Positions 1 to 64,000 of a DNA stretch of 64,000 bases are shown one piece after another. The DNA is from an uncultured Chlamydiae bacterium (GTDB lineage: Bacteria; Chlamydiota; Chlamydiia; Chlamydiales; SM23-39): assembly GCA_963828125.1 (NCBI GenBank), contig CAWHDP010000002.1, forward strand, positions 1,600,001 through 1,664,000. The letters run 5' to 3'. Position 1 is the first letter of the stretch. The number at the start of each line of letters is the position of its first letter. Both the position numbers and the translations under genes were made by a program. The notes below the pieces were generated by a model. That model worked only from the letters and a program-made list of their open reading frames with translations, did not search any database and had not been told where the DNA came from.

Positions 1-1478
1 ACATATTTTTTGCGGAACGGCTTTTGAAAAATGGCTACACGAAAGAGCGGGCCCATTTTTTAAGTGCGCTGATGCATGCCTCGCGCGAAGGCCACCTCTG
101 TCAGCAAGACGCCAATCCCCCCGATCTTCCCCCATCCATTGTCGAAGAGGGGAAAGATCTATTCCCCAAAGCGCCCATCGTCCGACATGGCGATCGGTAC
201 TATCTTCAACGGAATTGGGTCCTCGAGACCCACCTATTGCGTGAGATGGAGCGGCTTAAGGGGACTCCGCAGCCGCTCATTCTTCATGGATGGGAAGAGG
301 CTCCGCTCCTGCCGATGCAAAAAAAGGCGGTTGAGTCTGCTTTGCAAAATCGATTTTCCATTATTTGCGGAGGCCCGGGGACGGGAAAAACCTATACAGC
401 GGCGGTCTTAGTCCGGCTCCTCATGGCAGAGAAGCCCCAATATAAAATCATCCTCGCCGCGCCGACAGGAAAAGCGGCCTCCCATCTCCAATCTGTTTTA
501 GGGAGGCGTCTGGAAGCGACGACGCTCCATAGGCTCCTCCGGATCACACCTGGCAAAAACCGTCTCTTTACTTATCGGAAAATCGACGCCGATCTCATCA
601 TTGTGGACGAGGCGTCGATGATCGATATCCCTCTTCTTGCCCAACTGCTCGAATCGATCGGCGATGAGACAAGGCTCGTATTGATGGGCGATCCGGATCA
701 GCTCCCCCCTGTGGAGGCTGGCTCTCTGTTTGCGGAGATGGCGGAGCTCTTTGGGACAAGGCTTCAAAAATCGATGCGGATCGAGGAGTCTGCTCTCCAC
801 CGGCTGGCTGAACAAGTCAAGGAGGGGGCGCCGATCGATCTCTCGCATCACCTCAATTGGCCTTTCGACGGGTCTTTAGTCGAGAAATTATATGACGAGA
901 TCGATCCCCTCATTTCGTCGGATGAGTTAGATCCTTCCCGCTGTTTGAAAACGCTCGACCGGTTTCGGGTCTTGGGCGCTCTCAGACAAGGCCCTTTTGG
1001 CATTGATGAGCTGAACCGGCGCATCATCCATGAAATGGGGCGGCGGATACGGCCAACTCAGTGGTGGATGGTTCCCGTTATGATCACAAGCAACCAGCCG
1101 GAGCAAGATCTTTATAACGGAATGTGCGGAGTGCTGATTGGCAAAAGCCGCGGCGGCCTCAATCTTCGGGAAGGGACCGCCTTTTTTCCCGATTCTCTGA
1201 AAGTCCCCTTTAACAAGCTCCCCCCATTCGAGACCGCCTTTTGTCTCTCCATTCACAAAAGTCAGGGAAGCGAATTTGAAAGGGTGCTTGCCCTTTTCCC
1301 CCAAGGGAGCGAGCATTTTGGGCGAGAAGCGTTTTATACGGCCGTCACGCGGGCGAAGAAAGAGGTGCGCGTCGTTGCGGATGAATCTCTTTTGAAGGCG
1401 ATCCTTTTAAAGCGGTCAATGAAACAATCTGGCTTCATTTTCCGTTGGCACGAAATGGGTGGCCGCAATATAATGTAG
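1..1478 (+). CDS. recD: Exodeoxyribonuclease V alpha subunit (RecD), 5' end outside window
   Basis: SF1 helicase motifs GGPGTGKT, VDEASM, GDPDQLPPV, SIHKSQGSEF, YTAVTRAK; frame is open back to the window edge. Confidence 0.9.
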   Translation, partial: IFFAERLLKNGYTKERAHFLSALMHASREGHLCQQDANPPDLPPSIVEEGKDLFPKAPIVRHGDRYYLQRNWVLETHLLREMERLKGTPQPLILHGWEEAPLLPMQKKAVESALQNRFSIICGGPGTGKTYTAAVLVRLLMAEKPQYKIILAAPTGKAASHLQSVLGRRLEATTLHRLLRITPGKNRLFTYRKIDADLIIVDEASMIDIPLLAQLLESIGDETRLVLMGDPDQLPPVEAGSLFAEMAELFGTRLQKSMRIEESALHRLAEQVKEGAPIDLSHHLNWPFDGSLVEKLYDEIDPLISSDELDPSRCLKTLDRFRVLGALRQGPFGIDELNRRIIHEMGRRIRPTQWWMVPVMITSNQPEQDLYNGMCGVLIGKSRGGLNLREGTAFFPDSLKVPFNKLPPFETAFCLSIHKSQGSEFERVLALFPQGSEHFGREAFYTAVTRAKKEVRVVADESLLKAILLKRSMKQSGFIFRWHEMGGRNIM

Positions 1479-1492
1479 TAAAGATTTTTTTT

Positions 1493-1795
1493 ATGGAATT
1501 GAGATCTTTTTTAAAACAATGGACTCCCCGCCTGATCGCGGTCGCGATCGGGGGCTATTATGGGCTTGGGGTGGCCTATGACTTAGGGCTTATGGCCCTG
1601 ATCGACAAGGTGGCCATTTGTGTGATTAAACACTATTTTGGCTACGGAGGGATCGGCGCTCTCATGCCGACTGTGCAGTGGTACAGCGCTTGGGCCGCCC
1701 GCTTTGCCATTGGGCTGACTGCTGGAGTTCTCTATGATCTGATAGAGAGATGCGTGGGTCCAAATCCAAGTTATTGGCCGACGGCGGTACAATAA
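1493..1795 (+). CDS. Small hypothetical membrane protein
   Basis: ATG at 1493 just after the recD stop; hydrophobic Gly-rich segments. Confidence 0.6.
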   Translation: MELRSFLKQWTPRLIAVAIGGYYGLGVAYDLGLMALIDKVAICVIKHYFGYGGIGALMPTVQWYSAWAARFAIGLTAGVLYDLIERCVGPNPSYWPTAVQ

Positions 1796-1822
1796 CCCTC
1801 ACATTGCTTATTGAGGGTTATT
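1791..1822. terminator. Probable bidirectional intrinsic terminator
   Basis: 11-bp inverted repeat AATAACCCTCA / TGAGGGTTATT between convergent genes. Confidence 0.6.
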
Positions 1823-1829
1823 AATAAAA

Positions 1830-2123
1830 TTATTTTGCGCAGCGGGCAGAGAGGCGGGATTTTGTGCGGGCGGCTTTTTGGGGTTTGAAGACGCCGTGTT
1901 TGACCCCTTTATCCATCATGCTGTAGATGGCGTTCAATTTTGTTTTGACGGCTTCTGGGGCTTCTTTTTCTGCGAGAGAGCTCTCCAGGGAGCGGATAGA
2001 GGTGAGGACGGATGCGCGGTAGGAGCGGTTGCTCAGCCGTCTTTTTTCACTCTGTAAATCTCTTTTTAGGGCGGAAGGTTTTTTGACTTTTACTTCCGGT
2101 TTTTTCTCTTTGTCATCTGCCAT
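1830..2123 (-). CDS. rpsT: 30S ribosomal protein S20
   Basis: SALKRDLQSEKRRLSNRSYRAS ... KAARTKSRL, typical of S20. Confidence 0.95.
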   Translation of the reverse strand: MADDKEKKPEVKVKKPSALKRDLQSEKRRLSNRSYRASVLTSIRSLESSLAEKEAPEAVKTKLNAIYSMMDKGVKHGVFKPQKAARTKSRLSARCAK

Positions 2124-2193
2124 GGTTCCTCGGTTTGCGAATATTCAATGTGATCACTATAATCCTTCTCGTAAAATTCGTAAAGGTGGAAAA

Positions 2194-2634
2194 GTGCCCT
2201 ATCGTAGAATCCAGCTCTTTTTTTTTCTAGGCGCCTCTCTGATCGCTCTCTATTTCTCGATCCGGTTTACCTCCGCCGCCATTTCCTACTTCGCTCTCCA
2301 AGCCCAATCCAGCCCCCATATCGATCAATGGGAAATCGTAGAAATCAACGGCCTTTATGCCCTCAAGGCCCATTATACCTTCGGGGCCCAAGAAAAAAAT
2401 TGGCATGGGACCTTTACTCTCAATCCCCCCTATTACCTCAATGAACCAGCGGCCTTTTCTGCCCTCAAGCAAAAGGCTAAAGAGAGTTGGACGGTCTGGT
2501 ATCGATCCGCAAACCCATCAATTTCTGCGCTCCAAAAAAAATTCCCCGCAGGACTCCTGATCCGCGCGTTGATCTGTTGCGGAGTTGCCGTCTATTTCTG
2601 TTTTTTGAAAAGAAAAATTTCAATAGAAACTTAA
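2194..2634 (+). CDS. Hypothetical membrane protein with N- and C-terminal TM helices
   Basis: Probable GTG start at 2194 (the longer ORF overlaps rpsT); two hydrophobic segments flank a soluble domain. Confidence 0.6.
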   Translation: MPYRRIQLFFFLGASLIALYFSIRFTSAAISYFALQAQSSPHIDQWEIVEINGLYALKAHYTFGAQEKNWHGTFTLNPPYYLNEPAAFSALKQKAKESWTVWYRSANPSISALQKKFPAGLLIRALICCGVAVYFCFLKRKISIET

Positions 2635-2678
2635 TATCCATTTGTTTTATAATTGTTTGAAACAATAATAAGAACAGC

Positions 2679-3032
2679 ATGTATTACATCGACTCAACAG
2701 AATTTTTTGAAAGCTCTATTGGCCCTCAGTCTGACAATACCGTTCGGGCGCGCCTGAACTGTTTAAAGGATTTTTTGAAACGTGCGGCTATTTTCCCCTT
2801 TGCGCTCTTTGGCAAGGCGTGGAAAACTTCTTTTAGGATTCTCGCCTTCTTCTTTAGTTCTCTACTCGTACTGATCACTTTAGGGGGGTCGGGAAACGCG
2901 CGAGAACTCTTTATGGATCGGATCGCGATTCTTGCTCAAGATCTTGCTGATTGGATCTTGTTGCCGATGGCCGTGGTTCTCTCTTTTTTTAAGCTGCTCC
3001 TCGCGCTCCTTATCCACCCCAATTTTTACTAA
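2679..3032 (+). CDS. Hypothetical membrane protein
   Basis: 117-aa ATG ORF with two hydrophobic stretches. Confidence 0.6.
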   Translation: MYYIDSTEFFESSIGPQSDNTVRARLNCLKDFLKRAAIFPFALFGKAWKTSFRILAFFFSSLLVLITLGGSGNARELFMDRIAILAQDLADWILLPMAVVLSFFKLLLALLIHPNFY

Positions 3033-3831
3033 AATTTTCGAGGAAAAAGAGGTATCTCCTCCTCACATATTGCCAGAGTTTATTCTCTTTGCGGACAGGT
3101 TGAGTCAATTGGAGCTCTAGAGCGCGCCATTGGAGCATGGCTAGGGGATAATTTTGGAGCGCCCGATGGAGCCGATCGCCATAAAAATAGCGTTTCCCTG
3201 CAAGCTGCACCACCTGCTTTGGAAAACGCTCCTCGTTAAAACCCTTGTTCAGTCCCCTTCCCACTTTTCTGAGGTCGATCGGCATCCTTTTCCCCCGCCG
3301 GATTCTTGCCCCTCTTGAGAAAATTTCGAATTGGTCATAAATCGCTCCCCGCCCGACCGACACAAAATAGGTCGAGTAGCGCCTTAAAAACTCCTCCGCG
3401 GGACGAAGCGTTCTCTTGTTATAGCGCTTGTCGTCGAGAAGCCAAACCGCCTCGTAGCCGATCGATCGGTAGTCCCGAATCCTCATTTCCCCCTCTTTAT
3501 CGGTCAGTTGCGAACACTGCACTTCAAAAACAATCTTCTCCTTTTCCCAACAGGCGTCGGCGACCCTGTCGATCGCCAAAAAAGGTTTTTCCAATTGAAT
3601 TTCTCCCTGGGGGAACAGTTTTTGGAGTTCAAGCTGAGCCAGCAGGTGATCCTCAGATTTACTATACAGCCGGCAGCTCGGCGTTGCTTTCAAATGGTAA
3701 AAGTGGGGGAACCTCCACCTACCGGCGCGTCTTTTTAGCGGACCGAAACAATCGGGGCAATGGTACGCTTTGCCAGCCGTGGCTTCTCCTGCGTGAATGA
3801 GATCATCGTCATCTAGGGCGTAGAGCGGCAT
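3010..3831 (-). CDS. CoiA-like competence protein / PD-(D/E)xK nuclease family
   Basis: N-terminal CPDC...PHFYH zinc motif, SEDHLLAQ, RVADACW...FEVQCS, GYEAVWLL. Confidence 0.75.
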   Translation of the reverse strand: MPLYALDDDDLIHAGEATAGKAYHCPDCFGPLKRRAGRWRFPHFYHLKATPSCRLYSKSEDHLLAQLELQKLFPQGEIQLEKPFLAIDRVADACWEKEKIVFEVQCSQLTDKEGEMRIRDYRSIGYEAVWLLDDKRYNKRTLRPAEEFLRRYSTYFVSVGRGAIYDQFEIFSRGARIRRGKRMPIDLRKVGRGLNKGFNEERFPKQVVQLAGKRYFYGDRLHRALQNYPLAMLQWRALELQLTQPVRKENKLWQYVRRRYLFFLENFSKNWGG

Positions 3832-3868
3832 AAAATATGTTGCAAATAATCAGATTGGTTATATGATA

Positions 3869-3897
3869 TTGACAGAAAGAGAGGTCCCCATCCACAA
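3869..3897 (+). promoter_or_regulatory. Sigma70/sigma66-type promoter of rpoD
   Basis: TTGACA (3869-3874), 17-bp spacer, CACAAT (3892-3897), upstream of the ATG at 3950. Confidence 0.6.
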
Positions 3898-3949
3898 TAT
3901 TTTCGTTTCCATTGATGAAAATTCTCTTTTTTTTCAATTTTAGGAGAGC

Positions 3950-5608
3950 ATGACCGGTACGACTTCTTTTAGCAATCCCCAGCATCAGCAAAAAATCGAA
4001 GAGTTAGTTGCTATTGCCAAAGAGCAGGGATATCTCACGTATGAGGAGATCAATGAAATTCTCCCGATGACTTTCGATTCTCCTGAACAGATCGATCAGG
4101 TGTTGATCTATCTGAGCGGGATGGACATTCAGGTGCTCAATCAGGCGGAGGTCGAAAGGCAGAAAGAGCGGAAAAAAGAGGCGAAAGAGCTCGAAGGGCT
4201 TCCCAAGCGGGCGGAGGGGACGTCGGACGATCCGGTGCGGATGTATTTCAAAGAGATGGGGTCGGTTCCTCTTTTGACGCGAGAAGAAGAGGTGGAGATC
4301 TCCAAGCGGATCGAGAAGGCCCAAATTCAGATCGAAAAGATCATCATGCGTTTCCGCTACTCGATTCGGGAGGCGATTTCGATTGCGGTGTATCTGATCA
4401 CTGCGAAAGAGCGCTTTGATAAGATCATCGCTGAAAAAGAGGTGGCGGACAAGGCTCACTTCCTCAATTTACTTCCGAAACTGTGCGATTTGATGAAGAT
4501 TGAGGATCGTCTTCTCGAGCAGCTTCTGATTCAAGGGGCCGATCCGAATCTGAAGAAAGAAGAGCGGGCCCGGCTGATGGAGGATATTGAAAAGTGCCGC
4601 ATCCGTGCGCAGGCTTATTTGCGCAGATTTTGCTGCCGCCACAATATTATCGAGGATTTTGGCGAGGTGGTTCTTTCTGCTCATGATCGGTTCTTGCAGT
4701 TGGAGAAAGAGATTTTGGAGCTCACTCCGCGCGCGGAGAAGAACAAATTCGCGGCTGGCAAGCTGGCGGCGGCTAAACGGAAGCTGTACAAGAGGGAGCT
4801 GGCGGCTGGCCGCAACCTTGAAGAGTTTAAGAAAGATGTCCGGATGCTTCAACGCTGGATGGACAAGAGTCAGGAGGCCAAGCGGGAGATGGTCGAGTCG
4901 AATCTCCGTCTGGTCATTTCGATCGCCAAAAAATATACGAATAGGGGGCTCTCGTTCCTGGATCTGATCCAGGAGGGGAACATGGGACTCATGAAGGCGG
5001 TTGAGAAATTCGAATACCGGCGCGGCTATAAGTTCTCCACCTACGCTACATGGTGGATTCGGCAGGCGGTCACTCGCGCGATTGCTGATCAAGCCCGAAC
5101 GATCCGGATCCCTGTCCATATGATTGAGACGATCAACAAGGTGCTTCGCGGCGCCAAAAAACTGATGATGGAGACGGGGCGGGAGCCGACCCCTGAAGAG
5201 CTCGCTAATGAGCTCGGCTTGACGCCCGAGCGGGTTCGCGAGATCTATAAGATTGCCCAGCACCCGATTTCGCTTCAGGCGGAAGTGGGCGACGGCGGCG
5301 AGAGCCAATTTGGCGATTTTCTCGAAGATACCGGCATCGAATCTCCAGCGGAAGCGACCGGCTATGCGATTTTGAAGGACAAGATGGGCGAGGTTCTGGC
5401 GACCCTCACTGACCGCGAGAGGACAGTTCTCATCGAACGGTTTGGGCTTCTCGACGGGAAGCCCAAAACCCTCGAAGAGGTGGGCGTCCGATTCAAGGTG
5501 ACCCGCGAGCGGGTCCGCCAAATCGAGGCCAAAGCGCTCCGCAAGATGCGCCATCCGACCCGCGCAAAGCAGCTGCAGGCGTTCCTTGATCTGCTTGAGG
5601 GGGAATAG
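3950..5608 (+). CDS. rpoD: RNA polymerase primary sigma factor (sigma66)
   Basis: [56 protein letters not shown]; chlamydia-type non-conserved region. Confidence 0.97.
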
Positions 5609-5628
5609 GCGGAAGCAGGAAGGGGGTT

Positions 5629-5775
5629 ATGAGACAAAGCCCCGTACCGTTGAATCAAACTCAAATTGAAAGTTTTTGTCGGCGGTGCCACGTTGTCTAT
5701 CTGGCCCCTTTTGATGATAGGCGATACTGGGCATTTGAGCACTTAAAATTTGCTTTTATTGAATTGGTTTGTTAA
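5629..5775 (+). pseudogene. Possible truncated remnant of a minimal nucleotidyltransferase (MNT) antitoxin
   Basis: Unlisted 48-aa ORF with strong RBS; MRQSPVPLNQTQIESFCRRCHVVYLAPF resembles the MNT N-terminus (I..FCRR..I..LALFGS) and then diverges. Confidence 0.35.
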
Positions 5776-5810
5776 GATCATTGTCTGAAAGTAATTTTAG
5801 GTGATTTTTT

Positions 5811-6842
5811 ATGATTAATCTTTTAAACTCTCCTCACATATTTAAAAATACGGCCGCAAGTACCCCTCCTTTAGACGACAAGGATTCAGCTCCTTCACTG
5901 CCCCCAATTTCGGAAACAGGTGAGCTTCCTCGTGTTCCTGGCTCACAATTAGGATCGCGGCCTAGCAGCGACTCTAGCCGCGACACTAGCAGCGAATATA
6001 GGGTTCTGCCAGATCCGGCTGGTTTCGGGCCTAATACTAGTAGTCAACTGCTTCGAGCAACAGGTCAAAAACGTATGAGAGCCGCTCCTTCGGCTCCCAG
6101 CCGCAGAGCAAAAAAATCCCAGTCTGACGCATCCATGTTTGTAACCAATGCGCTTATAGTGTCAGCGGCAATGAAGAAAGCGGCAATGAAGAAGTCGTCT
6201 TCTAGTTCAGTCCTTTCCCAGTTACAAAATGGAATTACAATCAAATCTGTTGAGAAATTGACAACACATGGGGATCATTCAGATGTTTATAAATGCGATG
6301 TTCTAGAATATGGGGACCGCGTAATAAAAATTTTTAAATCTGAAAAACTCTGCGACAGTAAGGAGATTGAACATTCCACTGCGTACCAATTTATGCGCTA
6401 TTGCCAAAATTGCGAGATTCCTGAGCTGAAAAAACATATCGCAACTCATTTTAATTTTGAGCGTCATCGGGAAGCGGCCAAAGGCTTTAAGGAGTTTGAA
6501 GAGTTCCGTCAGTATGCGGAAGAAAATTTAACAGACGGGTTTATACTAGCGCAATGGATTCCCACGGCGCTTCCTGTTGCTATTGACAAAGAGAATCCTC
6601 TCTGGATACAGCTCAAAGAATTCATGAAAAAATCTTACGAGGCTGGCATTATAAACGATATGAGCCGAGAGAATTTTAGGGTCGATGACCACAACCAAAT
6701 CCAATTGGTGGATATGTACGAACATGAGGACGAATCTTTGAGCGTACTCATGCCCCGACTTTTGGCGACTTTCACTACTGATCCCCAAGAGCAAGCATGG
6801 CTTGACCCAATACCTGTCTCCCCCCCAACGTTTGGAGCGTAG
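5811..6842 (+). CDS. Protein-kinase-like protein with low-complexity Ser/Pro-rich N-terminus (candidate effector)
   Basis: HGDHSDVYK (Gly-loop-like), VIKIF, NDMSRENF (catalytic-loop-like DxxxxN), LVDM; AT-rich compared with neighbours. Confidence 0.55.
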   Translation: MINLLNSPHIFKNTAASTPPLDDKDSAPSLPPISETGELPRVPGSQLGSRPSSDSSRDTSSEYRVLPDPAGFGPNTSSQLLRATGQKRMRAAPSAPSRRAKKSQSDASMFVTNALIVSAAMKKAAMKKSSSSSVLSQLQNGITIKSVEKLTTHGDHSDVYKCDVLEYGDRVIKIFKSEKLCDSKEIEHSTAYQFMRYCQNCEIPELKKHIATHFNFERHREAAKGFKEFEEFRQYAEENLTDGFILAQWIPTALPVAIDKENPLWIQLKEFMKKSYEAGIINDMSRENFRVDDHNQIQLVDMYEHEDESLSVLMPRLLATFTTDPQEQAWLDPIPVSPPTFGA

Positions 6843-6905
6843 CGGGATCGAACCGCTGACCTCAACAATGCCATTGTTGCGCTCTACCAACTGAGCTAAC
6901 GCCCC
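6833..6905 (-). tRNA. tRNA-Ala (GGC)
   Basis: GGGGCGTTAGCTCAGTTGGTAGAGCGCAACAATGGCATTGTTGAGGTCAGCGGTTCGATCCCGCTACGCTCCA; cloverleaf, G3:U70 pair, GGC anticodon; CCA not encoded. Confidence 0.97.
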
Positions 6906-6976
6906 TGAAGGGGCAAATTTTAGGATGTTTCCCTATTTATCTGCAAGTAGTAGAATGATCCAAAAGGGGTGGTGAA

Positions 6977-8177
6977 ATGTTTTTTGATGAGGTCAGCGAA
7001 GCGCAGCCAGATCCGATTTTCGGTCTTCTGGGGGCGTTTACCGCCGATGTGCGCAAAGAAAAAGTCAATTTAATGGTCGGTATTTACAGAGATGACCGGC
7101 TCCGCGCTGAGCTGCTGAGCTCTGCGAAAAAGGCCAAAGGCGATATCCTCGATCAGGACGTGATGGCCGATTACTTGCCGATAGACGGGCTATCTGAGTT
7201 GGCCCCCCTTTTGGGCCCTGTGGTTTTCGGCGAAGAGGCGTGGAAAGAGTCCCATAGCCGGATTTATGGGGCGCACACAACGGGGGGGACGGGGGCTCTT
7301 CGGGTGGGGGCCGAGTTCTTGGCTCAGGAGGTTTCAAAGGTCTTTTGCGTGCCGAACCACACGTGGCCGAATCACCGCTCTATCTTAGAGCGGGTCGGTT
7401 GTACGATCGAAAATTACCCCTACTACAGCCGCGAAAAAAAGGGGTTCGACTTAGAGGCGACGATCGCCTTCCTGTCCAAAATGCCAGAAAGGACGATCGT
7501 CATTCTCCATGCGTGCTGCCATAATCCGACTGGCTGTGATCCGACGGAGGAGGAGTGGCGGCAGCTCTCGCGGCTGATGCGGGGAAAAAAAATTGCTCCC
7601 CTTTTTTGACTCCGCTTATCAAGGGCTTGGCGATGGGTTGGAAAAGGATAGAGCGTCGATTCAGATCTTCCTAGAGGAGGGGCATGAGATGGCCATTGCC
7701 TATTCGTGTTCGAAAAATTTCAGTATGTATTGTCAACGGGTGGGGGTGCTCTACATTGTCGATCACAATGCGGCGGTAAAAATGCGTGTAGCTAGCCAGG
7801 TGAAGCGGATCATTCGGGCTCTTTATTCGAATCCGCCAGCGCATGGGGCGAGGATTGTGGCTGATATTTTAAAGCGGGATGAGCTCAGACAGATGTGGCA
7901 AAAAGATCTTGAGGGGGTGCGGCGGCGGCTCTATCTGATTCGGGAGTCTCTCATTCAACGGTTGAATAATCGGTCTCAAAGGATCGATTTCAATTACCTC
8001 CGAGGGCACAAGGGGATGTTTTCATTCATCGATTTGAATAAGCACCAGGTTCAGAAGATGATCGAGAAATTCGCTGTCTACATGACCGACAACGGGCGAA
8101 TCAGCCTCGTGGGGTTAACGACCAAAAATATCGATTATGTGGTCAACAGTTTAGTGTCTGTATGCGAAAAGGTCTGA
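6977..8177 (+). CDS. aspC: Aspartate/aromatic aminotransferase, split by one extra base in an A8 run (7585-7592)
   Basis: TTGGTGALR, HACCHNPTG, FDSAYQG, SCSKNFSMYCQRVG; the two ORFs join in frame if one A is removed. Confidence 0.85.
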
Positions 8178-9115
8178 CGATCCCTTTTTTGGCGCTGATC
8201 GCGTTCCTTTTTTGTTGGATCAACTTGCCTCTTTCTATTTCCGATCGGATCCGCTCTTTGGCTGCGGCCCCTTTCGCTCTCAAATCGGCTGAAGGTCAAG
8301 GCGAGGAGCTCTCTTCTTTGCGGCTGGAAAATCGGCATCTGAAACTGCAGCTCGACCATTGGACCTTAGCGCTCCGAGGAATGGCCTATCTCCCTGAATT
8401 CTCTGCTGTGCCAGCTCAAGTGACCTACCGCGATCCGAGTTTATGGAGTAGCAGTCTCTGGGTAAATGTGGGTGAGGAGAGCCATCGGGTCTCTGGTAAA
8501 AAAATCATCGGGAAAAATAGTCCGGTGCTTGCCGATGGGGCGCTTGTCGGCGTGGTCGAATATGTCGGGGAGAGGCAATCGAGGATTCGGCTGATCACCG
8601 ATTCAGGTCTCTCCCCATCGGTACGGGTGAATCGGGGCGGGTTACAAAATAGGGAACTGGCGTCAAGGATTGACGCCCTCCTAAAACTTATTGAAAAAAG
8701 GGGGGAGCTTTTTGATACGCCCCAGGAAAAGGATCGCTTTCTTGAACAGCTGGACTTTTTGAAAAAAAGGGCTGGGGCCGATTGGGAAGAGGGTTATTTG
8801 GCTAAAGGAGAGGTTCATGGGAGCAGCGCCCCTTTTTGGCGCTCTCGAAGCCCGCTTCTCCGCGGCGTCGGTTTCCATTTCGATGATCCGAACGAAGATT
8901 GGAAAGGTCGATCTGCGCCGATTTTAAAAGAGGGGGATCTTTTGGTCACCTCGGGGCTCGATGGAGTGTTCCCTCAGGGTATTCAGGTGGGAATCGTGTC
9001 TAAAGTCAAGCCAGAGAAGGAGGGGGCCTACGCGTACGAAATCGAGGTGCGTCCTTCGGCAAACAATCTCAATGATTTGCAAACGGTCATCATTCTACCC
9101 CCGATCAGTGAATAA
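8162..9115 (+). CDS. mreC: Rod shape-determining protein MreC
   Basis: N-terminal TM helix and coiled coil (LRLENRHLK), GALVGVVEYVG..SRIRLITD, GDLLVTSGLDGVFPQGIQVG. Confidence 0.85.
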   Translation: MRKGLTIPFLALIAFLFCWINLPLSISDRIRSLAAAPFALKSAEGQGEELSSLRLENRHLKLQLDHWTLALRGMAYLPEFSAVPAQVTYRDPSLWSSSLWVNVGEESHRVSGKKIIGKNSPVLADGALVGVVEYVGERQSRIRLITDSGLSPSVRVNRGGLQNRELASRIDALLKLIEKRGELFDTPQEKDRFLEQLDFLKKRAGADWEEGYLAKGEVHGSSAPFWRSRSPLLRGVGFHFDDPNEDWKGRSAPILKEGDLLVTSGLDGVFPQGIQVGIVSKVKPEKEGAYAYEIEVRPSANNLNDLQTVIILPPISE

Positions 9116-10093
9116 TTTCTCCATTATATCGTCCGGCGCTTCGCTAAAGGCTGAACGGTAAAGGGCGCGCTGCTCTTTTTGGCGGGAATGGGGTTTGTCA
9201 AGCTGGCTATAGATGTTTTTGGCCAGATCGATCAGAGAACCGCAGCTGTGGAGCCTGCCAGGGGTATCGGTCGGGAAAAAATAGAGCGGCCGCTCAAAGC
9301 TCAAAAAATCGTAGCCGACGGAGGAGAAGTCGCCTATGTAGGCGTCGGCTAGCGCAAGTATAGGATAGACGGGGGGGAACTCTTCGAGGAAAAATACATT
9401 CGGTTTGCCTTCTGCGATGAGCGAATATTCGGCTGGATTTCTCTCTTTTAAAAGGGGGTGGGGTTTCAAAATGAGATTCCACTCTTCCGGCAGCTCGGAG
9501 ATCATTCTCGCCCCTTGTTTAAAAAATGAGCTAGCTCCGTCGGCGTCCTTCCAGGTGGGGGCGTAGAGAACGGTCCGCTTCGACCGGTCGAGTCGAAGCT
9601 CTTCAGCGGCCAGTGAATCGTAAAACAAACGGTGTTTGAGGTAAAAGGCGCGCCGGTAATTGCCGATGATGGCGTGGCTCGGGACGGAAATGCCGAGTTC
9701 GCGGAGCATTTCGAGCATCAGGGAGCCATAGATTAAAACCGTGTCTTGGAATGCATAGGGGGCCAAAAGGGGCGTCCGGTATCCTTTATCCGATTGACCG
9801 TGCGGACAGAAGACAAGGCGCATTTCTTTGTTAAAAAGATCGCGGAACAGGGCCTTGAGATGGGGCTGCCAGTATTTGCACTCGAATAAGACGTCGAAGC
9901 TCTTCCCGATCTCTCCGAGTCGAAATTCGAGGTCGGGAATGAGCTGTGTCTCAATTTGTGGGTAGTAGCGCTTTGCTAAAGTGTAGTTGAGCTCTTCTGT
10001 GACGAAGAGCGGCATGCCGAGACGCTCTGCGAGAGGGGCGATGTGGTCTAACAGATGGAAGTCAGTCCCTGTGTTGAATGCAGCAGAGCGCAT
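9095..10093 (-). CDS. CDP-glycerol glycerophosphotransferase (TagB/TagF-like) family protein
   Basis: PHGQSDKG, VLYAPTW, LKPHP, ADAYIGDFSSVGYDFL..RP. Confidence 0.8.
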   Translation of the reverse strand: MRSAAFNTGTDFHLLDHIAPLAERLGMPLFVTEELNYTLAKRYYPQIETQLIPDLEFRLGEIGKSFDVLFECKYWQPHLKALFRDLFNKEMRLVFCPHGQSDKGYRTPLLAPYAFQDTVLIYGSLMLEMLRELGISVPSHAIIGNYRRAFYLKHRLFYDSLAAEELRLDRSKRTVLYAPTWKDADGASSFFKQGARMISELPEEWNLILKPHPLLKERNPAEYSLIAEGKPNVFFLEEFPPVYPILALADAYIGDFSSVGYDFLSFERPLYFFPTDTPGRLHSCGSLIDLAKNIYSQLDKPHSRQKEQRALYRSAFSEAPDDIMEKLFTDRG

Positions 10094-11036
10094 CGATCTC
10101 TCTCCTCACCAGATCCCAGTCGACCGGCGGATCGAAGGTGTAGTTATATAAATCACCCGCATGGGGCGTGCGCCCCTTTTCCAAGGAATAGTCGAAGGTG
10201 GCAGGGTCTATCGCTTGGCCGCATCGATGGAGAGCAAAATGGGGATGAGCGGCTAAAAAAAACATCGGGCGGTTGAGTTTGAGGAAATCGTATCCGATTG
10301 AGGACATGTCGCCGATGTAGCCGTCGCATCGGGATAGGAGGGGATAAATGGGTGGGTATTCGGGAAGAAAGTGGATATTTTCTTGTTGGGCGTAGCGGCC
10401 CATGAGAATTTCGAGTTCGGGAGCATATTTTCGCACTGTGTTTGGGTGGAGCTTAACCAGCAAATGACACCCCTTAGGCAGACGGCTTGCCAAAGGGGGA
10501 AATGCGCTCCAAAACGAATTATTCCCTTCCGCATCGTCCCAAGTGGGGGCGTAGAGGAAGTTTTTTCCCTGAGGCAGCTCAATGGTTCTCTGATAAAACG
10601 ATTGGTGTTTCATGTAATATTCCCAGCGGAAATTTCCGACTCGGATCGGGTGGGGAAAGACCCCCTTTTCTCTCATAAAGTCGATGATTTTTTGACCATA
10701 GACAAACGCCACTTTTTCCTCGGAGAGCGCCTCGAACAGGGGGGAATGGGTTCCCTTATCCGAATTGCCGTGAGGCAGCCAGAGGTGGTGCGGGCGCTCT
10801 CCAGGGAAGGCGGCCGAGATCAGCGGTCTTGTGTCGCAGGAGACGATCGTTTCGGGAAGCTTTACATCTGAAAGGGGGATGTAGATCGTCTCCAGATCGG
10901 GATAAAACTGAGCGGCTAGATCCGCTAAGGCCGGTTCACAAACAATCAGCGGCCAGCGTAAGAGTGCGCAGAGGGGGCCCAGGTGGTCGAGATAGTGGCG
11001 CGAATCGTCGTAAATGAGACCTGCGTGATTCTTCAT
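10062..11036 (-). CDS. CDP-glycerol glycerophosphotransferase (TagB/TagF-like) family protein, tandem paralog
   Basis: PHGNSDKG, LYAPTW, VKLHP, DGYIGDMSSIGYDFL..RP. Confidence 0.8.
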   Translation of the reverse strand: MKNHAGLIYDDSRHYLDHLGPLCALLRWPLIVCEPALADLAAQFYPDLETIYIPLSDVKLPETIVSCDTRPLISAAFPGERPHHLWLPHGNSDKGTHSPLFEALSEEKVAFVYGQKIIDFMREKGVFPHPIRVGNFRWEYYMKHQSFYQRTIELPQGKNFLYAPTWDDAEGNNSFWSAFPPLASRLPKGCHLLVKLHPNTVRKYAPELEILMGRYAQQENIHFLPEYPPIYPLLSRCDGYIGDMSSIGYDFLKLNRPMFFLAAHPHFALHRCGQAIDPATFDYSLEKGRTPHAGDLYNYTFDPPVDWDLVRREIDALCCIQHRD

Positions 11037-11788
11037 TAGAGAATGGCAATCGGCTGGAAGTGGATATAGTCGCAGGACGATAGGATATAGCGAACCCCGC
11101 GCGCCTCGCCAAAGAGGGGCTCGGCTGTTTTCAGATTGTGCAAATGGCCAAAGACGCAGATGGAAACATTGTGCTGTTCAAGGATTTGGGCGGCCCTCGA
11201 AGGTTGTAGATCGGCTCCAATGGGAGGATAGTGGGTCATCGCAATCCGGATTTTGGCTTCTGGATCGAGTTTTCCTAAAGACATTTTGAGCCGCTCGAGC
11301 TCTCTTTCAAAAATTTTTTGCTCTAATTCTTCTTGAATTTCTTCTTCGATCTCTTTCCCTTTCGCTTTTTTGTTTTCTCTATATTCGATGAACGGGCCAA
11401 ACGAGTATTCGGGAGTGTCCCAAAGACGGGCTCCCCCGATGGTAGCCTCTTTCCAGTTGAAGACATTGTTTTGAATGAGGTGGATGGAGGGGGGGAGAAC
11501 AGGGGCAATCTTGCCGAGGGAGCTCCACCAATAATCGTGATTGCCCTTAATCATCACTTTGGTTCCCGGCAGCGCATCGACCCACTCCAGATCGGGAATG
11601 GCCTCTTCCAGCTTCATAGCCCAGGAGAGATCGCCTGGAACGAGGACGAGATCGCCCGCATGGATTAAGCTTTTCCAATGGGTTCCGATCTTCTCTGCAT
11701 GGGATTCCCAATTGGGGCCAAAGATATCCATGCCTTTATTCGGCACGCCGAAACTGAGGTGCAAATCGCTGATCGCCCAAATACGCAT
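11036..11788 (-). CDS. Calcineurin-like metallophosphoesterase
   Basis: SDLH, GDLS, GNHD, THYPP and GHLH motifs. Confidence 0.9.
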   Translation of the reverse strand: MRIWAISDLHLSFGVPNKGMDIFGPNWESHAEKIGTHWKSLIHAGDLVLVPGDLSWAMKLEEAIPDLEWVDALPGTKVMIKGNHDYWWSSLGKIAPVLPPSIHLIQNNVFNWKEATIGGARLWDTPEYSFGPFIEYRENKKAKGKEIEEEIQEELEQKIFERELERLKMSLGKLDPEAKIRIAMTHYPPIGADLQPSRAAQILEQHNVSICVFGHLHNLKTAEPLFGEARGVRYILSSCDYIHFQPIAIL

Positions 11789-11800
11789 GGGGCCAGAATA

Positions 11801-13090
11801 CTAAAATTCGAAGTTGTTGGGAAGTTTTGTTCCTGCCGTGACGATGATGATCCCATCCCGCACGTAAATTCCTTCCCCTTCGTAATGGGTATGCTTCTTT
11901 TTATTGACCAGTTTGACCCGATGGCCGATGTGGACGTGTTCGTCGATGATCGCCTTCTCAATCAGGCAATCCTCCCCGATCCAGTAATCATTCTCAACCC
12001 GTTTGCCTTCAGAGAGCGGCAGCATGTAAAAATGGTTCCCCAGCATGACAGTATCCCGGATCACAGTGCCCCGTTTGATGTGGGAGCGGAGTCCAATCAC
12101 GCTATGGGAGATCTCTTTGGCTTCGATAATACACCCCTCGCAGATGATCGATTGGGTAATTCGGGTCTGTTTGATTTTCGGACCGGGCAAAAAAGTGGAT
12201 CGGGTATAGATCGGATTTTGTTCATCGTAGGTGTTGAGCCCTTCCAGCGAGTGGGTGAGGATCAAATTCGCTTCATAATAGGAGGCCACGGTTCCGATAT
12301 CTTCCCAATAACCGCAGTAAATAAAGGCGGAACTCTTCCCCTGCTTGACAGCCGTGTGGATCAGATGGTGGCCAAAATCTTCTCGCAAATCTTGAGTGAG
12401 CAGCGAGATCAGCGCTTCCCGCTTAAACACATAGATCCCCATCGAGCCGAGATAGGAGGGCTCTTTATGTGGTTTGATGTTCCATTTCTTGTAGAAACTT
12501 TCGGCAAGGCGGAAGGGTGCAATGATTTTTTTATTCTCCGGCTTTTCAACAAAGTGGGTCACTTTGCAATCGGCATTGATTTTGAGGAGACCCATCCGCT
12601 TCGCCTCTGTTTGAAGGACTGGGATGGAGGCGATGGTCAGATCGGCGTTTTTTAATTGGGCAAATGAGACCATCTGTTGAAAATTGATATTGTAGAGCTG
12701 ATCGCCCGAGAGGATGAGAAAGTAGCTGGCTGTCGATTTCAGGAGAGTCGGTAGATTTTTGCGCACTGCGTCGGCGGTTCCAGCGAACCACTGCTTTTCC
12801 CCCCTTTCGTTCTCTTGCGGCGTCAAAACGTCGACTGAACCTGGATTGTAGGCATCGAAACGGTAGGTTTGGTTGATGTGGTGTTGCAGTTCGCCGGAGA
12901 GATACTGGGCGATGACGAAAATCTGCCGAAAGTCGGAATTGATCGAATTCGAAATGGGGATGTCGATGAGTCGATACCTGCCGCCGTAGGCAATGGCAGG
13001 TTTGGAGTGGTTGATCGTCAAGGGGTGCAAACGGGTTCCTTGACCGCCCGCGAGGATGACAGTTGCGACTTCGACGTTTTTCTTGCCCAT
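11801..13090 (-). CDS. glgC: Glucose-1-phosphate adenylyltransferase
   Basis: ILAGGQGTRLHPLT..SKPA, GTADAVR, SGDQLY, FVEKP, YWEDIGT. Confidence 0.95.
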   Translation of the reverse strand: MGKKNVEVATVILAGGQGTRLHPLTINHSKPAIAYGGRYRLIDIPISNSINSDFRQIFVIAQYLSGELQHHINQTYRFDAYNPGSVDVLTPQENERGEKQWFAGTADAVRKNLPTLLKSTASYFLILSGDQLYNINFQQMVSFAQLKNADLTIASIPVLQTEAKRMGLLKINADCKVTHFVEKPENKKIIAPFRLAESFYKKWNIKPHKEPSYLGSMGIYVFKREALISLLTQDLREDFGHHLIHTAVKQGKSSAFIYCGYWEDIGTVASYYEANLILTHSLEGLNTYDEQNPIYTRSTFLPGPKIKQTRITQSIICEGCIIEAKEISHSVIGLRSHIKRGTVIRDTVMLGNHFYMLPLSEGKRVENDYWIGEDCLIEKAIIDEHVHIGHRVKLVNKKKHTHYEGEGIYVRDGIIIVTAGTKLPNNFEF

Positions 13091-13129
13091 ATCTCTCTCT
13101 ATAGAGATTGGCAAGGAATAAAGTAAAGA

Positions 13130-14023
13130 TCACTCCATAAAAAGGTTTGCGTTATAGCTCGAGCGTACAAATGGGCCGCAGTACATCCTTACCCCCAGCT
13201 TCACCCCATACTCTTCGTACGCTTTGAACTGGTCGGGATGGACGAATTCTTTGACTCTGAGCTTCGATCTGCTCGCCTGCAGATACTGTCCAATCGTGAT
13301 GATCCCGCAGCCAGCTGCGGCCAGATCCTCGAGGGTCTCCTTCACCTCGCCCTCTTTCTCCCCAAGCCCAACCATGATGCCCGATTTCACAAAAACCACT
13401 TTGCCAGACCTCTTCGCCTCTCTCAACACACTCAATGTCCTCTCGTAATCGGCTTTATGCCTAATCCTCGGCGACAAACTCCGCACCGTTTCAATATTGT
13501 GGTTAAAGATTTCGGGCTTTTCATCCAATACAATGTAAAGCAGCTTTACATCGCCGGACAAATCTGAGATGAGCACCTCGATTGTGACCCCTGGATTCTC
13601 TTTTCGGACCGCTCGGATGATCGATCTGATTTGCCCAGCCCCTTGATCGGGAAGGTCATCTCTGGCAACCATGGTAATGACTGCGTGCTTTAAGCCCAAT
13701 TCGCGAACCGAATGGGCGATCCGCTCTGGCTCGTCAGCTTCAGGGGCTTTCGGTGTTTTGCTGAAATCGATGTCGCAAAAGCCGCAGTTGCGGGTACACT
13801 CTTTCCCTAAGGCCAAAAAGGTGGCTGTTTTTTTGCTGTAGCACTCGAACCGATTGGGGCATTTGGCCTCTTCGCAGACGGTATTGAGCCGATATTTGCC
13901 GATGATTCCGTCTGTTTTGAAGATCTGTCCTCCGAGAGGAAGTTTTCTGTGGAGCCAGGAGGGGAATCGCCCCAAGCTCTCTTCTTCAGGATTTTCGGGG
14001 AGAATATTGAGTTTTTTCATCAT
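13130..14023 (-). CDS. lipA: Lipoyl synthase
   Basis: VCEEAKCPNRFEC, CTRNCGFC, VRSSY. Confidence 0.96.
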   Translation of the reverse strand: MMKKLNILPENPEEESLGRFPSWLHRKLPLGGQIFKTDGIIGKYRLNTVCEEAKCPNRFECYSKKTATFLALGKECTRNCGFCDIDFSKTPKAPEADEPERIAHSVRELGLKHAVITMVARDDLPDQGAGQIRSIIRAVRKENPGVTIEVLISDLSGDVKLLYIVLDEKPEIFNHNIETVRSLSPRIRHKADYERTLSVLREAKRSGKVVFVKSGIMVGLGEKEGEVKETLEDLAAAGCGIITIGQYLQASRSKLRVKEFVHPDQFKAYEEYGVKLGVRMYCGPFVRSSYNANLFME

Positions 14024-15423
14024 CGTTTTATTTTCGGCGGAAAGTTGATGGGCGTCTCTTTAGCGATCAGTGCCGCTTCATGCCACGCCTCGGCAATCGT
14101 TGGGTGGGCGTGAATCGTCTCTATGACCGACTCTAACGTGAGTTCGTTTTGGATAGCAAGCGCCATTTCGCCGATCAGGTTTGAGGCTTCATGGCCGATG
14201 GCAGCGGCGCCTAAAATCTGCCCTGTTTTCCTCACCGATATAATTTGCGCGAACCCCTCTGTATCCATTGAGGCTTGCGCTTTGCCCAGGGCGAGGAAGG
14301 GGAAGCTGCTGGCGATGGCGTCGAAGCCCGCCTTTTGGGCCTGTTCCAAGGTCATCCCAACGGTGGCGATTTCGGGCGAGGTGAAGACGACCGCTGGAAC
14401 CGCTTCATAGTGGATCTCGGTTTCGATGCCGCACGCGTTGTTCGCCGCTACGATTCCCTGATGAGAGGCGACATGAGCCAACATCCATTTTCCAGTCACA
14501 TCGCCAATGGCATACAGCCCCCGCACTTCGGTCTCCATATGGCTATCGGTCTCGATGAACCCTTTATCGCCCGTTCTCAGCCCCGCCTTCTCAAGGCCCA
14601 ACCCTTCGGTATAGACCCGTCGTCCGACTGCGACAAGAGCCCGCTCTGCATCGACGGTTTTTTCTTCTCCAAGGCTGATGCGAACCCCCGACTTGTGACG
14701 TTCGATCCCCTTCACCATGACATTTGTTTGGATTTCGATTCCTCCCTTAGCAAAGGCTTTGGTCATGAATTCGGCGATTTGGGAGCCTTGCGCGGTCAAA
14801 ATAGTTGGCAAAGCCTCCAAAATCGTCACTTTCGTCCCGAGCTCGGCAAAGAGGGAGGCGAATTCGCAGCCGATATAGCCGCCGCCAATGATGGCGAGGC
14901 TCTTTGGCGCCTCAGTCAGCTCTAAAATCGAGGTCGAATTCAAGATCCTCTCGTGATCGCATGGGAACGGCTTGACGTCGAGGGGGACGGAACCGGTTGC
15001 AATCATGATTTTTTCGGCGTCGATATAGAGATTGTCTTGGCCCACGATTTTGAGGCATTTTGGCGATTCGAAGGAGGCGGCGCCTCGATAGACTACGATC
15101 TTGTTGGAGCGGATCAGCCCTTCAAGGCCGCTCCTCATTTTCGCAATGACCTGATCCTTCCGTTTTTTCATCTGATCGTAATGGAAAGAGACGGGGCCGG
15201 TCGTGATGCCGAACTCTTTAGCCCGCTTGATTTGATGCAATACTGCTGCGTTGGAAAGGAGTGTTTTTGTCGGGATGCACCCCACATTTAAACAGCAGCC
15301 TCCGAGGAGATCCTTCTCGATCAAAGCGACCGATTTGCCAATTTGCGCAGCTCGGATTGCTGCCACATAGCCCCCTGGGCCCGAACCGATTACCGCTATA
15401 TCGTGTCTTTTTCTCTCGCTCAT
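14020..15423 (-). CDS. lpdA: Dihydrolipoamide dehydrogenase
   Basis: GSGPGGY, GGCCLNVGCIPTK, GGGYIG, HAHPT. Confidence 0.96.
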   Translation of the reverse strand: MSERKRHDIAVIGSGPGGYVAAIRAAQIGKSVALIEKDLLGGCCLNVGCIPTKTLLSNAAVLHQIKRAKEFGITTGPVSFHYDQMKKRKDQVIAKMRSGLEGLIRSNKIVVYRGAASFESPKCLKIVGQDNLYIDAEKIMIATGSVPLDVKPFPCDHERILNSTSILELTEAPKSLAIIGGGYIGCEFASLFAELGTKVTILEALPTILTAQGSQIAEFMTKAFAKGGIEIQTNVMVKGIERHKSGVRISLGEEKTVDAERALVAVGRRVYTEGLGLEKAGLRTGDKGFIETDSHMETEVRGLYAIGDVTGKWMLAHVASHQGIVAANNACGIETEIHYEAVPAVVFTSPEIATVGMTLEQAQKAGFDAIASSFPFLALGKAQASMDTEGFAQIISVRKTGQILGAAAIGHEASNLIGEMALAIQNELTLESVIETIHAHPTIAEAWHEAALIAKETPINFPPKIKR

Positions 15424-15496
15424 GTCCACTCCGTTGAAAATACCGATTATAAGAAAAAAGAGGCTTTCCTTATACTCGTTTTTGTTGGGGTATGAA

Positions 15497-15961
15497 ATGA
15501 AAACGAAAAAACGTCAAAAGATGTGTTACAACTGCGAGGGGGAGGTCGATCTAGACGTGATCGTCTGCCCGTTTTGCGCCGCCGATCTTCGCGAGGAAAA
15601 GCCTGAGCAACAGGCCCCTAGAGGCAACAACGCCGCGACTCTCAAAAATCTCAATACCCAGCAATCGCTCTATCCGAGCGGAGCTTCCCAGAGGGCGCCG
15701 CAGAAAGTCTCCTCGGAGGAGGAAAGCGGCGAAGAGGGGTCTCCGATGGGAGCTGCCGAGGATGGGGAGTCCAAAAATATTGTAGGCCCCACAATAGTCA
15801 TGACGCTTGGCGCCCAGCTCTTTCTGTTTGGTCTTTTGATGCTTTTTTTTTCCCATGAAGGGGCGATGATCCTGAAATGGGACGCCCGCCTTTGGTATTT
15901 TTATGTGACGGCCTCGATCCCGTTCCTTATTTTCGGCTATAAGTCGGTGAATAAGCTTTGA
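15497..15961 (+). CDS. Conserved hypothetical protein with N-terminal zinc ribbon and two C-terminal TM helices
   Basis: CYNC...CPFC motif; divergent from lpdA, as I recall in other chlamydiae. Confidence 0.75.
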   Translation: MKTKKRQKMCYNCEGEVDLDVIVCPFCAADLREEKPEQQAPRGNNAATLKNLNTQQSLYPSGASQRAPQKVSSEEESGEEGSPMGAAEDGESKNIVGPTIVMTLGAQLFLFGLLMLFFSHEGAMILKWDARLWYFYVTASIPFLIFGYKSVNKL

Positions 15962-16644
15962 TGGGGGTTATTGTGGGCGCTGACGTCGCGCAGGAGTGGC
16001 TCCTTCCGTGGTGGTGGGAAAATTACCGGGCCCATAACTGCCTTCCCGTCGCCTTTTTTGATTTTGGGATGAGTCGCTCTATGCGCAGGTGGTGTGAAGA
16101 GCGGGGGGAATGCCTAGACCTCTCCACCCGGGGCCTTTTCGTAGCCCCGAAAGAGGAGATCGATCCTCGGCTGGCAGCCGAGTGGGAAAAAGGGATGGGG
16201 GAGAAATTTTGGGAGAGGCGGCTCGCTTGGTTTAAGAAGCCGTTTGCCTGTTTAAAAAGCCCTTTTGAGCGGACCCTTTGGAGTGATCTCGACTGTGAGA
16301 TTCGGTGTCGGCTCGAGCCGTTGTTCCGGTATGCGGAAAAAGAGCCGTCGATAGCGACGGTTCGCTGGAAAGATGGGAGCTATAATTCTGGGATCGTGGT
16401 CTTTCGGGAAGAGGCTTCTCTCTTAAGAGCATGGGTAGACATAGCGCTATCGAGCAGTCATCTTTTTCGGGGGGATGAAGAGATCTTGGGCCATCTTTTT
16501 CAGAAGAGGGGGATTGCGGAGGGGGCGCTCCCGGGGGTATACAACTGGGATTTTAAAGAAGAGGGCCATACCCGTGCGGAGATTGTCCACTGGTATGGCC
16601 CCATCGGCAAGCATGCCATCTATGAAGAAATCGCTAAGTATTAG
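15958..16644 (+). CDS. GT-A fold glycosyltransferase-like protein
   Basis: WFKKPFA...LWSDLDC (DxD), YNSGIVVF, GDEEIL, IVHWYG. Confidence 0.7.
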   Translation: MMGVIVGADVAQEWLLPWWWENYRAHNCLPVAFFDFGMSRSMRRWCEERGECLDLSTRGLFVAPKEEIDPRLAAEWEKGMGEKFWERRLAWFKKPFACLKSPFERTLWSDLDCEIRCRLEPLFRYAEKEPSIATVRWKDGSYNSGIVVFREEASLLRAWVDIALSSSHLFRGDEEILGHLFQKRGIAEGALPGVYNWDFKEEGHTRAEIVHWYGPIGKHAIYEEIAKY

Positions 16645-17021
16645 GGCTTCACAAATTGGTCTGGATACCGTTGTTCAAATACGATTCTGACCGCATCCGC
16701 GGTCTGCTTGTTAACATAGTTCCCGATATCTTGGGGGCGAAAGTTGTCGCCGGCAATCTTCAATATGGCCTCAACGAGTGCTCCATGTTTACTGTTTATG
16801 GCCATCCGAAGCATTTTCTCCATTAAAGCATAATTCCTTGGGCTGGCTGCCAATACGGGTAGTTTATTGATCTGCGACAATCTTTCTGCATTGCTCGCTG
16901 CCTTTCTATTTTCAAATAAGGAGGTCAAAATCTCATAAGGATCTTTATTTTTGTTTTCGGAGATTGTTGCCATCTCCGTCCCATCAATACTGCTCTGTGG
17001 TGGTTTGGGTGTTATATTCAT
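16641..17021 (-). CDS. Hypothetical protein, paralog of 17173-17604
   Basis: Shares LPVL..S..NY.LM...L..AI......LVEAIL.I...NFRP ... VF..RYP..F with its neighbour. Confidence 0.7.
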   Translation of the reverse strand: MNITPKPPQSSIDGTEMATISENKNKDPYEILTSLFENRKAASNAERLSQINKLPVLAASPRNYALMEKMLRMAINSKHGALVEAILKIAGDNFRPQDIGNYVNKQTADAVRIVFEQRYPDQFVKP

Positions 17022-17149
17022 ATTCTATTCCTTTGTTGCTTGTTGAAAGCAATTATATCAAACATATAGATAAAAACCAATTAAAATATTTAATTACTAT
17101 TGGAGTGCGATAATGTTTCCGTGTTTTTCACCCTGTCTATCCCAATATT

Positions 17150-17200
17150 CTATACTGCGGCCACCCCCAAATTCACACTTTTGGGGTGGCCGCAGTATAG
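17150..17200. repeat. 51-bp palindromic mini-element
   Basis: 18-bp perfect arms CTATACTGCGGCCACCCC / GGGGTGGCCGCAGTATAG. Confidence 0.8.
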
Positions 17201-17604
17201 TATCTGAATTCCTGTGGATAGCGGGCCTTAAATACTTCGCCAGCCTTCCGTTTTGCGAGGTGTGTCGTCACGTAGTGGTTCGCTTCTTTAGGTCTAAAAT
17301 TTTTTGCTGAAATATTCAGTATAGCCTCAACAAGTTCTGCGTCATCGTCCTCTATCGCAATCTCTAGAATCCTATCCATCAAATTGTAATTTTTGTCACT
17401 CGTTTCCAACACGGGTAGTACAAGCATCATGGTTACTTTTTCTTCATTGGTTATCTTCTTGCTCTCAAATATCTCCGTTACAATCCGATGAACTATCTCA
17501 TCTGACATATCCATTTTAGGCTTTTCTGTTGGCTCGACCCAATCTGATGGTATAGGTTCATATATGCTCATGCCGTTTATTGAATGTTTATTTGTTTTTA
17601 TCAT
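17173..17604 (-). CDS. Hypothetical protein, paralog of 16641-17021
   Basis: Clear protein-level similarity to its neighbour; start codon uncertain. Confidence 0.7.
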   Translation of the reverse strand: MIKTNKHSINGMSIYEPIPSDWVEPTEKPKMDMSDEIVHRIVTEIFESKKITNEEKVTMMLVLPVLETSDKNYNLMDRILEIAIEDDDAELVEAILNISAKNFRPKEANHYVTTHLAKRKAGEVFKARYPQEFRYYTAATPKV

Positions 17605-17705
17605 TATTACACCATTATTATTTGTTACAAATTTTATCAAATAAATCAATAAAATGCACTCTCAAAAATTTTGCAATAAATTCTCCGATTTGTTAGCTGT
17701 ATGGA

Positions 17706-18281
17706 ATGGAATTTCTTTATAAAAACTGGGCTAAGCTGAGCCTTTTAATCGCTCTTGCCGTTGTGATTTGCTTGCGAAACATTTCCTCGATTCCTCTATT
17801 TTGGATTTGGATTCAATTTCCGATTTACCTTGTTCACGAATTTGAGGAGCATGTTTGGCCGGGAAAGTTCAAAAATTTTGTGAATCAACAATTATTTCAC
17901 TCTTCTGTTAAAGACGTGCCTCTCAATGACGCTGCTGTCTTTTGGATTAATATTTTAGTGATCTGGATCCTTTTTCCGTTGGCGGCGATCTTCGCCCAAA
18001 CGGTCGATCCTACGATTGGGGGTTTTCTCCCTATTTTTAGCCTAGTGAATGCGACGACTCACATTGGCGCCTTCCTCGCTAAGCGGAGCTACAACCCTGG
18101 CTTAGCAGCGAGCCTCATTCTCAATTACCCTCTCGGGATCTATGCCCTGATTGTTCTTGCCAGAAACGGCGATCTCAGCTATTTGACGGCCTCCCTTTTT
18201 CTCGTCCTTTCTCTTCTTATCCATTTCGTGATTATGATCTACGCTGTTCGCGTATATCAAAACAGCGGGCCGAAGAAGTAG
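17706..18281 (+). CDS. HXXEE domain membrane protein
   Basis: YLVHEFEEH, NATTH, YNPGL; multiple TM helices. Confidence 0.85.
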   Translation: MEFLYKNWAKLSLLIALAVVICLRNISSIPLFWIWIQFPIYLVHEFEEHVWPGKFKNFVNQQLFHSSVKDVPLNDAAVFWINILVIWILFPLAAIFAQTVDPTIGGFLPIFSLVNATTHIGAFLAKRSYNPGLAASLILNYPLGIYALIVLARNGDLSYLTASLFLVLSLLIHFVIMIYAVRVYQNSGPKK

Positions 18282-19675
18282 AAGATGGCGTAGAGAATCA
18301 AAGTGGGGACGAGGGCGGCCAGAAAAAGTTGGACGGGTTTAATCCCGTTGTCGAAGTGCTTTTTCAAGATCCCGTAGCCAGCCGGGTTTGGGGCGTTTGC
18401 GATGACGGTCAGGCCTCCGCCTGCAATGACGCCGGTGAACACTGCATATTGATAGATCTCTTCCCAATTGGGAATCAGGGTTGTGAGATAAGAGATAGCG
18501 GTGTTGTCGTTGAAGCCGGTGAGGGCGATAGCGACCCCCATCACGGAAAGGGGGGCGAGTCCATTGAGAATTGAGATGACCCACCACCCCTGCAGGCCGC
18601 CATGGATCACGAGTCCGGCTAAAAAAAGTCCGATGAGGAGCGGACGGGCGATGCGGATGGCATATTGATGGGATCTTGTCGCTTGGTGAAAGCCGATGAA
18701 GAAGAGGAAGATCGCAATAAAGATGGCTGGGTAGTGGGCGACTGCAACGATGAGCGTCATAAAACCGATGTGGGTCAGTGTGATCCAAAGGGGGATGGGC
18801 CTCTCTTCCGATTGAGAGGAATAGGTAGCATAGATATTCACCGCTTGTTTCCGGAGGTTCATGTAGCTGAGTTCTTTTTTGAAATAGGTCCAGTAGAGGA
18901 AATTGGATAGGATGATGCCGAGGGCGGCTTTCCAGCCGAAGTCGAAGAACATATCGGACATCGACCAGGACCAGCAGTGGGCGAGGACTAGGACTGCGGG
19001 AGAGGCGAAATCGGTGAGGACGCCGCCGACCGATATGTTGACGAAGAGGAGCCCTATCGTGGCGTAGGCGAGGGTTTTGCTTGGATGGTATTCATAGAAC
19101 TGCTTGGAGAGGAGGAGGGCGCAAAGGGCCATGGCCGCCGCCTCTGTGATTAAAGAGCCGAGGAGAGGGCCGACAGTCAAGAGGACGACCCACCAAGCGG
19201 AGAGAGAGCCGCCGAATCCTTTCGCGATCCAATGGATCAATTTTTCCGCCATGTTGACAATGGGCCGTGTTGAGGCCATGGCCAGAATCACGACGACGAA
19301 GAGGGCTTCTGTGTAATCGCGGGTGTTGATGTATTCCAGGCCGATTTTCCAGCCATACATGGCCCAAATGGTGAAAAAAAGGGGGATAGCCCAAAAGGCG
19401 AAGACGACTTCGACTTCCGATAGGAAATAGAGCGTATGGATCCAGAAGCTCCGTTCATACTTTCTCCCGTGTGCTCTTATTTTCCCCTTCAGATCGAGCG
19501 CGCGGGCCCATTCATGCACTTTGTAGACCGAGAGGGTGTGGATGATCGCTAAAATAAAGAGGGCGAGGGCGATCACATGGAAGAGGGAATAATGGAGCGA
19601 TTCGATTTGTAAAACAACGGGATCCTTCAGACAATCGAATTTGGCGGGCTGCTTGAAGACATCTGCGAGGATCAT
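18257..19675 (-). CDS. Putative Na+/H+ antiporter (DUF1504-type)
   Basis: LSEVEVVF, GPLLGSLITE, LFVNISVGG, DNTAISYL, GGGLTVIANAPNPAG. Confidence 0.8.
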   Translation of the reverse strand: MILADVFKQPAKFDCLKDPVVLQIESLHYSLFHVIALALFILAIIHTLSVYKVHEWARALDLKGKIRAHGRKYERSFWIHTLYFLSEVEVVFAFWAIPLFFTIWAMYGWKIGLEYINTRDYTEALFVVVILAMASTRPIVNMAEKLIHWIAKGFGGSLSAWWVVLLTVGPLLGSLITEAAAMALCALLLSKQFYEYHPSKTLAYATIGLLFVNISVGGVLTDFASPAVLVLAHCWSWSMSDMFFDFGWKAALGIILSNFLYWTYFKKELSYMNLRKQAVNIYATYSSQSEERPIPLWITLTHIGFMTLIVAVAHYPAIFIAIFLFFIGFHQATRSHQYAIRIARPLLIGLFLAGLVIHGGLQGWWVISILNGLAPLSVMGVAIALTGFNDNTAISYLTTLIPNWEEIYQYAVFTGVIAGGGLTVIANAPNPAGYGILKKHFDNGIKPVQLFLAALVPTLILYAIFYFFGPLF

Positions 19676-19707
19676 ACCCCACTAGTAACTGAGAACCCTA
19701 TTATTAT

Positions 19708-20250
19708 TCACGTTTTTTTGATTGCCTTGCCGCCAGTGATGGGGCCGACGACGTGAGATCCAGAATAGATGAGGACTTCCCCCCTGCCCGATTCAAAGTG
19801 GATAGGGCCGTTTACGATCGTACCTTGTCTGAGCTCGATGGTCTGTTTTCCTTTAAACCCGCTGTCTTGCTTGACGGTGACGCCGACGAGTTGGCTGGCG
19901 GTAAAGACCGCTTTTTGCCCCAGAATATGGAGAGGCGCTTGAATATTAGATCGAGTGGCTTGGATCGAACCGATGATCGAGCCGCCCCCTTTAAGGGTGG
20001 TTTCGGTCAAATTGGCCTGGCCGATCACATCGATCGATCCGATCTCTCCGTTTTGAGAGATGAGGCTCCCGTTGAGATGTATTTGGTTTGTAACTGTGGT
20101 TCCATTGAGCCGGATGAGACCGTTCGCATCGAGCTCTTCGAGCGTCACTTTCCCATACTGGCCGACCCCGTCGGTTTTGATCGGATCTCCGAAGAGGGTT
20201 GCCAAAAAGCTGAAGGCGATGAGGGTGAAAATCAGGTTCCGAAATCTCAC
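19708..20250 (-). CDS. Exported hypothetical protein, probable beta-solenoid
   Basis: Signal peptide; Gly/Val/Ile/Asn-rich periodic strands; GTG start directly abuts the secA stop. Confidence 0.6.
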   Translation of the reverse strand: MRFRNLIFTLIAFSFLATLFGDPIKTDGVGQYGKVTLEELDANGLIRLNGTTVTNQIHLNGSLISQNGEIGSIDVIGQANLTETTLKGGGSIIGSIQATRSNIQAPLHILGQKAVFTASQLVGVTVKQDSGFKGKQTIELRQGTIVNGPIHFESGRGEVLIYSGSHVVGPITGGKAIKKT

Positions 20251-23067
20251 TCAAGCTCCTTGAATAAGGGTGGGGATTTTCCGGCTGCTTGTGTGGGGCC
20301 CGAATTGCTGGGGCATCATTTCGAAGCGGAATAGATCGCGGGCGATCTCTTGGCGCAAACGGGTAGAGAACGCCTCAAAAAGAGCGAACGATTCGTGTTT
20401 GAATTCGAGGAGGGGATCTTTCTGGCCGACAGTGCGCATGTGGACGTCTGAGCGGAGATGGTCGATTGCGAGGAGATGCTCTTGCCAAAGCTGGTCGTTT
20501 TTTCGGACCATGAGATTTCGAATGACCTCCTGGAGAACGTTTTGCGCTTTCTCAGCGTCGTTGAGATCGGGCCGGAAAGAGGAGAGGAGTTGTCTTTGGA
20601 AGAAAATTTTTTGCTGAAACCCTTCTAAGATTTTGCCGACGATCTCTTTTTCATCGGTCATCCCTTCAAACGCGAAGGGGAAATAGGGGGCGAGCGCTTG
20701 GGGATTGTTGGGGTGTTCCGCGAGGAGTTGCCGTGCGGCGGCCTCCAATAATTCCTCTCCGATCTGAATCGGTTTTTCGGCAAAGAGGAGATCATTTCTA
20801 AAGGCGTAGACCTCCCTCCGCTGTTTATTCATAACGTCATCGTATTCGAGGGTGTGTTTTCGGATTGTGTAGTTTCTCTGTTCGACCCGCTTTTGTGCGG
20901 TTTCGATCGATTTATTCAGCACTTTGGCCGAGATCGGCTCTCCTTCGGGCGGGCGGAATCTTTGCAAAAGGGCGGTCATCCGGGGCGAGGCGAAGAGGCG
21001 CATGAGAGAGTCTTCGAAGGAGACGAAGAATTTGGATGAACCGGGATCGCCGAGCCGTCCCGACCTCCCTCTCAGTTGTCGATCGATCCGGCGGGAGTGG
21101 TGGCGTGTCGTGCCAATGACATGGAGTCCGCCTGCCTCGCGGACGCCTGGTTTCAGTTTAATGTCGGTTCCTCTGCCTGCCATATTGGTGGCGAGCGTAA
21201 TGACGCCTGGTTTGCCCGCATCGGCGATGATTTCGGCCTCATGGGCGTGATTTTTGGCATTCAGGATCGTGTGTTCGAGTTTATTTTGTCTCAAAATGCG
21301 CGACAGCTTCTCGGACGCTTCGACCGATTCGGTTCCAATTAAAATGGGGCGTCCTTTCTCATGGACTTCTTTAATCTCTTTCAAGATCGCGTTGTATTTT
21401 TCCCTTTCGGTCATATAGATTTCGTCATCGAAATCCATCCGTGCGCAAGAGCGGTATGTCGGAATTTCTAATACGTCGAGCTTGTAGATTTCTTTGAATT
21501 CGTTCGCCTCGGTCATCGCCGTGCCGGTCATCCCAGCGAGCCGCTCGTACATCCGGAAGTAATTTTGGAGCGTGATTGTCGCGTAAGTCTGCGTTTCACC
21601 TTGGATAGGGGCGTCTTCTTTGGCTTCGATGGCCTGGTGGAGCCCATCGGAGAAGCGGCGCCCTGGCTGAGGGCGGCCCGTATTTTCGTCGATGATCACG
21701 ATTTTCTCGTCCTGCACGATATAATCGACGTCTTTCTCCATTAAGAGGTGGGCTCTGAGCATCTGCCGGAGATTGTGGGCCCGCTCTTTCCTTTTTGAAT
21801 CCTCTTCCCGCAAAGCGATTTTCGCCTTCATTTTTTCCGGCTCGGAAGCGTCGCTTTGATCGATCGCGAGGTATTCGTGTCCCAGATCGAGCATCATAAA
21901 ATCATCCGTGCCGACCCCTCCTTTCCCTTCACTCCAGCTCCGGATCCCTTTATCGCTCAGTTCGTATTCGTTGTTCCGTTCGTCGACGATCATATAAAGA
22001 TCGGCTAGCGTCTGAAATTTTTCCTCTTTATTCGCCTCGCCGAAAAAATAAGTCTCCCACTTATCGATCTCAGCTCTGACGTCGGGATTTTCTTTCAGCC
22101 GCTTGAGAACTTTATTGCGGGGCGTCCCCTTACTGACGAGCCACAGTTTTTTATAGGCGTCTTGTTTCTGCTCTTCTTCAGCCTTATTCAATTTTTTGGG
22201 CGATGCGCTCTCCTCGACAATCCCCAAGGATTCCAGTGTGCGGCGCGCCTCAGCTGCGAGTCGATTGCAGTGATCCCTTTGGACTCGCACCAGTTGGGCG
22301 ACCCCCTCTTTGAGTTCGTCGTACATTTGACGGCTCTCGTGAACTGGGCCGGAGATGATGAGCGGCGTTCTCGCCTCATCGATCAAAATGGAGTCTATCT
22401 CGTCGACCATTGCGAAATAGTGGCCTCGCTGCACTTGTTCGTTTTTGTGCATCGCCATCGAATTGTCCCGGAGATAATCGAAGCCGAATTCAGAAGCTGT
22501 CCCATAGACGATGTCGGAGCGATAGACCTCTTTCCTTTGGAATGGGTGGACGTCATTTGTGAGCGAGGCGACTGTCAATCCGAGTTTACGGAAAATCGAG
22601 CCGATCCACTCGCAGTCCCTTTTCGCTAGGTAGTCGTTGACGGTGACGAGATGAACCGGTTTGCCGGTGATCGCATGCAAGTAGAGGGGCATGGATGCGG
22701 TGAGGGTCTTCCCCTCGCCTGTTTGCATTTCGGCGATCGAACCATAAAACATTGCGATGGCGCCGACGATCTGGACGTCATAGGGGATCATGTCCCATTT
22801 TTGGTCATAGCCCGATACATGGACGTCGGCGCCGCACAGCCTGCGGCACACATTTTTGACTGCGGCGAACGCCTCTGGCAGCATGGCGTCGAGCGGCTCG
22901 CCTTTAGCAAGCCTTTCCTTGAATTCAAGAGTCTTGTTGCGCAGCGCATCGTCCGAGAGGGTTTGATACTGCAATTCCCAGGCATTGACTTTAGGGACAA
23001 GCTGCCAATATTTTTTCAGGAGACGGGACTGGTGGGTTCCGAAGATTTTTTTAAGCACGCCGAACAT
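20251..23067 (-). CDS. secA: Preprotein translocase subunit SecA
   Basis: EMQTGEGKT, VTVNDYLAKRD, DEIDSILIDEARTPLIISG, ATNMAGRGTDI, QLRGRSGRLGDPG. Confidence 0.97.
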   Translation of the reverse strand: MFGVLKKIFGTHQSRLLKKYWQLVPKVNAWELQYQTLSDDALRNKTLEFKERLAKGEPLDAMLPEAFAAVKNVCRRLCGADVHVSGYDQKWDMIPYDVQIVGAIAMFYGSIAEMQTGEGKTLTASMPLYLHAITGKPVHLVTVNDYLAKRDCEWIGSIFRKLGLTVASLTNDVHPFQRKEVYRSDIVYGTASEFGFDYLRDNSMAMHKNEQVQRGHYFAMVDEIDSILIDEARTPLIISGPVHESRQMYDELKEGVAQLVRVQRDHCNRLAAEARRTLESLGIVEESASPKKLNKAEEEQKQDAYKKLWLVSKGTPRNKVLKRLKENPDVRAEIDKWETYFFGEANKEEKFQTLADLYMIVDERNNEYELSDKGIRSWSEGKGGVGTDDFMMLDLGHEYLAIDQSDASEPEKMKAKIALREEDSKRKERAHNLRQMLRAHLLMEKDVDYIVQDEKIVIIDENTGRPQPGRRFSDGLHQAIEAKEDAPIQGETQTYATITLQNYFRMYERLAGMTGTAMTEANEFKEIYKLDVLEIPTYRSCARMDFDDEIYMTEREKYNAILKEIKEVHEKGRPILIGTESVEASEKLSRILRQNKLEHTILNAKNHAHEAEIIADAGKPGVITLATNMAGRGTDIKLKPGVREAGGLHVIGTTRHHSRRIDRQLRGRSGRLGDPGSSKFFVSFEDSLMRLFASPRMTALLQRFRPPEGEPISAKVLNKSIETAQKRVEQRNYTIRKHTLEYDDVMNKQRREVYAFRNDLLFAEKPIQIGEELLEAAARQLLAEHPNNPQALAPYFPFAFEGMTDEKEIVGKILEGFQQKIFFQRQLLSSFRPDLNDAEKAQNVLQEVIRNLMVRKNDQLWQEHLLAIDHLRSDVHMRTVGQKDPLLEFKHESFALFEAFSTRLRQEIARDLFRFEMMPQQFGPHTSSRKIPTLIQGA

Positions 23068-23181
23068 GAACAACCCTAATCGATTTGACAAAATTTTAGT
23101 AGGAACTCTCATTTCACACAAGGTATAAAATTTAAATCAAGTTGTTGAAAAAATTGATTCACATCGATACCCTATTTGAGA

Positions 23182-24084
23182 ATGGAAATTATTTATATTG
23201 ACCGGGAAACAAGCGAAAAACGGCTCGAGAAAGTCTATGGGCAAAAAGCCCTAGCCTTTTTTTACGGCGACGGTTTTTTGAGAGGGCTCTTATCAAAGAT
23301 CTTCCTTCCGATTTTGGCCTACATGCCATTTTTTTCTGCATGGTACGGTTTTTTGCAAAAGCGGCCTGCGAGCGTGAAAAAAATCGGTCCGTTTATTGAG
23401 GCCTACGGGATTGACTCTAGCGAATTTCTTCAGTCGGATTTCGGCTCCTTCAACGATTTTTTCATCCGGAAACTGAGGCCGGCCTCCCGCCCCATCATTT
23501 CTGATCCGGACGCTCTGGCTATGCCTGCCGACGGGAGGTATTTAGTCTATCCGACCTTTCGGCAATTTTTGATCAAAGGGCGCGCTTTTTCCATTGACGA
23601 TTTTCTGCAAAATACGGCTGCAGCCAACCGGTACGTCGATGGGTCTATGGCGATTGTCCGCCTTTGTCCCTCCGATTACCACCGGTTCCATTTTCCTTGC
23701 GGCGGAACCCCCTCCAGGGCTCTTCTTATCAATGGTCCTCTCTATTCGGTCAATCCGATCGCTCTTCGGAAACGGATTTCTATCTTAGCCGAGAATAAGC
23801 GGATGATCACCGAAGTGGAGGCGGGCCTTTTTGGCACTCTCCTCTATATAGAAATTGGGGCGACGAACGTCGGATCGATTAGGCAGACCTACGTGGCTGG
23901 CCAGCCCGTTCAAAAAGGGGACGAGAAGGGGTATTTTGAGTTCGGCGGTTCGTGCATTGTCTTGCTGTTTGAAAAAGGGCGCATTTGTTTCGACGAAGAT
24001 CTCGTCCGGAATACCGAAGCGGGATTCGAGACCCTCGGCAGATTCGGCCAGTCGCTTGGACGACCCCTAAATAAGCTGGGATAG
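23182..24084 (+). CDS. psd: Phosphatidylserine decarboxylase proenzyme
   Basis: SFNDFFIRKL, PADGR, RLCPSDYHRFHFP, FEFGGS cleavage motif. Confidence 0.93.
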   Translation: MEIIYIDRETSEKRLEKVYGQKALAFFYGDGFLRGLLSKIFLPILAYMPFFSAWYGFLQKRPASVKKIGPFIEAYGIDSSEFLQSDFGSFNDFFIRKLRPASRPIISDPDALAMPADGRYLVYPTFRQFLIKGRAFSIDDFLQNTAAANRYVDGSMAIVRLCPSDYHRFHFPCGGTPSRALLINGPLYSVNPIALRKRISILAENKRMITEVEAGLFGTLLYIEIGATNVGSIRQTYVAGQPVQKGDEKGYFEFGGSCIVLLFEKGRICFDEDLVRNTEAGFETLGRFGQSLGRPLNKLG

Positions 24085-24140
24085 GCATGTTTTCGCAGGG
24101 ACGATGATGGGTTCTTTATGAGAAAAACGGTCTTGATCTG

Positions 24141-24156
24141 TACTGCGGCCGCAGTA
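24141..24156. repeat. 16-bp perfect palindrome related to the 17150 element
   Basis: TACTGCGGCCGCAGTA between convergent psd and PAP2 genes. Confidence 0.6.
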
Positions 24157-24169
24157 TATGTGAAATGAG

Positions 24170-25030
24170 TCAAGAGGTTGTTCGGGTCATGCTTCTTACA
24201 ATGGGGCTTGCGGCTAGGCTCATAAAGAGGCCGGAGACGAGTGATTTGAGGAAGCTCTTCTCGCCTGGAAGGAGGAGGACGATGAGAAAAAGGATGGCGA
24301 CGCCGATGAAGGCTCTGCCGATTCCTTCGCTGAGGTTTTTGGGGGCAGGGAGGAAGAGGTGGTATTGAAGGGAAAAGTAGGCGCCGAGGCCGATCCCGAT
24401 CGTTGAACCCATCACGAAATAGACGCTCGGTAGGGGGAAGGCGATCATGACGGCAAGGGGGATGGCGAGGCTGAGAAGGAGGGTAAAGTAGAGCCCCTTT
24501 TTGGCGATCCAGCCTTCGATGCGATCGTTTAAAGTGATGAATAGAACGAGCATGACCCAAGCGATGATCCAGCCGCCGAGGATGTCTAGGGGGTAATGGA
24601 CCCCGAGGTAGAGGCGGGAAAAGCTAACGAGGAAGATGTATAGCGAACCGATGACCCAAGCGGCCCGGGTTCTCCAATAGTAGATCAAGAGTCCGCCAAG
24701 AAACATGCAGATGAGGGCCCCGCCGCTAGGAAAACCGAAGGAAGAGGGGTGATAGAGGCCGATTGCGGGGAGATCTGTGCTGGGACGGGGCCAGCCGATT
24801 GAATTTTTAGCGAAATTGATGATGAGAGAGTTGAGGGTAAACCAATAAAAAATCCGGAGGCCCCATTGATAGGATATCCCTAACCAAACAGCTGGAATCA
24901 GCACAAAAAAGAAATAGGGAGTGTCGAAGTAGTTTAAAAATCGGAAAAAAGGATCGAGAAGTTCGCTCCTTTGGCCTGCTAAACGGGTGACGAATTCTAA
25001 CTGTTCTTGATGAAACGGCAGATGGGGCAT
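24170..25030 (-). CDS. PAP2 family membrane phosphatase
   Basis: K....WPRP, GFPSG (the usual PSGH His is replaced), SRLYLGVHYPLDILGG. Confidence 0.85.
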   Translation of the reverse strand: MPHLPFHQEQLEFVTRLAGQRSELLDPFFRFLNYFDTPYFFFVLIPAVWLGISYQWGLRIFYWFTLNSLIINFAKNSIGWPRPSTDLPAIGLYHPSSFGFPSGGALICMFLGGLLIYYWRTRAAWVIGSLYIFLVSFSRLYLGVHYPLDILGGWIIAWVMLVLFITLNDRIEGWIAKKGLYFTLLLSLAIPLAVMIAFPLPSVYFVMGSTIGIGLGAYFSLQYHLFLPAPKNLSEGIGRAFIGVAILFLIVLLLPGEKSFLKSLVSGLFMSLAASPIVRSMTRTTS

Positions 25031-25620
25031 TGTTCTTGTCTATGGCCTCTGGCTGGGCAGTATTTTCTTGCGAAATAGATCATTTGCAAGTGGAGTTTAA
25101 TCCATTGGTCTTTAGGAAACAAGCGTTTGAGATCCCGTTCAGTCTCGGCGACTGTTTTCCCGCGGCTGAGGCCCCATCTATGGGCGCACCGGTGGATGTG
25201 TGTATCGACCGGAAACGCCGGCTGATGAAACGCTTGAGCCATGATGACTGAGGCCGTTTTGTGGCCGACGCCGGGCAAGCTTTCGAGCGCTTCAAACGCA
25301 GCTGGGACTTGTCCTTGAAACTCTTTGATGAGTCGGTGGGACAGATTCCAGATAGCGCGCGCTTTGGTTGGCGCAAGACCGCAGGGGCGGATGATAGCCT
25401 CGATCTCTTTGGGCGTAAGGGCTGCCATTTTTTGCGGCGTGTCCGCTACAGCGAACAGTTTTGGCGTGATGAGATTGACCCGTGCGTCGGTGCATTGGGC
25501 CGAGAGGAGTACGGCGATGAGGAGCGTGTAGGGATCTTTATGTTCAAGAGGGATTTTGGGACGAGGAAATAGTTCGTCTAAAATGACTTCGATTTTTTGA
25601 GTCCAGATTTTTTTTTGCAT
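24997..25620 (-). CDS. nth: Endonuclease III
   Basis: LLIAVLLSAQCTDARVN, LPGVGHKTA, VDTHIHR. Confidence 0.93.
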   Translation of the reverse strand: MQKKIWTQKIEVILDELFPRPKIPLEHKDPYTLLIAVLLSAQCTDARVNLITPKLFAVADTPQKMAALTPKEIEAIIRPCGLAPTKARAIWNLSHRLIKEFQGQVPAAFEALESLPGVGHKTASVIMAQAFHQPAFPVDTHIHRCAHRWGLSRGKTVAETERDLKRLFPKDQWIKLHLQMIYFARKYCPARGHRQEQCPICRFIKNS

Positions 25621-25681
25621 CGGGGGTGCGCCACAAATTCTTGCTTCAGGATAAATCAATTTTCCCCCATAATCTAGTAGA

Positions 25682-26527
25682 ATGATGCATGGGACAAAAT
25701 GGTTGCTTGTTTCTCTCTTGGCGGCGTTTTGTTTTTGGTTTCCAGCCGCCTTTAAGAGATGGACGCACGCCTTTCGCCCTCAAAAGTGTCTAGTTGAATG
25801 GCCTTTCAACCCAGCGTGGGAATTCCCTCCCCTTTCGCGGGAAAAAAAGGCCGAAATAACGGCGGTTTTGAACGGCCCATTTTCTTATTTGGCAAAAGGG
25901 GCTCAAAGCTATGTATTTTTGAGCCGCGATCAAAAATATGTCCTGAAATTGTTCCGTTTCGATACCTGCAAAGTCCCCTTCGGGCAAAAAGCGATGAGGG
26001 CGTTTAGAAAGTGGGCGGGCATGAGAGAAAAATACTTTCTATCGACTTCGTTGCGGGCGCCCAAGATCTTCAACTCTTGTCAGTGGGCTTGCAGTCTCGC
26101 TCCGAGTCAAACAGGGGTGGTCTTTGCCCATCTCAATCCGAAATCGGCCGATCTTCCGGTTGTCACGCTCAAAGATCGGCTGGGGCGCAGCCATCAGATC
26201 GATCCGGCCAAATACCGGTTTGTTTTACAAAAAAAAGCGGAACCGTTTGGGGTTCTCCGTTCTAAAGAGGAGATTCAGCCGTATATTGATTCGTATTTTA
26301 CTCTCCTAGATGAAATCGGGAACTTAGGTCTTGTCAATTTAGATACTAAACTGGGAGGCAATTTTGGTTTTATCGACGGGAAAGCGGCGATGATCGATTT
26401 CGGAAACATCCATCTTCTCCCTGAGCAAGCGGCTGATCGAACGGCTATTTTTTCTTTGTTGCTTGAGACGTGGCTGAAAAAAAACGGACTATTTTCCAAG
26501 GCAAAACTTCGAGAAGATCGCGGATAA
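25682..26527 (+). CDS. Membrane-anchored or exported protein-kinase-like protein
   Basis: N-terminal hydrophobic segment; YLAKGAQSYVF, VLKLF, DTKLGGN, IDFG. Confidence 0.6.
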   Translation: MMHGTKWLLVSLLAAFCFWFPAAFKRWTHAFRPQKCLVEWPFNPAWEFPPLSREKKAEITAVLNGPFSYLAKGAQSYVFLSRDQKYVLKLFRFDTCKVPFGQKAMRAFRKWAGMREKYFLSTSLRAPKIFNSCQWACSLAPSQTGVVFAHLNPKSADLPVVTLKDRLGRSHQIDPAKYRFVLQKKAEPFGVLRSKEEIQPYIDSYFTLLDEIGNLGLVNLDTKLGGNFGFIDGKAAMIDFGNIHLLPEQAADRTAIFSLLLETWLKKNGLFSKAKLREDRG

Positions 26528-27829
26528 GATCTCTTCAGTGACATTTGTGCCGATGATGGCGCCGAGTTCGTTCAGCGCAGCTCTCATGTCGGAGGTGGAA
26601 AATTCAGCTGAAATTCCCGATTTGAGCCCCTGAACCACGGTTCGGCAGAAATTGATCGCGTTTGTGAGAGCCTGATGGTGGCGCAATTTTGTGATGAGCA
26701 CCTCATCTTTGGCGGGGATTCCTCCCTTCCAGACGATCCGCTCGATCGCCCCCTTCAACTCCTCGAGGCCTAATTGTTCGCGGGCCGAGACGTGGATGCC
26801 TTTGATCTCCTCCGAGGGGGCGGCTACATCGATCTTATTCCAAATCACGAGGGTTTTTTGGGGAGGCGCGATCCGGAGAAGCTCTCTGTCTTGGGCCTCA
26901 AGGGGGCGGCTGGCGTCGAGAAGAAGCAAGATGAGATCGGCTTCGCGCATGGCGGCGTGCGAGCGGCGGATCCCCTCCTTCTCGACGATCTCTTCTGTAT
27001 CGCGAATGCCAGCCGTGTCGACGAGTTTAAAATGGAGCTGTCCAAGCCGCAAGTCTTCTTCGAGAAGATCTCTGGTAGTGCCTGGAATTTCTGTCACAAT
27101 GGCCCGCTCTTTGCCGAGTAGAGCGTTCATCAGGGAGGATTTCCCGACATTTGGGGAACCGAGGAGACAAAGGGACAGCCCCTCGTGAAGCGTTTTGCCG
27201 TCGTGAAAAGTCGCTTGGAGGTTCTCCATCTGCTGAAGAGTCGCCTCTAGCGTCGCCGTGAGCTCATCGATGGTGGCGAATTCGAGTCCCTCTTCGGGGA
27301 AATCGACCCAAGCCTCAAGGATCGCTGCGATATCGGTCAATTTTTTTTGAAACAACCGGATTTTTTCCGATAAAGTTCCCTGCAACTGCTTTTCGGCATT
27401 CTCTAAGGCGCGCTCACTTTTGGCTGCGATGAGTTCTTGCACTGCTTCGGCCTGCGCGAGATCGATCTTGCCGTTGAGATAGGCCCGGAGTGAAAATTCG
27501 CCAGGCTGGGCGGGGCGAGCGCCCGCTGCAAAAATCCTCTCGAGGATTCGCCGCGTCACGAGTTGGCCTCCATGGCACGAAATCTCAACGGAGTCCTCGC
27601 CCGTATACGAATTGGGCCCCTTCATCACCAAAAGGAGGACGCTGTCGATAGGGACGCCATCTGCTTTTAGGATGAACCCATAATGGGCGGTATGTGTCTT
27701 AAAATTTTGAATAGGGCGGGAGAAAATTTTACTTGCGAGCTCAAACGCACCTGCCCCAGAAACCCGGATAACGGCAATGGCCCCCTCTCCAGGGGCGGTG
27801 GCGATGGCTGCAATCAGTTCGTGTGGCAT
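26489..27829 (-). CDS. mnmE: tRNA modification GTPase MnmE
   Basis: IAAIATAPG, GSPNVGKSS, PGTTRD, DTAG, NKID, C-terminal FCLGK. Confidence 0.96.
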   Translation of the reverse strand: MPHELIAAIATAPGEGAIAVIRVSGAGAFELASKIFSRPIQNFKTHTAHYGFILKADGVPIDSVLLLVMKGPNSYTGEDSVEISCHGGQLVTRRILERIFAAGARPAQPGEFSLRAYLNGKIDLAQAEAVQELIAAKSERALENAEKQLQGTLSEKIRLFQKKLTDIAAILEAWVDFPEEGLEFATIDELTATLEATLQQMENLQATFHDGKTLHEGLSLCLLGSPNVGKSSLMNALLGKERAIVTEIPGTTRDLLEEDLRLGQLHFKLVDTAGIRDTEEIVEKEGIRRSHAAMREADLILLLLDASRPLEAQDRELLRIAPPQKTLVIWNKIDVAAPSEEIKGIHVSAREQLGLEELKGAIERIVWKGGIPAKDEVLITKLRHHQALTNAINFCRTVVQGLKSGISAEFSTSDMRAALNELGAIIGTNVTEEILSAIFSKFCLGK

Positions 27830-27929
27830 AACGTGGGGCGAGGATAGCATGTATAGACAAATATGCACCACTCTTATGAGCCTATCCGCAGCCTCCCATC
27901 TTTTTCTCCCGACATTAAGGATAGGCTCA

Positions 27930-30900
27930 TCAAAAAAGGCGATGTTGCTCAAAAAGCTGTTTAAGGGCGCTCTGTGGATATTCGGCGGCGCTTTTCTGTT
28001 TCCATTTTAAAATTTCTTGTTCAAAGACTTTTTGCACTTCAGAAAGAGGGTCTTTTGGTTGGCTAAACCAAGACTGAATCTGCTCTCCCACAGTGGCTTG
28101 GGTGTGTTGGAGTTCCGAAAACCACGCTCCAAGACATCGCAGTTCTACTTGGGAGTAATGAACCTCTCCGTTAAAAAATTTCGCCTGCGCTTTTAGTTTC
28201 ATGAAATGAAGGTCGGTATGCAACGTCTCCTCAGAGGGAAATCCAGGTCCTTGAGAGTATAGGCCATAATCAATATGGTACAGGGCGAGGCGGATTCCCT
28301 TTTCCAGACTGGATCGTTCTCTGGTCAGTCTCTCTTCAAATTGCTTGGCTTCGTCTTGGTTGATCAACATCATACGGAGTTCTCCAGTCGCAAGATCTTG
28401 AATGAGGAGGGTCTCTTGGACGATGTCTTGATGTTTGCCGAAGGGGGTGAATGGATAGACGGATCGCCCCTCACCGTGTAGGGGGAGAAAGCTTGCGCTG
28501 GCTGTGAGGGCGGGATCGAAGGGGATGGACATTTTAAAGGGTTTTAGCGCCTCTTTGACTGCCACCACGGGGGTCAGTTTTTGGGCGCGGAATAGATCCA
28601 GAGGGTATGCGTCTTGGATGCTTAAGGTTAGCTGAGAGAGGGCAGCAGCAGCCGTTGGATGGAAGTCGTCTGCAGAGAGAGGACCTTCCCAAGAAACGTG
28701 TCCCCGAGGGGTAAATTGTCGATCTTTGATAAAAAGATCCTGCTCGATCTCTTTTTCCACCTCCTGCTCTTGCTCTTGCTCTTGCTCTTGCTCTTGCTCG
28801 GTTTGTGTTTCAGTTTCTACTTCCCTTTCGTAATTTGACGCTAATGAGGAGATTTCATCGGGTAGGTTCTGCAACTCGGCCGCTCCGATTCCTTTGATCT
28901 GGGTCTGAATTTTCTTCTGGCTATCTTGAGAAAATGTTTGAAATGTGTGGCTTAAGAGGATTTGTCCGATTTGATGTTGAACGGCAGCGCCTTTTGGAGT
29001 TGGGCGGGCTATCTGTCCATATCTTTCATAGGGGTCTCGCCCCTTTTCTAGATAAAAGAGTTCCTTCAAAATACTCCGATTCGGCGCCTTCTGCTTGACA
29101 TCGCAAATTTGGTGAAAGACGGGGCTGATTAATTCGTTTGCGAGCTTATACTTCAGTGCTCGTGCAGCATGATCTTTGCCCATTGCTTTTTCTTTCAGCC
29201 AGCAGTATTTGAAGAGGTCTTCTGTTTCAAGCGCTACGTCTTTGGGTCTGCCGGTTTCTTGGTGGAGTATTTTTTGGATAAAGGCGGCCTCCTCTTCAGC
29301 AATAGCAAATTGGACGGTTTGCCCTTGATGTAGAGAGCGGAGTCTCCAGACCGATTGGCTCAGCTCAAAAAAGGAAGTGTGCCGTCCGGCTGTGATGATG
29401 GCTTTAGCGGCAGGTCCAAGGGGGACGTCGGAGCCTGTATTATGTTTTTGATCCCAGTAGGCGAGGAGCTCTTCTTTGGGAAACGGGCAGGCTGAATAGT
29501 TGATGGGATCCTGACCGCGGAGGCACACTTTGAGCAAGTCGCCTTCATAGTACACGACTCCTTTAGCGTTTGAATTGGCTAAGAGCGCCTCGGCTACTTC
29601 CCTGTTTTTCATTTGGCGGAAAACGGCCCCTCGATCTCCAAGAGATTGGCCGGAGAGAGTCTTTAATAGCTCTTTGGGCCCTTTAGGAACAAGCAGGGGC
29701 GCTTTTTGCATTTGTAGGAGGTGGAGGGTATAGGTTTGGGTATCGGATTGAATCCGGCGATGAAATTCTTTGGGGAATGTGTTGCTATTCCAATTCGTCC
29801 CGCTAAATCCCCGGATCTCTTTGACCAGAAGGGGGAGAATATGTCCATTGGTGAAGAGCTGGGTTGGATAGGTGCGCAAATTCGGCAAAATCCATGAACG
29901 GATCAATTGGAGTTTAAGTTCTGGCTTTTCATTGATGTTTTTCTGGATGGCCGCGATGCACTCCGGCGCCAATGTGAATAAGAGGTATCGGTCGGTTCCA
30001 GCAAGATTGATAAAACGTTGATAGGAGGGGGTCTGATGAAGATCTTGAATTCTTAACTCCTGGATTTCTTGGAGAACCTTTTTTTTAATGAGATCCAGCT
30101 CCTGTTTGACTACTGCCGCATCGACCCCTTTGATAAAGTGGAGAAGTGTTGTGTAATTGATGGTTTCCAGATCGGATCCGAATTGCGAGCCGATGACCGG
30201 ATTTTGGCTGCCATGATAGGGGATGGCCACTTGGGTAGACTCTCCCTTGTGATGAGTCCACGGGGGCACTCCCCCGAAGTGCTCATCGATCTGTTTGCTC
30301 AGCGTGAGTCGAAGAACCCGGTTCAATTGTTCTTTTAAGGCAGCTAAGGTATTTTGCACATCACGGCTCTCTATTCGATCTACATAGATTGCGCTCTGCT
30401 GACCCTCCTCCTCTAAAAGATAGCTTCTTAGAGCGGCTTTAGAGAACGGGGCGAACTCTTTGCTTTTTAGCACCTCATCGACGAGCCCTGTTTTCCACTG
30501 AGCGTCGTACTCTTCCTTGGCAATCGGTTTGGTCCCATCCCACCCCTTTTGTAAAAGCAGATGGAGTAGGCGCATCGTCTCATCCATTTCAACGGAGGAA
30601 AGGGGTTCTTTTTCCCCTTCTGAAAAGTGGTGAGCTTGCAGACAATCGAGCAGTAGATGCATCTCATCTAGAATCAGGCTTCCCGACCGTTTCATCAGGG
30701 CGAAAATCTCTCTAAAAATGGGGGCCTCTTCCGTATTTTTATAAAGAGCGTCAATGCCGATCAGAAAAAGGGACTGCATAGAAGAGCCGCTCATTGCAAT
30801 GACCCTTCTTTTCGGAATCGCGTTTTGCATCCTCTCATAAATTCTCTTCAAATTCTGAACATTTAAGCGGGTATCGCGGTTGAAGAAAAAAACATCGATC

Positions 30901-33900
30901 GATCTCCCAAACGCCCCTCCAAGAGTAGAGTCCAAAGACTCCGTCATCGAGGGGAGCAGTTCCTGCGGCATGACAATCATCGATAGTTTTTGCCCATCTG
31001 CCGCTTTCAGCGCGAGGAGCGGAAGGAGAACCATTGTTTTCCCAGCGCCCATGATCATCTCTTGGGCCGTCCCTGGCGTCATGTTTTGTATGGCTTCGAT
31101 CTGCGCTTTTCTCAGCCGGATATTGTTGGCATATTCAATGAGGAGAAAATCGGGGTGTTTTTCGGGCGCATAGGCCCGCTTTTCTTTCCCCTCTACAGCG
31201 AGCGCTTCGATGAGCTGCTGCTTCTCAAGCCCCTCTGCTTGCCGGATAGCGCCATATTTTCTCGCCAGACGATCTAGATGCTGTCTTTGCGTTGCAACAA
31301 TGAGGAATTCCTTCGTCTTGCGATACACCGCATGGCAGTCGCTGAGCTGCAAAGCGGGATTTCTTTTCAGAAGCGCTTCAGTGTCTAACGTGAGAAAAAG
31401 CTTTAAAAGCTCTGGCAGTTCTATCGGTTTTTGCTGATCGCTTAAATAGCTTCCAAACTGTTTCAGCTGGGCAATCGGATTGGAGTCCAACTGATTAGCG
31501 GCTTTTAACAGATCAATCCCCAATTCCTCTTCCCTCATCCGGGCCATCAGGCTAGAGTGCTTGGCTCTTGTTTCCATTTCATCGAGCGGCATGCCTTCTT
31601 TGAGACGGTAGCGTTGCGTGGTCGCTTTCGGAGAGCGGGCAAATTCTTTTAAAGACTCCACGATTGCATCTTCACCTGCAAAGGTGCGCAAGAGGCTCTG
31701 ATGGGCCTCTTCATAAGGGGAGAGCGATTCGATCAAGAAAAAAGGGTCGAGATTCCCTACGTCAGGGATCGTTAGGGAAGAGGGCAAGTGTGTGGATTGT
31801 CCTTGCCGGTTTTGCGGAGACGCTCTGTTGCCGGAAGGGGGGATGAAGCGGTAGGGAGGATATGGGGGGCGTTCAAGGAGAGGGAGGGCGTATTTCTCTA
31901 TGGGGCGGCAAAGAGAGGCCAAGGCCTGCCAATCGGATATCTCCAGTAGAGGCGGGAAGGTAGACGGATGATCCATCACAGCGAGGAGCAGTGCGGCGGC
32001 GGCTCGCTCTCTTGGAGGCGAGTCACTTCGGATAATGAGGGCTAGGTTGTCGCGGATCTCGAGCCGCATCTCTTCTTCAGATTGAGGCCCAGTGTTTTTG
32101 AAAAAAGCGAAATGGAGATTTTCTAGGCGCCCTTCGGAGGGGTCTTTAAGACACGTATAGGTTGCGCGAATAAACTCTTGACTCCAACCTTGCGCTCGTA
32201 AAAAGAATTCAGTGGGCTCCGAAATGCCATTGTCATAATTGAGTAGTGGCTGCCGAGGATCCAGCAACAGCTGGACAACTGTCTGGTCCGCCTCGGAAGC
32301 CTCTTTCCCACGCATGAGGAAGAATGGGTCATATTCCTCCATCCGAGAGAGCATTTGAGGATGGTTGATGGCCTCTTCCTCAAAAATCCTGGCAAAGCGG
32401 GCCTCTTCCTCTTTTGTTGGGAGAAAGCGTGGAGGCGTCTGATCCCAATGTTGGAGTAAGTGGGCGTAGTGTTTTACAGAAATCTCTTTAGGCAGCTCTT
32501 GGAAAAAATGTTCATGATCGCGCAAAAGAAGCGAGCACCCTTTGGTCCGAAGGGCAATGGCTCTTGGATCGGGGTCTTGGACAATGAGTTTTTCGTTTGA
32601 GATCCAGTAGAGGATCTCTTTTTCATTGGGAGTTAGGGGACGGAGTTCCGAATCTGTTCCAATGAGATAAGTCCACGCCTTTTCGTACTGCTGCTCTGTT
32701 AACAAGAGATAACCGAGATAAAGGCGCTCTAGAGGATTTTTCGGAAGAAGATCCCCTGCGGGATCCAGCTCGAATGCTAACAAAGGCGCCGTTTGAATCC
32801 GATTGCAAATAGCCTCTGTTTGCAGTCCTTTGCCAGATTCTACGATTCTTTTATAGGCTGGCATTAGGACAAGTTTTTTACTTCCTTTTTCTAATGTTAA
32901 GTAGTTCTTCAAATCGCCAAGCGCTGGAATAAGTTGTTCTTTGGCCATTTTATACCCCTCAAATAGAGGACTAGAGGCGTTCCCCTCAGCATCGATATCA
33001 AAACGGAGAGATAATCTGGGCAACTGAACTTGTTTAAGGATCCCCTGATCCATCCAAGGAAGAATATAGGCAGAGCTTTCAATTCGCTCAAATGGGCTGA
33101 GTGATGGATCGACTGGACGTCCCAAGATCCATCCTGTGTCGGTGCGCCGTACTTCGAGAATTTGTGTATCCTGAATAGATACGCGGATGTTGTCTCCAAT
33201 CCAGCCTGTTCTACTAGAGCTGTCGAGAGAGAACCAGTAGTCTTTTCCCTGAAATGCTGCAGGAAGAGCGCTCATTGCGCCCTCATCCTTTGTAGACCAT
33301 TGCCCTTCTATTTGTTTGAAGACGCCTAGGGGAGTGGCGCCCAAGCAATACACGCGTATTTTTTCGCCATTCTTCGATAAGAATGTCCAGCTATCCCAGG
33401 AATCCAGCGCCGCATAGGCGAGCGTGGCTTGAGTGGGGTCAATGAAGGGGCGTACATCGGGATGCTCGCGAAGAAAATGGGGAAGCAATTGTAGTCGGCC
33501 TCCTTCATGGTAGACTTCGCCTTTTAAAAGATCGATAAAATTGGAGCGGTTCGCAGAGGTATAATAGGGAAACTGCGGATCGGCCATCCATTGGACAGGT
33601 TCAAAAGAGGGCTCAAGCCGCTGCATCACCTGATTGAGAATTTCATCTCGACCCGATCCATTGAGATCTCTGAACAATTTTTCTAGAGGAGTACGGAGGC
33701 GGATGAGGTGCGTTTTGGCAAGAGCTGCTTTTTCGTGAGGATAGTCTGGGGTTAAAAATTGTACATTGTTATTCCCCCGCTTGATTTCTACTGTTTTTTC
33801 TGGCCAGAGCAGTACGGGCAAGCGAATTGCAGCTTCTAAAAGATCGACTGGATTGAATGTATCCGGCGTCTGCATCAGCAGTAAATCGAGATACAGCAAC

Positions 33901-36900
33901 ACCTCTTCCTTAGGTGTGTGGAGTTTTCGATCGATGAGTTTCTTAAGCTCTTTTGCCGGTTGTATTTTAGGAGAATAACTTGGGTCGCGGTAGGCGATGA
34001 AGCGTTGGAATTTGTCGGTGATTTCAAGGTAAAAGGCAGTGGAAAGAGGGTTCCCTAATTCGGTATAGAGTTGGACGCCTTTTCGGCAAAACTCTTCAAA
34101 TTGAGAGATGAATTTCCCAGTTTCTTCTGGGTGTGCAATGAAAAATTCATGAAGTAAAGGCGGTTCGAAAAAAAGCTTTTTGAAGAGAAGTTGATCCGCT
34201 CGATTTGCAAGGAGGGCGAAGTTTTTTTGATAGTAAGCGATCGTTTCTCTGATTTGTAGAGCCGGATCGCCGCTCAGGGCCAGTCTGTCTCGCATCTCCT
34301 GTAAGGGCATCTGAAGAGCCAATGAATATCGCCCGTTGTCTAGTTTTTCCCTCTTGGAGCTGGGAAACTCCAGCAATCTCTCGGAAGGCGAAAGACGATG
34401 GCGAAATCTAGACTCAGTCCAAACATTTTTTATCGAGCCAACCTGTTGCACGACATGGTGTACATGGTATAGCTCCTCTAGCTCGGGAACGAGGCTGTCT
34501 TGAGTCATCATTAAGGCATAATTTGTGTCGTAACAACGATAATCACCTCCAAGGTCGGGATCGTCACAGAAATGGGTGGGAATGAGTGCGTAGGCGGACT
34601 CTTGCTTAAATAGTCTAAGCCCTGCTTCCCATTGGGCAACCTTAGTATATGGGTCGCTGTACAGTCTAGATGCGGAGCGGATACCATCATCCTGTTGAAC
34701 AAAGATGTCGTCGCTCCGTCCCCATACTAAAGATCCCATCACGCTATCAACGCAATAGGAAAGGTCCACAAGATCGGCAAAAGTAGGTGGTAACAAAGGT
34801 GATCTCTCCGATCCTGGCTTGTTGTAATCCTTTTTTTTCCCATGCAGGAGGATGTATGCCTGAACGATCAAAGGGTGATCTGCAAGATCGGGATCAGCGG
34901 CAAGCCGCTGTTGAATGGCGTCCCTTTGGATATATTTGCGCATCCATTGCAAATCTGGCCAGTCTACAGCTTTTTTCAGCGCTAGCTTTCGGTCTCCTTC
35001 CGTCGGATACATGTGGTGGAATGAGGAGTGTATGCGCTCAGCTGTTGAAGCGCGTTCGAATCCAAAGAAGGATAGTTTTGAGCGGTTTTTTCGCGGCTCG
35101 CATTCTCTCCAGTAGTCGCGTAGAAGTCGCAGATCCTCCTCCAGACGAGGATCGAAGAGATGGCTCGCGCTCGATTCTCCCTCTAGCAGGAGATCCATGT
35201 TTTTTTGATAAAGATTAGGGAGAATAAGCCCTCCTCGATCCTTAAAAGCCCCATTGAGAGCATGGTTGAGGGTGAGCAATTTGATCGGTGCAAGGGCGAC
35301 TCGAGGCAAAAGGGGAGATGGATTGTCCCTCCACTGCTCCAGATATCTAAATCTGGGTCTGATAAAGAGCGTGCTGTACAGATAATTCTTGCCTATTTCG
35401 GCCAACAGACGGCTGAGCGAGATCGCCTCATCGGGTGTAAGGGCGGCAAAGAGCTCCTCTTTTCGTTGAAACGGAATGCGTTCCACCCATTCCAAAATAG
35501 CTTCCTGCACAAGGGCGTAGTCGCGCTGCTCATTGCCTTTTGCAAAACGAGCCTGCCAGGCCGCGGTTTCGCTTAGAAAAGAGGCTGGATTAAAGGGGGT
35601 ATCCCCCAAAGACAAAAGATCCAGAGGATTCCCTCTGCGGGTGACTCCATTTGTGAATAAGTTCTGCGGCTTTGAGAAAGTCTTTATATTTGATTGAAAG
35701 ATTTCGGTTTGTAAAGAATGAACCATCGCTGCTTTTGGCGCCTCTACAATAGCAAGCCCGATTGCCTTCTGAATATGCACCAAATCTTTTTGAGCAATCA
35801 TCCCCTGATCAAAAGCGGCTTGCCCATTTCTAGCTAGTTGCTCTCCCGCCTTTTGGATCAAGTTCCGGTGGCTCTCTAATTGACGATCGGCAGAACGGGC
35901 AAAATCGGCAAACACCTTCGTTTGCAATTCGATTTGCCACCGATCAAATAATTCCGGAGAGAAACTCTTCATCCAGTAGGCCAAAGAGAGATAGCTGCAA
36001 AAACCGACGGATAGAGTTTTAGACAGATTTTCCATTCGATCGGCGCTATGCTGTATTTTGCCCCCTAAATGGGACGCAAGAGCTTCGTACACCTCGACTC
36101 CGCGCCACCGCGTCTCCACACCCTTGCTTTGTTGAGACCCTTGTCTCATCATCCAAAGAACTTTGCTGAAGGGGGGACTCACTATCCGATTGGGATGGAT
36201 ATCCTGAATCTCAGATATAAAAACATGGTGCAACTGATCATGAATCACTACTTTTTCATGATATTCCAGCCCCTCCCCGCTATTATAAATTTTCAATGTG
36301 AAGAGGTTGTTCTGTTGTTTGAACACTTCAAAGACAATCGCATGACCCTCTTTTGTATTGAGCCATGTCACCTGAAAGAAGAAACCCTTGCCAGGTACTA
36401 AGGAGGATATTTCCCCTTGCAAAGCCTGAACGAGCTGTTCAGGGCCCTGATCGAACGCTTCGGCCAATTTCCCTGCAATTTGAAATTGGGAAAGGAGTGC
36501 ATCATAGGGACCAGAATCTTTGGCAAGAGATTTTCTCTGCTCCAATGCGCGGCTGATAAATTCTCTCATTAGGTTGTTGTTATATCCTTCTAAGCCAGAC
36601 TCTTGCGCAAACGTCTCTCCAAGCAAGTGAGCGCATAGCTTAGCATCGACAGGAAGAGGGGGTGTATCGAGCCATTTCTCCATGGCAGACTCAGTCTGGC
36701 GGACAGGCTGAGCCGCTGGAGCCGCTGGCGCAGGTGGAGGCGAGAAAAAAGCCCCTCTCAAATCTATCACTGGAGGGTGGGATATTAAAGAGGTTCGATG
36801 ACGCTGCATCACTTGAGCCGGATCTAACTGAGCGGAATCCTTGCGGCATCGATCTAGAATGGAGCGGGCATTTGGATACCTGTTAGTGAATTGTAAAAAT

Positions 36901-37757
36901 TCCATGTCGTTCATTTTTCGAAGATCATTCAACTTTTCCCCTACCGCCTTACCCACAAAGGCAACCTCGCGCTCTTGCTTTGGGCTTAAAGAAATCGGTT
37001 TGTGTCTTCTGATCTCCCGATTGAAAACAGATGGCATTGGCTCTTTTTGGATGAAGTCGATCACTTGCGCGCCTAGCTGCATAGAGCCAAAGACCCCATT
37101 CCAAAACCGTTTTTTCCAATCACTCATCCCGGCGTCAGGCTTTCCCTTTTCTGCATTGATTTTTTTTACTTTTCTCTGGTAAATCAATTTTTTAGACAGA
37201 TCGAGTTTGGATCGGATCGGAGGAAACTGTTCTAAAAAAGAGATGAGGGAACGGGCCTGCGTGAAAAACTGATCCCGTAAATGGTTTTTGTGTTGCTCCA
37301 ATGAGGGGAAAAGGGTTTGTATCGGATGGCGGATCGCGTCGACGAATTCATGGAGAAGCCCTGAACCTTGGAATTCCTCTAACGAAGGGAGTTTTTTAAC
37401 CCATTGAAGAAATTTTTTGATTTCGTGCCCGCTTTTGCCGTGAGATTGGATGATGACTCTAGCGAGGGGTAAGTAAGTCTCTAAGGCGTCCCGAACGGCG
37501 ATGAGATCGAGCAGATAGCTGTTGAGCTCCTCGACGGTGACTGTTTTTTTCCTGGCTCCCTCGATGGCTTTCACAACATGGGAAAAAAGAGGCCTTAATT
37601 TTGTGGCGTCTAATGCAGATAAGTCTCCCATTTTCAATGAGTTGATTTGTTTGTGGACCTCCAGAAGAGCCTTCTCGCAGCCCTCTTTTATGGGGACAAG
37701 CGAACCCTCTGACTTAGGTTGGTGTAAACAATATATTTTACTTAAATTAACTGTCAT
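27930..37757 (-). CDS. Giant 3275-aa protein with DUF3638-like P-loop/SF2-like domain and putative N-terminal cysteine-protease-like domain
   Basis: Uninterrupted ORF; EMIMGAGKT (~aa 2236), LDEMH, GFSGT, YWDQKHNTGSD, QSVWRLRSL..GQ, EQEQEQ tract; GHAIV...YNSGEG...GFCSY near aa 472-587. Confidence 0.75.
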   Translation of the reverse strand: MTVNLSKIYCLHQPKSEGSLVPIKEGCEKALLEVHKQINSLKMGDLSALDATKLRPLFSHVVKAIEGARKKTVTVEELNSYLLDLIAVRDALETYLPLARVIIQSHGKSGHEIKKFLQWVKKLPSLEEFQGSGLLHEFVDAIRHPIQTLFPSLEQHKNHLRDQFFTQARSLISFLEQFPPIRSKLDLSKKLIYQRKVKKINAEKGKPDAGMSDWKKRFWNGVFGSMQLGAQVIDFIQKEPMPSVFNREIRRHKPISLSPKQEREVAFVGKAVGEKLNDLRKMNDMEFLQFTNRYPNARSILDRCRKDSAQLDPAQVMQRHRTSLISHPPVIDLRGAFFSPPPAPAAPAAQPVRQTESAMEKWLDTPPLPVDAKLCAHLLGETFAQESGLEGYNNNLMREFISRALEQRKSLAKDSGPYDALLSQFQIAGKLAEAFDQGPEQLVQALQGEISSLVPGKGFFFQVTWLNTKEGHAIVFEVFKQQNNLFTLKIYNSGEGLEYHEKVVIHDQLHHVFISEIQDIHPNRIVSPPFSKVLWMMRQGSQQSKGVETRWRGVEVYEALASHLGGKIQHSADRMENLSKTLSVGFCSYLSLAYWMKSFSPELFDRWQIELQTKVFADFARSADRQLESHRNLIQKAGEQLARNGQAAFDQGMIAQKDLVHIQKAIGLAIVEAPKAAMVHSLQTEIFQSNIKTFSKPQNLFTNGVTRRGNPLDLLSLGDTPFNPASFLSETAAWQARFAKGNEQRDYALVQEAILEWVERIPFQRKEELFAALTPDEAISLSRLLAEIGKNYLYSTLFIRPRFRYLEQWRDNPSPLLPRVALAPIKLLTLNHALNGAFKDRGGLILPNLYQKNMDLLLEGESSASHLFDPRLEEDLRLLRDYWRECEPRKNRSKLSFFGFERASTAERIHSSFHHMYPTEGDRKLALKKAVDWPDLQWMRKYIQRDAIQQRLAADPDLADHPLIVQAYILLHGKKKDYNKPGSERSPLLPPTFADLVDLSYCVDSVMGSLVWGRSDDIFVQQDDGIRSASRLYSDPYTKVAQWEAGLRLFKQESAYALIPTHFCDDPDLGGDYRCYDTNYALMMTQDSLVPELEELYHVHHVVQQVGSIKNVWTESRFRHRLSPSERLLEFPSSKREKLDNGRYSLALQMPLQEMRDRLALSGDPALQIRETIAYYQKNFALLANRADQLLFKKLFFEPPLLHEFFIAHPEETGKFISQFEEFCRKGVQLYTELGNPLSTAFYLEITDKFQRFIAYRDPSYSPKIQPAKELKKLIDRKLHTPKEEVLLYLDLLLMQTPDTFNPVDLLEAAIRLPVLLWPEKTVEIKRGNNNVQFLTPDYPHEKAALAKTHLIRLRTPLEKLFRDLNGSGRDEILNQVMQRLEPSFEPVQWMADPQFPYYTSANRSNFIDLLKGEVYHEGGRLQLLPHFLREHPDVRPFIDPTQATLAYAALDSWDSWTFLSKNGEKIRVYCLGATPLGVFKQIEGQWSTKDEGAMSALPAAFQGKDYWFSLDSSSRTGWIGDNIRVSIQDTQILEVRRTDTGWILGRPVDPSLSPFERIESSAYILPWMDQGILKQVQLPRLSLRFDIDAEGNASSPLFEGYKMAKEQLIPALGDLKNYLTLEKGSKKLVLMPAYKRIVESGKGLQTEAICNRIQTAPLLAFELDPAGDLLPKNPLERLYLGYLLLTEQQYEKAWTYLIGTDSELRPLTPNEKEILYWISNEKLIVQDPDPRAIALRTKGCSLLLRDHEHFFQELPKEISVKHYAHLLQHWDQTPPRFLPTKEEEARFARIFEEEAINHPQMLSRMEEYDPFFLMRGKEASEADQTVVQLLLDPRQPLLNYDNGISEPTEFFLRAQGWSQEFIRATYTCLKDPSEGRLENLHFAFFKNTGPQSEEEMRLEIRDNLALIIRSDSPPRERAAAALLLAVMDHPSTFPPLLEISDWQALASLCRPIEKYALPLLERPPYPPYRFIPPSGNRASPQNRQGQSTHLPSSLTIPDVGNLDPFFLIESLSPYEEAHQSLLRTFAGEDAIVESLKEFARSPKATTQRYRLKEGMPLDEMETRAKHSSLMARMREEELGIDLLKAANQLDSNPIAQLKQFGSYLSDQQKPIELPELLKLFLTLDTEALLKRNPALQLSDCHAVYRKTKEFLIVATQRQHLDRLARKYGAIRQAEGLEKQQLIEALAVEGKEKRAYAPEKHPDFLLIEYANNIRLRKAQIEAIQNMTPGTAQEMIMGAGKTMVLLPLLALKAADGQKLSMIVMPQELLPSMTESLDSTLGGAFGRSIDVFFFNRDTRLNVQNLKRIYERMQNAIPKRRVIAMSGSSMQSLFLIGIDALYKNTEEAPIFREIFALMKRSGSLILDEMHLLLDCLQAHHFSEGEKEPLSSVEMDETMRLLHLLLQKGWDGTKPIAKEEYDAQWKTGLVDEVLKSKEFAPFSKAALRSYLLEEEGQQSAIYVDRIESRDVQNTLAALKEQLNRVLRLTLSKQIDEHFGGVPPWTHHKGESTQVAIPYHGSQNPVIGSQFGSDLETINYTTLLHFIKGVDAAVVKQELDLIKKKVLQEIQELRIQDLHQTPSYQRFINLAGTDRYLLFTLAPECIAAIQKNINEKPELKLQLIRSWILPNLRTYPTQLFTNGHILPLLVKEIRGFSGTNWNSNTFPKEFHRRIQSDTQTYTLHLLQMQKAPLLVPKGPKELLKTLSGQSLGDRGAVFRQMKNREVAEALLANSNAKGVVYYEGDLLKVCLRGQDPINYSACPFPKEELLAYWDQKHNTGSDVPLGPAAKAIITAGRHTSFFELSQSVWRLRSLHQGQTVQFAIAEEEAAFIQKILHQETGRPKDVALETEDLFKYCWLKEKAMGKDHAARALKYKLANELISPVFHQICDVKQKAPNRSILKELFYLEKGRDPYERYGQIARPTPKGAAVQHQIGQILLSHTFQTFSQDSQKKIQTQIKGIGAAELQNLPDEISSLASNYEREVETETQTEQEQEQEQEQEQEVEKEIEQDLFIKDRQFTPRGHVSWEGPLSADDFHPTAAAALSQLTLSIQDAYPLDLFRAQKLTPVVAVKEALKPFKMSIPFDPALTASASFLPLHGEGRSVYPFTPFGKHQDIVQETLLIQDLATGELRMMLINQDEAKQFEERLTRERSSLEKGIRLALYHIDYGLYSQGPGFPSEETLHTDLHFMKLKAQAKFFNGEVHYSQVELRCLGAWFSELQHTQATVGEQIQSWFSQPKDPLSEVQKVFEQEILKWKQKSAAEYPQSALKQLFEQHRLF
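28765..28800. repeat. Hexanucleotide tandem repeat (TGCTCT)5 TGCTCG encoding a Glu-Gln tract
   Basis: Directly visible; in frame within the giant ORF. Confidence 0.9.
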
Positions 37758-38115
37758 GCTGTGAACATTTAGTTTTATTGAACATTTTACATATTAATTC
37801 AATATAAGTACATTTTTATTTTAAACTAGCAAATGAAATGACCAGGTAAGAATTCAACGGAAGCTATATTGCGTGCGGTGTACACTCTCTCCCAAAATTG
37901 AGATGGAGCAAGAATATGAGGGCGCTTTTACATAATGTAACGACCGCAATGGGAGATGTCAGTTTAATGGGAGAAACCCATCATGCAGCCGCTCCAACAT
38001 ATGAGCGCAGGCTCGAAAAGATGCGAAGTGGAGAAGAGACCCACCCTCCGAAAAACAGATCGCAGCTTTGGAGAGATTCGGGATACGCAGGTCCTAATCT
38101 TACAATTTGTTCATT

Positions 38116-39738
38116 CTAGTACTTTTTTCTCTCTAATTTATCGCAAATTGCCTGTATCGAGGGTACAGTTGGACTAAAAGATTTAAAAATCAGATCAGCG
38201 CTGGAAAAAAGAGCAGCATCTAAAGGGTCTCTCAAGCTTAAAAGAACCACGGATTTTTCCATTTTCAAAAGAGATTCTGTCATAGCCGCGGCAGAAGGAT
38301 TTTTCCACGCATTATAAGAGCATATCACCACAACATCTGCTGTTTCCGCTCCTTGCATCACAGCTTTTACTTCATCATTTGATGGGTTAAGGCTATTAAA
38401 AAAGTAAGCATCGGTTGACTTCCCAAGTTTAAACATTGAAGTATTCTGTAAGCTGTTTTGTAGGATACCTGGAGCCACTACAAAAATCTTTTTGTCGCTC
38501 AAATAAGCAACTTTACTAGATTGCTTCTCGACTGTCTCTAAAGCAAGAGAAGCAATTTTTTGAGCAATAGCACGGTGGCCTGGAGTATCAATTCTGTCGC
38601 TATAATTTGTAGATTGAAGCTCTACTTGGGAACTTAAATACTGATCTTTCAATTTCAGGATTCGTGTTACTGCTTTATTCAACTTTGTCTCAGAAATACG
38701 CCCATTTTTAACCGCTTCAACAATTGCACCATGAATTCTTTGCACATCAGCAGTAGTCAATTCAAAGCCCGTATGTTCGCCACTTAATAGTTTGCCACCT
38801 AAAATGAGTAGATCACATCCCGCGTTCAAAGCCATGATTGAAGCCTCATCGACAGAATGACATTTTTTAAGCACACCATCCATCACCAGAGAGTCTGCAA
38901 CAATCACTCCTTGAAAACCGATCGTTTCTCTGAGATAAGTTAAGGTCTTTTCGGAGAGAGTAGAACAATTCTCCGAATCTAAAGCAGGCACGAGGATATG
39001 AGCTGTCATGATTGCATCAGCGAAGGAAGAAAGTTTTGCAAAGGGAAGAAGCTCTACCGATTCCAGCATTTTCTTAGATTTACGGATTACAGGCAAATCT
39101 TCATGAGGGTCTACAGCCACATCACCATAGCCAGGAAAGTGTTTTAAAGTGGCAATGACCCGGGCTTGCTTAAAACCCTCTAGAAATTGTTTTCCAAATG
39201 CAGTGACCGTGTCTGGGTTATCTCCAAAAGAACGGACTCCAATCACAGGATTTCTTGGATTACTGTTCACATCAACCACAGGAGCAAGATTCATGTTGAT
39301 TCCAACAACTTGTAATTCTTCTCCCATAGAAAAAGCTGCTAGTTTCGCAAGATGGGGGTCTCCAGCTTCTCCGAGCGCCCTGTTTCCTGGAAAACTAATA
39401 AATCCAGACTGCAAACGGGCAACCACCCCTCCTTCTTGATCTGCAGCAATAAGAAGGGGGATTGAGAAACGATTCTCTTTTGCTAACTTTTGAAGACCTG
39501 AACTCAAGGTAAATACCTGTTTAGGAGAATGTAATCCATTGGACCAGTTGTAATAAATAACTCCGCCAACCTTCACATTCTGAATCAGAGTTTTTGCATC
39601 ATCATTGACCATTTCTCCATGAAAATGGACCATTAAAACTTGCCCTACTTTCTCTTCCAAGGACATTTTTTCCAAAAGTTCCGATCCAAAACAACAACGA
39701 GTCCATACGCATAAAGAAAAGAAAACGCTCCACTTCAT
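38116..39738 (-). CDS. nagZ: GH3 beta-N-acetylhexosaminidase with signal peptide
   Basis: ADQEGG, APVVDV, IGVRSFG, KHFPGYG....DPH, IMTAH, ADSLVM, AGCDLL. Confidence 0.88.
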   Translation of the reverse strand: MKWSVFFSLCVWTRCCFGSELLEKMSLEEKVGQVLMVHFHGEMVNDDAKTLIQNVKVGGVIYYNWSNGLHSPKQVFTLSSGLQKLAKENRFSIPLLIAADQEGGVVARLQSGFISFPGNRALGEAGDPHLAKLAAFSMGEELQVVGINMNLAPVVDVNSNPRNPVIGVRSFGDNPDTVTAFGKQFLEGFKQARVIATLKHFPGYGDVAVDPHEDLPVIRKSKKMLESVELLPFAKLSSFADAIMTAHILVPALDSENCSTLSEKTLTYLRETIGFQGVIVADSLVMDGVLKKCHSVDEASIMALNAGCDLLILGGKLLSGEHTGFELTTADVQRIHGAIVEAVKNGRISETKLNKAVTRILKLKDQYLSSQVELQSTNYSDRIDTPGHRAIAQKIASLALETVEKQSSKVAYLSDKKIFVVAPGILQNSLQNTSMFKLGKSTDAYFFNSLNPSNDEVKAVMQGAETADVVVICSYNAWKNPSAAAMTESLLKMEKSVVLLSLRDPLDAALFSSADLIFKSFSPTVPSIQAICDKLERKKY

Positions 39739-39986
39739 GGTTTCTCACAAATGTATTTAGCATCAAAATTATACTGAAAAATTTGAATCCAGTCTATGAA
39801 AATGGTTTCAAGTGGTATCCAAAAGTCATACCATTGATTAATCAGATCGTTATCTTGGATCTCAGAAGCATCTAGTGCTCCTTCAAGCTTGCCAACTGTT
39901 CTATAAAAATCTTGAGTTTCGTTATTAAGATAAATTTCCATTAAATCAATCATGCTTTTCCGTAATCGATGTTGATGTTCATTCAT
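39735..39986 (-). CDS. Small hypothetical protein, possible orphan immunity protein with altered C-terminus
   Basis: Acidic, aromatic-rich 83 aa; second small gene downstream of a toxin-like tip. Confidence 0.45.
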   Translation of the reverse strand: MNEHQHRLRKSMIDLMEIYLNNETQDFYRTVGKLEGALDASEIQDNDLINQWYDFWIPLETIFIDWIQIFQYNFDAKYICEKP

Positions 39987-40007
39987 TTTATAAGTTCTTT
40001 TGTCATA

Positions 40008-40469
40008 TTAGTTTGGTAAATCTCTTGGTTTTAGCCAAATAGCTATGATTTCTTGATCTTTTAAAGATGCAACACAATTAGGAGCAAATTCAATCATTTC
40101 TTTGGCATTGTTTTTTGGATTCCCAATACACACCCACCCTTTTTTCTTATTAATGTAAATCGGCCATCTTTCTTTCTCATTTAATCTATAAGAAATGCCT
40201 GGGATAGGAGGTTTATCCAATAAGGCAACAAGACTGCCAGCCTTATATTTAAGTGGAAATTCATCGATCTCCTCGTATTTAATTAATGGGCATAATCCCC
40301 ACACATACATAATCTTTCCCTCATGATCAATTTCTAACTGAAGGTCATTAATCATAATTGATGTATCTCCAGTCCCATCAAGAGGCTCTACATCAAATGA
40401 GTAATCTTCGGGCCGATAAACGAGAGAAAAATTTTGATCTTCTTGAGGCTCTTGAATGATAAATTTCAT
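40008..40469 (-). CDS. Hypothetical protein, candidate cognate immunity protein
   Basis: 153 aa; starts 7 bp after the stop of the toxin-like fragment. Confidence 0.6.
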   Translation of the reverse strand: MKFIIQEPQEDQNFSLVYRPEDYSFDVEPLDGTGDTSIMINDLQLEIDHEGKIMYVWGLCPLIKYEEIDEFPLKYKAGSLVALLDKPPIPGISYRLNEKERWPIYINKKKGWVCIGNPKNNAKEMIEFAPNCVASLKDQEIIAIWLKPRDLPN

Positions 40470-40476
40470 CTTTTAC

Positions 40477-40734
40477 CTACTTAAAGTTAAAATGATAAAT
40501 CATATTTGTTTCGGGATGTATAACCAATTCCCATGTTCCTTCGCTTCCTCTCAAAGATCCAGGAATATCCCAACGTAAACCACCAGGAATTCCCCCTGGA
40601 TCGGGTAATGGTTTCCCAGCAGTCATAATTTCTTCTATTGTTAATGGTGATTTCATGTATGGTCGCGATAATCTACCTGCATTGGGCCCTCTCTTAACAA
40701 ATTCAGTAAAGTGTTTTGCAGCTGTGTTAGAATA
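40477..40734 (-). pseudogene. Orphan C-terminal tip of a polymorphic toxin (RHS/LXG/CDI type), 5'-truncated by IS
   Basis: Hand translation: YSNTAAKHFTEFVKRGPNAGRLSRPYMKSPLTIEEIMTAGKPLPDPGGIPGGLRWDIPGSLRGSEGTWELVIHPETNMIYHFNFK*; absent from the ORF track. Confidence 0.65.
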
Positions 40735-40815
40735 TGAACCTATCTTCAGTTACTTAATAAAGTGAGCATGATTGGAATCCTTTAGCCGCGCACAGCGGCT
40801 TGTGTCCTCAAAAAG

Positions 40816-40957
40816 GAACAGGATCTGCATGATCACACGTGGCATGATGAGTAGGATGATAGGCTATTCTGTATTCCAATTTCCTTTTCCCAAAGTTTAC
40901 CAATCATCCTAATTTATCTTGTTTATCATGCCACGTGTGATCATGCAAATCCTGTTC
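40816..40957. repeat. Long inverted repeat with 33-bp arms and 1 mismatch
   Basis: GAACAGGATCTGCATGATCACACGTGGCATGAT (40816-40848) vs 40925-40957. Confidence 0.85.
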
Positions 40958-41790
40958 TTGTCCCTTCTCCACAAACTCCCCATTTAATGAGTTCTCGTAT
41001 CCAGTAGAGCAAAATACCCATCCCTAGAAAACCTTCCCAATATTTCATCCTTTTCTCCCACCGTACGACCCATCGTCGATACTTCCTCTGCAACCACGAA
41101 ATGCCCCGCTCGACCTTCCATCGATATTTTTCCAACACTTTTAGTTGACCCTCCGACTTATGTCGCCCCAGGCGTCGATACGGAATGTATGGAAACACCT
41201 TCATGGCTAGAATTTGCAGCCGCAATTCCTCTGCATCATACCCCTTATCGGCCTCTACGATTGGCGTTATCCCTTGGGAAATAATTGGTTTTAACCATCC
41301 GCTGATTTTTTTTTAACAGCGGAATCACTTCCTTGCGTTCGTCGCCAGAGGCCCCCGTACTCGTAGCCTTAAGAGGTTGCCCAAGACCGTCAACAAGGAG
41401 ATGAGTAGTCATTCCCTTCCCCTTGTATCCATAGTCTACTTTTTCTCCACCTCCTTTCCCGGGAGAGAAAAATCTATCGATCGCCAATCGAGTTAAATCA
41501 ACCATTTTCCATTCGACGCAAACCCCCTCTAATGCAGTAAGAATGCGTTCTAAAATTCCGTTTTTTTTCCACTCTCCCAAGTATTTATGAGCGCAGGCTC
41601 TGGAAGCCCATTGATCACCGACTGGCACATCACACCAGCGGGCCCCCGTCGTCAATATCCAAATCAGGGTGTTCAGAATTTTTCTTGGATGAAGCGGTTG
41701 CTTACCTCTGAAAATAATCCCCCATTTATAGGGTATGAATGGCTCTACAACAGCCCATTCTTGATCGTTCAGTCCTATAAATTTACCCAT
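40941..41790 (-). pseudogene. IS5-family transposase, frameshifted at an A9 run
   Basis: LNDQEWAVVEPFIP, LIWILTTGARW, ADKGYD in the shifted frame, RWKVERGISWL..YRR.VVRWEK; T9 run at 41306-41314. Confidence 0.85.
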
Positions 41791-41926
41791 AGCCCACCTC
41801 CTGTAAAGTAAGTGGACATGATGTCATATAAAGATTTTATGTTCTATCTAAAGATATGCTCATATAAACAGCTGATTATAAGCCTGATATAGATTTATGA
41901 AAAAATCAACAAAGACCACTTGCATT

Positions 41927-41956
41927 TGTAAGAAAAATAGGCCAATATTTCTTACA
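41927..41956 (+). promoter_or_regulatory. Palindromic operator overlapping the start of the DUF6088 antitoxin gene
   Basis: TGTAAGAAAAATAGG / CCAATATTTCTTACA, 13 of 15 positions complementary. Confidence 0.55.
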
Positions 41957-42579
41957 TGAAGAAGAATCAAAAAAAATCGAATAGTATTGATCATCAAATA
42001 CTCAACGCAATAACAGCCCTTGGGCATGGTGCAGTATTTGTTCCAACGGACTTTTTGAGCCTTGGTAGTCGACAGACTGTCGACATTGTTCTTCACCGGC
42101 TCGTTCGAAAAGGAACGATTCGCCGCCTCGCAAGAGGAATATATGATTTTCCGAAAGTTCATCCTAAGCTTGGGAAACTTCAACCGTCTCCGGAAAAAAT
42201 AGCGGAGGCCTTAGTTGGCAGAGATTGCACACGTATTCAACCAACAGGCGCTTATGCGGCAAATATCCTAGGATTATCCGAACAAGTTCCTGCTAAAGTT
42301 GTATTTCTGACAGATGGGCCCAGTCGAACAGTAAAAATCGGCACGACAACCATTCAGCTGCGACGAACAACTCCCAAAAATATGGCGATGGCAGGACGAC
42401 TCAGCGGCCTTTTAGTTCAAGCGCTCCGTGAATTAGGTAAAGAAAATATCACCCTAAAACGACTTGAACATTTAAAGCGGACTATACCACTGGACGCACG
42501 ACAAGAGTTGCTTAAGGATATTCGATTTGCACCGGAATGGATGCATTCCATTTTCAAGGAATTAGCCGAGGAGGCTTGA
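41956..42579 (+). CDS. Type IV TA antitoxin, AbiEi-like (DUF6088 family)
   Basis: wHTH LHRLVRKGTIRRLARGIY; GAYAANILGLSEQVP..VVFLTDGPSR; upstream of an AbiEii-like gene. Confidence 0.85.
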   Translation: MKKNQKKSNSIDHQILNAITALGHGAVFVPTDFLSLGSRQTVDIVLHRLVRKGTIRRLARGIYDFPKVHPKLGKLQPSPEKIAEALVGRDCTRIQPTGAYAANILGLSEQVPAKVVFLTDGPSRTVKIGTTTIQLRRTTPKNMAMAGRLSGLLVQALRELGKENITLKRLEHLKRTIPLDARQELLKDIRFAPEWMHSIFKELAEEA

Positions 42580-42580
42580 A

Positions 42581-43659
42581 GTGAAACTTGACTTTTTAAA
42601 ACTACCCTCTGACGAACGACGCCTGTATATTGAACAAGCCGCCATTCAAAGAAACATATCCCCTGTAATCATGGAAAAAGATTTCTTCGTGTGCTGGTTG
42701 CTCAGCATTCTATTCGAGTCGGAGTTTGCCGACAGTCTTGTATTCAAAGGGGGAACTTCCCTATCAAAAATATTTGGCGCAATCAATCGGTTTTCTGAAG
42801 ATATCGATCTTTCGCTATCCCTACCTTTCTGGGGCTTCCTGAAACCGCTGCAAATCGCAGTCAAGCTGACAAATGGTGGAAAAAAGCTGAAGAGGCATGT
42901 GAAATGGCAGTTCAGACTCAGATGATGTCGATGTTAGAAGCATCAACATCAGGCCTATTAGGAAAAAATGAGCAGGCAAGATTCGAGTTTCTAAAAGACC
43001 CTCAAACCAAGTCACCGGTCATTCTTTTTCACTACCCATCATCGTTACCAACTGGGTTTGCCTATATCAGACGTTCTGTAAAACTTGAGTTCGGTTCCCT
43101 AACTGATCAGCAACCAACTGGGCGCCACACAATACGACCTTGGATTGCCGAGATTCTCCCCGCAGCCTTTCCCGATTGGCAATGTGAAGTCATAGCTCTA
43201 GAAATCGAACGAACTTTCTGGGAAAAGGCAACGATTCTACATGCAGAATATCATCGACCGCTCGACAAACCAATGCGAGATAGATTCTCTCGTCATTACG
43301 CTGATACCGCGGCGCTAGCAAACCATCCGGAGTCAATCAAAGCTATTGATCACCATGACCTCCGAGATAGAGTCGTCTTATGGAAAAATCTGTTCTTTCG
43401 TGACTCGTGGGCAAATTACACTGAAGCCAGACCCGGCACTTTCCATCTTGTTCCTAAAGCTGAAAAGCTGCCTGAATTGCGACGTGATTATCAGTTGATG
43501 CGCGACATGTATCTTGCTGAACCTGTGAATTTTGATGACATATTAAGCGCCTTGTCCAAATTAGAACATCGCATCAATCTCACAATACCTTTGCTTTCTC
43601 TAGGAGAAGCGCTAATCAAGCAAAAAGGAAATGAATTAGTGCAATCTGTGACGAAATGA
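42581..43659 (+). pseudogene. AbiEii/AbiGii nucleotidyltransferase toxin, frameshifted near 42820
   Basis: EKDF, FKGGTSLSK, RFSEDIDL; ERTFWEKATILH and SRHYAD in the second ORF; one base missing near TCCCTACC. Confidence 0.85.
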
Positions 43660-43706
43660 TAAGTGCCCACGAAATCCAATTGCCATAAAGCAGTTGCCAG
43701 AGTCTT

Positions 43707-44282
43707 TTAATTGGAGATTTGCCCTGTTTTCTCCTGAATATAGGGAATTGCTCGTTTAATCATCTCCGACTCATCTGCGTCTGCCCTATGCTGAAAGCGA
43801 ACTCCCTGTTGCTGCATGAGCGAAATTAACATGTTTGGCTCGAGCCATTCGATTGTACTACTAGCTTCTGGATCGGCAAAGTCTCGGTTTTCTGGATTCC
43901 ATTGAACTAGCTGACAAGCGATATACAACGTCGTTTTTTCAAAAGGGAGTCGAGGATCGGGAAGATACCCTGATAGGCTACCTAGAAAAGCCACAGGTTG
44001 AGCATCTGCTCCAAATTCTTCTTTCAAACCTCGACATAAAGTTGTCAGAGGCGTTTCGTTATCTTCCATGCTTTCTCGCATCAAAATGTAAATATCTTTA
44101 TGGCCTAGAATTTCACTGAAGTGATGACAAGCAATTCGACCATTTTGATCAAAGAGCACGGCTCCTATCGATAGGTGATAAGGCTGTTTTTGACTGGCTT
44201 GAAAGAAAGGCTTGTTTTCTGTTGAAAATAGAGAAATGCTTGAAAGCATCAGAAGAGCCATCATTATTTTTAGTCTTTTCAT
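43707..44282 (-). CDS. NUDIX-fold protein with signal peptide and degenerate Nudix box
   Basis: MKRLKIMMALLMLSSISLFS leader; SIGAVLFD; ESMEDNETPLTTLCRGLKEEFG. Confidence 0.7.
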   Translation of the reverse strand: MKRLKIMMALLMLSSISLFSTENKPFFQASQKQPYHLSIGAVLFDQNGRIACHHFSEILGHKDIYILMRESMEDNETPLTTLCRGLKEEFGADAQPVAFLGSLSGYLPDPRLPFEKTTLYIACQLVQWNPENRDFADPEASSTIEWLEPNMLISLMQQQGVRFQHRADADESEMIKRAIPYIQEKTGQISN

Positions 44283-44374
44283 GAAAAATCCCCCTTGAAT
44301 ATCAACGGATACATCTTAGGCCTAATCCCTTTAAATTTCCAATAAAACTCTCGTTTTTTTACAATGGTATAATC

Positions 44375-44747
44375 ATGAAGAGAAAAATATTTTGGACTGG
44401 TCTGGTTGTCGTATTAATGGCGTTTTCTTATGCTTCCTTCGCATGGTTCAAGAGCCATCGGTCTTCACAAATTTTAGGAAAATGCATTCATCGTGTAAAT
44501 ACTCCGATGAAAGTGGTTGCCTTAACTTTTGACGATGGTCCTTCCCAGCACACAGAAGAGTTTAAAAATTCTTCATTCGAAGGGAGTACCCGCGACCTTC
44601 TTTTTGCTAGGACAAAATGCCGAGCGGTTCCCAGCCCTCGCGCGGCAAATTCATGAGGAAGGCCATGAAATTGGCAATCATAGCTATTCTCACCATCCTC
44701 TTATTTTTAAATCACTTGCATTTATAAGGGAGGAAACAGAAAAATAA
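44375..44747 (+). pseudogene. Polysaccharide (NodB-type) deacetylase, frameshifted and truncated
   Basis: VALTFDDGP in one frame; ATFFLLG and GHEIGNHSYSH in the next; ends prematurely. Confidence 0.85.
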
Positions 44748-44761
44748 TGGGTTAGGAAATG

Positions 44762-44801
44762 AAAAAGCCGAAGACATTGCCATTTCTGAAAATGTCTCCG
44801 G
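44762..44801 (-). terminator. Intrinsic terminator downstream of the tRNA-Phe fragment
   Basis: Minus strand CCGGAGACATT...AATGTCTTCGG followed by CTTTTT. Confidence 0.55.
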
Positions 44802-44806
44802 TGATG

Positions 44807-44854
44807 TGGCCAGAACTGGAATCGAACCAGCGACACAAGGATTTTCAGTCCCCT
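44807..44854 (-). other. 3' half of tRNA-Phe(GAA), att-like remnant
   Basis: AGGGGACTGAAAATCCTTGTGTCGCTGGTTCGATTCCAGTTCTGGCCA: anticodon arm, T arm and 3' acceptor strand; no D arm or 5' acceptor strand upstream. Confidence 0.85.
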
Positions 44855-44914
44855 CGGGACCGCTTCCTTCTCTCGCCTTTGGTTTCCTAAAATTACCCAA
44901 GGTGATTCAATTCT

Positions 44915-46214
44915 CAGGGCGATTTAACTAAAATTTTTTGATAACAGATCTGGTAACATGGCATAGTAAATACCTCATATTTAAGGAGGTCCTATGTCAC
45001 GACGTAAACCGATTGATGCCAAAATCCTAGAAGCCAGTAAGGAATTCGACGCGCATATATTTGCAGAGACTGTCAAGGGGTCGTTTTTCGATTTCCCTGA
45101 TTATCGACGCAACCAAAAACGAGTCTTGTACCCCGTTTGGTACCTATCCCTTGTGATTCTCTGCGGGTTCTTTTGCGGGTGCAATACTATCGAGGAAATT
45201 GCCGAATATGCCCATCTACAAGAGGAATGGTTTGCCTCGCTACTAGGAGAACCGGTTTCAGCTCCTTCCCATGGATCGCTTTGGTGGTTTTTAGTCAAAA
45301 CACCCCCGAACGCTCTCAAGAGCTATTTACAAAAATGGTTCAGTAAAATTCCTAGTTCATTGCGCGATCAACTGTTGGCGATCGACGGCAAAAGACTGAG
45401 GGGGGCTAATTTTTTGGGCCGCATTACCCATGTAGTAGAGTTGTTCGCTGCAGAAGATCGTCTATGTCTTGCCGCAGAAAAAGTCCCCGATAAAACGGTC
45501 GAGAAGAGCACACTGCCAATTATTTTGGAGCAGGTGGATGTAGAAGGTGCGATTATTTCGGGCGATGCTCATTTTACCGTACCTGAATCAGCAGCAAAAA
45601 TCGTTGATGCAAAAGCAGATTATCTGTTGGCTGTTAAAGAAAACCAGCCCACTCTTTGCGCTGAGTTGGAAAATTTTTTCGATCAGGCACATGCAGCCGA
45701 ATGGGAGGAAATCTCACATTCATTTTACCAGGAAGTCGAAAAAGGTCATGGTCGAATCGATATTCGAGAAGTACGAGTCGTAGAGGACTTGGATTGGCTG
45801 CCTAATGTTGACAGATGGAAGAACTTGGTCTGCCTGGTCGAAGTACGATCCACAAGGCAAAAAACCGGATCAACCGCAAGCGAGACGTTAAGACGGCTGT
45901 ATATTTCGAGTCGTCGAGCATCTGCCAAGCATTTTGCTAAGTGGACCAGGCAGCATTGGCACGTAGAAAACAATTGCCATTGGGTAGCTGATGTGATCTT
46001 TAGAGAGGATGATGTGTTGATGGACAGAGGAAATAGCGCAGAAAATTTGGGGTTGTTTCGTCGCTTAGCTATGAATATGGCTGCAGTTGCAGATCCGGAT
46101 AGAGGGCTTGCCTCTGTGAGACGAGCAGCGACTTTCGGTAGCGGATATCTGAAAGGAATATTGGTAAGATTTTTCTGTTCAGGCGTATCAAAAAATTTTA
46201 GTTAAATCGCCCTG
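44915..46214 (+). mobile_element. Complete ISAs1-family IS (1300 bp)
   Basis: Perfect 29-bp IRs CAGGGCGATTTAACTAAAATTTTTTGATA; 10-bp target duplication ATTCAATTCT. Confidence 0.95.
44994..46205 (+). CDS. ISAs1-family transposase
   Basis: AIDGKRLRG, GDAHF, AVKENQ, EKGHGRID, RQHWHVEN..HW..DV.FRED. Confidence 0.95.
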   Translation: MSRRKPIDAKILEASKEFDAHIFAETVKGSFFDFPDYRRNQKRVLYPVWYLSLVILCGFFCGCNTIEEIAEYAHLQEEWFASLLGEPVSAPSHGSLWWFLVKTPPNALKSYLQKWFSKIPSSLRDQLLAIDGKRLRGANFLGRITHVVELFAAEDRLCLAAEKVPDKTVEKSTLPIILEQVDVEGAIISGDAHFTVPESAAKIVDAKADYLLAVKENQPTLCAELENFFDQAHAAEWEEISHSFYQEVEKGHGRIDIREVRVVEDLDWLPNVDRWKNLVCLVEVRSTRQKTGSTASETLRRLYISSRRASAKHFAKWTRQHWHVENNCHWVADVIFREDDVLMDRGNSAENLGLFRRLAMNMAAVADPDRGLASVRRAATFGSGYLKGILVRFFCSGVSKNFS

Positions 46215-46340
46215 ATTCAATTCTATGGTGAACTTTAGATTCTTGGCTACACTTTCTTGGAAATCCAGAGCAACCAAAATCAACCGCCGGAAATCTGCAA
46301 CTCCGTTGAATTTCCGTTATTTTTACGTAGGAAGTAGAGT

Positions 46341-47314
46341 CTATGATTGCTTCTTAGGCTCATCTAAATCGATTTTTGCTTTATGACCATGCTTTTCAAG
46401 CAATTGTAATAGATTTCCTCCGTTGAAAAGCGTCAGAGGCTTGCCATTAGCAAAGCTGTAAGAGTCCGGTCCAAAATCGGAGGTAGTAACAAGAATCCCC
46501 TTGTTAGCCCCCTCATTTAGGACGGTTCCGTATAGATCTCGAACTGCACTAACTCCAACAGGATTCGTATAACGTTTAGCCTGAATAACAATCTTTCCAC
46601 CATGAATAGGATCAGGATTAAATATTACAGCATCAACACCTCCATCTCTACTCGCGCGGGTGACTTTAACCTCACAACCATCTTTTGAAAACTCTTTTTC
46701 AAAAAGCTCTCTAATCAAATGCTCAAAATCTTCCCAATCCATCGTCGCAAGATTGAACGTCTCTTCAAGCTCATTAGCCACATCATAACCTTGAACAAAA
46801 CGATGATCTGGTTTTTGAATCTGCAAAATAGGAGTAATAGCAGCCAGGCTAAAAAGTTTGGAACTTCCAATTCCTTTTAGAAATTTGAAACACATTTTAG
46901 GATCAATATTTAATAAATTAATCATCTGAAATTCATTTTTTTTGCAGTGCAACGACATAACGCATGGGTTAATTTCTTGACCTGTACTTCTATTGATCGA
47001 TCGAACCCAACCATTGAAAATCACTGCTTCTGTCGCATTTGCTGAATCAGCTCTAAATATCTCGTAAACAGTGCGAAGTGTGATTTGATACAACACATCA
47101 TCATACAACTTAGAATGATCAGAACTGCTCATTGATTTTTCAACAATTTCATTTCGAGATTTATTATATTTATACTCTTTTGAATTATTTATTAAATCAG
47201 GACCAGGCAAACAATAATCAACAAGAATAGTTTTTGTTTCTTGTACATATTCAACTCTAAAATCCTTAGGAAAATATTCCGGATATTCAGAAATCTCAAG
47301 AATCGTTGAAAAAT
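46341..47314 (-). pseudogene. Mrr-like restriction endonuclease, 5'-truncated by ISAs1
   Basis: MDWEDFEHLIRELF, SRDGGVDA, IVIQAKRY, VSAVRDLYG, KGILVTTS; frame stays open up to the IS end at 47315. Confidence 0.85.
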
Positions 47315-48267
47315 CAGGGCGTTCTGATGAAAAAGATTTGACAGGTTTCTCAAGTTTTTCTTGATCGTTAATTGAATTTTTATGTTTTCATTTCTCCAAC
47401 AGGAGAATGAAACCATGCCCAAACGACCGACAAAAGACCCTAAGTTTGCTGAATTAAAACAGGATGTTGATTTAGAGCAGTTTGCAGCTTCCGTTAGAGG
47501 AGCTTTCCAAGATGCTGATGATCCAAGGCAGGTCGTTAAGACGAGATACCCATTCTGGTTTTTGATGCTACTTTTGCTCTGTGGATACCTCAGCGGTTGC
47601 AATACTGTGTCGGATTTAACCATCTATGCCGAGCTTAATATTGGGTGGATCAATACGCTGATCAAACAGACGTTTACAGCGCCGTCCTATGACACACTAT
47701 GGTGGCTCCTTGTAAGATTATCGCCGGCTACCTTCAAACTGCTGCTTCAGAAATGGTTTGCAAATATTCCTCAACAATTCCGTGATCAACTACTTATCAT
47801 TGACGGCAAGCGTCTAAAAGGGGCATCTACCGATGAGCATATGGTGCATCTTGTCGAGCTGTTCGCTGCCGAACAAAGACTGGTGTTGGCTCAGGAGAAA
47901 GTACCCGACAAATCATCTGAACCAAAAGTTGTCGAGGCTCTGCTAAAAGACATTGATGTGAGTGGGGCTCTGATTTCGACGGATGCGCTGTTTGCCCATA
48001 TTGCACATGCCCAGAAGTTTTTGGATCACGACGCCGATTATTTGATTGGACTCAAAGGAAACCAGGGCAATTTCCATGCGGAAACGAAGAACTTTTTCGA
48101 TCAAGCTCGAGATGTTGACTACGAAGAGGTCGATGTGGAGCGATTTATTTCGTTAGAAAAAGGCCATGGCCGGATTGAGCAACGATCGATATGTCAGGCG
48201 ACAGTGTAAAATGACCCCCTTTCGACATTGAAAAGTGACCCACCCCCTATTTGAAGTGAGAGTAAGC

Positions 48268-49557
48268 ATGGAACCCAATAAAATCTCTGCTGTTGTAACA
48301 GGAGACAGTAAAGAGAGAATGGAACCACCTAATGTCGTAGAGAAAATTTTATATTTGTCATCAGAAGGGTGGGGTAAAAGACGGATTGCCAAAGAGCTTG
48401 GAATTAGTGCCAATACCGTTAAACACTACCGGCGACAAGGGAAATGGCGCCCGTATAATATTCCCAAAAGAATTAAGAGGCTGGAAGCATTAGATGTCTG
48501 GCTCGAAGAAATGTTTAACCTCCATAAAGGTAATGCAGAGGTTATCCGCCAAGAGTTGGTTCGTCAACACAATCTGCAAGCTGATCTACGCACTGTCGAA
48601 AGAGCAGTTAAACTATTTAGACAAAGGGCCTTTGCTTCAGCAAAGGCGACGATTCGGTTTGAGACGCCGCCGGGCAAGCAGATGCAAATTGACTTTGGAT
48701 CGGTTACTATCAAGATTGCAGGAGAGCCGAAGAAGATCTATTTTTTCGCGGCAGTTCTTGGTTTTTCACGCCGCCAATATATACAGGCCTTTATCCATGA
48801 ACGACAATCGGCCTGGTTTGAGGGGCTTGAAGGAGCCTTTAACCATTTTGGAGGGATCCCATCAGAAGTCTTAATGGACAATCCAAAGCCACTTGTTATC
48901 AGTCACAACCCGCAGACACGAGAAGTGGTGTTCAATGAACGCCTACATGCGTTTGCTAACTATTGGAAATTCAAGCCCAAAGCATGCGCCCCTTATAGAG
49001 CAAGAACGAAGGGGAAGGACGAAAACACGGTCAAATATTTTAAGTATAATGGAATTGCCGGAAGGGAGTTCTCAAGCTGGGAGGCTCTTGGCGAACATAT
49101 CGTTTGGTGGATGAGAGATATTTCAGACCTCAGAATCCATGGGACTACTGGAGAAAAACCAATCGATCGCTTTGAGAAAGAAGAAAAAGCTGTTCTTCAA
49201 CCGCTAAATGGGAAGCCACCTTTCTACTTGGGAAGAGAGATGCAAAGATCGGTCCATACGGATGCTTGTGTGGAGGTGGATACAAATTTTTACAGTGTGC
49301 CATGGCACTTCATTAAAAAAGAGGTCACAGTACAATTAACCGAAACTGAAGTCAAAATCCTCTATGATGCTGACGAAATAGCCCGTCACCCTGTCTGCAT
49401 AGGAGAGAGGCAACGCTCCATCAATCCTCATCATTTAAAGGGAATCGTAGGGGCTAATTGGTGCATGAAAACGGAAGTTCCAAATGCTCCAATCAAACCT
49501 GCCGAGCTGCTTCGTCCTCTTACCGAGTATGAAGCTATTACCGGAGGAGGTTGGTAA
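48268..49557 (+). CDS. istA: IS21 transposase IstA
   Basis: RFETPPGKQMQIDFG, LMDNPK, RTKGKDE, RIHGTT; start codon uncertain. Confidence 0.93.
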   Translation: MEPNKISAVVTGDSKERMEPPNVVEKILYLSSEGWGKRRIAKELGISANTVKHYRRQGKWRPYNIPKRIKRLEALDVWLEEMFNLHKGNAEVIRQELVRQHNLQADLRTVERAVKLFRQRAFASAKATIRFETPPGKQMQIDFGSVTIKIAGEPKKIYFFAAVLGFSRRQYIQAFIHERQSAWFEGLEGAFNHFGGIPSEVLMDNPKPLVISHNPQTREVVFNERLHAFANYWKFKPKACAPYRARTKGKDENTVKYFKYNGIAGREFSSWEALGEHIVWWMRDISDLRIHGTTGEKPIDRFEKEEKAVLQPLNGKPPFYLGREMQRSVHTDACVEVDTNFYSVPWHFIKKEVTVQLTETEVKILYDADEIARHPVCIGERQRSINPHHLKGIVGANWCMKTEVPNAPIKPAELLRPLTEYEAITGGGW

Positions 49558-50348
49558 TGACCATCAATCATGAAAATCTTGTAGCTACACTCCACCGATT
49601 GAAACTTTCAACTATCCGAGACAAACTCGACAACCTTCTCGATGAAGCATCTCGTAAGAAAATGAATTTACGAGAAGCTCTAGCTTTTTTTTGCGAACAA
49701 GAAATGCAGCAGAGAGAACACACCCGTAATCGCCGTGGATTCTCGATGGCTAAATTCCCCTATGCAAGAACTCTTGAACAGTTTGATTTTAGTGCGCAGC
49801 CATCATTGGATGCCGGTCAAATACGCGAACTTGGAACTTGTCGTTGGATTGCCAATGGAGATGCTCTTCTGTTATTAGGCCCTCCTGGAGTTGGGAAAAC
49901 TCATTTAGCTGTTGCGCTTGGCAATGAAGCCATTCGGTTAGGATACACAGTTCTTTTTACTCCGGCGACCACTCTTTTGACCCAGCTCGCTCGGGCTCAC
50001 CAAGAAGGTCGTCTTGAAGACAGGATTGTTTGGTATTCGAAACCCAAATTGCTGATTATCGATGAACTTGGATATCTTCCCTTTGATCCGAAAGCGGCTC
50101 ATTTATTTTTTCAGTTGATCTCCCGACGATACGAGAAAGGAAGTACCTTAATTACGAGTAATCGTTCAGTCAGCGAATGGGGGGAAGTTTTTGGCGATAC
50201 TGTAGTTGCAACAGCAATTTTAGATCGCCTCTTGCATCACAGCCATGTAGTCACTATTCGCGGAGAAAGTTATCGGCTGAAAGAAAAACGAAAATCTGGA
50301 TTGGTTAAAACAACAGTCCTTCAATCGGAGACTCCAGAAGGGAAGTAA
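49557..50348 (+). CDS. istB: IS21 helper ATPase IstB
   Basis: GPPGVGKTHLA, LLIIDELGY, ITSNR, AILDRLLHH, GESYR. Confidence 0.95.
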   Translation: MTINHENLVATLHRLKLSTIRDKLDNLLDEASRKKMNLREALAFFCEQEMQQREHTRNRRGFSMAKFPYARTLEQFDFSAQPSLDAGQIRELGTCRWIANGDALLLLGPPGVGKTHLAVALGNEAIRLGYTVLFTPATTLLTQLARAHQEGRLEDRIVWYSKPKLLIIDELGYLPFDPKAAHLFFQLISRRYEKGSTLITSNRSVSEWGEVFGDTVVATAILDRLLHHSHVVTIRGESYRLKEKRKSGLVKTTVLQSETPEGK

Positions 50349-51014
50349 AAAATTTAGTTTTCGCCCCTCCCCCATGGGGGAGGGGGCCTCCTCTCTCCTT
50401 CGGTGGAAGAGAAGTATTGTGCCTCAGCACCAACTCAGAGCTTTGCATATCCTCTGACTACCGCTAAAGCACCAATATGGCTGTCGTTAGGCAGCCTTAG
50501 TCATTAAAAAAAAGATTGGGGGTGGGTCACTTTTCAATGTCGCCGGTGGGTCACTTTCTGGTGTCGCTTGACACGATATGTGTATGCACAGCTCTGGATT
50601 GGTTACCTCAAGCAAGCACTTGGCCCGGGCTAAAGACCATTGTCGAAGTGCTGTCCGAAAGAGAGATAGATAACAAGAAAACTTCTGAAATCCGGTACTA
50701 CTTTTCGAGTCGCAGAGCGACAGCGAAAGAATTTGCAGGATGGATTCGAGGTCATTGGTCAATCGAGAATCCGTTACATTGGGTATTGGATGTGATTTTT
50801 AGGGAAGATCCCGCCCAAGCAAAGATCGGATTCATTGCCGAAAATATGGCATTTTTTAGGCGGCTGTCGATGAATATCATAAAAACTGCAGACCCTGGTC
50901 GTGGGTTTGCTGATGCTCGAAGATTTTGCACCTACGAGCCAAAATATTTGAGAGGAATTTTGAGCAAGATATTTGTGGGATAGTCTATCAAATCTTTTTC
51001 ATCAGAAGGCCCTG

Positions 51015-52152
51015 TCTCTCTTTCGGACAGCACTTCGACAATAGACCTCTTGCATAACTAAGGGTTCGTCGCTTTTTGGGATTATTTTGGCCAATTTTCG
51101 CTTCTTCTGTTGGGGGTAATATACGAGTGTTGATATTACCCCCAACAGAAGAAGCGAAAATTGGCTCAAAAGAACCCAAAAAGCGACAGAACATTAGTTA
51201 TGCAAGAGGTCTAATGGTCTTTAGCCCGGGCCAAGTGCTTGCTTGAGGTAACCAATCCAGAGCTGTGCATACACATATCGATCGTTGCTCAATCCGGCCA
51301 TGGCCTTTTTCTAACGAAATAAATCGCTCCACATCGACCTCTTCGTAGTCAACATCTCGAGCTTGATCGAAAAAGTTCTTCGTTTCCGCATGGAAATTGC
51401 CCTGGTTTCCTTTGAGTCCAATCAAATAATCGGCGTCGTGATCCAAAAACTTCTGGGCATGTGCAATATGGGCAAACAGCGCATCCGTCGAAATCAGAGC
51501 CCCACTCACATCAATGTCTTTTAGCAGAGCCTCGACAACTTTTGGTTCAGATGATTTGTCGGGTACTTTCTCCTGAGCCAACACCAGTCTTTGTTCGGCA
51601 GCGAACAGCTCGACAAGATGCACCATATGCTCATCGGTAGATGCCCCTTTTAGACGCTTGCCGTCAATGATAAGTAGTTGATCACGGAATTGTTGAGGAA
51701 TATTTGCAAACCATTTCTGAAGCAGCAGTTTGAAGGTAGCCGGCGATAATCTTACAAGGAGCCACCATAGTGTGTCATAGGACGGCGCTGTAAACGTCTG
51801 TTTGATCAGCGTATTGATCCACCCAATATTAAGCTCGGCATAGATGGTTAAATCCGACACAGTATTGCAACCGCTGAGGTATCCACAGAGCAAAAGTAGC
51901 ATCAAAAACCAGAATGGGTATCTCGTCTTAACGACCTGCCTTGGATCATCAGCATCTTGGAAAGCTCCTCTAACGGAAGCTGCAAACTGCTCTAAATCAA
52001 CATCCTGTTTTAATTCAGCAAACTTAGGGTCTTTTGTCGGTCGTTTGGGCATGGTTTCATTCTCCTGTCGGAGAAATGAAAACATAAAAATTCAATTAAC
52101 GATCAAGAAAAACTTGAGAAACCTGTCAAATCTTTTTCATCAGAACGCCCTG
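51015..52152 (-). mobile_element. Second ISAs1-family IS (copy B), inverted and 3'-truncated
   Basis: Near-identical reverse complement of copy A from its left IR (ending 52152); interrupted by a MITE and cut off at 51015 by the right end of copy A. Confidence 0.9.
51043..51212. mobile_element. 170-bp palindromic MITE
   Basis: Termini AGACCTCTTGCATAACTA / TAGTTATGCAAGAGGTCT; almost fully self-complementary; 3-bp AAT duplication shown by the empty site GACCATTGTC in ISAs1 copy A. Confidence 0.9.
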
Positions 52153-52285
52153 CCTCGACTCCCCTTTCCCAACTACTCTCTTAAATCCCAACTACCGATT
52201 TTCTATCGTTTTTTACCAATTTGGTAATTGGGAGAAAATGGTCTACACGGCCTGTAAACGGAAAAAATTAAACCCGAGAGATAAA

Positions 52286-53611
52286 ATGGCAAAGAATAAA
52301 ACCATCAAAGCGGAGGTCCAAACATTTGAGATTGAGACCCCAGAACCAGAATCTGAGATCCTTTTAGAAGAGTTATTCTGGCGTACCGAAACAAGAAAAA
52401 TTAAGGACTTGAAGGAGCATGAGAAAAATCCTCGAAAGATCACTAAGGATCAAATGGAAAAACTCAAGCAGTCGCTCAAGAGCTTTAACTATGTGGAGAC
52501 CATCGTTGTTAACCTAGACAACACTATATTGGCAGGTCACATGAGGATCAGAGCTCTAAAGGCGTTGGGGCGTGGAAAGGAAGAGATTGAGGTTCGAGTT
52601 CCAAACCGACAGCTAACGGCTCGAGAAGCTGAAGAATACCTTATCCGCAGCAATAAAAATTCGGGAGAATGGGATTGGGAGCGCTTGGCTAATGAATGGG
52701 AGGTATCCGATCTGTTCAATTGGGGATTTACTGAAGATGAGCTACAGGTCAAAGACCCCGAGAAGATCGAGGCTGTGGATGATGGCTATGAGGAAGAATT
52801 GCCAGCCGAACCGAAAACCAAGCCTGGGGATATTTACGCCCTCGGCAGGCATCGGCTCATTTGTGGGTCTGCCACAATCCATGGAGACATTGAGAAGGTT
52901 CTCGATTCGGAGTTGATTGATCTTGTCATTACAGACCCCCCTTACAATGTAGCTTATAAGGGTGGAACAAAGGACAAGCTGACCATCAAAAATGATGATC
53001 TGTCAGCGGAGGAGTTCGAGGCTCTTTTGAGAGATTTCTACGTCAATGCTTTCGTGTTTATGAAAGAGGGCTCTGGGATCTATGTCTTTCACGCCGATTC
53101 AGAGGGAGAGAAATTCCGCCGATTTTTCCGCGAGGCGAATCTGAAGATGACTCAATGCCTTATTTGGTTGAAGAACTCTTTTGTGCTCGGACGTCAAGAT
53201 TATCAATGGCAGCACGAGCCGGTCCTATTTGGAGGCAAAGAATACAGCGATCACGATCCTGTTCTCTATGGATGGAAAGAGGGGGAAAAGCATCGTTGGT
53301 ATAACAATCGCAAACAGACCACACTTCTTAAATTTGATCGACCTCAGCGAAATGCCGAGCACCCCACAATGAAACCTATTCCCTTGATTGGGTATCTTAT
53401 CAATAACAGCTCTAAAAAAGACGACCTTGTCTTTGACTTCTTTCTAGGCTCAGGAACCACGCTGATTGCTGCAGAACAACTTGGGCGCTGCTGCTTTGGC
53501 TGCGAGCTCGATCCAAGATATTGCGATGTGATCGTCGAGCGCTACAAAAAGTACAAGATGCAAAAAAACGAACTCTGCGAAATCAAGCTGAATGGAGAAG
53601 CGTATGCCTAG
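52286..53611 (+). CDS. Phage-type DNA methyltransferase (ParB-like N-terminal domain plus N6/N4-MTase)
   Basis: NPRKIT...ILAGHMR; LGRHRLICG, TDPPYN, HPTMKP, DFFLGSGTT, CELDPRYCDVIV. Confidence 0.9.
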   Translation: MAKNKTIKAEVQTFEIETPEPESEILLEELFWRTETRKIKDLKEHEKNPRKITKDQMEKLKQSLKSFNYVETIVVNLDNTILAGHMRIRALKALGRGKEEIEVRVPNRQLTAREAEEYLIRSNKNSGEWDWERLANEWEVSDLFNWGFTEDELQVKDPEKIEAVDDGYEEELPAEPKTKPGDIYALGRHRLICGSATIHGDIEKVLDSELIDLVITDPPYNVAYKGGTKDKLTIKNDDLSAEEFEALLRDFYVNAFVFMKEGSGIYVFHADSEGEKFRRFFREANLKMTQCLIWLKNSFVLGRQDYQWQHEPVLFGGKEYSDHDPVLYGWKEGEKHRWYNNRKQTTLLKFDRPQRNAEHPTMKPIPLIGYLINNSSKKDDLVFDFFLGSGTTLIAAEQLGRCCFGCELDPRYCDVIVERYKKYKMQKNELCEIKLNGEAYA

Positions 53612-54080
53612 GAAACCCACGGGAAGACCGAACGGGCGCCCTAAAAAGACGGTCAAACCTCCTGTAGATCCAAAAGCGCCACCTGCTGAATGGAAAGGAA
53701 CGATCCCAGAAAAGGAAATCAACCTCGATCAGGTGCTTTATTGGACCGAATTGCAAGCAACCGCGGAAGAAATTGCGGGCGCTTTTCGGGTCAGTGTTGA
53801 CACTTTGGATCGAAGGTTGAGGGAGGCTTTCGGTATGGGTTTTGCGGAGTTAAGAAAAAGGTGCAATGGGCTTCATAAACTCTCCCTCCGACGATACCAA
53901 TTCCAGCAAGCCGAGCGCAATGCAACGATGGCAATTTGGCTTGGAAAGATCTGGCTCGGACAACGAGAGACGATCATCACCGAAACGATTGTGAAGGAGG
54001 AGGATTCCGTTCGCATTTACATCCCCGATAATGGCAGGGGCGATTGTATCGAAGAGAAGGTGGAGGATCCAAATGCTTGA
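53604..54080 (+). CDS. Probable terminase small subunit (HTH protein)
   Basis: GRPNGRPKK, ATAEEIAGAFRVSVDTL, SLRRYQFQQA..NATMAIWLGK..LGQ; overlaps both methylase and terL. Confidence 0.7.
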   Translation: MPRKPTGRPNGRPKKTVKPPVDPKAPPAEWKGTIPEKEINLDQVLYWTELQATAEEIAGAFRVSVDTLDRRLREAFGMGFAELRKRCNGLHKLSLRRYQFQQAERNATMAIWLGKIWLGQRETIITETIVKEEDSVRIYIPDNGRGDCIEEKVEDPNA

Positions 54081-55422
54081 AATCACGCCACAAGAAGGAC
54101 CGCAGCATCAGTTTTTGAATTCATCTGCAGATATCGTGATCTATGGAGGAGCTGCCGGAGGCGGCAAAACGTACGCCCTCTTGATAGAGTGCTTACGCCA
54201 TCGCAACGTTCCTGGCTTCTCAGCCGTTGTCTTTCGCCGCAATAGCACACAGGTTCGCAATCCAGGTGGTCTGTGGGATACAAGCTGCGAGCTTTTTCCA
54301 TATGTCAACGGCACACCAAAAGAATCGACCCTTGAATGGGATTTTCGAGGGAAAGGTAAGGTTAAGTTTGCCCATCTGGAGCATGACAAGACGCGTTTTG
54401 ATTGGCAAGGGGCTCAAATTTCCTTGATTGGATTCGATGAATTGACTCATTTTTCTTGGGCGCAGTTCGTCTATATGCTCTCGAGAAATCGATCAACTTG
54501 TGGAGTCAAGCCGTATATCCGCGCGACCACGAACCCCGATACTGACTCGTGGGTTCGTCAGTTCATCGCCTGGTGGATCGATGATTACTCTGGATACCCC
54601 ATTCCTGCGAGAAGCGGCAAGACGCGCTGGTTCTTCATTCAAAATGATGAGACCATTTGGGGCGCAAGTCGGGAAGAATTGATAGAAAAAGACCCAAATT
54701 GCCTGCCGAAGAGCGTTTCTTTCGTCGCATCTACCGTGCATGATAACAAAATTCTGCTAGAGAAAGATCCAGGCTACCTCGCCAACCTTAAAGCGCTGCC
54801 ACGCTTTGAGAGAGAACAATTGCTCATGGGAAATTGGAATGTGCGGCCCACTGCGGGAATGTTCTTCCAAAGGGGCTTCTTTGAAGTCGTCAAGGCGATT
54901 CCAAAAGGAGGGACAAAGGTGGTTCGCTACTGGGATCGCGCCGCCACAAAGAAGACAGAGAGCAATGACCCTGATTATACCGTAGGGATTCGACTTGAAA
55001 AGGACAAAAACAACCTCTTGTACGTCACCGATATGGTTAGAATCCAACAGAGCCCTCTAGGCGTCCAAACGACGATTAAAAATACGGCCAGCCAGGATGG
55101 CATTGGGATTCGGATTGGAATTGAGCAAGACCCAGGTCAAGCAGGAGTAAGCGAAGCTGATTATCTCGTCAGAATGCTCCAAGGCTATAATGTAAAAACG
55201 TTCAAAGCTACACAGGATAAGGTCACAAGAGCTCTTCCAGTGTCATCGCAAGCAGAGGCTGGAAATATCAAAATCTTGCAAGCCCCATGGAATGAAGATT
55301 TTTTGAGGGAACTTGAGAACTTTCCTGAAGGAGGACATGACGATATCGTTGATGCGTTAAGCGGGGCTTTTTTGATGCTTACCGACTCTGCATACGATTT
55401 AGCATCCTTAACCGTGCTTTAA
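54073..55422 (+). CDS. terL: Phage terminase large subunit
   Basis: PQEGPQ, YGGAAGGGKT, IGFDELTHF, ATTNP, RYWDRAAT, DYTVG, EQDPGQAG, KVTRA, FPEGGHDDIVDA. Confidence 0.9.
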   Translation: MLEITPQEGPQHQFLNSSADIVIYGGAAGGGKTYALLIECLRHRNVPGFSAVVFRRNSTQVRNPGGLWDTSCELFPYVNGTPKESTLEWDFRGKGKVKFAHLEHDKTRFDWQGAQISLIGFDELTHFSWAQFVYMLSRNRSTCGVKPYIRATTNPDTDSWVRQFIAWWIDDYSGYPIPARSGKTRWFFIQNDETIWGASREELIEKDPNCLPKSVSFVASTVHDNKILLEKDPGYLANLKALPRFEREQLLMGNWNVRPTAGMFFQRGFFEVVKAIPKGGTKVVRYWDRAATKKTESNDPDYTVGIRLEKDKNNLLYVTDMVRIQQSPLGVQTTIKNTASQDGIGIRIGIEQDPGQAGVSEADYLVRMLQGYNVKTFKATQDKVTRALPVSSQAEAGNIKILQAPWNEDFLRELENFPEGGHDDIVDALSGAFLMLTDSAYDLASLTVL

Positions 55423-55471
55423 CTTAAAACTCTAATATTAAATAAGATAAAGTAAATAAACTATTTGAAAA

Positions 55472-55518
55472 TGTAACACAGACACCCACTTGATCTAAAT
55501 GGGTGTTTCTGTTACAAT
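55472..55518 (+). promoter_or_regulatory. Promoter and inverted-repeat operator of the abiE operon
   Basis: IR TGTAACACAGACACCCA / TGGGTGTTTCTGTTACA; TTGATC-17 bp-TACAAT with extended TG; ATG 6 bp after the -10 box. Confidence 0.7.
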
Positions 55519-55524
55519 TCAGTT

Positions 55525-56121
55525 ATGATTAAATCAAAGTATATAGCTGCATTCCAGATGCTCTCAAAAAGACCCGTTTTTTCCTCTGCAGAAGGAAAAG
55601 AAGCAGGAATCCCCTCTAGGATGCTTGCTTATTTTTGCTCAAAGGGACAGATCGAACGTGTCGGTAGGGGTATTTATAGGGTCAAACATATTGATTTTGA
55701 TCGCGACTTCGAATGGGAAGACCTCGTCCTCACCGCCTTGAGCATTCCTAATGGTGTCATATGTCTCATCTCAGCCCTATGCTATTACGGTTTAACAGAT
55801 GAAATTATGAGAGAGTTTTGGATTGCTGTCCCCCATTCTACTACCTCTCCTGCCAGAGAAAATGCTCATATTGTCCGGATGCGTAACATCTCTTTCGGAC
55901 AAACCACTATTAAAATTGGCAGCCAGAAGCTCAAAATTTTTGACCGAGAACGGACTATCGTGGATTCTTTCCGTTACCTGGACAAAGAAACCGCTTTAAA
56001 GGCGCTGCAAGCGTATTTAAAAACAAGCAAAGACAGAAAACCAGACATCGATAAGCTTCTAAGATATGCGAAGAAGCTTAGGGTCGATCTAACCCCTTAC
56101 ATTTCGGCATTTACAATATGA
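55525..56121 (+). CDS. abiEi: Type IV TA antitoxin AbiEi
   Basis: IERVGRGIY, GVICLISAL.YYGLTD, FDRERTIVDSFR, ALKALQAYL. Confidence 0.88.
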   Translation: MIKSKYIAAFQMLSKRPVFSSAEGKEAGIPSRMLAYFCSKGQIERVGRGIYRVKHIDFDRDFEWEDLVLTALSIPNGVICLISALCYYGLTDEIMREFWIAVPHSTTSPARENAHIVRMRNISFGQTTIKIGSQKLKIFDRERTIVDSFRYLDKETALKALQAYLKTSKDRKPDIDKLLRYAKKLRVDLTPYISAFTI

Positions 56122-56978
56122 AATCTGCAATCGAGCAATCAATCAAAGAAAAAATCAAAGCCTTAGCTAAGGAGAGGGAAACCACCTTTGCAGAACTTTG
56201 GAGGAATCTGATCTTGGAGAGGTTCCTGACGCGTTTAGCGCGATCTTCCTATAGGGAAAAGTTTGTTTTGAAAGGAGGAACGCTCTTGGCAAAATACATC
56301 CATCTTGGAAGGGAGACGCAGGATCTCGATTTTTTCATTCAGAAGCTATCGAATACCGAACAGTCTTTAAGGACTGTTTTACAAGCAATTTGCGATATCG
56401 ATGCTAATGATAGCTTCGCTTTCGAAGTGGCTAAAATCAAAATCCTCGATCACTCTCAGCTTGCATATACAGGAGCTGAAATTACTCTGCAGGCACTGTT
56501 CGGCGCCACCAAGACGGTCATACGCATGGATTTAGGATTTGGCGACCGCGTGAAGCCGATTGAATATCCAATGGACTTGACTGCTACATCGAAAGGCCCT
56601 CTCTTCGAAAGCAGAATTTCTCTACACTGTTATCCAAAAGAATTCATTTTTGCAGAGAAATTAGAAACAGTAGTTTTCCGAGGAGGCGGCAACACCAGGA
56701 TGAAAGATTTCCATGATCTTTATTCGCTAATTCGGTTGGACGTTCTCGATAGCTCTCTTGCAAAGAAAGCCGTCCAGCTGGTTTTTCATCACAGAAAAAC
56801 TCCGCTGAAGAAACTGCCGGTTGCGTTCGGCAAGGATGCTTTCGAAACACTTGAGAAAAACTGGACTTCCTACCAAAGAAAAATCAAAGCGAAAAAAGGC
56901 GCCCTTAAACTGCCTGAATCGATAGAGGACGTGATCTCAGTCCTGAATCAATGGCTGGAAGAAAATGCATTCTCCTAA
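56118..56978 (+). CDS. abiEii: Type IV TA toxin AbiEii (nucleotidyltransferase)
   Basis: LERFLTRL, FVLKGG, RETQDLDF, DLGFGD, AEKLE, NTRMKDFHDL; ATGA overlap with abiEi. Confidence 0.9.
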   Translation: MKSAIEQSIKEKIKALAKERETTFAELWRNLILERFLTRLARSSYREKFVLKGGTLLAKYIHLGRETQDLDFFIQKLSNTEQSLRTVLQAICDIDANDSFAFEVAKIKILDHSQLAYTGAEITLQALFGATKTVIRMDLGFGDRVKPIEYPMDLTATSKGPLFESRISLHCYPKEFIFAEKLETVVFRGGGNTRMKDFHDLYSLIRLDVLDSSLAKKAVQLVFHHRKTPLKKLPVAFGKDAFETLEKNWTSYQRKIKAKKGALKLPESIEDVISVLNQWLEENAFS

Positions 56979-57272
56979 TTCGAAGAAGCCCCTACACATT
57001 CTTTTTCGTAAAGCATCTGGATAGCATCGCAGGCGATCATCGAACGATCGATCTTCCTATCTTTTCTGAGGCGATGAATATAAAGCTCTGTAAACGCCTT
57101 CTCAGCCTCTGCAGTCAAATAGACCGTAGCTTTGAACTTTTTCTTATTTCTGTTTTGAAGTTCTTTGACTATTTGCCCGCTCATGTCTTTGACGTTGTCA
57201 GGCGACAGTGTAAAATGACCCCCTTTCGACATTGAAAAGTGACCCACCCCCCTATTTGAAGTGAGAGTAAGC

Positions 57273-58562
57273 ATGGAACCCAATAAAATCTCTGCTGTTG
57301 TAACAGGAGACAGTAAAGAGAGAATGGAACCACCTAATGTCGTAGAGAAAATTTTATATTTGTCATCAGAAGGGTGGGGTAAAAGACGGATTGCCAAAGA
57401 GCTTGGAATTAGTGCCAATACCGTTAAACACTACCGGCGACAAGGGAAATGGCGCCCGTATAATATTCCCAAAAGAATTAAGAGGCTGGAAGCATTAGAT
57501 GTCTGGCTCGAAGAAATGTTTAACCTCCATAAAGGTAATGCAGAGGTTATCCGCCAAGAGTTGGTTCGTCAACACAATCTGCAAGCTGATCTACGCACTG
57601 TCGAAAGAGCAGTTAAACTATTTAGACAAAGGGCCTTTGCTTCAGCAAAGGCGACGATTCGGTTTGAGACGCCGCCGGGCAAGCAGATGCAAATTGACTT
57701 TGGATCGATTACTATCAAGATTGCAGGAGAGCCGAAGAAGATCTATTTTTTCGCGGCAGTTCTTGGTTTTTCACGCCGCCAATATATACAGGCCTTTATC
57801 CATGAACGACAATCGGCCTGGTTTGAGGGGCTTGAAGGAGCCTTTAACCATTTTGGAGGGATCCCATCAGAAGTCTTAATGGACAATCCAAAGCCACTTG
57901 TTATCAGTCACAACCCGCAGACACGAGAAGTGGTGTTCAATGAACGCCTACATGCGTTTGCTAACTATTGGAAATTCAAGCCCAAAGCATGCGCCCCTTA
58001 TAGAGCAAGAACGAAGGGGAAGGACGAAAACACGGTCAAATATTTTAAGTATAATGGAATTGCCGGAAGGGAGTTCTCAAGCTGGGAGGCTCTTGGCGAA
58101 CATATCGTTTGGTGGATGAGAGATATTTCAGACCTCAGAATCCATGGGACTACTGGAGAAAAACCAATCGATCGCTTTGAGAAAGAAGAAAAAGCTGTTC
58201 TTCAACCGCTAAATGGGAAGCCACCTTTCTATTTGGGAAGAGAGATGCAAAGATCGGTCCATACGGATGCTTGTGTGGAGGTGGATACAAATTTTTACAG
58301 TGTGCCATGGCACTTCATTAAAAAAGAGGTCACAGTACAATTAACCGAAACTGAAGTCAAAATCCTCTATGATGCTGACGAAATAGCCCGTCACCCTGTC
58401 TGCATAGGAGAGAGGCAACGCTCCATCAATCCTCATCATTTAAAGGGAATCGTAGGGGCTAATTGGTGCATGAAAATGGAAGTTCCAAATGCTCCAATCA
58501 AACCTGCCGAGCTGCTTCGTCCTCTTACCGAGTATGAAGCTATTACCGGAGGAGGTTGGTAA
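57273..58562 (+). CDS. istA: IS21 transposase IstA
   Basis: As copy 1, with two visible aa substitutions. Confidence 0.93.
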   Translation: MEPNKISAVVTGDSKERMEPPNVVEKILYLSSEGWGKRRIAKELGISANTVKHYRRQGKWRPYNIPKRIKRLEALDVWLEEMFNLHKGNAEVIRQELVRQHNLQADLRTVERAVKLFRQRAFASAKATIRFETPPGKQMQIDFGSITIKIAGEPKKIYFFAAVLGFSRRQYIQAFIHERQSAWFEGLEGAFNHFGGIPSEVLMDNPKPLVISHNPQTREVVFNERLHAFANYWKFKPKACAPYRARTKGKDENTVKYFKYNGIAGREFSSWEALGEHIVWWMRDISDLRIHGTTGEKPIDRFEKEEKAVLQPLNGKPPFYLGREMQRSVHTDACVEVDTNFYSVPWHFIKKEVTVQLTETEVKILYDADEIARHPVCIGERQRSINPHHLKGIVGANWCMKMEVPNAPIKPAELLRPLTEYEAITGGGW

Positions 58563-59353
58563 TGACCATCAATCATGAAAATCTTGTAGCTACACTCCAC
58601 CGATTGAAACTCTCAACTATCCGAGACAAACTCGACAACCTTCTCGATGAAGCATCTCGTAAGAAAATGAATTTACGAGAAGCTCTAGCTTTTTTTTGCG
58701 AACAAGAAATGCAGCAGAGAGAACACACCCGTAATCGCCGTGGATTCTCGATGGCTAAATTCCCCTATGCAAGAACTCTTGAACAGTTTGATTTTAGTGC
58801 GCAGCCATCATTGGATGCCGGTCAAATACGCGAACTTGGAACTTGTCGTTGGATTGCCAATGGAGATGCTCTTCTGTTATTAGGCCCTCCTGGAGTTGGG
58901 AAAACTCATTTAGCTGTTGCGCTTGGCAATGAAGCCATTCGGTTAGGATACACAGTTCTTTTTACTCCGGCGACCACTCTTTTGACCCAGCTCGCTCGGG
59001 CTCACCAAGAAGGTCGTCTTGAAGACAAGATTGTTTGGTATTCGAAACCCAAATTGCTGATTATCGATGAACTTGGATATCTTCCCTTTGATCCGAAAGC
59101 GGCTCATTTATTTTTTCAGTTGATCTCCCGACGATACGAGAAAGGAAGTACCTTAATTACGAGTAATCGTTCAGTCAGCGAATGGGGGGAAGTTTTTGGC
59201 GATACTGTAGTTGCAACAGCAATTTTAGATCGCCTCTTGCATCACAGCCATGTAGTCACTATTCGCGGAGAAAGTTATCGGCTGAAAGAAAAACGAAAAT
59301 CTGGATTGGTTAAAACAACAGTCCTTCAATCGGAGACTCTAGAAGGGAAGTAA
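58562..59353 (+). CDS. istB: IS21 helper ATPase IstB
   Basis: As copy 1, with two visible aa substitutions. Confidence 0.95.
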   Translation: MTINHENLVATLHRLKLSTIRDKLDNLLDEASRKKMNLREALAFFCEQEMQQREHTRNRRGFSMAKFPYARTLEQFDFSAQPSLDAGQIRELGTCRWIANGDALLLLGPPGVGKTHLAVALGNEAIRLGYTVLFTPATTLLTQLARAHQEGRLEDKIVWYSKPKLLIIDELGYLPFDPKAAHLFFQLISRRYEKGSTLITSNRSVSEWGEVFGDTVVATAILDRLLHHSHVVTIRGESYRLKEKRKSGLVKTTVLQSETLEGK

Positions 59354-59808
59354 AAAATTTAGTTTTCGCCCCTCCCCCATGGGGGAGGGGGCCTCCTCTC
59401 TCCTTCGGTGGAAGAGAAGTATTGTGCCTCAGCACCAACTCAGAGCTTTGCATATCCTCTGACTACCGCTAAAGCACCAATATGGCTGTCGTTAGGCAGC
59501 CGTAGTCATTAAAGAAAAGATTGGGGGTGGGTCACTTTTCAATGTCGCCGGTGGGTCACTTTCTGGTGTCGCTTGACAGACGTCTTGCTGTATTAACGCT
59601 TGCTCTTGTTCGCTCATATTCCCCTAAGCCTTTTTACTGGTTTATTAATAAGATGTATAAACGACAAGGGCACCTTGTGTCAACAGACGTTTAGCCGCCT
59701 TGTGCCTAAGCTGGTATAAGATTGATAATATATAAGACGACTTAGCGATAACGATACGAGATCGTCAAAACTTTGTGTTGCCACGAAAGAAAGGGTAGGC
59801 TATCTTTT

Positions 59809-59836
59809 CTTGTTTATAAAGCCGCTTATAAACAAG
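59809..59836. other. dif-like tyrosine-recombinase site (11-6-11)
   Basis: CTTGTTTATAA AGCCGC TTATAAACAAG: perfect 11-bp arms, asymmetric 6-bp spacer, inner ATAA/TTAT. Confidence 0.6.
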
Positions 59837-59847
59837 TTGAGGCAAAT

Positions 59848-60021
59848 GTGATCCAAAAGGAACCCAAAGACTCAAAGTCTCAAGAAAAAAACTCGGAAGC
59901 CAAAAAAATTGATATTGCGATCATCACGACTCTGCCCGGATCACCAATTCAAGGGATAATCTGCAGAGAAGAGCATAAAAAGTTGTTCGAAGGTCTTTGG
60001 GGAAGGAAGCAAAGATCATGA
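59848..60021 (+). CDS. Small hypothetical protein coupled to the recombinase
   Basis: GTG at 59848 after GAGG; ATGA overlap with the recombinase start. Confidence 0.35.
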   Translation: MIQKEPKDSKSQEKNSEAKKIDIAIITTLPGSPIQGIICREEHKKLFEGLWGRKQRS

Positions 60022-60995
60022 CTCTAATGCCAGCAGTTTTAGATCTTCCAGTCCCCTCTCATTTGGACACCTATGAGCAGGCCGCATCATTCAAGACCAA
60101 TTTGGTTTGGAAGCAATTGGATGAAACCTCTGTAGAGGAGGCCCTCTCCTATTGGCTACCGACTTTGAGTCCAAAGACTCAGCTGAACTATAGATCTGGC
60201 ATCAAAAAGCTGATTGAACTCGGATGGCTTAATCCCCTTATGAGTTTGCAGCAATTTGCTTTGGTCAACCATGAAGGCGTAATCGACCGCATTAAACTCT
60301 TCCAGGATTGGGCTGAGACTACTAGACAGGCACGGGCAGCCTGCTACATCTCGTTTACTGGATTTTTAAGCCGCCGTCTTCAGGGTGTTATAAAAAAGGC
60401 CGTTCCAAGCAGGGAAGGCAATGCAAAGACGTTCTTCAGTGTATATGAGAAGGTGAAAACGAATGCGATGACTCAGGCGCAGTGGATTTTATTCTTCAGG
60501 GAATTGGAGAAAATCAACCCTCGCGACTGCCTGATTGGAAAGATCATCTTGCAAGGAGGAAAGAGGGTTAACGAGGTGCTGTCTTTGCAAACCAGTCAAA
60601 TCGATTGGGATCGCTGCGAGATTACCTTTGCTCAGTCGAAAATGAGAAGGCTTAAGAAAGAGACTGTGATTACATATCCAGAGAGCATCATGAAACGGCT
60701 TAGAGAATACATTGGGGAAAGAACCGGTCACGTATTTGTAACCAGATCAGGAAAGCCCGTTATGATGAATCAGCTAGCCATGACTTTTGCAAAGGCTGGC
60801 AGGGCTGCCGGTATTCCATTCAAAGTTTCTCCTCATGTGCTGAGGGCTTCTGCTGTGACCTACCTTAAGCAGCAAGGTTTCCAAGACAGCGATATCATGA
60901 GAGTCACTGGCCATTCCACATCGGAAATGGTTTTTGCCTATGACAAGTCCTCGCGTGCAGATAATGCGAGTAAAAAAGTAAACTTAATATCCTAG
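60018..60995 (+). CDS. Tyrosine recombinase, homologue of chlamydial plasmid Pgp8 (pGP8-D)
   Basis: QARAACYISFT, LQGGKRVNEVLSL, VFVTRSGK, IPFKVSPHVLRA, DSDIMRVTGH...FAYDKSSRADNASKK; catalytic R, HxxR, H and Y intact. Confidence 0.9.
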   Translation: MTLMPAVLDLPVPSHLDTYEQAASFKTNLVWKQLDETSVEEALSYWLPTLSPKTQLNYRSGIKKLIELGWLNPLMSLQQFALVNHEGVIDRIKLFQDWAETTRQARAACYISFTGFLSRRLQGVIKKAVPSREGNAKTFFSVYEKVKTNAMTQAQWILFFRELEKINPRDCLIGKIILQGGKRVNEVLSLQTSQIDWDRCEITFAQSKMRRLKKETVITYPESIMKRLREYIGERTGHVFVTRSGKPVMMNQLAMTFAKAGRAAGIPFKVSPHVLRASAVTYLKQQGFQDSDIMRVTGHSTSEMVFAYDKSSRADNASKKVNLIS

Positions 60996-61083
60996 GGGCT
61001 TTAATGAACGCGAATAGAAACAAAGCGCTTGACCCAAACAGTTACCGCAAATTTTTAGAATGAATTATAAAGGAAGTATCAAG

Positions 61084-61890
61084 ATGAAAAAATTTCTCGC
61101 TTTAAGCTTGCTCTGTTTTCAATGTATCTATGGGAATCAACCTCTTGAAGAGTACTTCTCATACGTTAAACAATTGGGCCAATCTAACGGAAATTATCGA
61201 GAAGGAGAAATTGAAATCGTCACTGACCTTACAGAAATTTCCAAGATCCAAAAAGTGCAGGAAAACCGTCTGCTACAAAAGGGATTTTCTGCAGATAAGG
61301 CATTAGAATTTAGCCGAATAGGTGTTGTAAATGAAGATCAGTATTGGATTTGGCTGCGCGATGCTGTCTATTTTCCTCAAGGAGTTCCAGGGACATACGA
61401 CCGACTGCTATGGAGAAGTGAATTAAAGGGTAAGTTTCCTGGGGTAGCTGTTTTGCCGATTTTGCCTTCTGGTCAGATCGTATTGATTTTAAACTATCGA
61501 CACGCTACGCGCTCTTGGGAGCTTGAACTTCCTCGAGGAGGAATGGAGTCTCAAGAAACGCTTGAAGAAGCAGCATTTCGCGAATTAAAAGAGGAAACGG
61601 GATTAGTAGCATCTTCTGTGGCTTTTTTAGGTGAAATAGCGACGGATACGGGAGTACATTCTTCCGTGATTCCAGTCTTTATCGGGAAAATCTCTACTCA
61701 AGAAGAGTCTAGCCCTGAATATTCTGAGGCAATTGCTGGCGTTATTTCTTTCACAAAAGATGAACTAAAAAAAGGCTTAGTACAGGGCTTTCTAGAGGTG
61801 TCTATCCAAGGCAAGAAAAAACAAATTCCAATTCGCGATGCATTTTTGACTTTTGCTTTGCTTCAAGCAGAATGTCGTAATTTGCTTTAG
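61084..61890 (+). CDS. NUDIX hydrolase (ADP-ribose pyrophosphatase-like) with signal peptide
   Basis: MKKFLALSLLCFQCIYG leader; canonical Nudix box GGMESQETLEEAAFRELKEETG. Confidence 0.85.
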   Translation: MKKFLALSLLCFQCIYGNQPLEEYFSYVKQLGQSNGNYREGEIEIVTDLTEISKIQKVQENRLLQKGFSADKALEFSRIGVVNEDQYWIWLRDAVYFPQGVPGTYDRLLWRSELKGKFPGVAVLPILPSGQIVLILNYRHATRSWELELPRGGMESQETLEEAAFRELKEETGLVASSVAFLGEIATDTGVHSSVIPVFIGKISTQEESSPEYSEAIAGVISFTKDELKKGLVQGFLEVSIQGKKKQIPIRDAFLTFALLQAECRNLL

Positions 61891-61917
61891 AGCCTCCATG
61901 CAACTGGATAAAATTAT

Positions 61918-62970
61918 ATGGAGGATTTTTTGAAATTATATATTCCAACCACAAGCTCACCAGCTTTAGAAAAGGCTAATTTTCCTATTTTTTCTCCGAA
62001 CCAGCTGCCGAGTGACTTAAAACTAAAAGAGGCTAGCTTTAGACCAGAAAACCCTAAGCGTGAATATCCAAGATGCTCGTTAAAACTGATGTTGAAAAGC
62101 GAAAGCACCGAAAAAGTGCTGTATATTAAAGAGTTCAACTATGATTGGGCACCCCCTGCTTATGATTGTCCTTCACTCTGGAAGAACCACGAAGCATTTG
62201 CAGCTGAAGATACGCCAGAACCTCAACCTCATTTGATCGAAAATGATGTGCTATGGATAGGCGTTAATTACAGAAATCAGAGAGCGGCCTCTATAACTAA
62301 GGACAGGACTACTATAGAGATGGTTGGCGATTTTTCAGATCTGGAATTTATTCACATTGCTGAAGGTCTAAAAGCCCTTGATAAAGATCAACGAGGACGA
62401 ATTCTCTCAAAGAGTTTTGCGGAACTGAGCTATGGGTATCCAAGGGCGGTGGAAGCTGTAAATGTCCCCATAAGCTTTTGGAAATTTCCAGTGGAGGGTA
62501 GTCAAATAAAATTTCAGACGGCTTTTATGAAGCCTAATATTCCGACGGAAGCGATTGTAGGCCACCTGCCATTACCAAGCGACAGCAGCTACAAATTGGA
62601 CTCTGTTTTCTCCTACCATTCTGGAAATGCTCCATCAGAAGATAGTCGGTATAATTTTATCTATGAACATGAAGAACACAAAGGGCATACAATCCAGCTG
62701 CAACACGTGCATAAAGACTCCCCTGCTGCATGTGCATTCCCTCCAGTTCCAGATAAAACTCAGAAATTTAAGACCATGTCGAAGAAAGTTGGTGGCATAG
62801 ATTGTTACTATGCATATAGATCAGAAAGTTACGGTCCACATGAGCTTATCTTCCAGCGCGAAAATTTCAGATATCTAATGCTGGTTAAGCCTGCAAGTTG
62901 GACGAGCAGAGAATGGTTTTTTAAGTTTTTAGGGATTTTCCTCAAATGCCATGATGGGTCTATTATCTAG
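61918..62970 (+). CDS. Hypothetical protein
   Basis: 350-aa ORF co-oriented with the NUDIX gene; no family recognised. Confidence 0.7.
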   Translation: MEDFLKLYIPTTSSPALEKANFPIFSPNQLPSDLKLKEASFRPENPKREYPRCSLKLMLKSESTEKVLYIKEFNYDWAPPAYDCPSLWKNHEAFAAEDTPEPQPHLIENDVLWIGVNYRNQRAASITKDRTTIEMVGDFSDLEFIHIAEGLKALDKDQRGRILSKSFAELSYGYPRAVEAVNVPISFWKFPVEGSQIKFQTAFMKPNIPTEAIVGHLPLPSDSSYKLDSVFSYHSGNAPSEDSRYNFIYEHEEHKGHTIQLQHVHKDSPAACAFPPVPDKTQKFKTMSKKVGGIDCYYAYRSESYGPHELIFQRENFRYLMLVKPASWTSREWFFKFLGIFLKCHDGSII

Positions 62971-63013
62971 AAGAAATACGAAAATTTAATGAAGCAAAAT
63001 CAGAGGCAAAGCA

Positions 63014-63532
63014 TTAGAGATTCTCTTTTAGAGCATCTCTAATCTGAAAAAGAATGGATTCTTCAAGCTCAAAAGACCGGTCATACGGGGCATAGTTTGA
63101 CCCCCAACGAGTATCTTTAAAGATGACCCCGGCAAACTCGCGCGAACCTTCGTAGCGCGGCACGATATGTACATGGATGGCTGGAGAGGTGTTACTTAAG
63201 GCTGCATAGTTCATTTTGTCCGGTTGGAAAAGAGTTTTAAGAGCAGCTTTGACATCCGCCCCTATCTGGAAAAACTCATCGCGAGCCTCCCCTTCTATGG
63301 CCAGAAAATCTTCCACCCCCTTCTCATTCTTGAGAAGGACAAAGACACGCCCCAAGTAGCATTGGTTTTCATGGAGATATAGATCCCAATGTTTGTAGGA
63401 TTTGATTTTCAAAAGTTCGTAGTCCACGTTACTCTCCTTCTCTTGTACATGAGAGGCCGCCTGCATTGGAGTGGCCCAAGTTATGCAAAAGGCACCAAGA
63501 ATAAGAAACAAATAATTTCTGAAACGGCGCAT
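63014..63532 (-). CDS. HIT family nucleotide hydrolase with signal peptide
   Basis: NQCYLGR, FQPDKMNYAALSN, AIHVHIVPRY; N-terminal hydrophobic leader. Confidence 0.8.
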   Translation of the reverse strand: MRRFRNYLFLILGAFCITWATPMQAASHVQEKESNVDYELLKIKSYKHWDLYLHENQCYLGRVFVLLKNEKGVEDFLAIEGEARDEFFQIGADVKAALKTLFQPDKMNYAALSNTSPAIHVHIVPRYEGSREFAGVIFKDTRWGSNYAPYDRSFELEESILFQIRDALKENL

Positions 63533-63729
63533 AATTGTAATCATTACTTTAAACACATGAATAATTGAATGATAAACGATCAACTTAGATCAAAACAATA
63601 CATAAAAACATTTTTTTCTCTAAATCTTCAAAACCTTCCCAACGGGATTGGATGGGTAGGTTTTGATGACTACGGATCTAATTGGGAAACAGCTGTTTCC
63701 CTATTTTCAACTTATTCAATGTCAGTGGA

Positions 63730-64000
63730 TTAAATGTTTTTAAACAAATCATCTAGGATCGCCTCGTTGGAGATAAGCTCTTCCGAATACATAGTGGGTT
63801 TTAAGCCCATCGTGGTGATCATAGAGAAAAAGAGCTGTTTTTTTGTCTTCGTTTGTTTCCTAAACACTTCCATTTTCTTTAAAATTTCTTGTGCACAGGA
63901 TTTGTCGATAGCGAATGGTTTGTCCGAATATTTAATTTCGCAAAGAGTAATCGCCCCATCCAGTCGATCAAAAAGAAGGTCTATTTGTGCTCCATCTTCT
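63730..64000 (-). CDS. C-terminus of an AAA ATPase / PD-(D/E)xK fusion protein, partial
   Basis: Hand translation: EDGAQIDLLFDRLDGAITLCEIKYSDKPFAIDK...MITTMGLK...LDDLFKNI*. Confidence 0.75.
   Translation of the reverse strand, partial: EDGAQIDLLFDRLDGAITLCEIKYSDKPFAIDKSCAQEILKKMEVFRKQTKTKKQLFFSMITTMGLKPTMYSEELISNEAILDDLFKNI

What the first reader, a model, noticed from the sequence alone, without database searches (positions are those of the whole stretch)
44762..64000. Hybrid plasmid/phage island anchored at tRNA-Phe in a chlamydial chromosome
Seen: a displaced 3' half of tRNA-Phe with a terminator behind it. To its right lie a Mrr-like nuclease, a phage methylase-terS-terL trio, an AbiE TA pair, a small RHH-like gene, a dif-like site and a Pgp8-like recombinase. 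Established: integration into a tRNA gene leaves such a 3' fragment at the distal end; Pgp8 is a hallmark of chlamydial plasmids; the well-characterised chlamydial phages are ssDNA Microviridae, which have no terminase. Inference: this is the left part of an integrated element mixing chlamydial plasmid genes with tailed-phage packaging genes (phage-plasmid, satellite or relic), and it extends beyond the window.
Basis: partly seen in the sequence, partly recalled or inferred. Interest (0 to 1): 0.8.

Follow-up and report, generated by a model that had tools for sequence, protein, structure and literature searches.

The report
Phage-plasmid relic in tRNA island
This chromosome carries a broken-off piece of a large plasmid that also encodes a complete tailed virus, lodged among small mobile elements stacked at a tRNA gene; intact relatives suggest that environmental chlamydiae have tailed viruses that live as plasmids.

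Summary
Observation largely confirmed; interpretation partly. The intact tRNA-Phe and its tyrosine integrase lie 14 kb beyond the window. The 33.5-kb interval is not one element. It is a stack of tyrosine-integrase and serine-recombinase islands plus a 14.4-kb piece, cut at IS ends on both sides, running methylase-terS-terL-AbiE-RHH-pgp8-cargo. That piece is collinear (80% nt) with the Criblamydia plasmid and with seven 70-98 kb MAG contigs, five with circular ends. These carry a full contractile-tail phage gene set under purifying selection, a primase-helicase and ParA, but no tRNA-Phe attachment site. This genome lacks the virion and replication genes, so the piece is a relic. The 'dif-like' site is not the host dif. 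It is an 11-6-11 palindrome found upstream of pgp8 genes, probably Pgp8's own target; intact elements carry a host-type dif elsewhere. Papers note phage genes on these plasmids; my searches found none describing a complete phage-plasmid, but one key supplement was unreadable. The scan found the family and the palindrome before on other DNA.

The parts
44736..44806 (+). Last ~70 nt of a large serine recombinase gene (start of an older, mostly deleted island); overlaps the hairpin
   Evidence: 83% aa identity over 46 residues (which run on into the tRNA fragment) to residues 498-543 of the full-length recombinase at tRNA-Phe in G275
44762..44801 (-). Terminator-like hairpin (44768-44801) and U-run behind the tRNA fragment
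   Evidence: Fold -17.7 kcal/mol; related copies follow tRNA-Leu(CAA), tRNA-Leu(CAG) and the second tRNA-Phe fragment
44807..44854 (-). Displaced 3' part of tRNA-Phe, from the anticodon arm to the CCA end (att site); the intact gene is beyond the window at offset 78329-78401
   Evidence: 47/48 identity to the intact gene
44855..46330 (.). Distal arm of a tyrosine-integrase island whose integrase end is lost; split by an ISAs1-family IS
   Evidence: Aligns over ~200 nt with arms at offset 71942, at C2:1066895, at tRNA-Asn and in G275 and G276
44915..46214 (+). ISAs1-family IS with target duplication
   Evidence: PF13808+PF01609; 7 full copies in the genome
46341..47210 (-). Mrr-like type IV restriction nuclease; island cargo, not part of the phage-plasmid
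   Evidence: PF04471, PADLOC mREase_IV; no hit in the phage-plasmids; the 80 best genome hits are 61-68% identical and none is titled as a chlamydia
47315..52152 (.). Two inverted copies of a second ISAs1-type IS, one holding an IS21 (48192-50573), the other a palindromic insert (51039-51216); the end at 52152 cuts the phage-plasmid piece
52154..64000 (+). Phage-plasmid fragment, 14.4 kb with its IS21; it runs on to offset 66601, where an ISL3 cuts it
   Evidence: 80-81% nt to NZ_LK031773.1, 90-95% to G130:C12 in the phage module and last gene; homology reaches the IS ends on both sides
52286..53611 (+). ParB_N-domain DNA methyltransferase
   Evidence: PF01555, phrog_498; 88% to the plasmid copy
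53664..54080 (+). Probable terminase small subunit
   Evidence: Position before terL here and in sister phages; model and weak fold hits; no family hit
54073..55422 (+). Terminase large subunit, open frame, Walker A/B and nuclease acidic residues present
   Evidence: phrog_979 E 7e-164, TIGR01630; alignment
55525..56978 (+). AbiEi-AbiEii type IV toxin-antitoxin pair
   Evidence: PF13338, PF08843, PADLOC; present at this spot in only some relatives
56978..59617 (-). Small RHH-like gene, split near codon 13 by IS21 (57196-59578, 5-nt target duplication)
   Evidence: weak likeness to the protein after ParA and to RHH/ParB_C clusters
59809..59836 (.). Perfect 11-6-11 palindrome, candidate Pgp8 recombination site
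   Evidence: 9-nt inner arms invariant in 12 of 12 aligned elements, spacer variable
60018..60995 (+). Pgp8-family tyrosine recombinase, catalytic R, HxxR, H, Y present
   Evidence: 89% to the Criblamydia plasmid, 58% to Waddlia and Simkania plasmids, ~50% to Chlamydia pGP8
61060..64000 (.). Cargo: NUDIX hydrolase, 350-aa unknown, HIT protein, AAA ATPase (PDC-S27-like, offsets 63730-65232) and, beyond the window, a truncated gene (65580-66601)
   Evidence: four of the five have homologs on relatives' elements, three of them likewise downstream of pgp8

Best explanation
The locus has two layers. (1) tRNA-Phe is a hot spot where small islands stacked up: serine-recombinase islands whose gene ends in the tRNA and supplies a terminator hairpin, and tyrosine-integrase islands that cross over at the anticodon loop and push the 3' half of the tRNA outwards (structure shown; order of events inferred). 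(2) Inside this stack sits a 14.4-kb relic of a 70-98 kb circular chlamydial phage-plasmid. The intact element keeps itself as a plasmid (primase-helicase, ParA, toxin-antitoxin pair, a host-type dif, and Pgp8 acting on its own palindromic site to resolve multimers) and encodes a complete contractile-tailed virion (gene content shown; functions inferred). A copy entered the island, most likely by IS-mediated cointegration, and IS-adjacent deletions then removed replication and virion genes; the AbiE pair may have helped keep the remainder (inferred). The relic cannot replicate or make particles.
For: Collinearity with the Criblamydia plasmid, 80-81% nt. Same gene order in 7 MAG contigs of 69.5-98.4 kb, 5 with 55-77 nt terminal overlaps. 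Portal, head protease, major head, neck, sheath, tape measure and baseplate families on G130:C12. No stop codons and median dN/dS 0.016-0.089 in 11 virion genes across 8 elements (saturated pairs dropped, 9-28 pairs per gene). No virion or Rep homolog in this genome. No att, integrase or serine recombinase in the complete elements. Homology stops 1-2 nt from IS ends on both sides; the ISL3 has no target duplication. G275 of the same genus shows the plain stack tRNA-Phe, integrase, cargo, fragment, hairpin, full serine recombinase. Fragment at single-copy depth, 11-14 against 54 for IS21 and 88 for ISL3, in the likely source run. Partial copies also lie in other chromosomes, G111 and G132.
Against: The route of entry is not shown: no ISAs1 or IS21 homolog was found on the complete elements (ISL3 was not among the queries), and the deletions erased the original junctions. 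No lysis genes were recognised. No virion or induction data exist here. Sister phages with 71-78% identical capsid protein are only 41-44 kb, so packaging of 70-98 kb is not assured. One 80.7-kb member has the virion genes but no terminase module in its assembly. Pgp8 activity on the palindrome is untested, and the site was not found near pgp8 in the Simkania plasmid stretch or the C. psittaci plasmid. Host assignment of MAG contigs rests on binning; one locus sits in a bin titled Bacteriovoracaceae (L247).
Confidence: 0.78

Rival explanations
1. One hybrid element integrated at tRNA-Phe: a phage-plasmid first picked up a small tyrosine-integrase island with its attP, then used it to enter tRNA-Phe whole and decayed (closest to the first reader's view).
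For: The fragment lies between att sites, and the 44855 arm shows a second tyrosine island whose integrase end is missing. Another chromosomal fragment lies 3 kb from a tRNA-Thr (G132), and PMC5010888 reports a terminase in an island downstream of tRNA-Thr.
Against: 0 of 8 complete elements carry att, arm or integrase. Both ends of the fragment are IS ends. The G111 chromosomal relic has no tRNA in the 100 kb examined.
Confidence: 0.14
2. The family is a plasmid with a domesticated phage module that packages only part of its DNA or host DNA, like a gene transfer agent; the relic is a transduced piece.
For: Capsid proteins 94-100% alike serve genomes of 70-98 kb, while complete sister phages are 41-44 kb. 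No lysin recognised. terL is cut off from portal by a variable cargo block.
Against: The near-identical capsid gene occurs in five host families, and the terL tree joins elements from different families, which is simpler if whole genomes are packaged. The relic keeps DNA upstream of terS. Capsid size cannot be read from 70% identity.
Confidence: 0.12
3. The palindrome is an operator for a repressor (Pgp8 itself or the RHH protein) in the divergent promoter, not a crossover site.
For: It lies between the divergent RHH-like gene and pgp8. The elements already have a host-type dif for dimer resolution.
Against: 11-6-11 geometry with an ATAA-N6-TTAT core, asymmetric variable spacer and compensatory outer bases are the marks of tyrosine-recombinase sites (own knowledge of dif and lox sites). 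The two roles are compatible.
Confidence: 0.25
4. Assembly chimera: a free phage-plasmid piece was joined to the chromosome through repeated IS copies.
For: Both borders are IS ends; no listed contig spans the whole stretch.
Against: Single-copy depth; a contig from another study bridges the right junction by 77 nt; the rest of the element is absent from the genome.
Confidence: 0.04

Closest known systems
Criblamydia sequanensis CRIB-18 plasmid (NZ_LK031773.1, 89.5 kb) and 'Rubidus massiliensis' pRm2
   Same: Identical gene order methylase-terS-terL-AbiE-RHH-pgp8 on the Criblamydia plasmid, 80-81% nt, 87-95% aa for the main genes. PMC7846284 defines a 'phage group' with a terminase on this plasmid and on the P. 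massiliensis plasmid; PMC4791399 counts 20 phage proteins on pRm2.
   Different: The window holds only a 12-kb chromosomal remnant. The passages I read treat these as plasmids with some phage genes; none describes a full virion set.
P1-type phage-plasmids (Pfeifer et al. 2021, PMC7969092)
   Same: Circular 70-100 kb episome with partition ATPase, toxin-antitoxin pair, contractile tail, and a tyrosine recombinase just behind a palindromic site, like Cre-loxP (P1 details recalled).
   Different: No P1 homology was tested; head and tail belong to a lineage of 41-44 kb phages. The main text has no occurrence of 'chlamyd'; its list of 780 elements could not be read.
Pgp7/Pgp8 integrases of the 7.5-kb Chlamydia plasmid
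   Same: 50% identity to pGP8, 43% to pGP7, catalytic residues kept.
   Different: Single copy, on a phage-plasmid. pGP2, pGP4 and pGP6 have no hit on the two elements shown; pGP1 and pGP5 only 26-30%. The palindrome is not kept in the C. psittaci plasmid.
Tandem genomic islands at tRNA genes (anticodon-loop tyrosine integrases; tRNA-overlapping large serine recombinases)
   Same: Integrase next to the intact tRNA, displaced 3' fragments, replacement terminator, stacked arrays (general model recalled).
   Different: Nothing in kind; here heavily cut by IS elements.

Membership tests
Phage-plasmid (intact relatives) | Head, portal, terminase and tail genes all present | tested here: met
   PHROGs on G130:C12; homologs in 7 contigs and the plasmid record. 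G244:C3 lacks the terminase module.
Phage-plasmid (intact relatives) | Plasmid replication and partition genes; circular episome | tested here: met
   DnaG-DnaB fusion and ParA; record typed circular with replicon rep_cluster_1624; 5 of 7 contigs with terminal overlap. The Rep candidate itself has no family hit.
Phage-plasmid (intact relatives) | Lysis genes | tested here: inconclusive
   No holin or clear endolysin among 42 proteins scanned of about 120 ORFs; one baseplate protein has a second-rank 'endolysin' hit.
Phage-plasmid (intact relatives) | Produces infectious particles | not testable with these tools
   Only indirect: dN/dS 0.016-0.089 and cross-family grouping.
Phage-plasmid (window copy) | Complete virion and replication sets | tested here: not met
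   No portal, capsid, tail or Rep homolog in the genome, which is 95% complete.
tRNA-integrated prophage | Element encodes the integrase and attP for the tRNA | tested here: not met
   0 of 8 complete elements.
tRNA-targeted genomic island (offsets 71942-78328 and remnants) | Intact tRNA, adjacent integrase, displaced 3' fragment in direct orientation | tested here: met
tRNA-targeted genomic island (offsets 71942-78328 and remnants) | Empty site with the same flanks in a relative | tested here: inconclusive
   5 of 9 relatives examined have tRNA-Phe followed within 19 kb by an obg-like/rplU-like block that lies 535 kb away in this genome (gene names read from sequence, not searched); no strain close enough to show the exact empty site.
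Phage satellite (PICI-like) | Small element with own integrase, primase and terS, lacking helper's terL | tested here: not met
   The piece has terL, no primase, and matches a full phage-plasmid.
Chromosomal dif (XerCD site) | Match to host XerC/XerD arms, at the terminus | tested here: not met
   Host candidate at C2:386489-386516, 7 kb from the GC-skew maximum; the palindrome shares 10 of 22 arm bases.
Tyrosine-recombinase core site (lox/dif-like) for Pgp8 | Inverted 11-13 nt arms, 6-8 nt spacer, tied to the recombinase gene | tested here: met
   18 exact sites in 16 of 401 genomes, 17 upstream of a pgp8-family gene, reversed-pattern control 0; of 7 sites outside the alignment that defined the pattern, 6 are so placed.
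Tyrosine-recombinase core site (lox/dif-like) for Pgp8 | Recombined by Pgp8 | not testable with these tools
   Needs an assay.

The most novel reading that the evidence does not exclude
Environmental chlamydiae host a widespread family of active tailed dsDNA phages that live as plasmids. The family arose when a ~42-kb contractile-tailed phage gained a plasmid replicon and a Pgp8 module inserted between terL and portal. It moves between host families without conjugation, resolves its multimers with a Cre/lox-like Pgp8-palindrome pair alongside a host-type dif, and leaves relics such as this one in chromosomes. It would be a phage route of gene flow between intracellular chlamydiae and would name a DNA target for the Pgp7/8 family.
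Probability: 0.55. Interest if true: 0.8.

Novelty: new variant of a known kind. Interest (0 to 1): 0.58.

Why it matters
The locus itself is a decayed relic in an ordinary island stack. What it points to matters more. The chlamydial phages I know to be characterised are ssDNA Microviridae (recalled; the abstract of PMC3091885 names them for Chlamydia). Here a cultured isolate's plasmid and at least seven MAG elements encode a conserved tailed virion, so induction can be tested now. It would explain how non-conjugative megaplasmids and their metal-resistance cargo cross chlamydial families. The palindrome makes the open question of what Pgp7/8 recombinases act on (PMC13711795 calls its own model of their action speculative) testable with a simple assay.

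Tried and rejected
E. coli-type dif consensus (recalled) scanned over 57000-60100: best 15 of 28, background level. Host dif candidate scanned over window offsets 44000-80000: best 15 of 22 arm bases, within shuffle range. Composite transposon between the ISAs1 copies at 44915 and offset 75611: rejected, the left copy has its own target duplication. Integration through the Pgp8 site: rejected, homology continues on both sides of it. Integration at dif: rejected, the locus is about 1.27 Mb from the dif candidate on the same contig. Search for a short serine-type att between the two fragments: only a 9-nt match at 63298, taken as chance. Mrr as a phage-plasmid gene or chlamydial marker: no support. 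Family assignment of terS, the RHH-like gene, the 350-aa cargo and the Rep candidate: no significant hits; the terS fold search gave no match at E 0.001. Tyrosine integrase, ParA and the primase-helicase were not found in 5 of 5 sister phage records; the primase-helicase search had no positive control. Literature: 9 searches found no paper naming a chlamydial phage-plasmid or a Pgp8 site; the library lacks most subscription papers.
Full report
Coordinates are window positions; values above 64000 are offsets, contig C2 positions minus 1,600,000.

1. Observation. The genome has one intact tRNA-Phe, at 78329-78401 on the minus strand, and 44807-44854 matches 47 of its last 48 bases. A tyrosine integrase (about 77006-78196) follows the tRNA directly. 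The listed genes are present: Mrr, ParB_N-methylase, TerL, AbiEi/AbiEii and a tyrosine recombinase. terS is supported by position and a low-confidence model only. The RHH-like gene is split by IS21. The tool groups this genome in one order with genomes of about 1.1 Mb that carry two Pgp7/8 genes, which fits Chlamydiales; I did not determine its family.

2. The tRNA stack. A second displaced fragment lies at 71894-71941. Both fragments are followed by the same hairpin, which also follows tRNA-Leu(CAA) and tRNA-Leu(CAG). On the other strand these bases encode the C-terminus of a large serine recombinase: a third of the gene survives at 68790-71904, split by an IS66 (68872-71486), and only about 70 nt at 44736-44806. 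On their other side both fragments carry a homologous arm of about 200 nt that begins at the anticodon loop and recurs at tRNA-Asn and in G275 and G276. G275, of the same genus, shows the uncut arrangement: tRNA-Phe, integrase, cargo, fragment, hairpin, full 544-aa serine recombinase. So the order from the tRNA is: tyrosine island (71942-78328, 6.4 kb), att, serine island remnant, ISL3 (66602-67981), phage-plasmid piece, IS cluster, Mrr, arm of a second tyrosine island, att, stub of a second serine island. GC stays near 41% leftwards to 37.8 kb against 50% in the flanks, so 44807 is probably not the outer edge.

3. The phage-plasmid piece. Pgp8 and TerL each have their best plasmid hit, 89%, on the Criblamydia sequanensis plasmid, where the whole block is collinear at 80-81% nt. 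That record also annotates head-, tail- and baseplate-type genes, a DnaB-like protein and ParA. TerL was found in 25 of 401 genomes of the phylum at E 1e-20, full length at 85-98% in 12 besides this one, and in 0 of 7 of the same genus. Seven of these contigs, 69.5-98.4 kb, hold the virion, packaging and replication genes in the same order; five end in 55-77 nt overlaps. PHROGs on 42 proteins (41 from G130:C12, one from the plasmid record) gave portal, head protease, major head, neck, tail terminator, sheath, chaperone, tape measure, baseplate hub and wedge, RecT, exonuclease and Holliday junction resolvase; no holin or clear lysin. Eleven virion genes have no stops in 8 elements and median dN/dS of 0.016-0.089 (saturated pairs dropped). 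The capsid protein is in 11 of 401 genomes, 10 of them at 94-100% across five families. In the TerL tree the window groups with elements from another host family (100/98), and a second cross-family pair is also supported; bin assignment is a caveat. Among 19 loci with TerL at 85% or more (largely the same genomes), 17 have pgp8 within 6 kb and two end too soon.

4. Why it is a relic. This genome has no homolog of any virion gene or of the Rep candidate. Homology runs to 52154, 2 nt from an ISAs1-type end, and to 66601, 1 nt from an ISL3 that lacks a target duplication. None of 8 complete elements has the att, arms, integrase or serine recombinase. In the likely source run the piece is mostly at depth 11-14, against 54 for IS21 and 88 for ISL3; a contig from another study bridges the right junction. 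Partial copies occur in other chromosomes (G111, G132). IS-mediated entry is my inference; capture by the second tyrosine island cannot be excluded.

5. Two recombination sites. Upstream of pgp8 lies a perfect 11-6-11 palindrome, 59809-59836. Its 9-nt inner arms are invariant in 12 of 12 aligned elements while the spacer varies, and outer bases change in compensating pairs in G088, G142 and the Waddlia plasmid. An exact search gave 18 sites in 16 of 401 genomes, control 0; 15 lie within 250 nt of a pgp8-family gene, 2 at 2.6 kb, 1 has none in 20 kb. Eleven of the 18 helped define the pattern; 6 of the other 7 are upstream of pgp8, and one of these is letter-identical to the Waddlia site. Only 15 of the 63 genomes with a pgp8-family hit have the exact site, and it was not found in the Simkania stretch or the C. 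psittaci plasmid. Separately, a single host dif candidate lies near the GC-skew maximum, has counterparts in relatives, and matches 19-22 of 22 arm bases in 8 of 9 large elements, far from pgp8 (100 shuffles: at most 17). It is absent from the island. I infer that Pgp8 resolves multimers at its own site, as Cre does at loxP (recalled), with host XerCD as a second system.

6. Origin. IMG/VR holds related phages (capsid 70-78%) with resolvase-methylase-terS-terL-portal contiguous. Five checked are 41-44 kb, 98-100% complete, one with direct terminal repeats, and gave no match for tyrosine integrase or ParA. The chlamydial family thus looks like such a phage with a pgp8 module and cargo set between terL and portal and a plasmid replicon added. 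Whether its head holds 70-98 kb is open.

7. What is known. PMC4208316 (whole text read): 7% of the Criblamydia plasmid's proteins are 'of phagic origin'. PMC4791399 (passages): pRm2 has 20 phage proteins and over 70% identity to it. PMC7846284 (passages; supplement rows for five terms): a 'phage group' with terminase on two plasmids, baseplate J annotated, no 'capsid' or 'portal' in the supplements searched, pgp7/8 of phage origin, frequent plasmid-to-chromosome flow. PMC5010888 (passages): a terminase in a tRNA-Thr island. PMC13711795 (passages): Pgp8's role is unsettled. PMC7969092 (passages): no 'chlamyd' in the main text; its supplement, which lists the 780 phage-plasmids, could not be read and may include this plasmid. 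Nine searches found no paper on a chlamydial phage-plasmid or a Pgp8 site. Earlier notes of this scan reached the same readings on other DNA; I had both results before seeing them, and they are not independent support.

8. Verdict. The locus is an IS-trimmed relic of a chlamydial phage-plasmid in an ordinary tandem tRNA island (confidence 0.78). The hybrid gene content is partly in print; the complete, conserved, cross-family virion module and the candidate Pgp8 site were not found in print by my searches. New variant of a known kind; interest 0.58.

Noticed in passing
G000 C1:263153-317042: tRNA-Asn is followed by seven copies of its 3' end over 54 kb, with at least two integrases: a long tandem island array. 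tRNA-Met, -Thr, -Tyr and -Ala also have displaced fragments.
   Followed up: no
G000 C2:1066895-1067430: 99% copy of window 44313-44848 that stops exactly at the anticodon loop and continues into a third tyrosine-island arm, 580 kb away and inverted; suggests an aberrant integrase event.
   Followed up: partly
G000 C2:667265-679723 (L003): Serine-recombinase island at tRNA-Leu(CAA) with a DUF5681 gene and an AbiE-ankyrin pair; genes that look like leucine biosynthesis by eye (not searched) lie between it and a second recombinase stub.
   Followed up: no
G000 C2:1083638-1085181: Cargo that directly follows pgp8 in G130:C12 is found here at 96-97% identity, closer than the relic itself.
   Followed up: no
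window 41956-43659: Second AbiE pair left of the att site; its AbiEii is split into two frames. A polysaccharide deacetylase at 44375-44747 is also broken.
   Followed up: partly
window 27930-37757 (-): 3275-aa protein with a DUF3638 domain, with a 1438-aa paralog at C2:1052768-1057084.
   Followed up: no
G244:C3 (L228-L232): 80.7-kb member with the virion genes but no terL, terS or methylase hit; pgp8 is 2.6 kb from its site.
   Followed up: partly
G101:C4: 70-kb circular member lacking most of the early-gene block and the host-type dif.
   Followed up: no
G288:C2:22394-39195: A more distant tailed prophage (capsid 52%, portal 32%) in another chlamydial family.
   Followed up: partly
L006:9653-9755: 3.2 copies of a 32-nt AT-rich repeat on the Criblamydia plasmid, 2.6 kb from the Rep candidate; possible iterons.
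   Followed up: no
L259, L247: Pieces of the family in bins titled Chlamydia trachomatis and Bacteriovoracaceae; probably mislabelled or misbinned.
   Followed up: no
L239:11130-11411 (3' part of pgp8): Runs X1 and X2 hold a second, diverged pgp8 contig, so another family member is present in those samples.
   Followed up: no
L129:6412-6439: A degenerate ATAA-N6-TTAT inverted repeat (7 of 11 symmetric) lies at the end of pgp7, between the convergent pgp7 and pgp8 of the C. psittaci plasmid; may be chance.
   Followed up: no

Follow-up and report, generated by a model that had tools for sequence, protein, structure and literature searches.

A conserved 11-6-11 palindrome upstream of chlamydial Pgp8-family genes, a probable recombinase site in a Cre/loxP-like plasmid system

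A perfect 11-6-11 palindrome precedes a Pgp8-family tyrosine recombinase gene in a 64,000-nt stretch of an uncultured Chlamydiae genome (hereafter the window; Table 1), and counterparts with the same layout lie upstream of homologous genes across the phylum. The palindrome is real and conserved, and very probably the target of Pgp8. The reading that we favour, at a probability of about 0.72 and from sequence comparison, is that the adjacent Pgp8 recognises the palindrome as its cognate core site in a one-protein, Cre/loxP-like plasmid multimer-resolution system, and that the palindrome doubles as an operator. Binding of Pgp8 to the palindrome is highly likely, and recombination there is likely too. 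Each 11-bp arm would take one Pgp8 monomer, four identical subunits would pair two sites on a plasmid dimer, and Pgp8 would cut and rejoin across the 6-bp spacer to bring the dimer back to monomers, as Cre does at loxP for P1, while bound Pgp8 would repress or damp transcription of its own gene.

Table 1. Features of the window, with the positions of site B in Chlamydia plasmid loci
Feature	Position	Strand	Remarks
Candidate Pgp8 core recombination site and operator	59809..59836		11-6-11 palindrome; kept upstream of homologues
Left arm	59809-59819		
Spacer	59820-59825		
Right arm	59826-59836		
Pgp8-family tyrosine recombinase	60018..60995	+	325 aa; core-binding and catalytic domains; R183 K208 H273 R276 H299 Y308
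Putative promoter	59778..59806	+	-35 at 59778-59783, 17 bp, -10 at 59801-59806; ends 2 bp before left arm
Leader ORF	59848..60021	+	57 aa, no known family; GAGG ahead; stop overlaps recombinase start
Small divergent gene	56975..59617	-	83 aa in relatives; strand-helix-helix by eye; split here by IS21
IS21-family element	57196..59578	+	5-bp target duplication; outside the system
Plasmid-derived block	52158..57143	+	DNA methylase, small gene, terminase large subunit, AbiEi/AbiEii; colinear with Criblamydia plasmid, ~80% identical
tRNA-Phe 3'-end copy, 45 bp	44807..44851		left border of island holding module
Site B (Chlamydia plasmid loci)	L024:1077-1104; L025:7548 onward; L072:1411-1438; L073:1037-1064		

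The palindrome reads CTTGTTTATAA-AGCCGC-TTATAAACAAG, with arms complementary at 11/11 positions, a non-palindromic, asymmetric 6-bp spacer and the inner ATAA-N6-TTAT signature also found in chlamydial dif, and it ends 181 bp 5' of the recombinase ATG; the layout, signature and distance of some 180 bp described in the initial annotation are all borne out. It is single-copy in the 2.37-Mb genome (no second copy at up to 6 mismatches), and no perfect 11-6-11 repeat arises in 5000 base shuffles of 59579-60017. As 10 perfect repeats with arms of at least 11 and a 6-bp gap occur in the genome, several of them drawn from a dispersed repeat family, the weight of the palindrome rests on its conservation rather than on rarity. 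A dispersed palindromic family of more than 30 copies, with ~20-bp arms, an 8-bp gap and in some cases longer inserts, is found on contigs C1 and C2 (e.g., C2:157862-157909), and two 11/11 palindromes on C1 resemble rRNA terminators, judged by context.

The recombinase belongs to the phage-integrase family PF00589, and its full-length plasmid matches are chlamydial, with 90% identity to the Criblamydia plasmid integrase, 58–59% to Waddlia and Simkania, and 45–51% to Chlamydia Pgp8; it is placed outside the Pgp7 clade (support 1.00; deep nodes weak), so its earlier designation as Pgp8-like stands. The R-K-H-R-H/W-Y catalytic set is complete, its residues being retained in 73–79 of 79 Pgp8-like proteins, and the predicted model (pLDDT 90) has a core-binding plus catalytic fold whose Foldseek matches are XerA, XerH on difH, IntI4, the lambda Int core and Cre, at 12–22% identity. 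By catalytic set and predicted fold, the protein qualifies as a simple tyrosine recombinase without an arm-binding domain. All Xer family models score it far below cut-off (74 bits versus 220 for XerA, 26 versus 267 for XerS). The Pgp7/Pgp8 family is reported to be restricted to chlamydiae (PMC7846284), and Pgp8 to be the least variable plasmid protein across 524 C. trachomatis plasmids (PMC7143637); the accessible supplement of the latter study yielded no intergenic SNP table.

The recombinase family was found in 63 of 401 Chlamydiota genomes searched, and these genomes together with named plasmids yield 98 distinct proteins, 19 in the Pgp7 clade and 79 others, a Pgp8-like set that takes in some pseudogenes and one distant integrase. 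Within 500 bp upstream, 58 of the 79 Pgp8-like genes have a 6-bp-spaced palindrome with 9/11 pairs or more (27 perfect), and 62 have one at a threshold of 8/11, as opposed to 0/19 Pgp7-clade genes at 9/11 or more. Conservation near homologues, which had been proposed as the check on the candidate, therefore holds across the phylum, while the site, suggested as a possible target of the Pgp7/Pgp8 family, is associated with Pgp8 and not with Pgp7. Upstream segments ending at the start codon contain the palindrome in 55/79 cases, whereas 10 dinucleotide shuffles average 1.1 and never exceed 2. Among the 79 genes, spacings of 5, 7 and 9 bp give 1, 4 and 2 sites, and an 8-bp gap gives 35 that are mostly the 6-bp sites read one base out; the genes being kin, these counts are not independent trials. 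Seventeen of the 79 have no site of 8/11 or better within 500 bp, three of which have one 1.1–2.7 kb away behind inserted genes, the remainder being unexplained, truncated or pseudogenes. The site is present at 15 of 19 close loci (20 were found, and a 43-residue fragment was left out), lying within 450 bp in 13 of them and at 1.1 and 2.7 kb in the other two.

Two of the 58 sites lie more than 400 bp from the gene, probably by chance, and were excluded from the arm table; all of the remaining 56 have A at the fourth arm position and 54 have T at the third (the search pattern itself fixed the innermost A), and the outer positions vary by recombinase clade, both arms changing together. In the reverse direction, 12 of the 401 genomes contain the arm pattern of the window, at 14 places in total; each of these lies upstream of a Pgp8-like gene, the spacers are of nine kinds and there is no orphan copy. 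At one locus (L006:2026-2053), a second site-like palindrome (8/11, ATAA-N6-TTAT) lies 2.9 kb upstream of the main one, with arms resembling those of locus L078.

The putative promoter is the sole consensus match in 59560–60060, a result that is weak alone given 0.7 matches in shuffles, and its spacing to the arm is shared by 20 of 21 close relatives, a set chosen beforehand by part of the -35 box. As it ends 2 bp before the left arm, transcription would begin within that arm. The mapped C. trachomatis pgp8 start at -58 (PMC2817459) likewise lies inside the left arm, whose first base is at -60 on the assumption of a shared start codon. The site thus overlaps the transcription start of the recombinase, a position suited to an operator, and bound Pgp8 should repress its own gene. 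The leader ORF between site and recombinase varies in length among relatives, and other genes are inserted in this interval at loci L017, L019 and L113. On the opposite strand, visual inspection suggests a conserved -35/-10 pair directed through the site toward pgp1 (L024:2125-2223 and equivalents); the promoters of pgp8 and pgp1 in Chlamydia plasmids may thus be convergent, with the site between them.

In the window, the module is a stranded plasmid piece within a tRNA-Phe island integrated by another enzyme: further tRNA-Phe 3'-end copies lie beyond the window at C2 1,671,894 and at the tRNA itself (1,678,329), the latter beside a different integrase. Positions 44807 to 64000 of the window together with locus L135 comprise tandem, IS-rich tRNA-Phe islands (3'-end repeats at C2 1,644,807 and 1,671,894) with an Mrr-type nuclease, NUDIX/HIT genes and, close by, two AbiE pairs; a 3275-aa ORF with DUF3638 (27930–37757) lies just left of the low-GC region. 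The joined form free of the insertion sequence is found in contigs of sequencing runs X1 and X4. The small divergent protein that the insertion splits has no Pfam or PDB match, and its monomer model (pLDDT 66) has no fold match at E 0.001. The RHH label given to this protein in the initial annotation found no confirmation in these comparisons.

The pgp8-pgp1 gap of Chlamydia plasmids carries an orthologous site with the centre ATTA-N6-TAAT, in one copy in 18/18 complete plasmids. A second 6-bp-spaced palindrome (site B, ATATAA-N6-TTATA) lies just past the pgp7 stop in 22/22 Chlamydia plasmids, as well as in the plasmids of genomes G141 (perfect, 11/11) and G157, with the spacer TTAAAA in the trachomatis/suis/muridarum group and its reverse complement elsewhere. 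Since both strands of site B carry a TATAAT box, its presence could be explained by conservation of promoters. Outside Chlamydia, a second site downstream of pgp8 is represented by a single weak match, 14 of the 15 matches among 75 genes being Chlamydia site B. Pgp7 itself (e.g., L024:165-1082) looks catalytically degenerate from its sequence: Lys occupies the first catalytic Arg position in 17/19 proteins, with an Arg one residue earlier, the His/Trp position is Leu or Phe in 17/19, the HxxR His is Arg or Ser in 6/19, and the catalytic Tyr is retained in 19/19. With this degenerate set and no upstream site, Pgp7 is unlikely to be a XerC-like partner of Pgp8. The 44-bp duplication of the Swedish variant plasmid pSW2 (L150:1802-1845) begins inside an arm of the Pgp8 site.

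Multimer resolution has already been assumed for Pgp7/Pgp8 of the chlamydial plasmid, and pgp8 deletions are reported to fail in C. trachomatis and C. muridarum (both PMC11895440); the Pgp8 protein is also reported to be unnecessary for C. trachomatis replication (cited in PMC4314687), and a C. psittaci pgp8 deletion was passaged stably, its authors leaving stability without selection open (PMC13711795). The genetics of pgp8 are mixed. A resolvase would matter mainly without selection.

The spacer is found in both orientations. In C. trachomatis, it is GTGAAA in two of six named plasmids (C/TW-3 and Ia/SotonIa1) and its reverse complement, between identical flanks, in the other four (pSW2, pCHL1, L1/224 and E/Bour), these six being the ones compared out of 45 records. 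In C. psittaci, 15 records equal 6BC (TTTCTA) over 116 bp and six differ by four bases; the reverse-complement spacer is present in all four of those six that were compared, and in M56. Plasmid 6BC differs from WC at 7 of 7,553 columns and from CP3 at 6, four of which are the flip. C/TW-3 and Ia/SotonIa1 share the flip and yet differ in 48 clusters, which suggests separate events. The spacer is also flipped relative to its neighbours in the plasmid of genome G013, which has no full-length match among named plasmids, and in one environmental pair. Across 18 comparable repeat loci in 22 plasmids, an exact loop flip is seen at two, namely this site and a terminator loop of 3 bases. Of two further hairpin controls, one with an 11-10-11 layout shows no change in any of the six flipped C. 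psittaci records, and the other, an AT-rich palindrome near the C. trachomatis origin, does show clustered changes. Misaligned recombination between symmetric sites could produce such flips. Polymerase template switching, however, also inverts spacers and equalises arms, as reported in yeast only where the arms exceed 9 bp (PMC8604942), so neither the flips nor the symmetric arm changes amount to proof of recombination, and the flips are suggestive only; the arms of the C. trachomatis site pair over 8. At the site, contigs of four sequencing runs show neither a spacer variant nor a joint, an absence that carries no weight because contigs drop rare variants.

A published recombinant bears on the same question. 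In it, 1058 bp bounded by identical blocks of 26 bp and 27/30 bp were swapped between a C. trachomatis vector and the plasmid of C. muridarum (PMC4314687), in recombinant clones that probably reflect one clonal event. The blocks map to pSW2 697–722 and 1778–1807, and lie 1058 bp apart with the 27-bp form; the second (27/30 bp) is the Pgp8 site, and the first contains site B. They are also the nearest identical stretches outside the selected gene, among 16 blocks of at least 26 bp, and the accessible text uses none of the words site-specific, recombinase or inverted. The flips and the published crossover fit recombination at the site, but both have non-enzymatic explanations as well.

A more elaborate picture, doubtful at present, is that the Chlamydia plasmid is a two-site system active in nature, with site A (the orthologous Pgp8 site) at the pgp8 5' end, and site B where pgp7 stops and an antisense promoter lies. 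The two crossovers of the interspecies recombinant fall within these sites, and the pSW2 duplication starts inside one of the arms of site A. On this view, the spacer flips would be scars of misaligned Pgp8 recombination, Pgp8 would couple dimer resolution to control of its own promoter and those of the replication genes, and Pgp7 would have lost its recombinase activity and taken on a regulatory role at site B.

Several other readings of the palindrome compete with resolution by Pgp8. In one, Pgp8 only represses there—its own gene and, in Chlamydia, the facing pgp1-pgp2 transcription—without strand exchange; the site covers a predicted or mapped transcription start, Pgp8 is reported to lower the expression of some C. 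psittaci genes (PMC13711795), replication error could explain the flips (PMC8604942), and the MrpR protein of phage SP-beta provides a precedent (PMC10516654). However, MrpR has lost recombinase function whereas the Pgp8 clades keep all six catalytic positions, the low variability of Pgp8 and a 6-bp gap fixed phylum-wide point the same way, and repression alone is improbable. It is still less probable, indeed very much so, that the palindrome serves the small divergent protein, or some other regulator, as an operator unrelated to the recombinase: the small gene diverges from the site in close relatives and is matched in 23 of 58 site-bearing loci, but 35 of the 58, including complete eight-gene Chlamydia plasmids, give no match (a short query can miss distant forms), which indicates that the gene is unneeded for retention of the site. 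Chlamydia Pgp4 gives no alignment to the small protein either, and the sole constant neighbour of the site is pgp8.

The host recombinases raise a different issue. The genome encodes XerD and a XerC-like gene and has a match to chlamydial dif (supplement of PMC3025954) at C2 386,489, near the skew maximum at 379,310. The palindrome could in principle be a plasmid-borne substrate of host XerC/XerD, of the cer, psi or pdif type, with Pgp8 a bystander, as its 28-bp layout and inner signature are common to chlamydial dif; this is very unlikely, since the symmetric arms do not include the distinct XerD arm of chlamydial dif, arm sequences follow the Pgp8 tree while dif is constant across families, and Chlamydia plasmids carry ATTA-N6-TAAT instead. 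The presence of some gene-and-site copies on chromosomes might rather suggest an attP for element integration, or chromosome dimer resolution in the manner of XerS/difSL. The palindrome was rejected as the chromosomal dif, because it is not at the terminus (C2 1,659,809, 1.27 Mb from dif and 141 kb from the GC-skew minimum), its arms are symmetric and the host has XerC/XerD and dif elsewhere. It was likewise rejected as attP of the island, because it is whole and single and the island has its own integrase; with genes on both sides in Criblamydia plasmid order and tRNA-Phe repeats bounding the island, the site is not an att junction. There is no partner copy in the genome. Two XerC/D-like genes are retained in all five other genomes whose copies are chromosomal or on large contigs, and four of the five match the dif pattern; an integration or chromosome-resolution role is thus very unlikely.

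Pgp7 and Pgp8 have for decades gone by the name of integrases of the Chlamydia plasmid, and the genetic data on them conflict. Neither an inverted repeat nor a target of these proteins is mentioned in the accessible text of PMC13711795, PMC11895440, PMC7846284, PMC7143637, PMC7259575 and PMC4314687, and that of 10.1101/542381 names Chlamydia only under another subgroup. A literature search found no paper naming a Pgp8 site, its coverage excluding older subscription papers, the 1990s plasmid papers, Gong 2013 and most supplements, so that an earlier mention is possible. With a defined 28-bp candidate site, Pgp7/Pgp8 activity becomes testable in vitro and in E. coli, and the expected model shifts from a XerC/XerD-like pair to one active enzyme and a degenerate paralogue. 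Constructs cut in the pgp8-pgp1 gap call for caution, as they may disrupt a cis site, and the environmental recombinase–site pairs, with their differing arms, form a natural series.

Among known systems, Pgp7/Pgp8 (CDS1/CDS2) of chlamydial plasmids belong to the same protein family as the window recombinase, and a symmetric site tied to Pgp8 alone, beside a degenerate Pgp7, fits poorly with a XerC/XerD-like pair. MrpR (YopR), a tyrosine-recombinase fold acting at promoter DNA, is a possible model for Pgp7 (PMC10516654), but not for Pgp8 with its full catalytic set. XerC/XerD-dif, XerS/difSL, XerH/difH and XerA share the 28-bp layout, 6-bp spacer and inner ATAA/TTAT, and XerA and XerH are the best structural matches; in contrast to these systems, the protein here is far below family cut-offs and the site is off the terminus and plasmid-borne in a host that keeps XerC/XerD and dif, while XerC/XerD-dif moreover has two different arms, one with the XerD consensus. 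In XerS systems, difSL adjoins xerS. The initial annotation had suggested a single homomeric recombinase, with XerS/difSL as a precedent, and its interpretation is supported; as the host retains XerC/XerD and dif elsewhere, the closer model is plasmid resolution by Cre/loxP rather than chromosome resolution by XerS/difSL. Cre/loxP keeps the low-copy plasmid P1 monomeric (PMC2409434), and in 8 of 17 reported tests a palindrome no more than 1 kb from a Cre-type gene turned out to be a true target (PMC10250229). As in P1, there is one recombinase, a palindromic site near its gene, an asymmetric spacer and one site per replicon; unlike Cre/loxP, the layout is 11-6-11 instead of 13-8-13, identity to Cre is 12–14% in structural alignment, and the site overlaps the transcription start of the gene. 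The window system would therefore appear to work like Cre/loxP without being a member of the Cre family.
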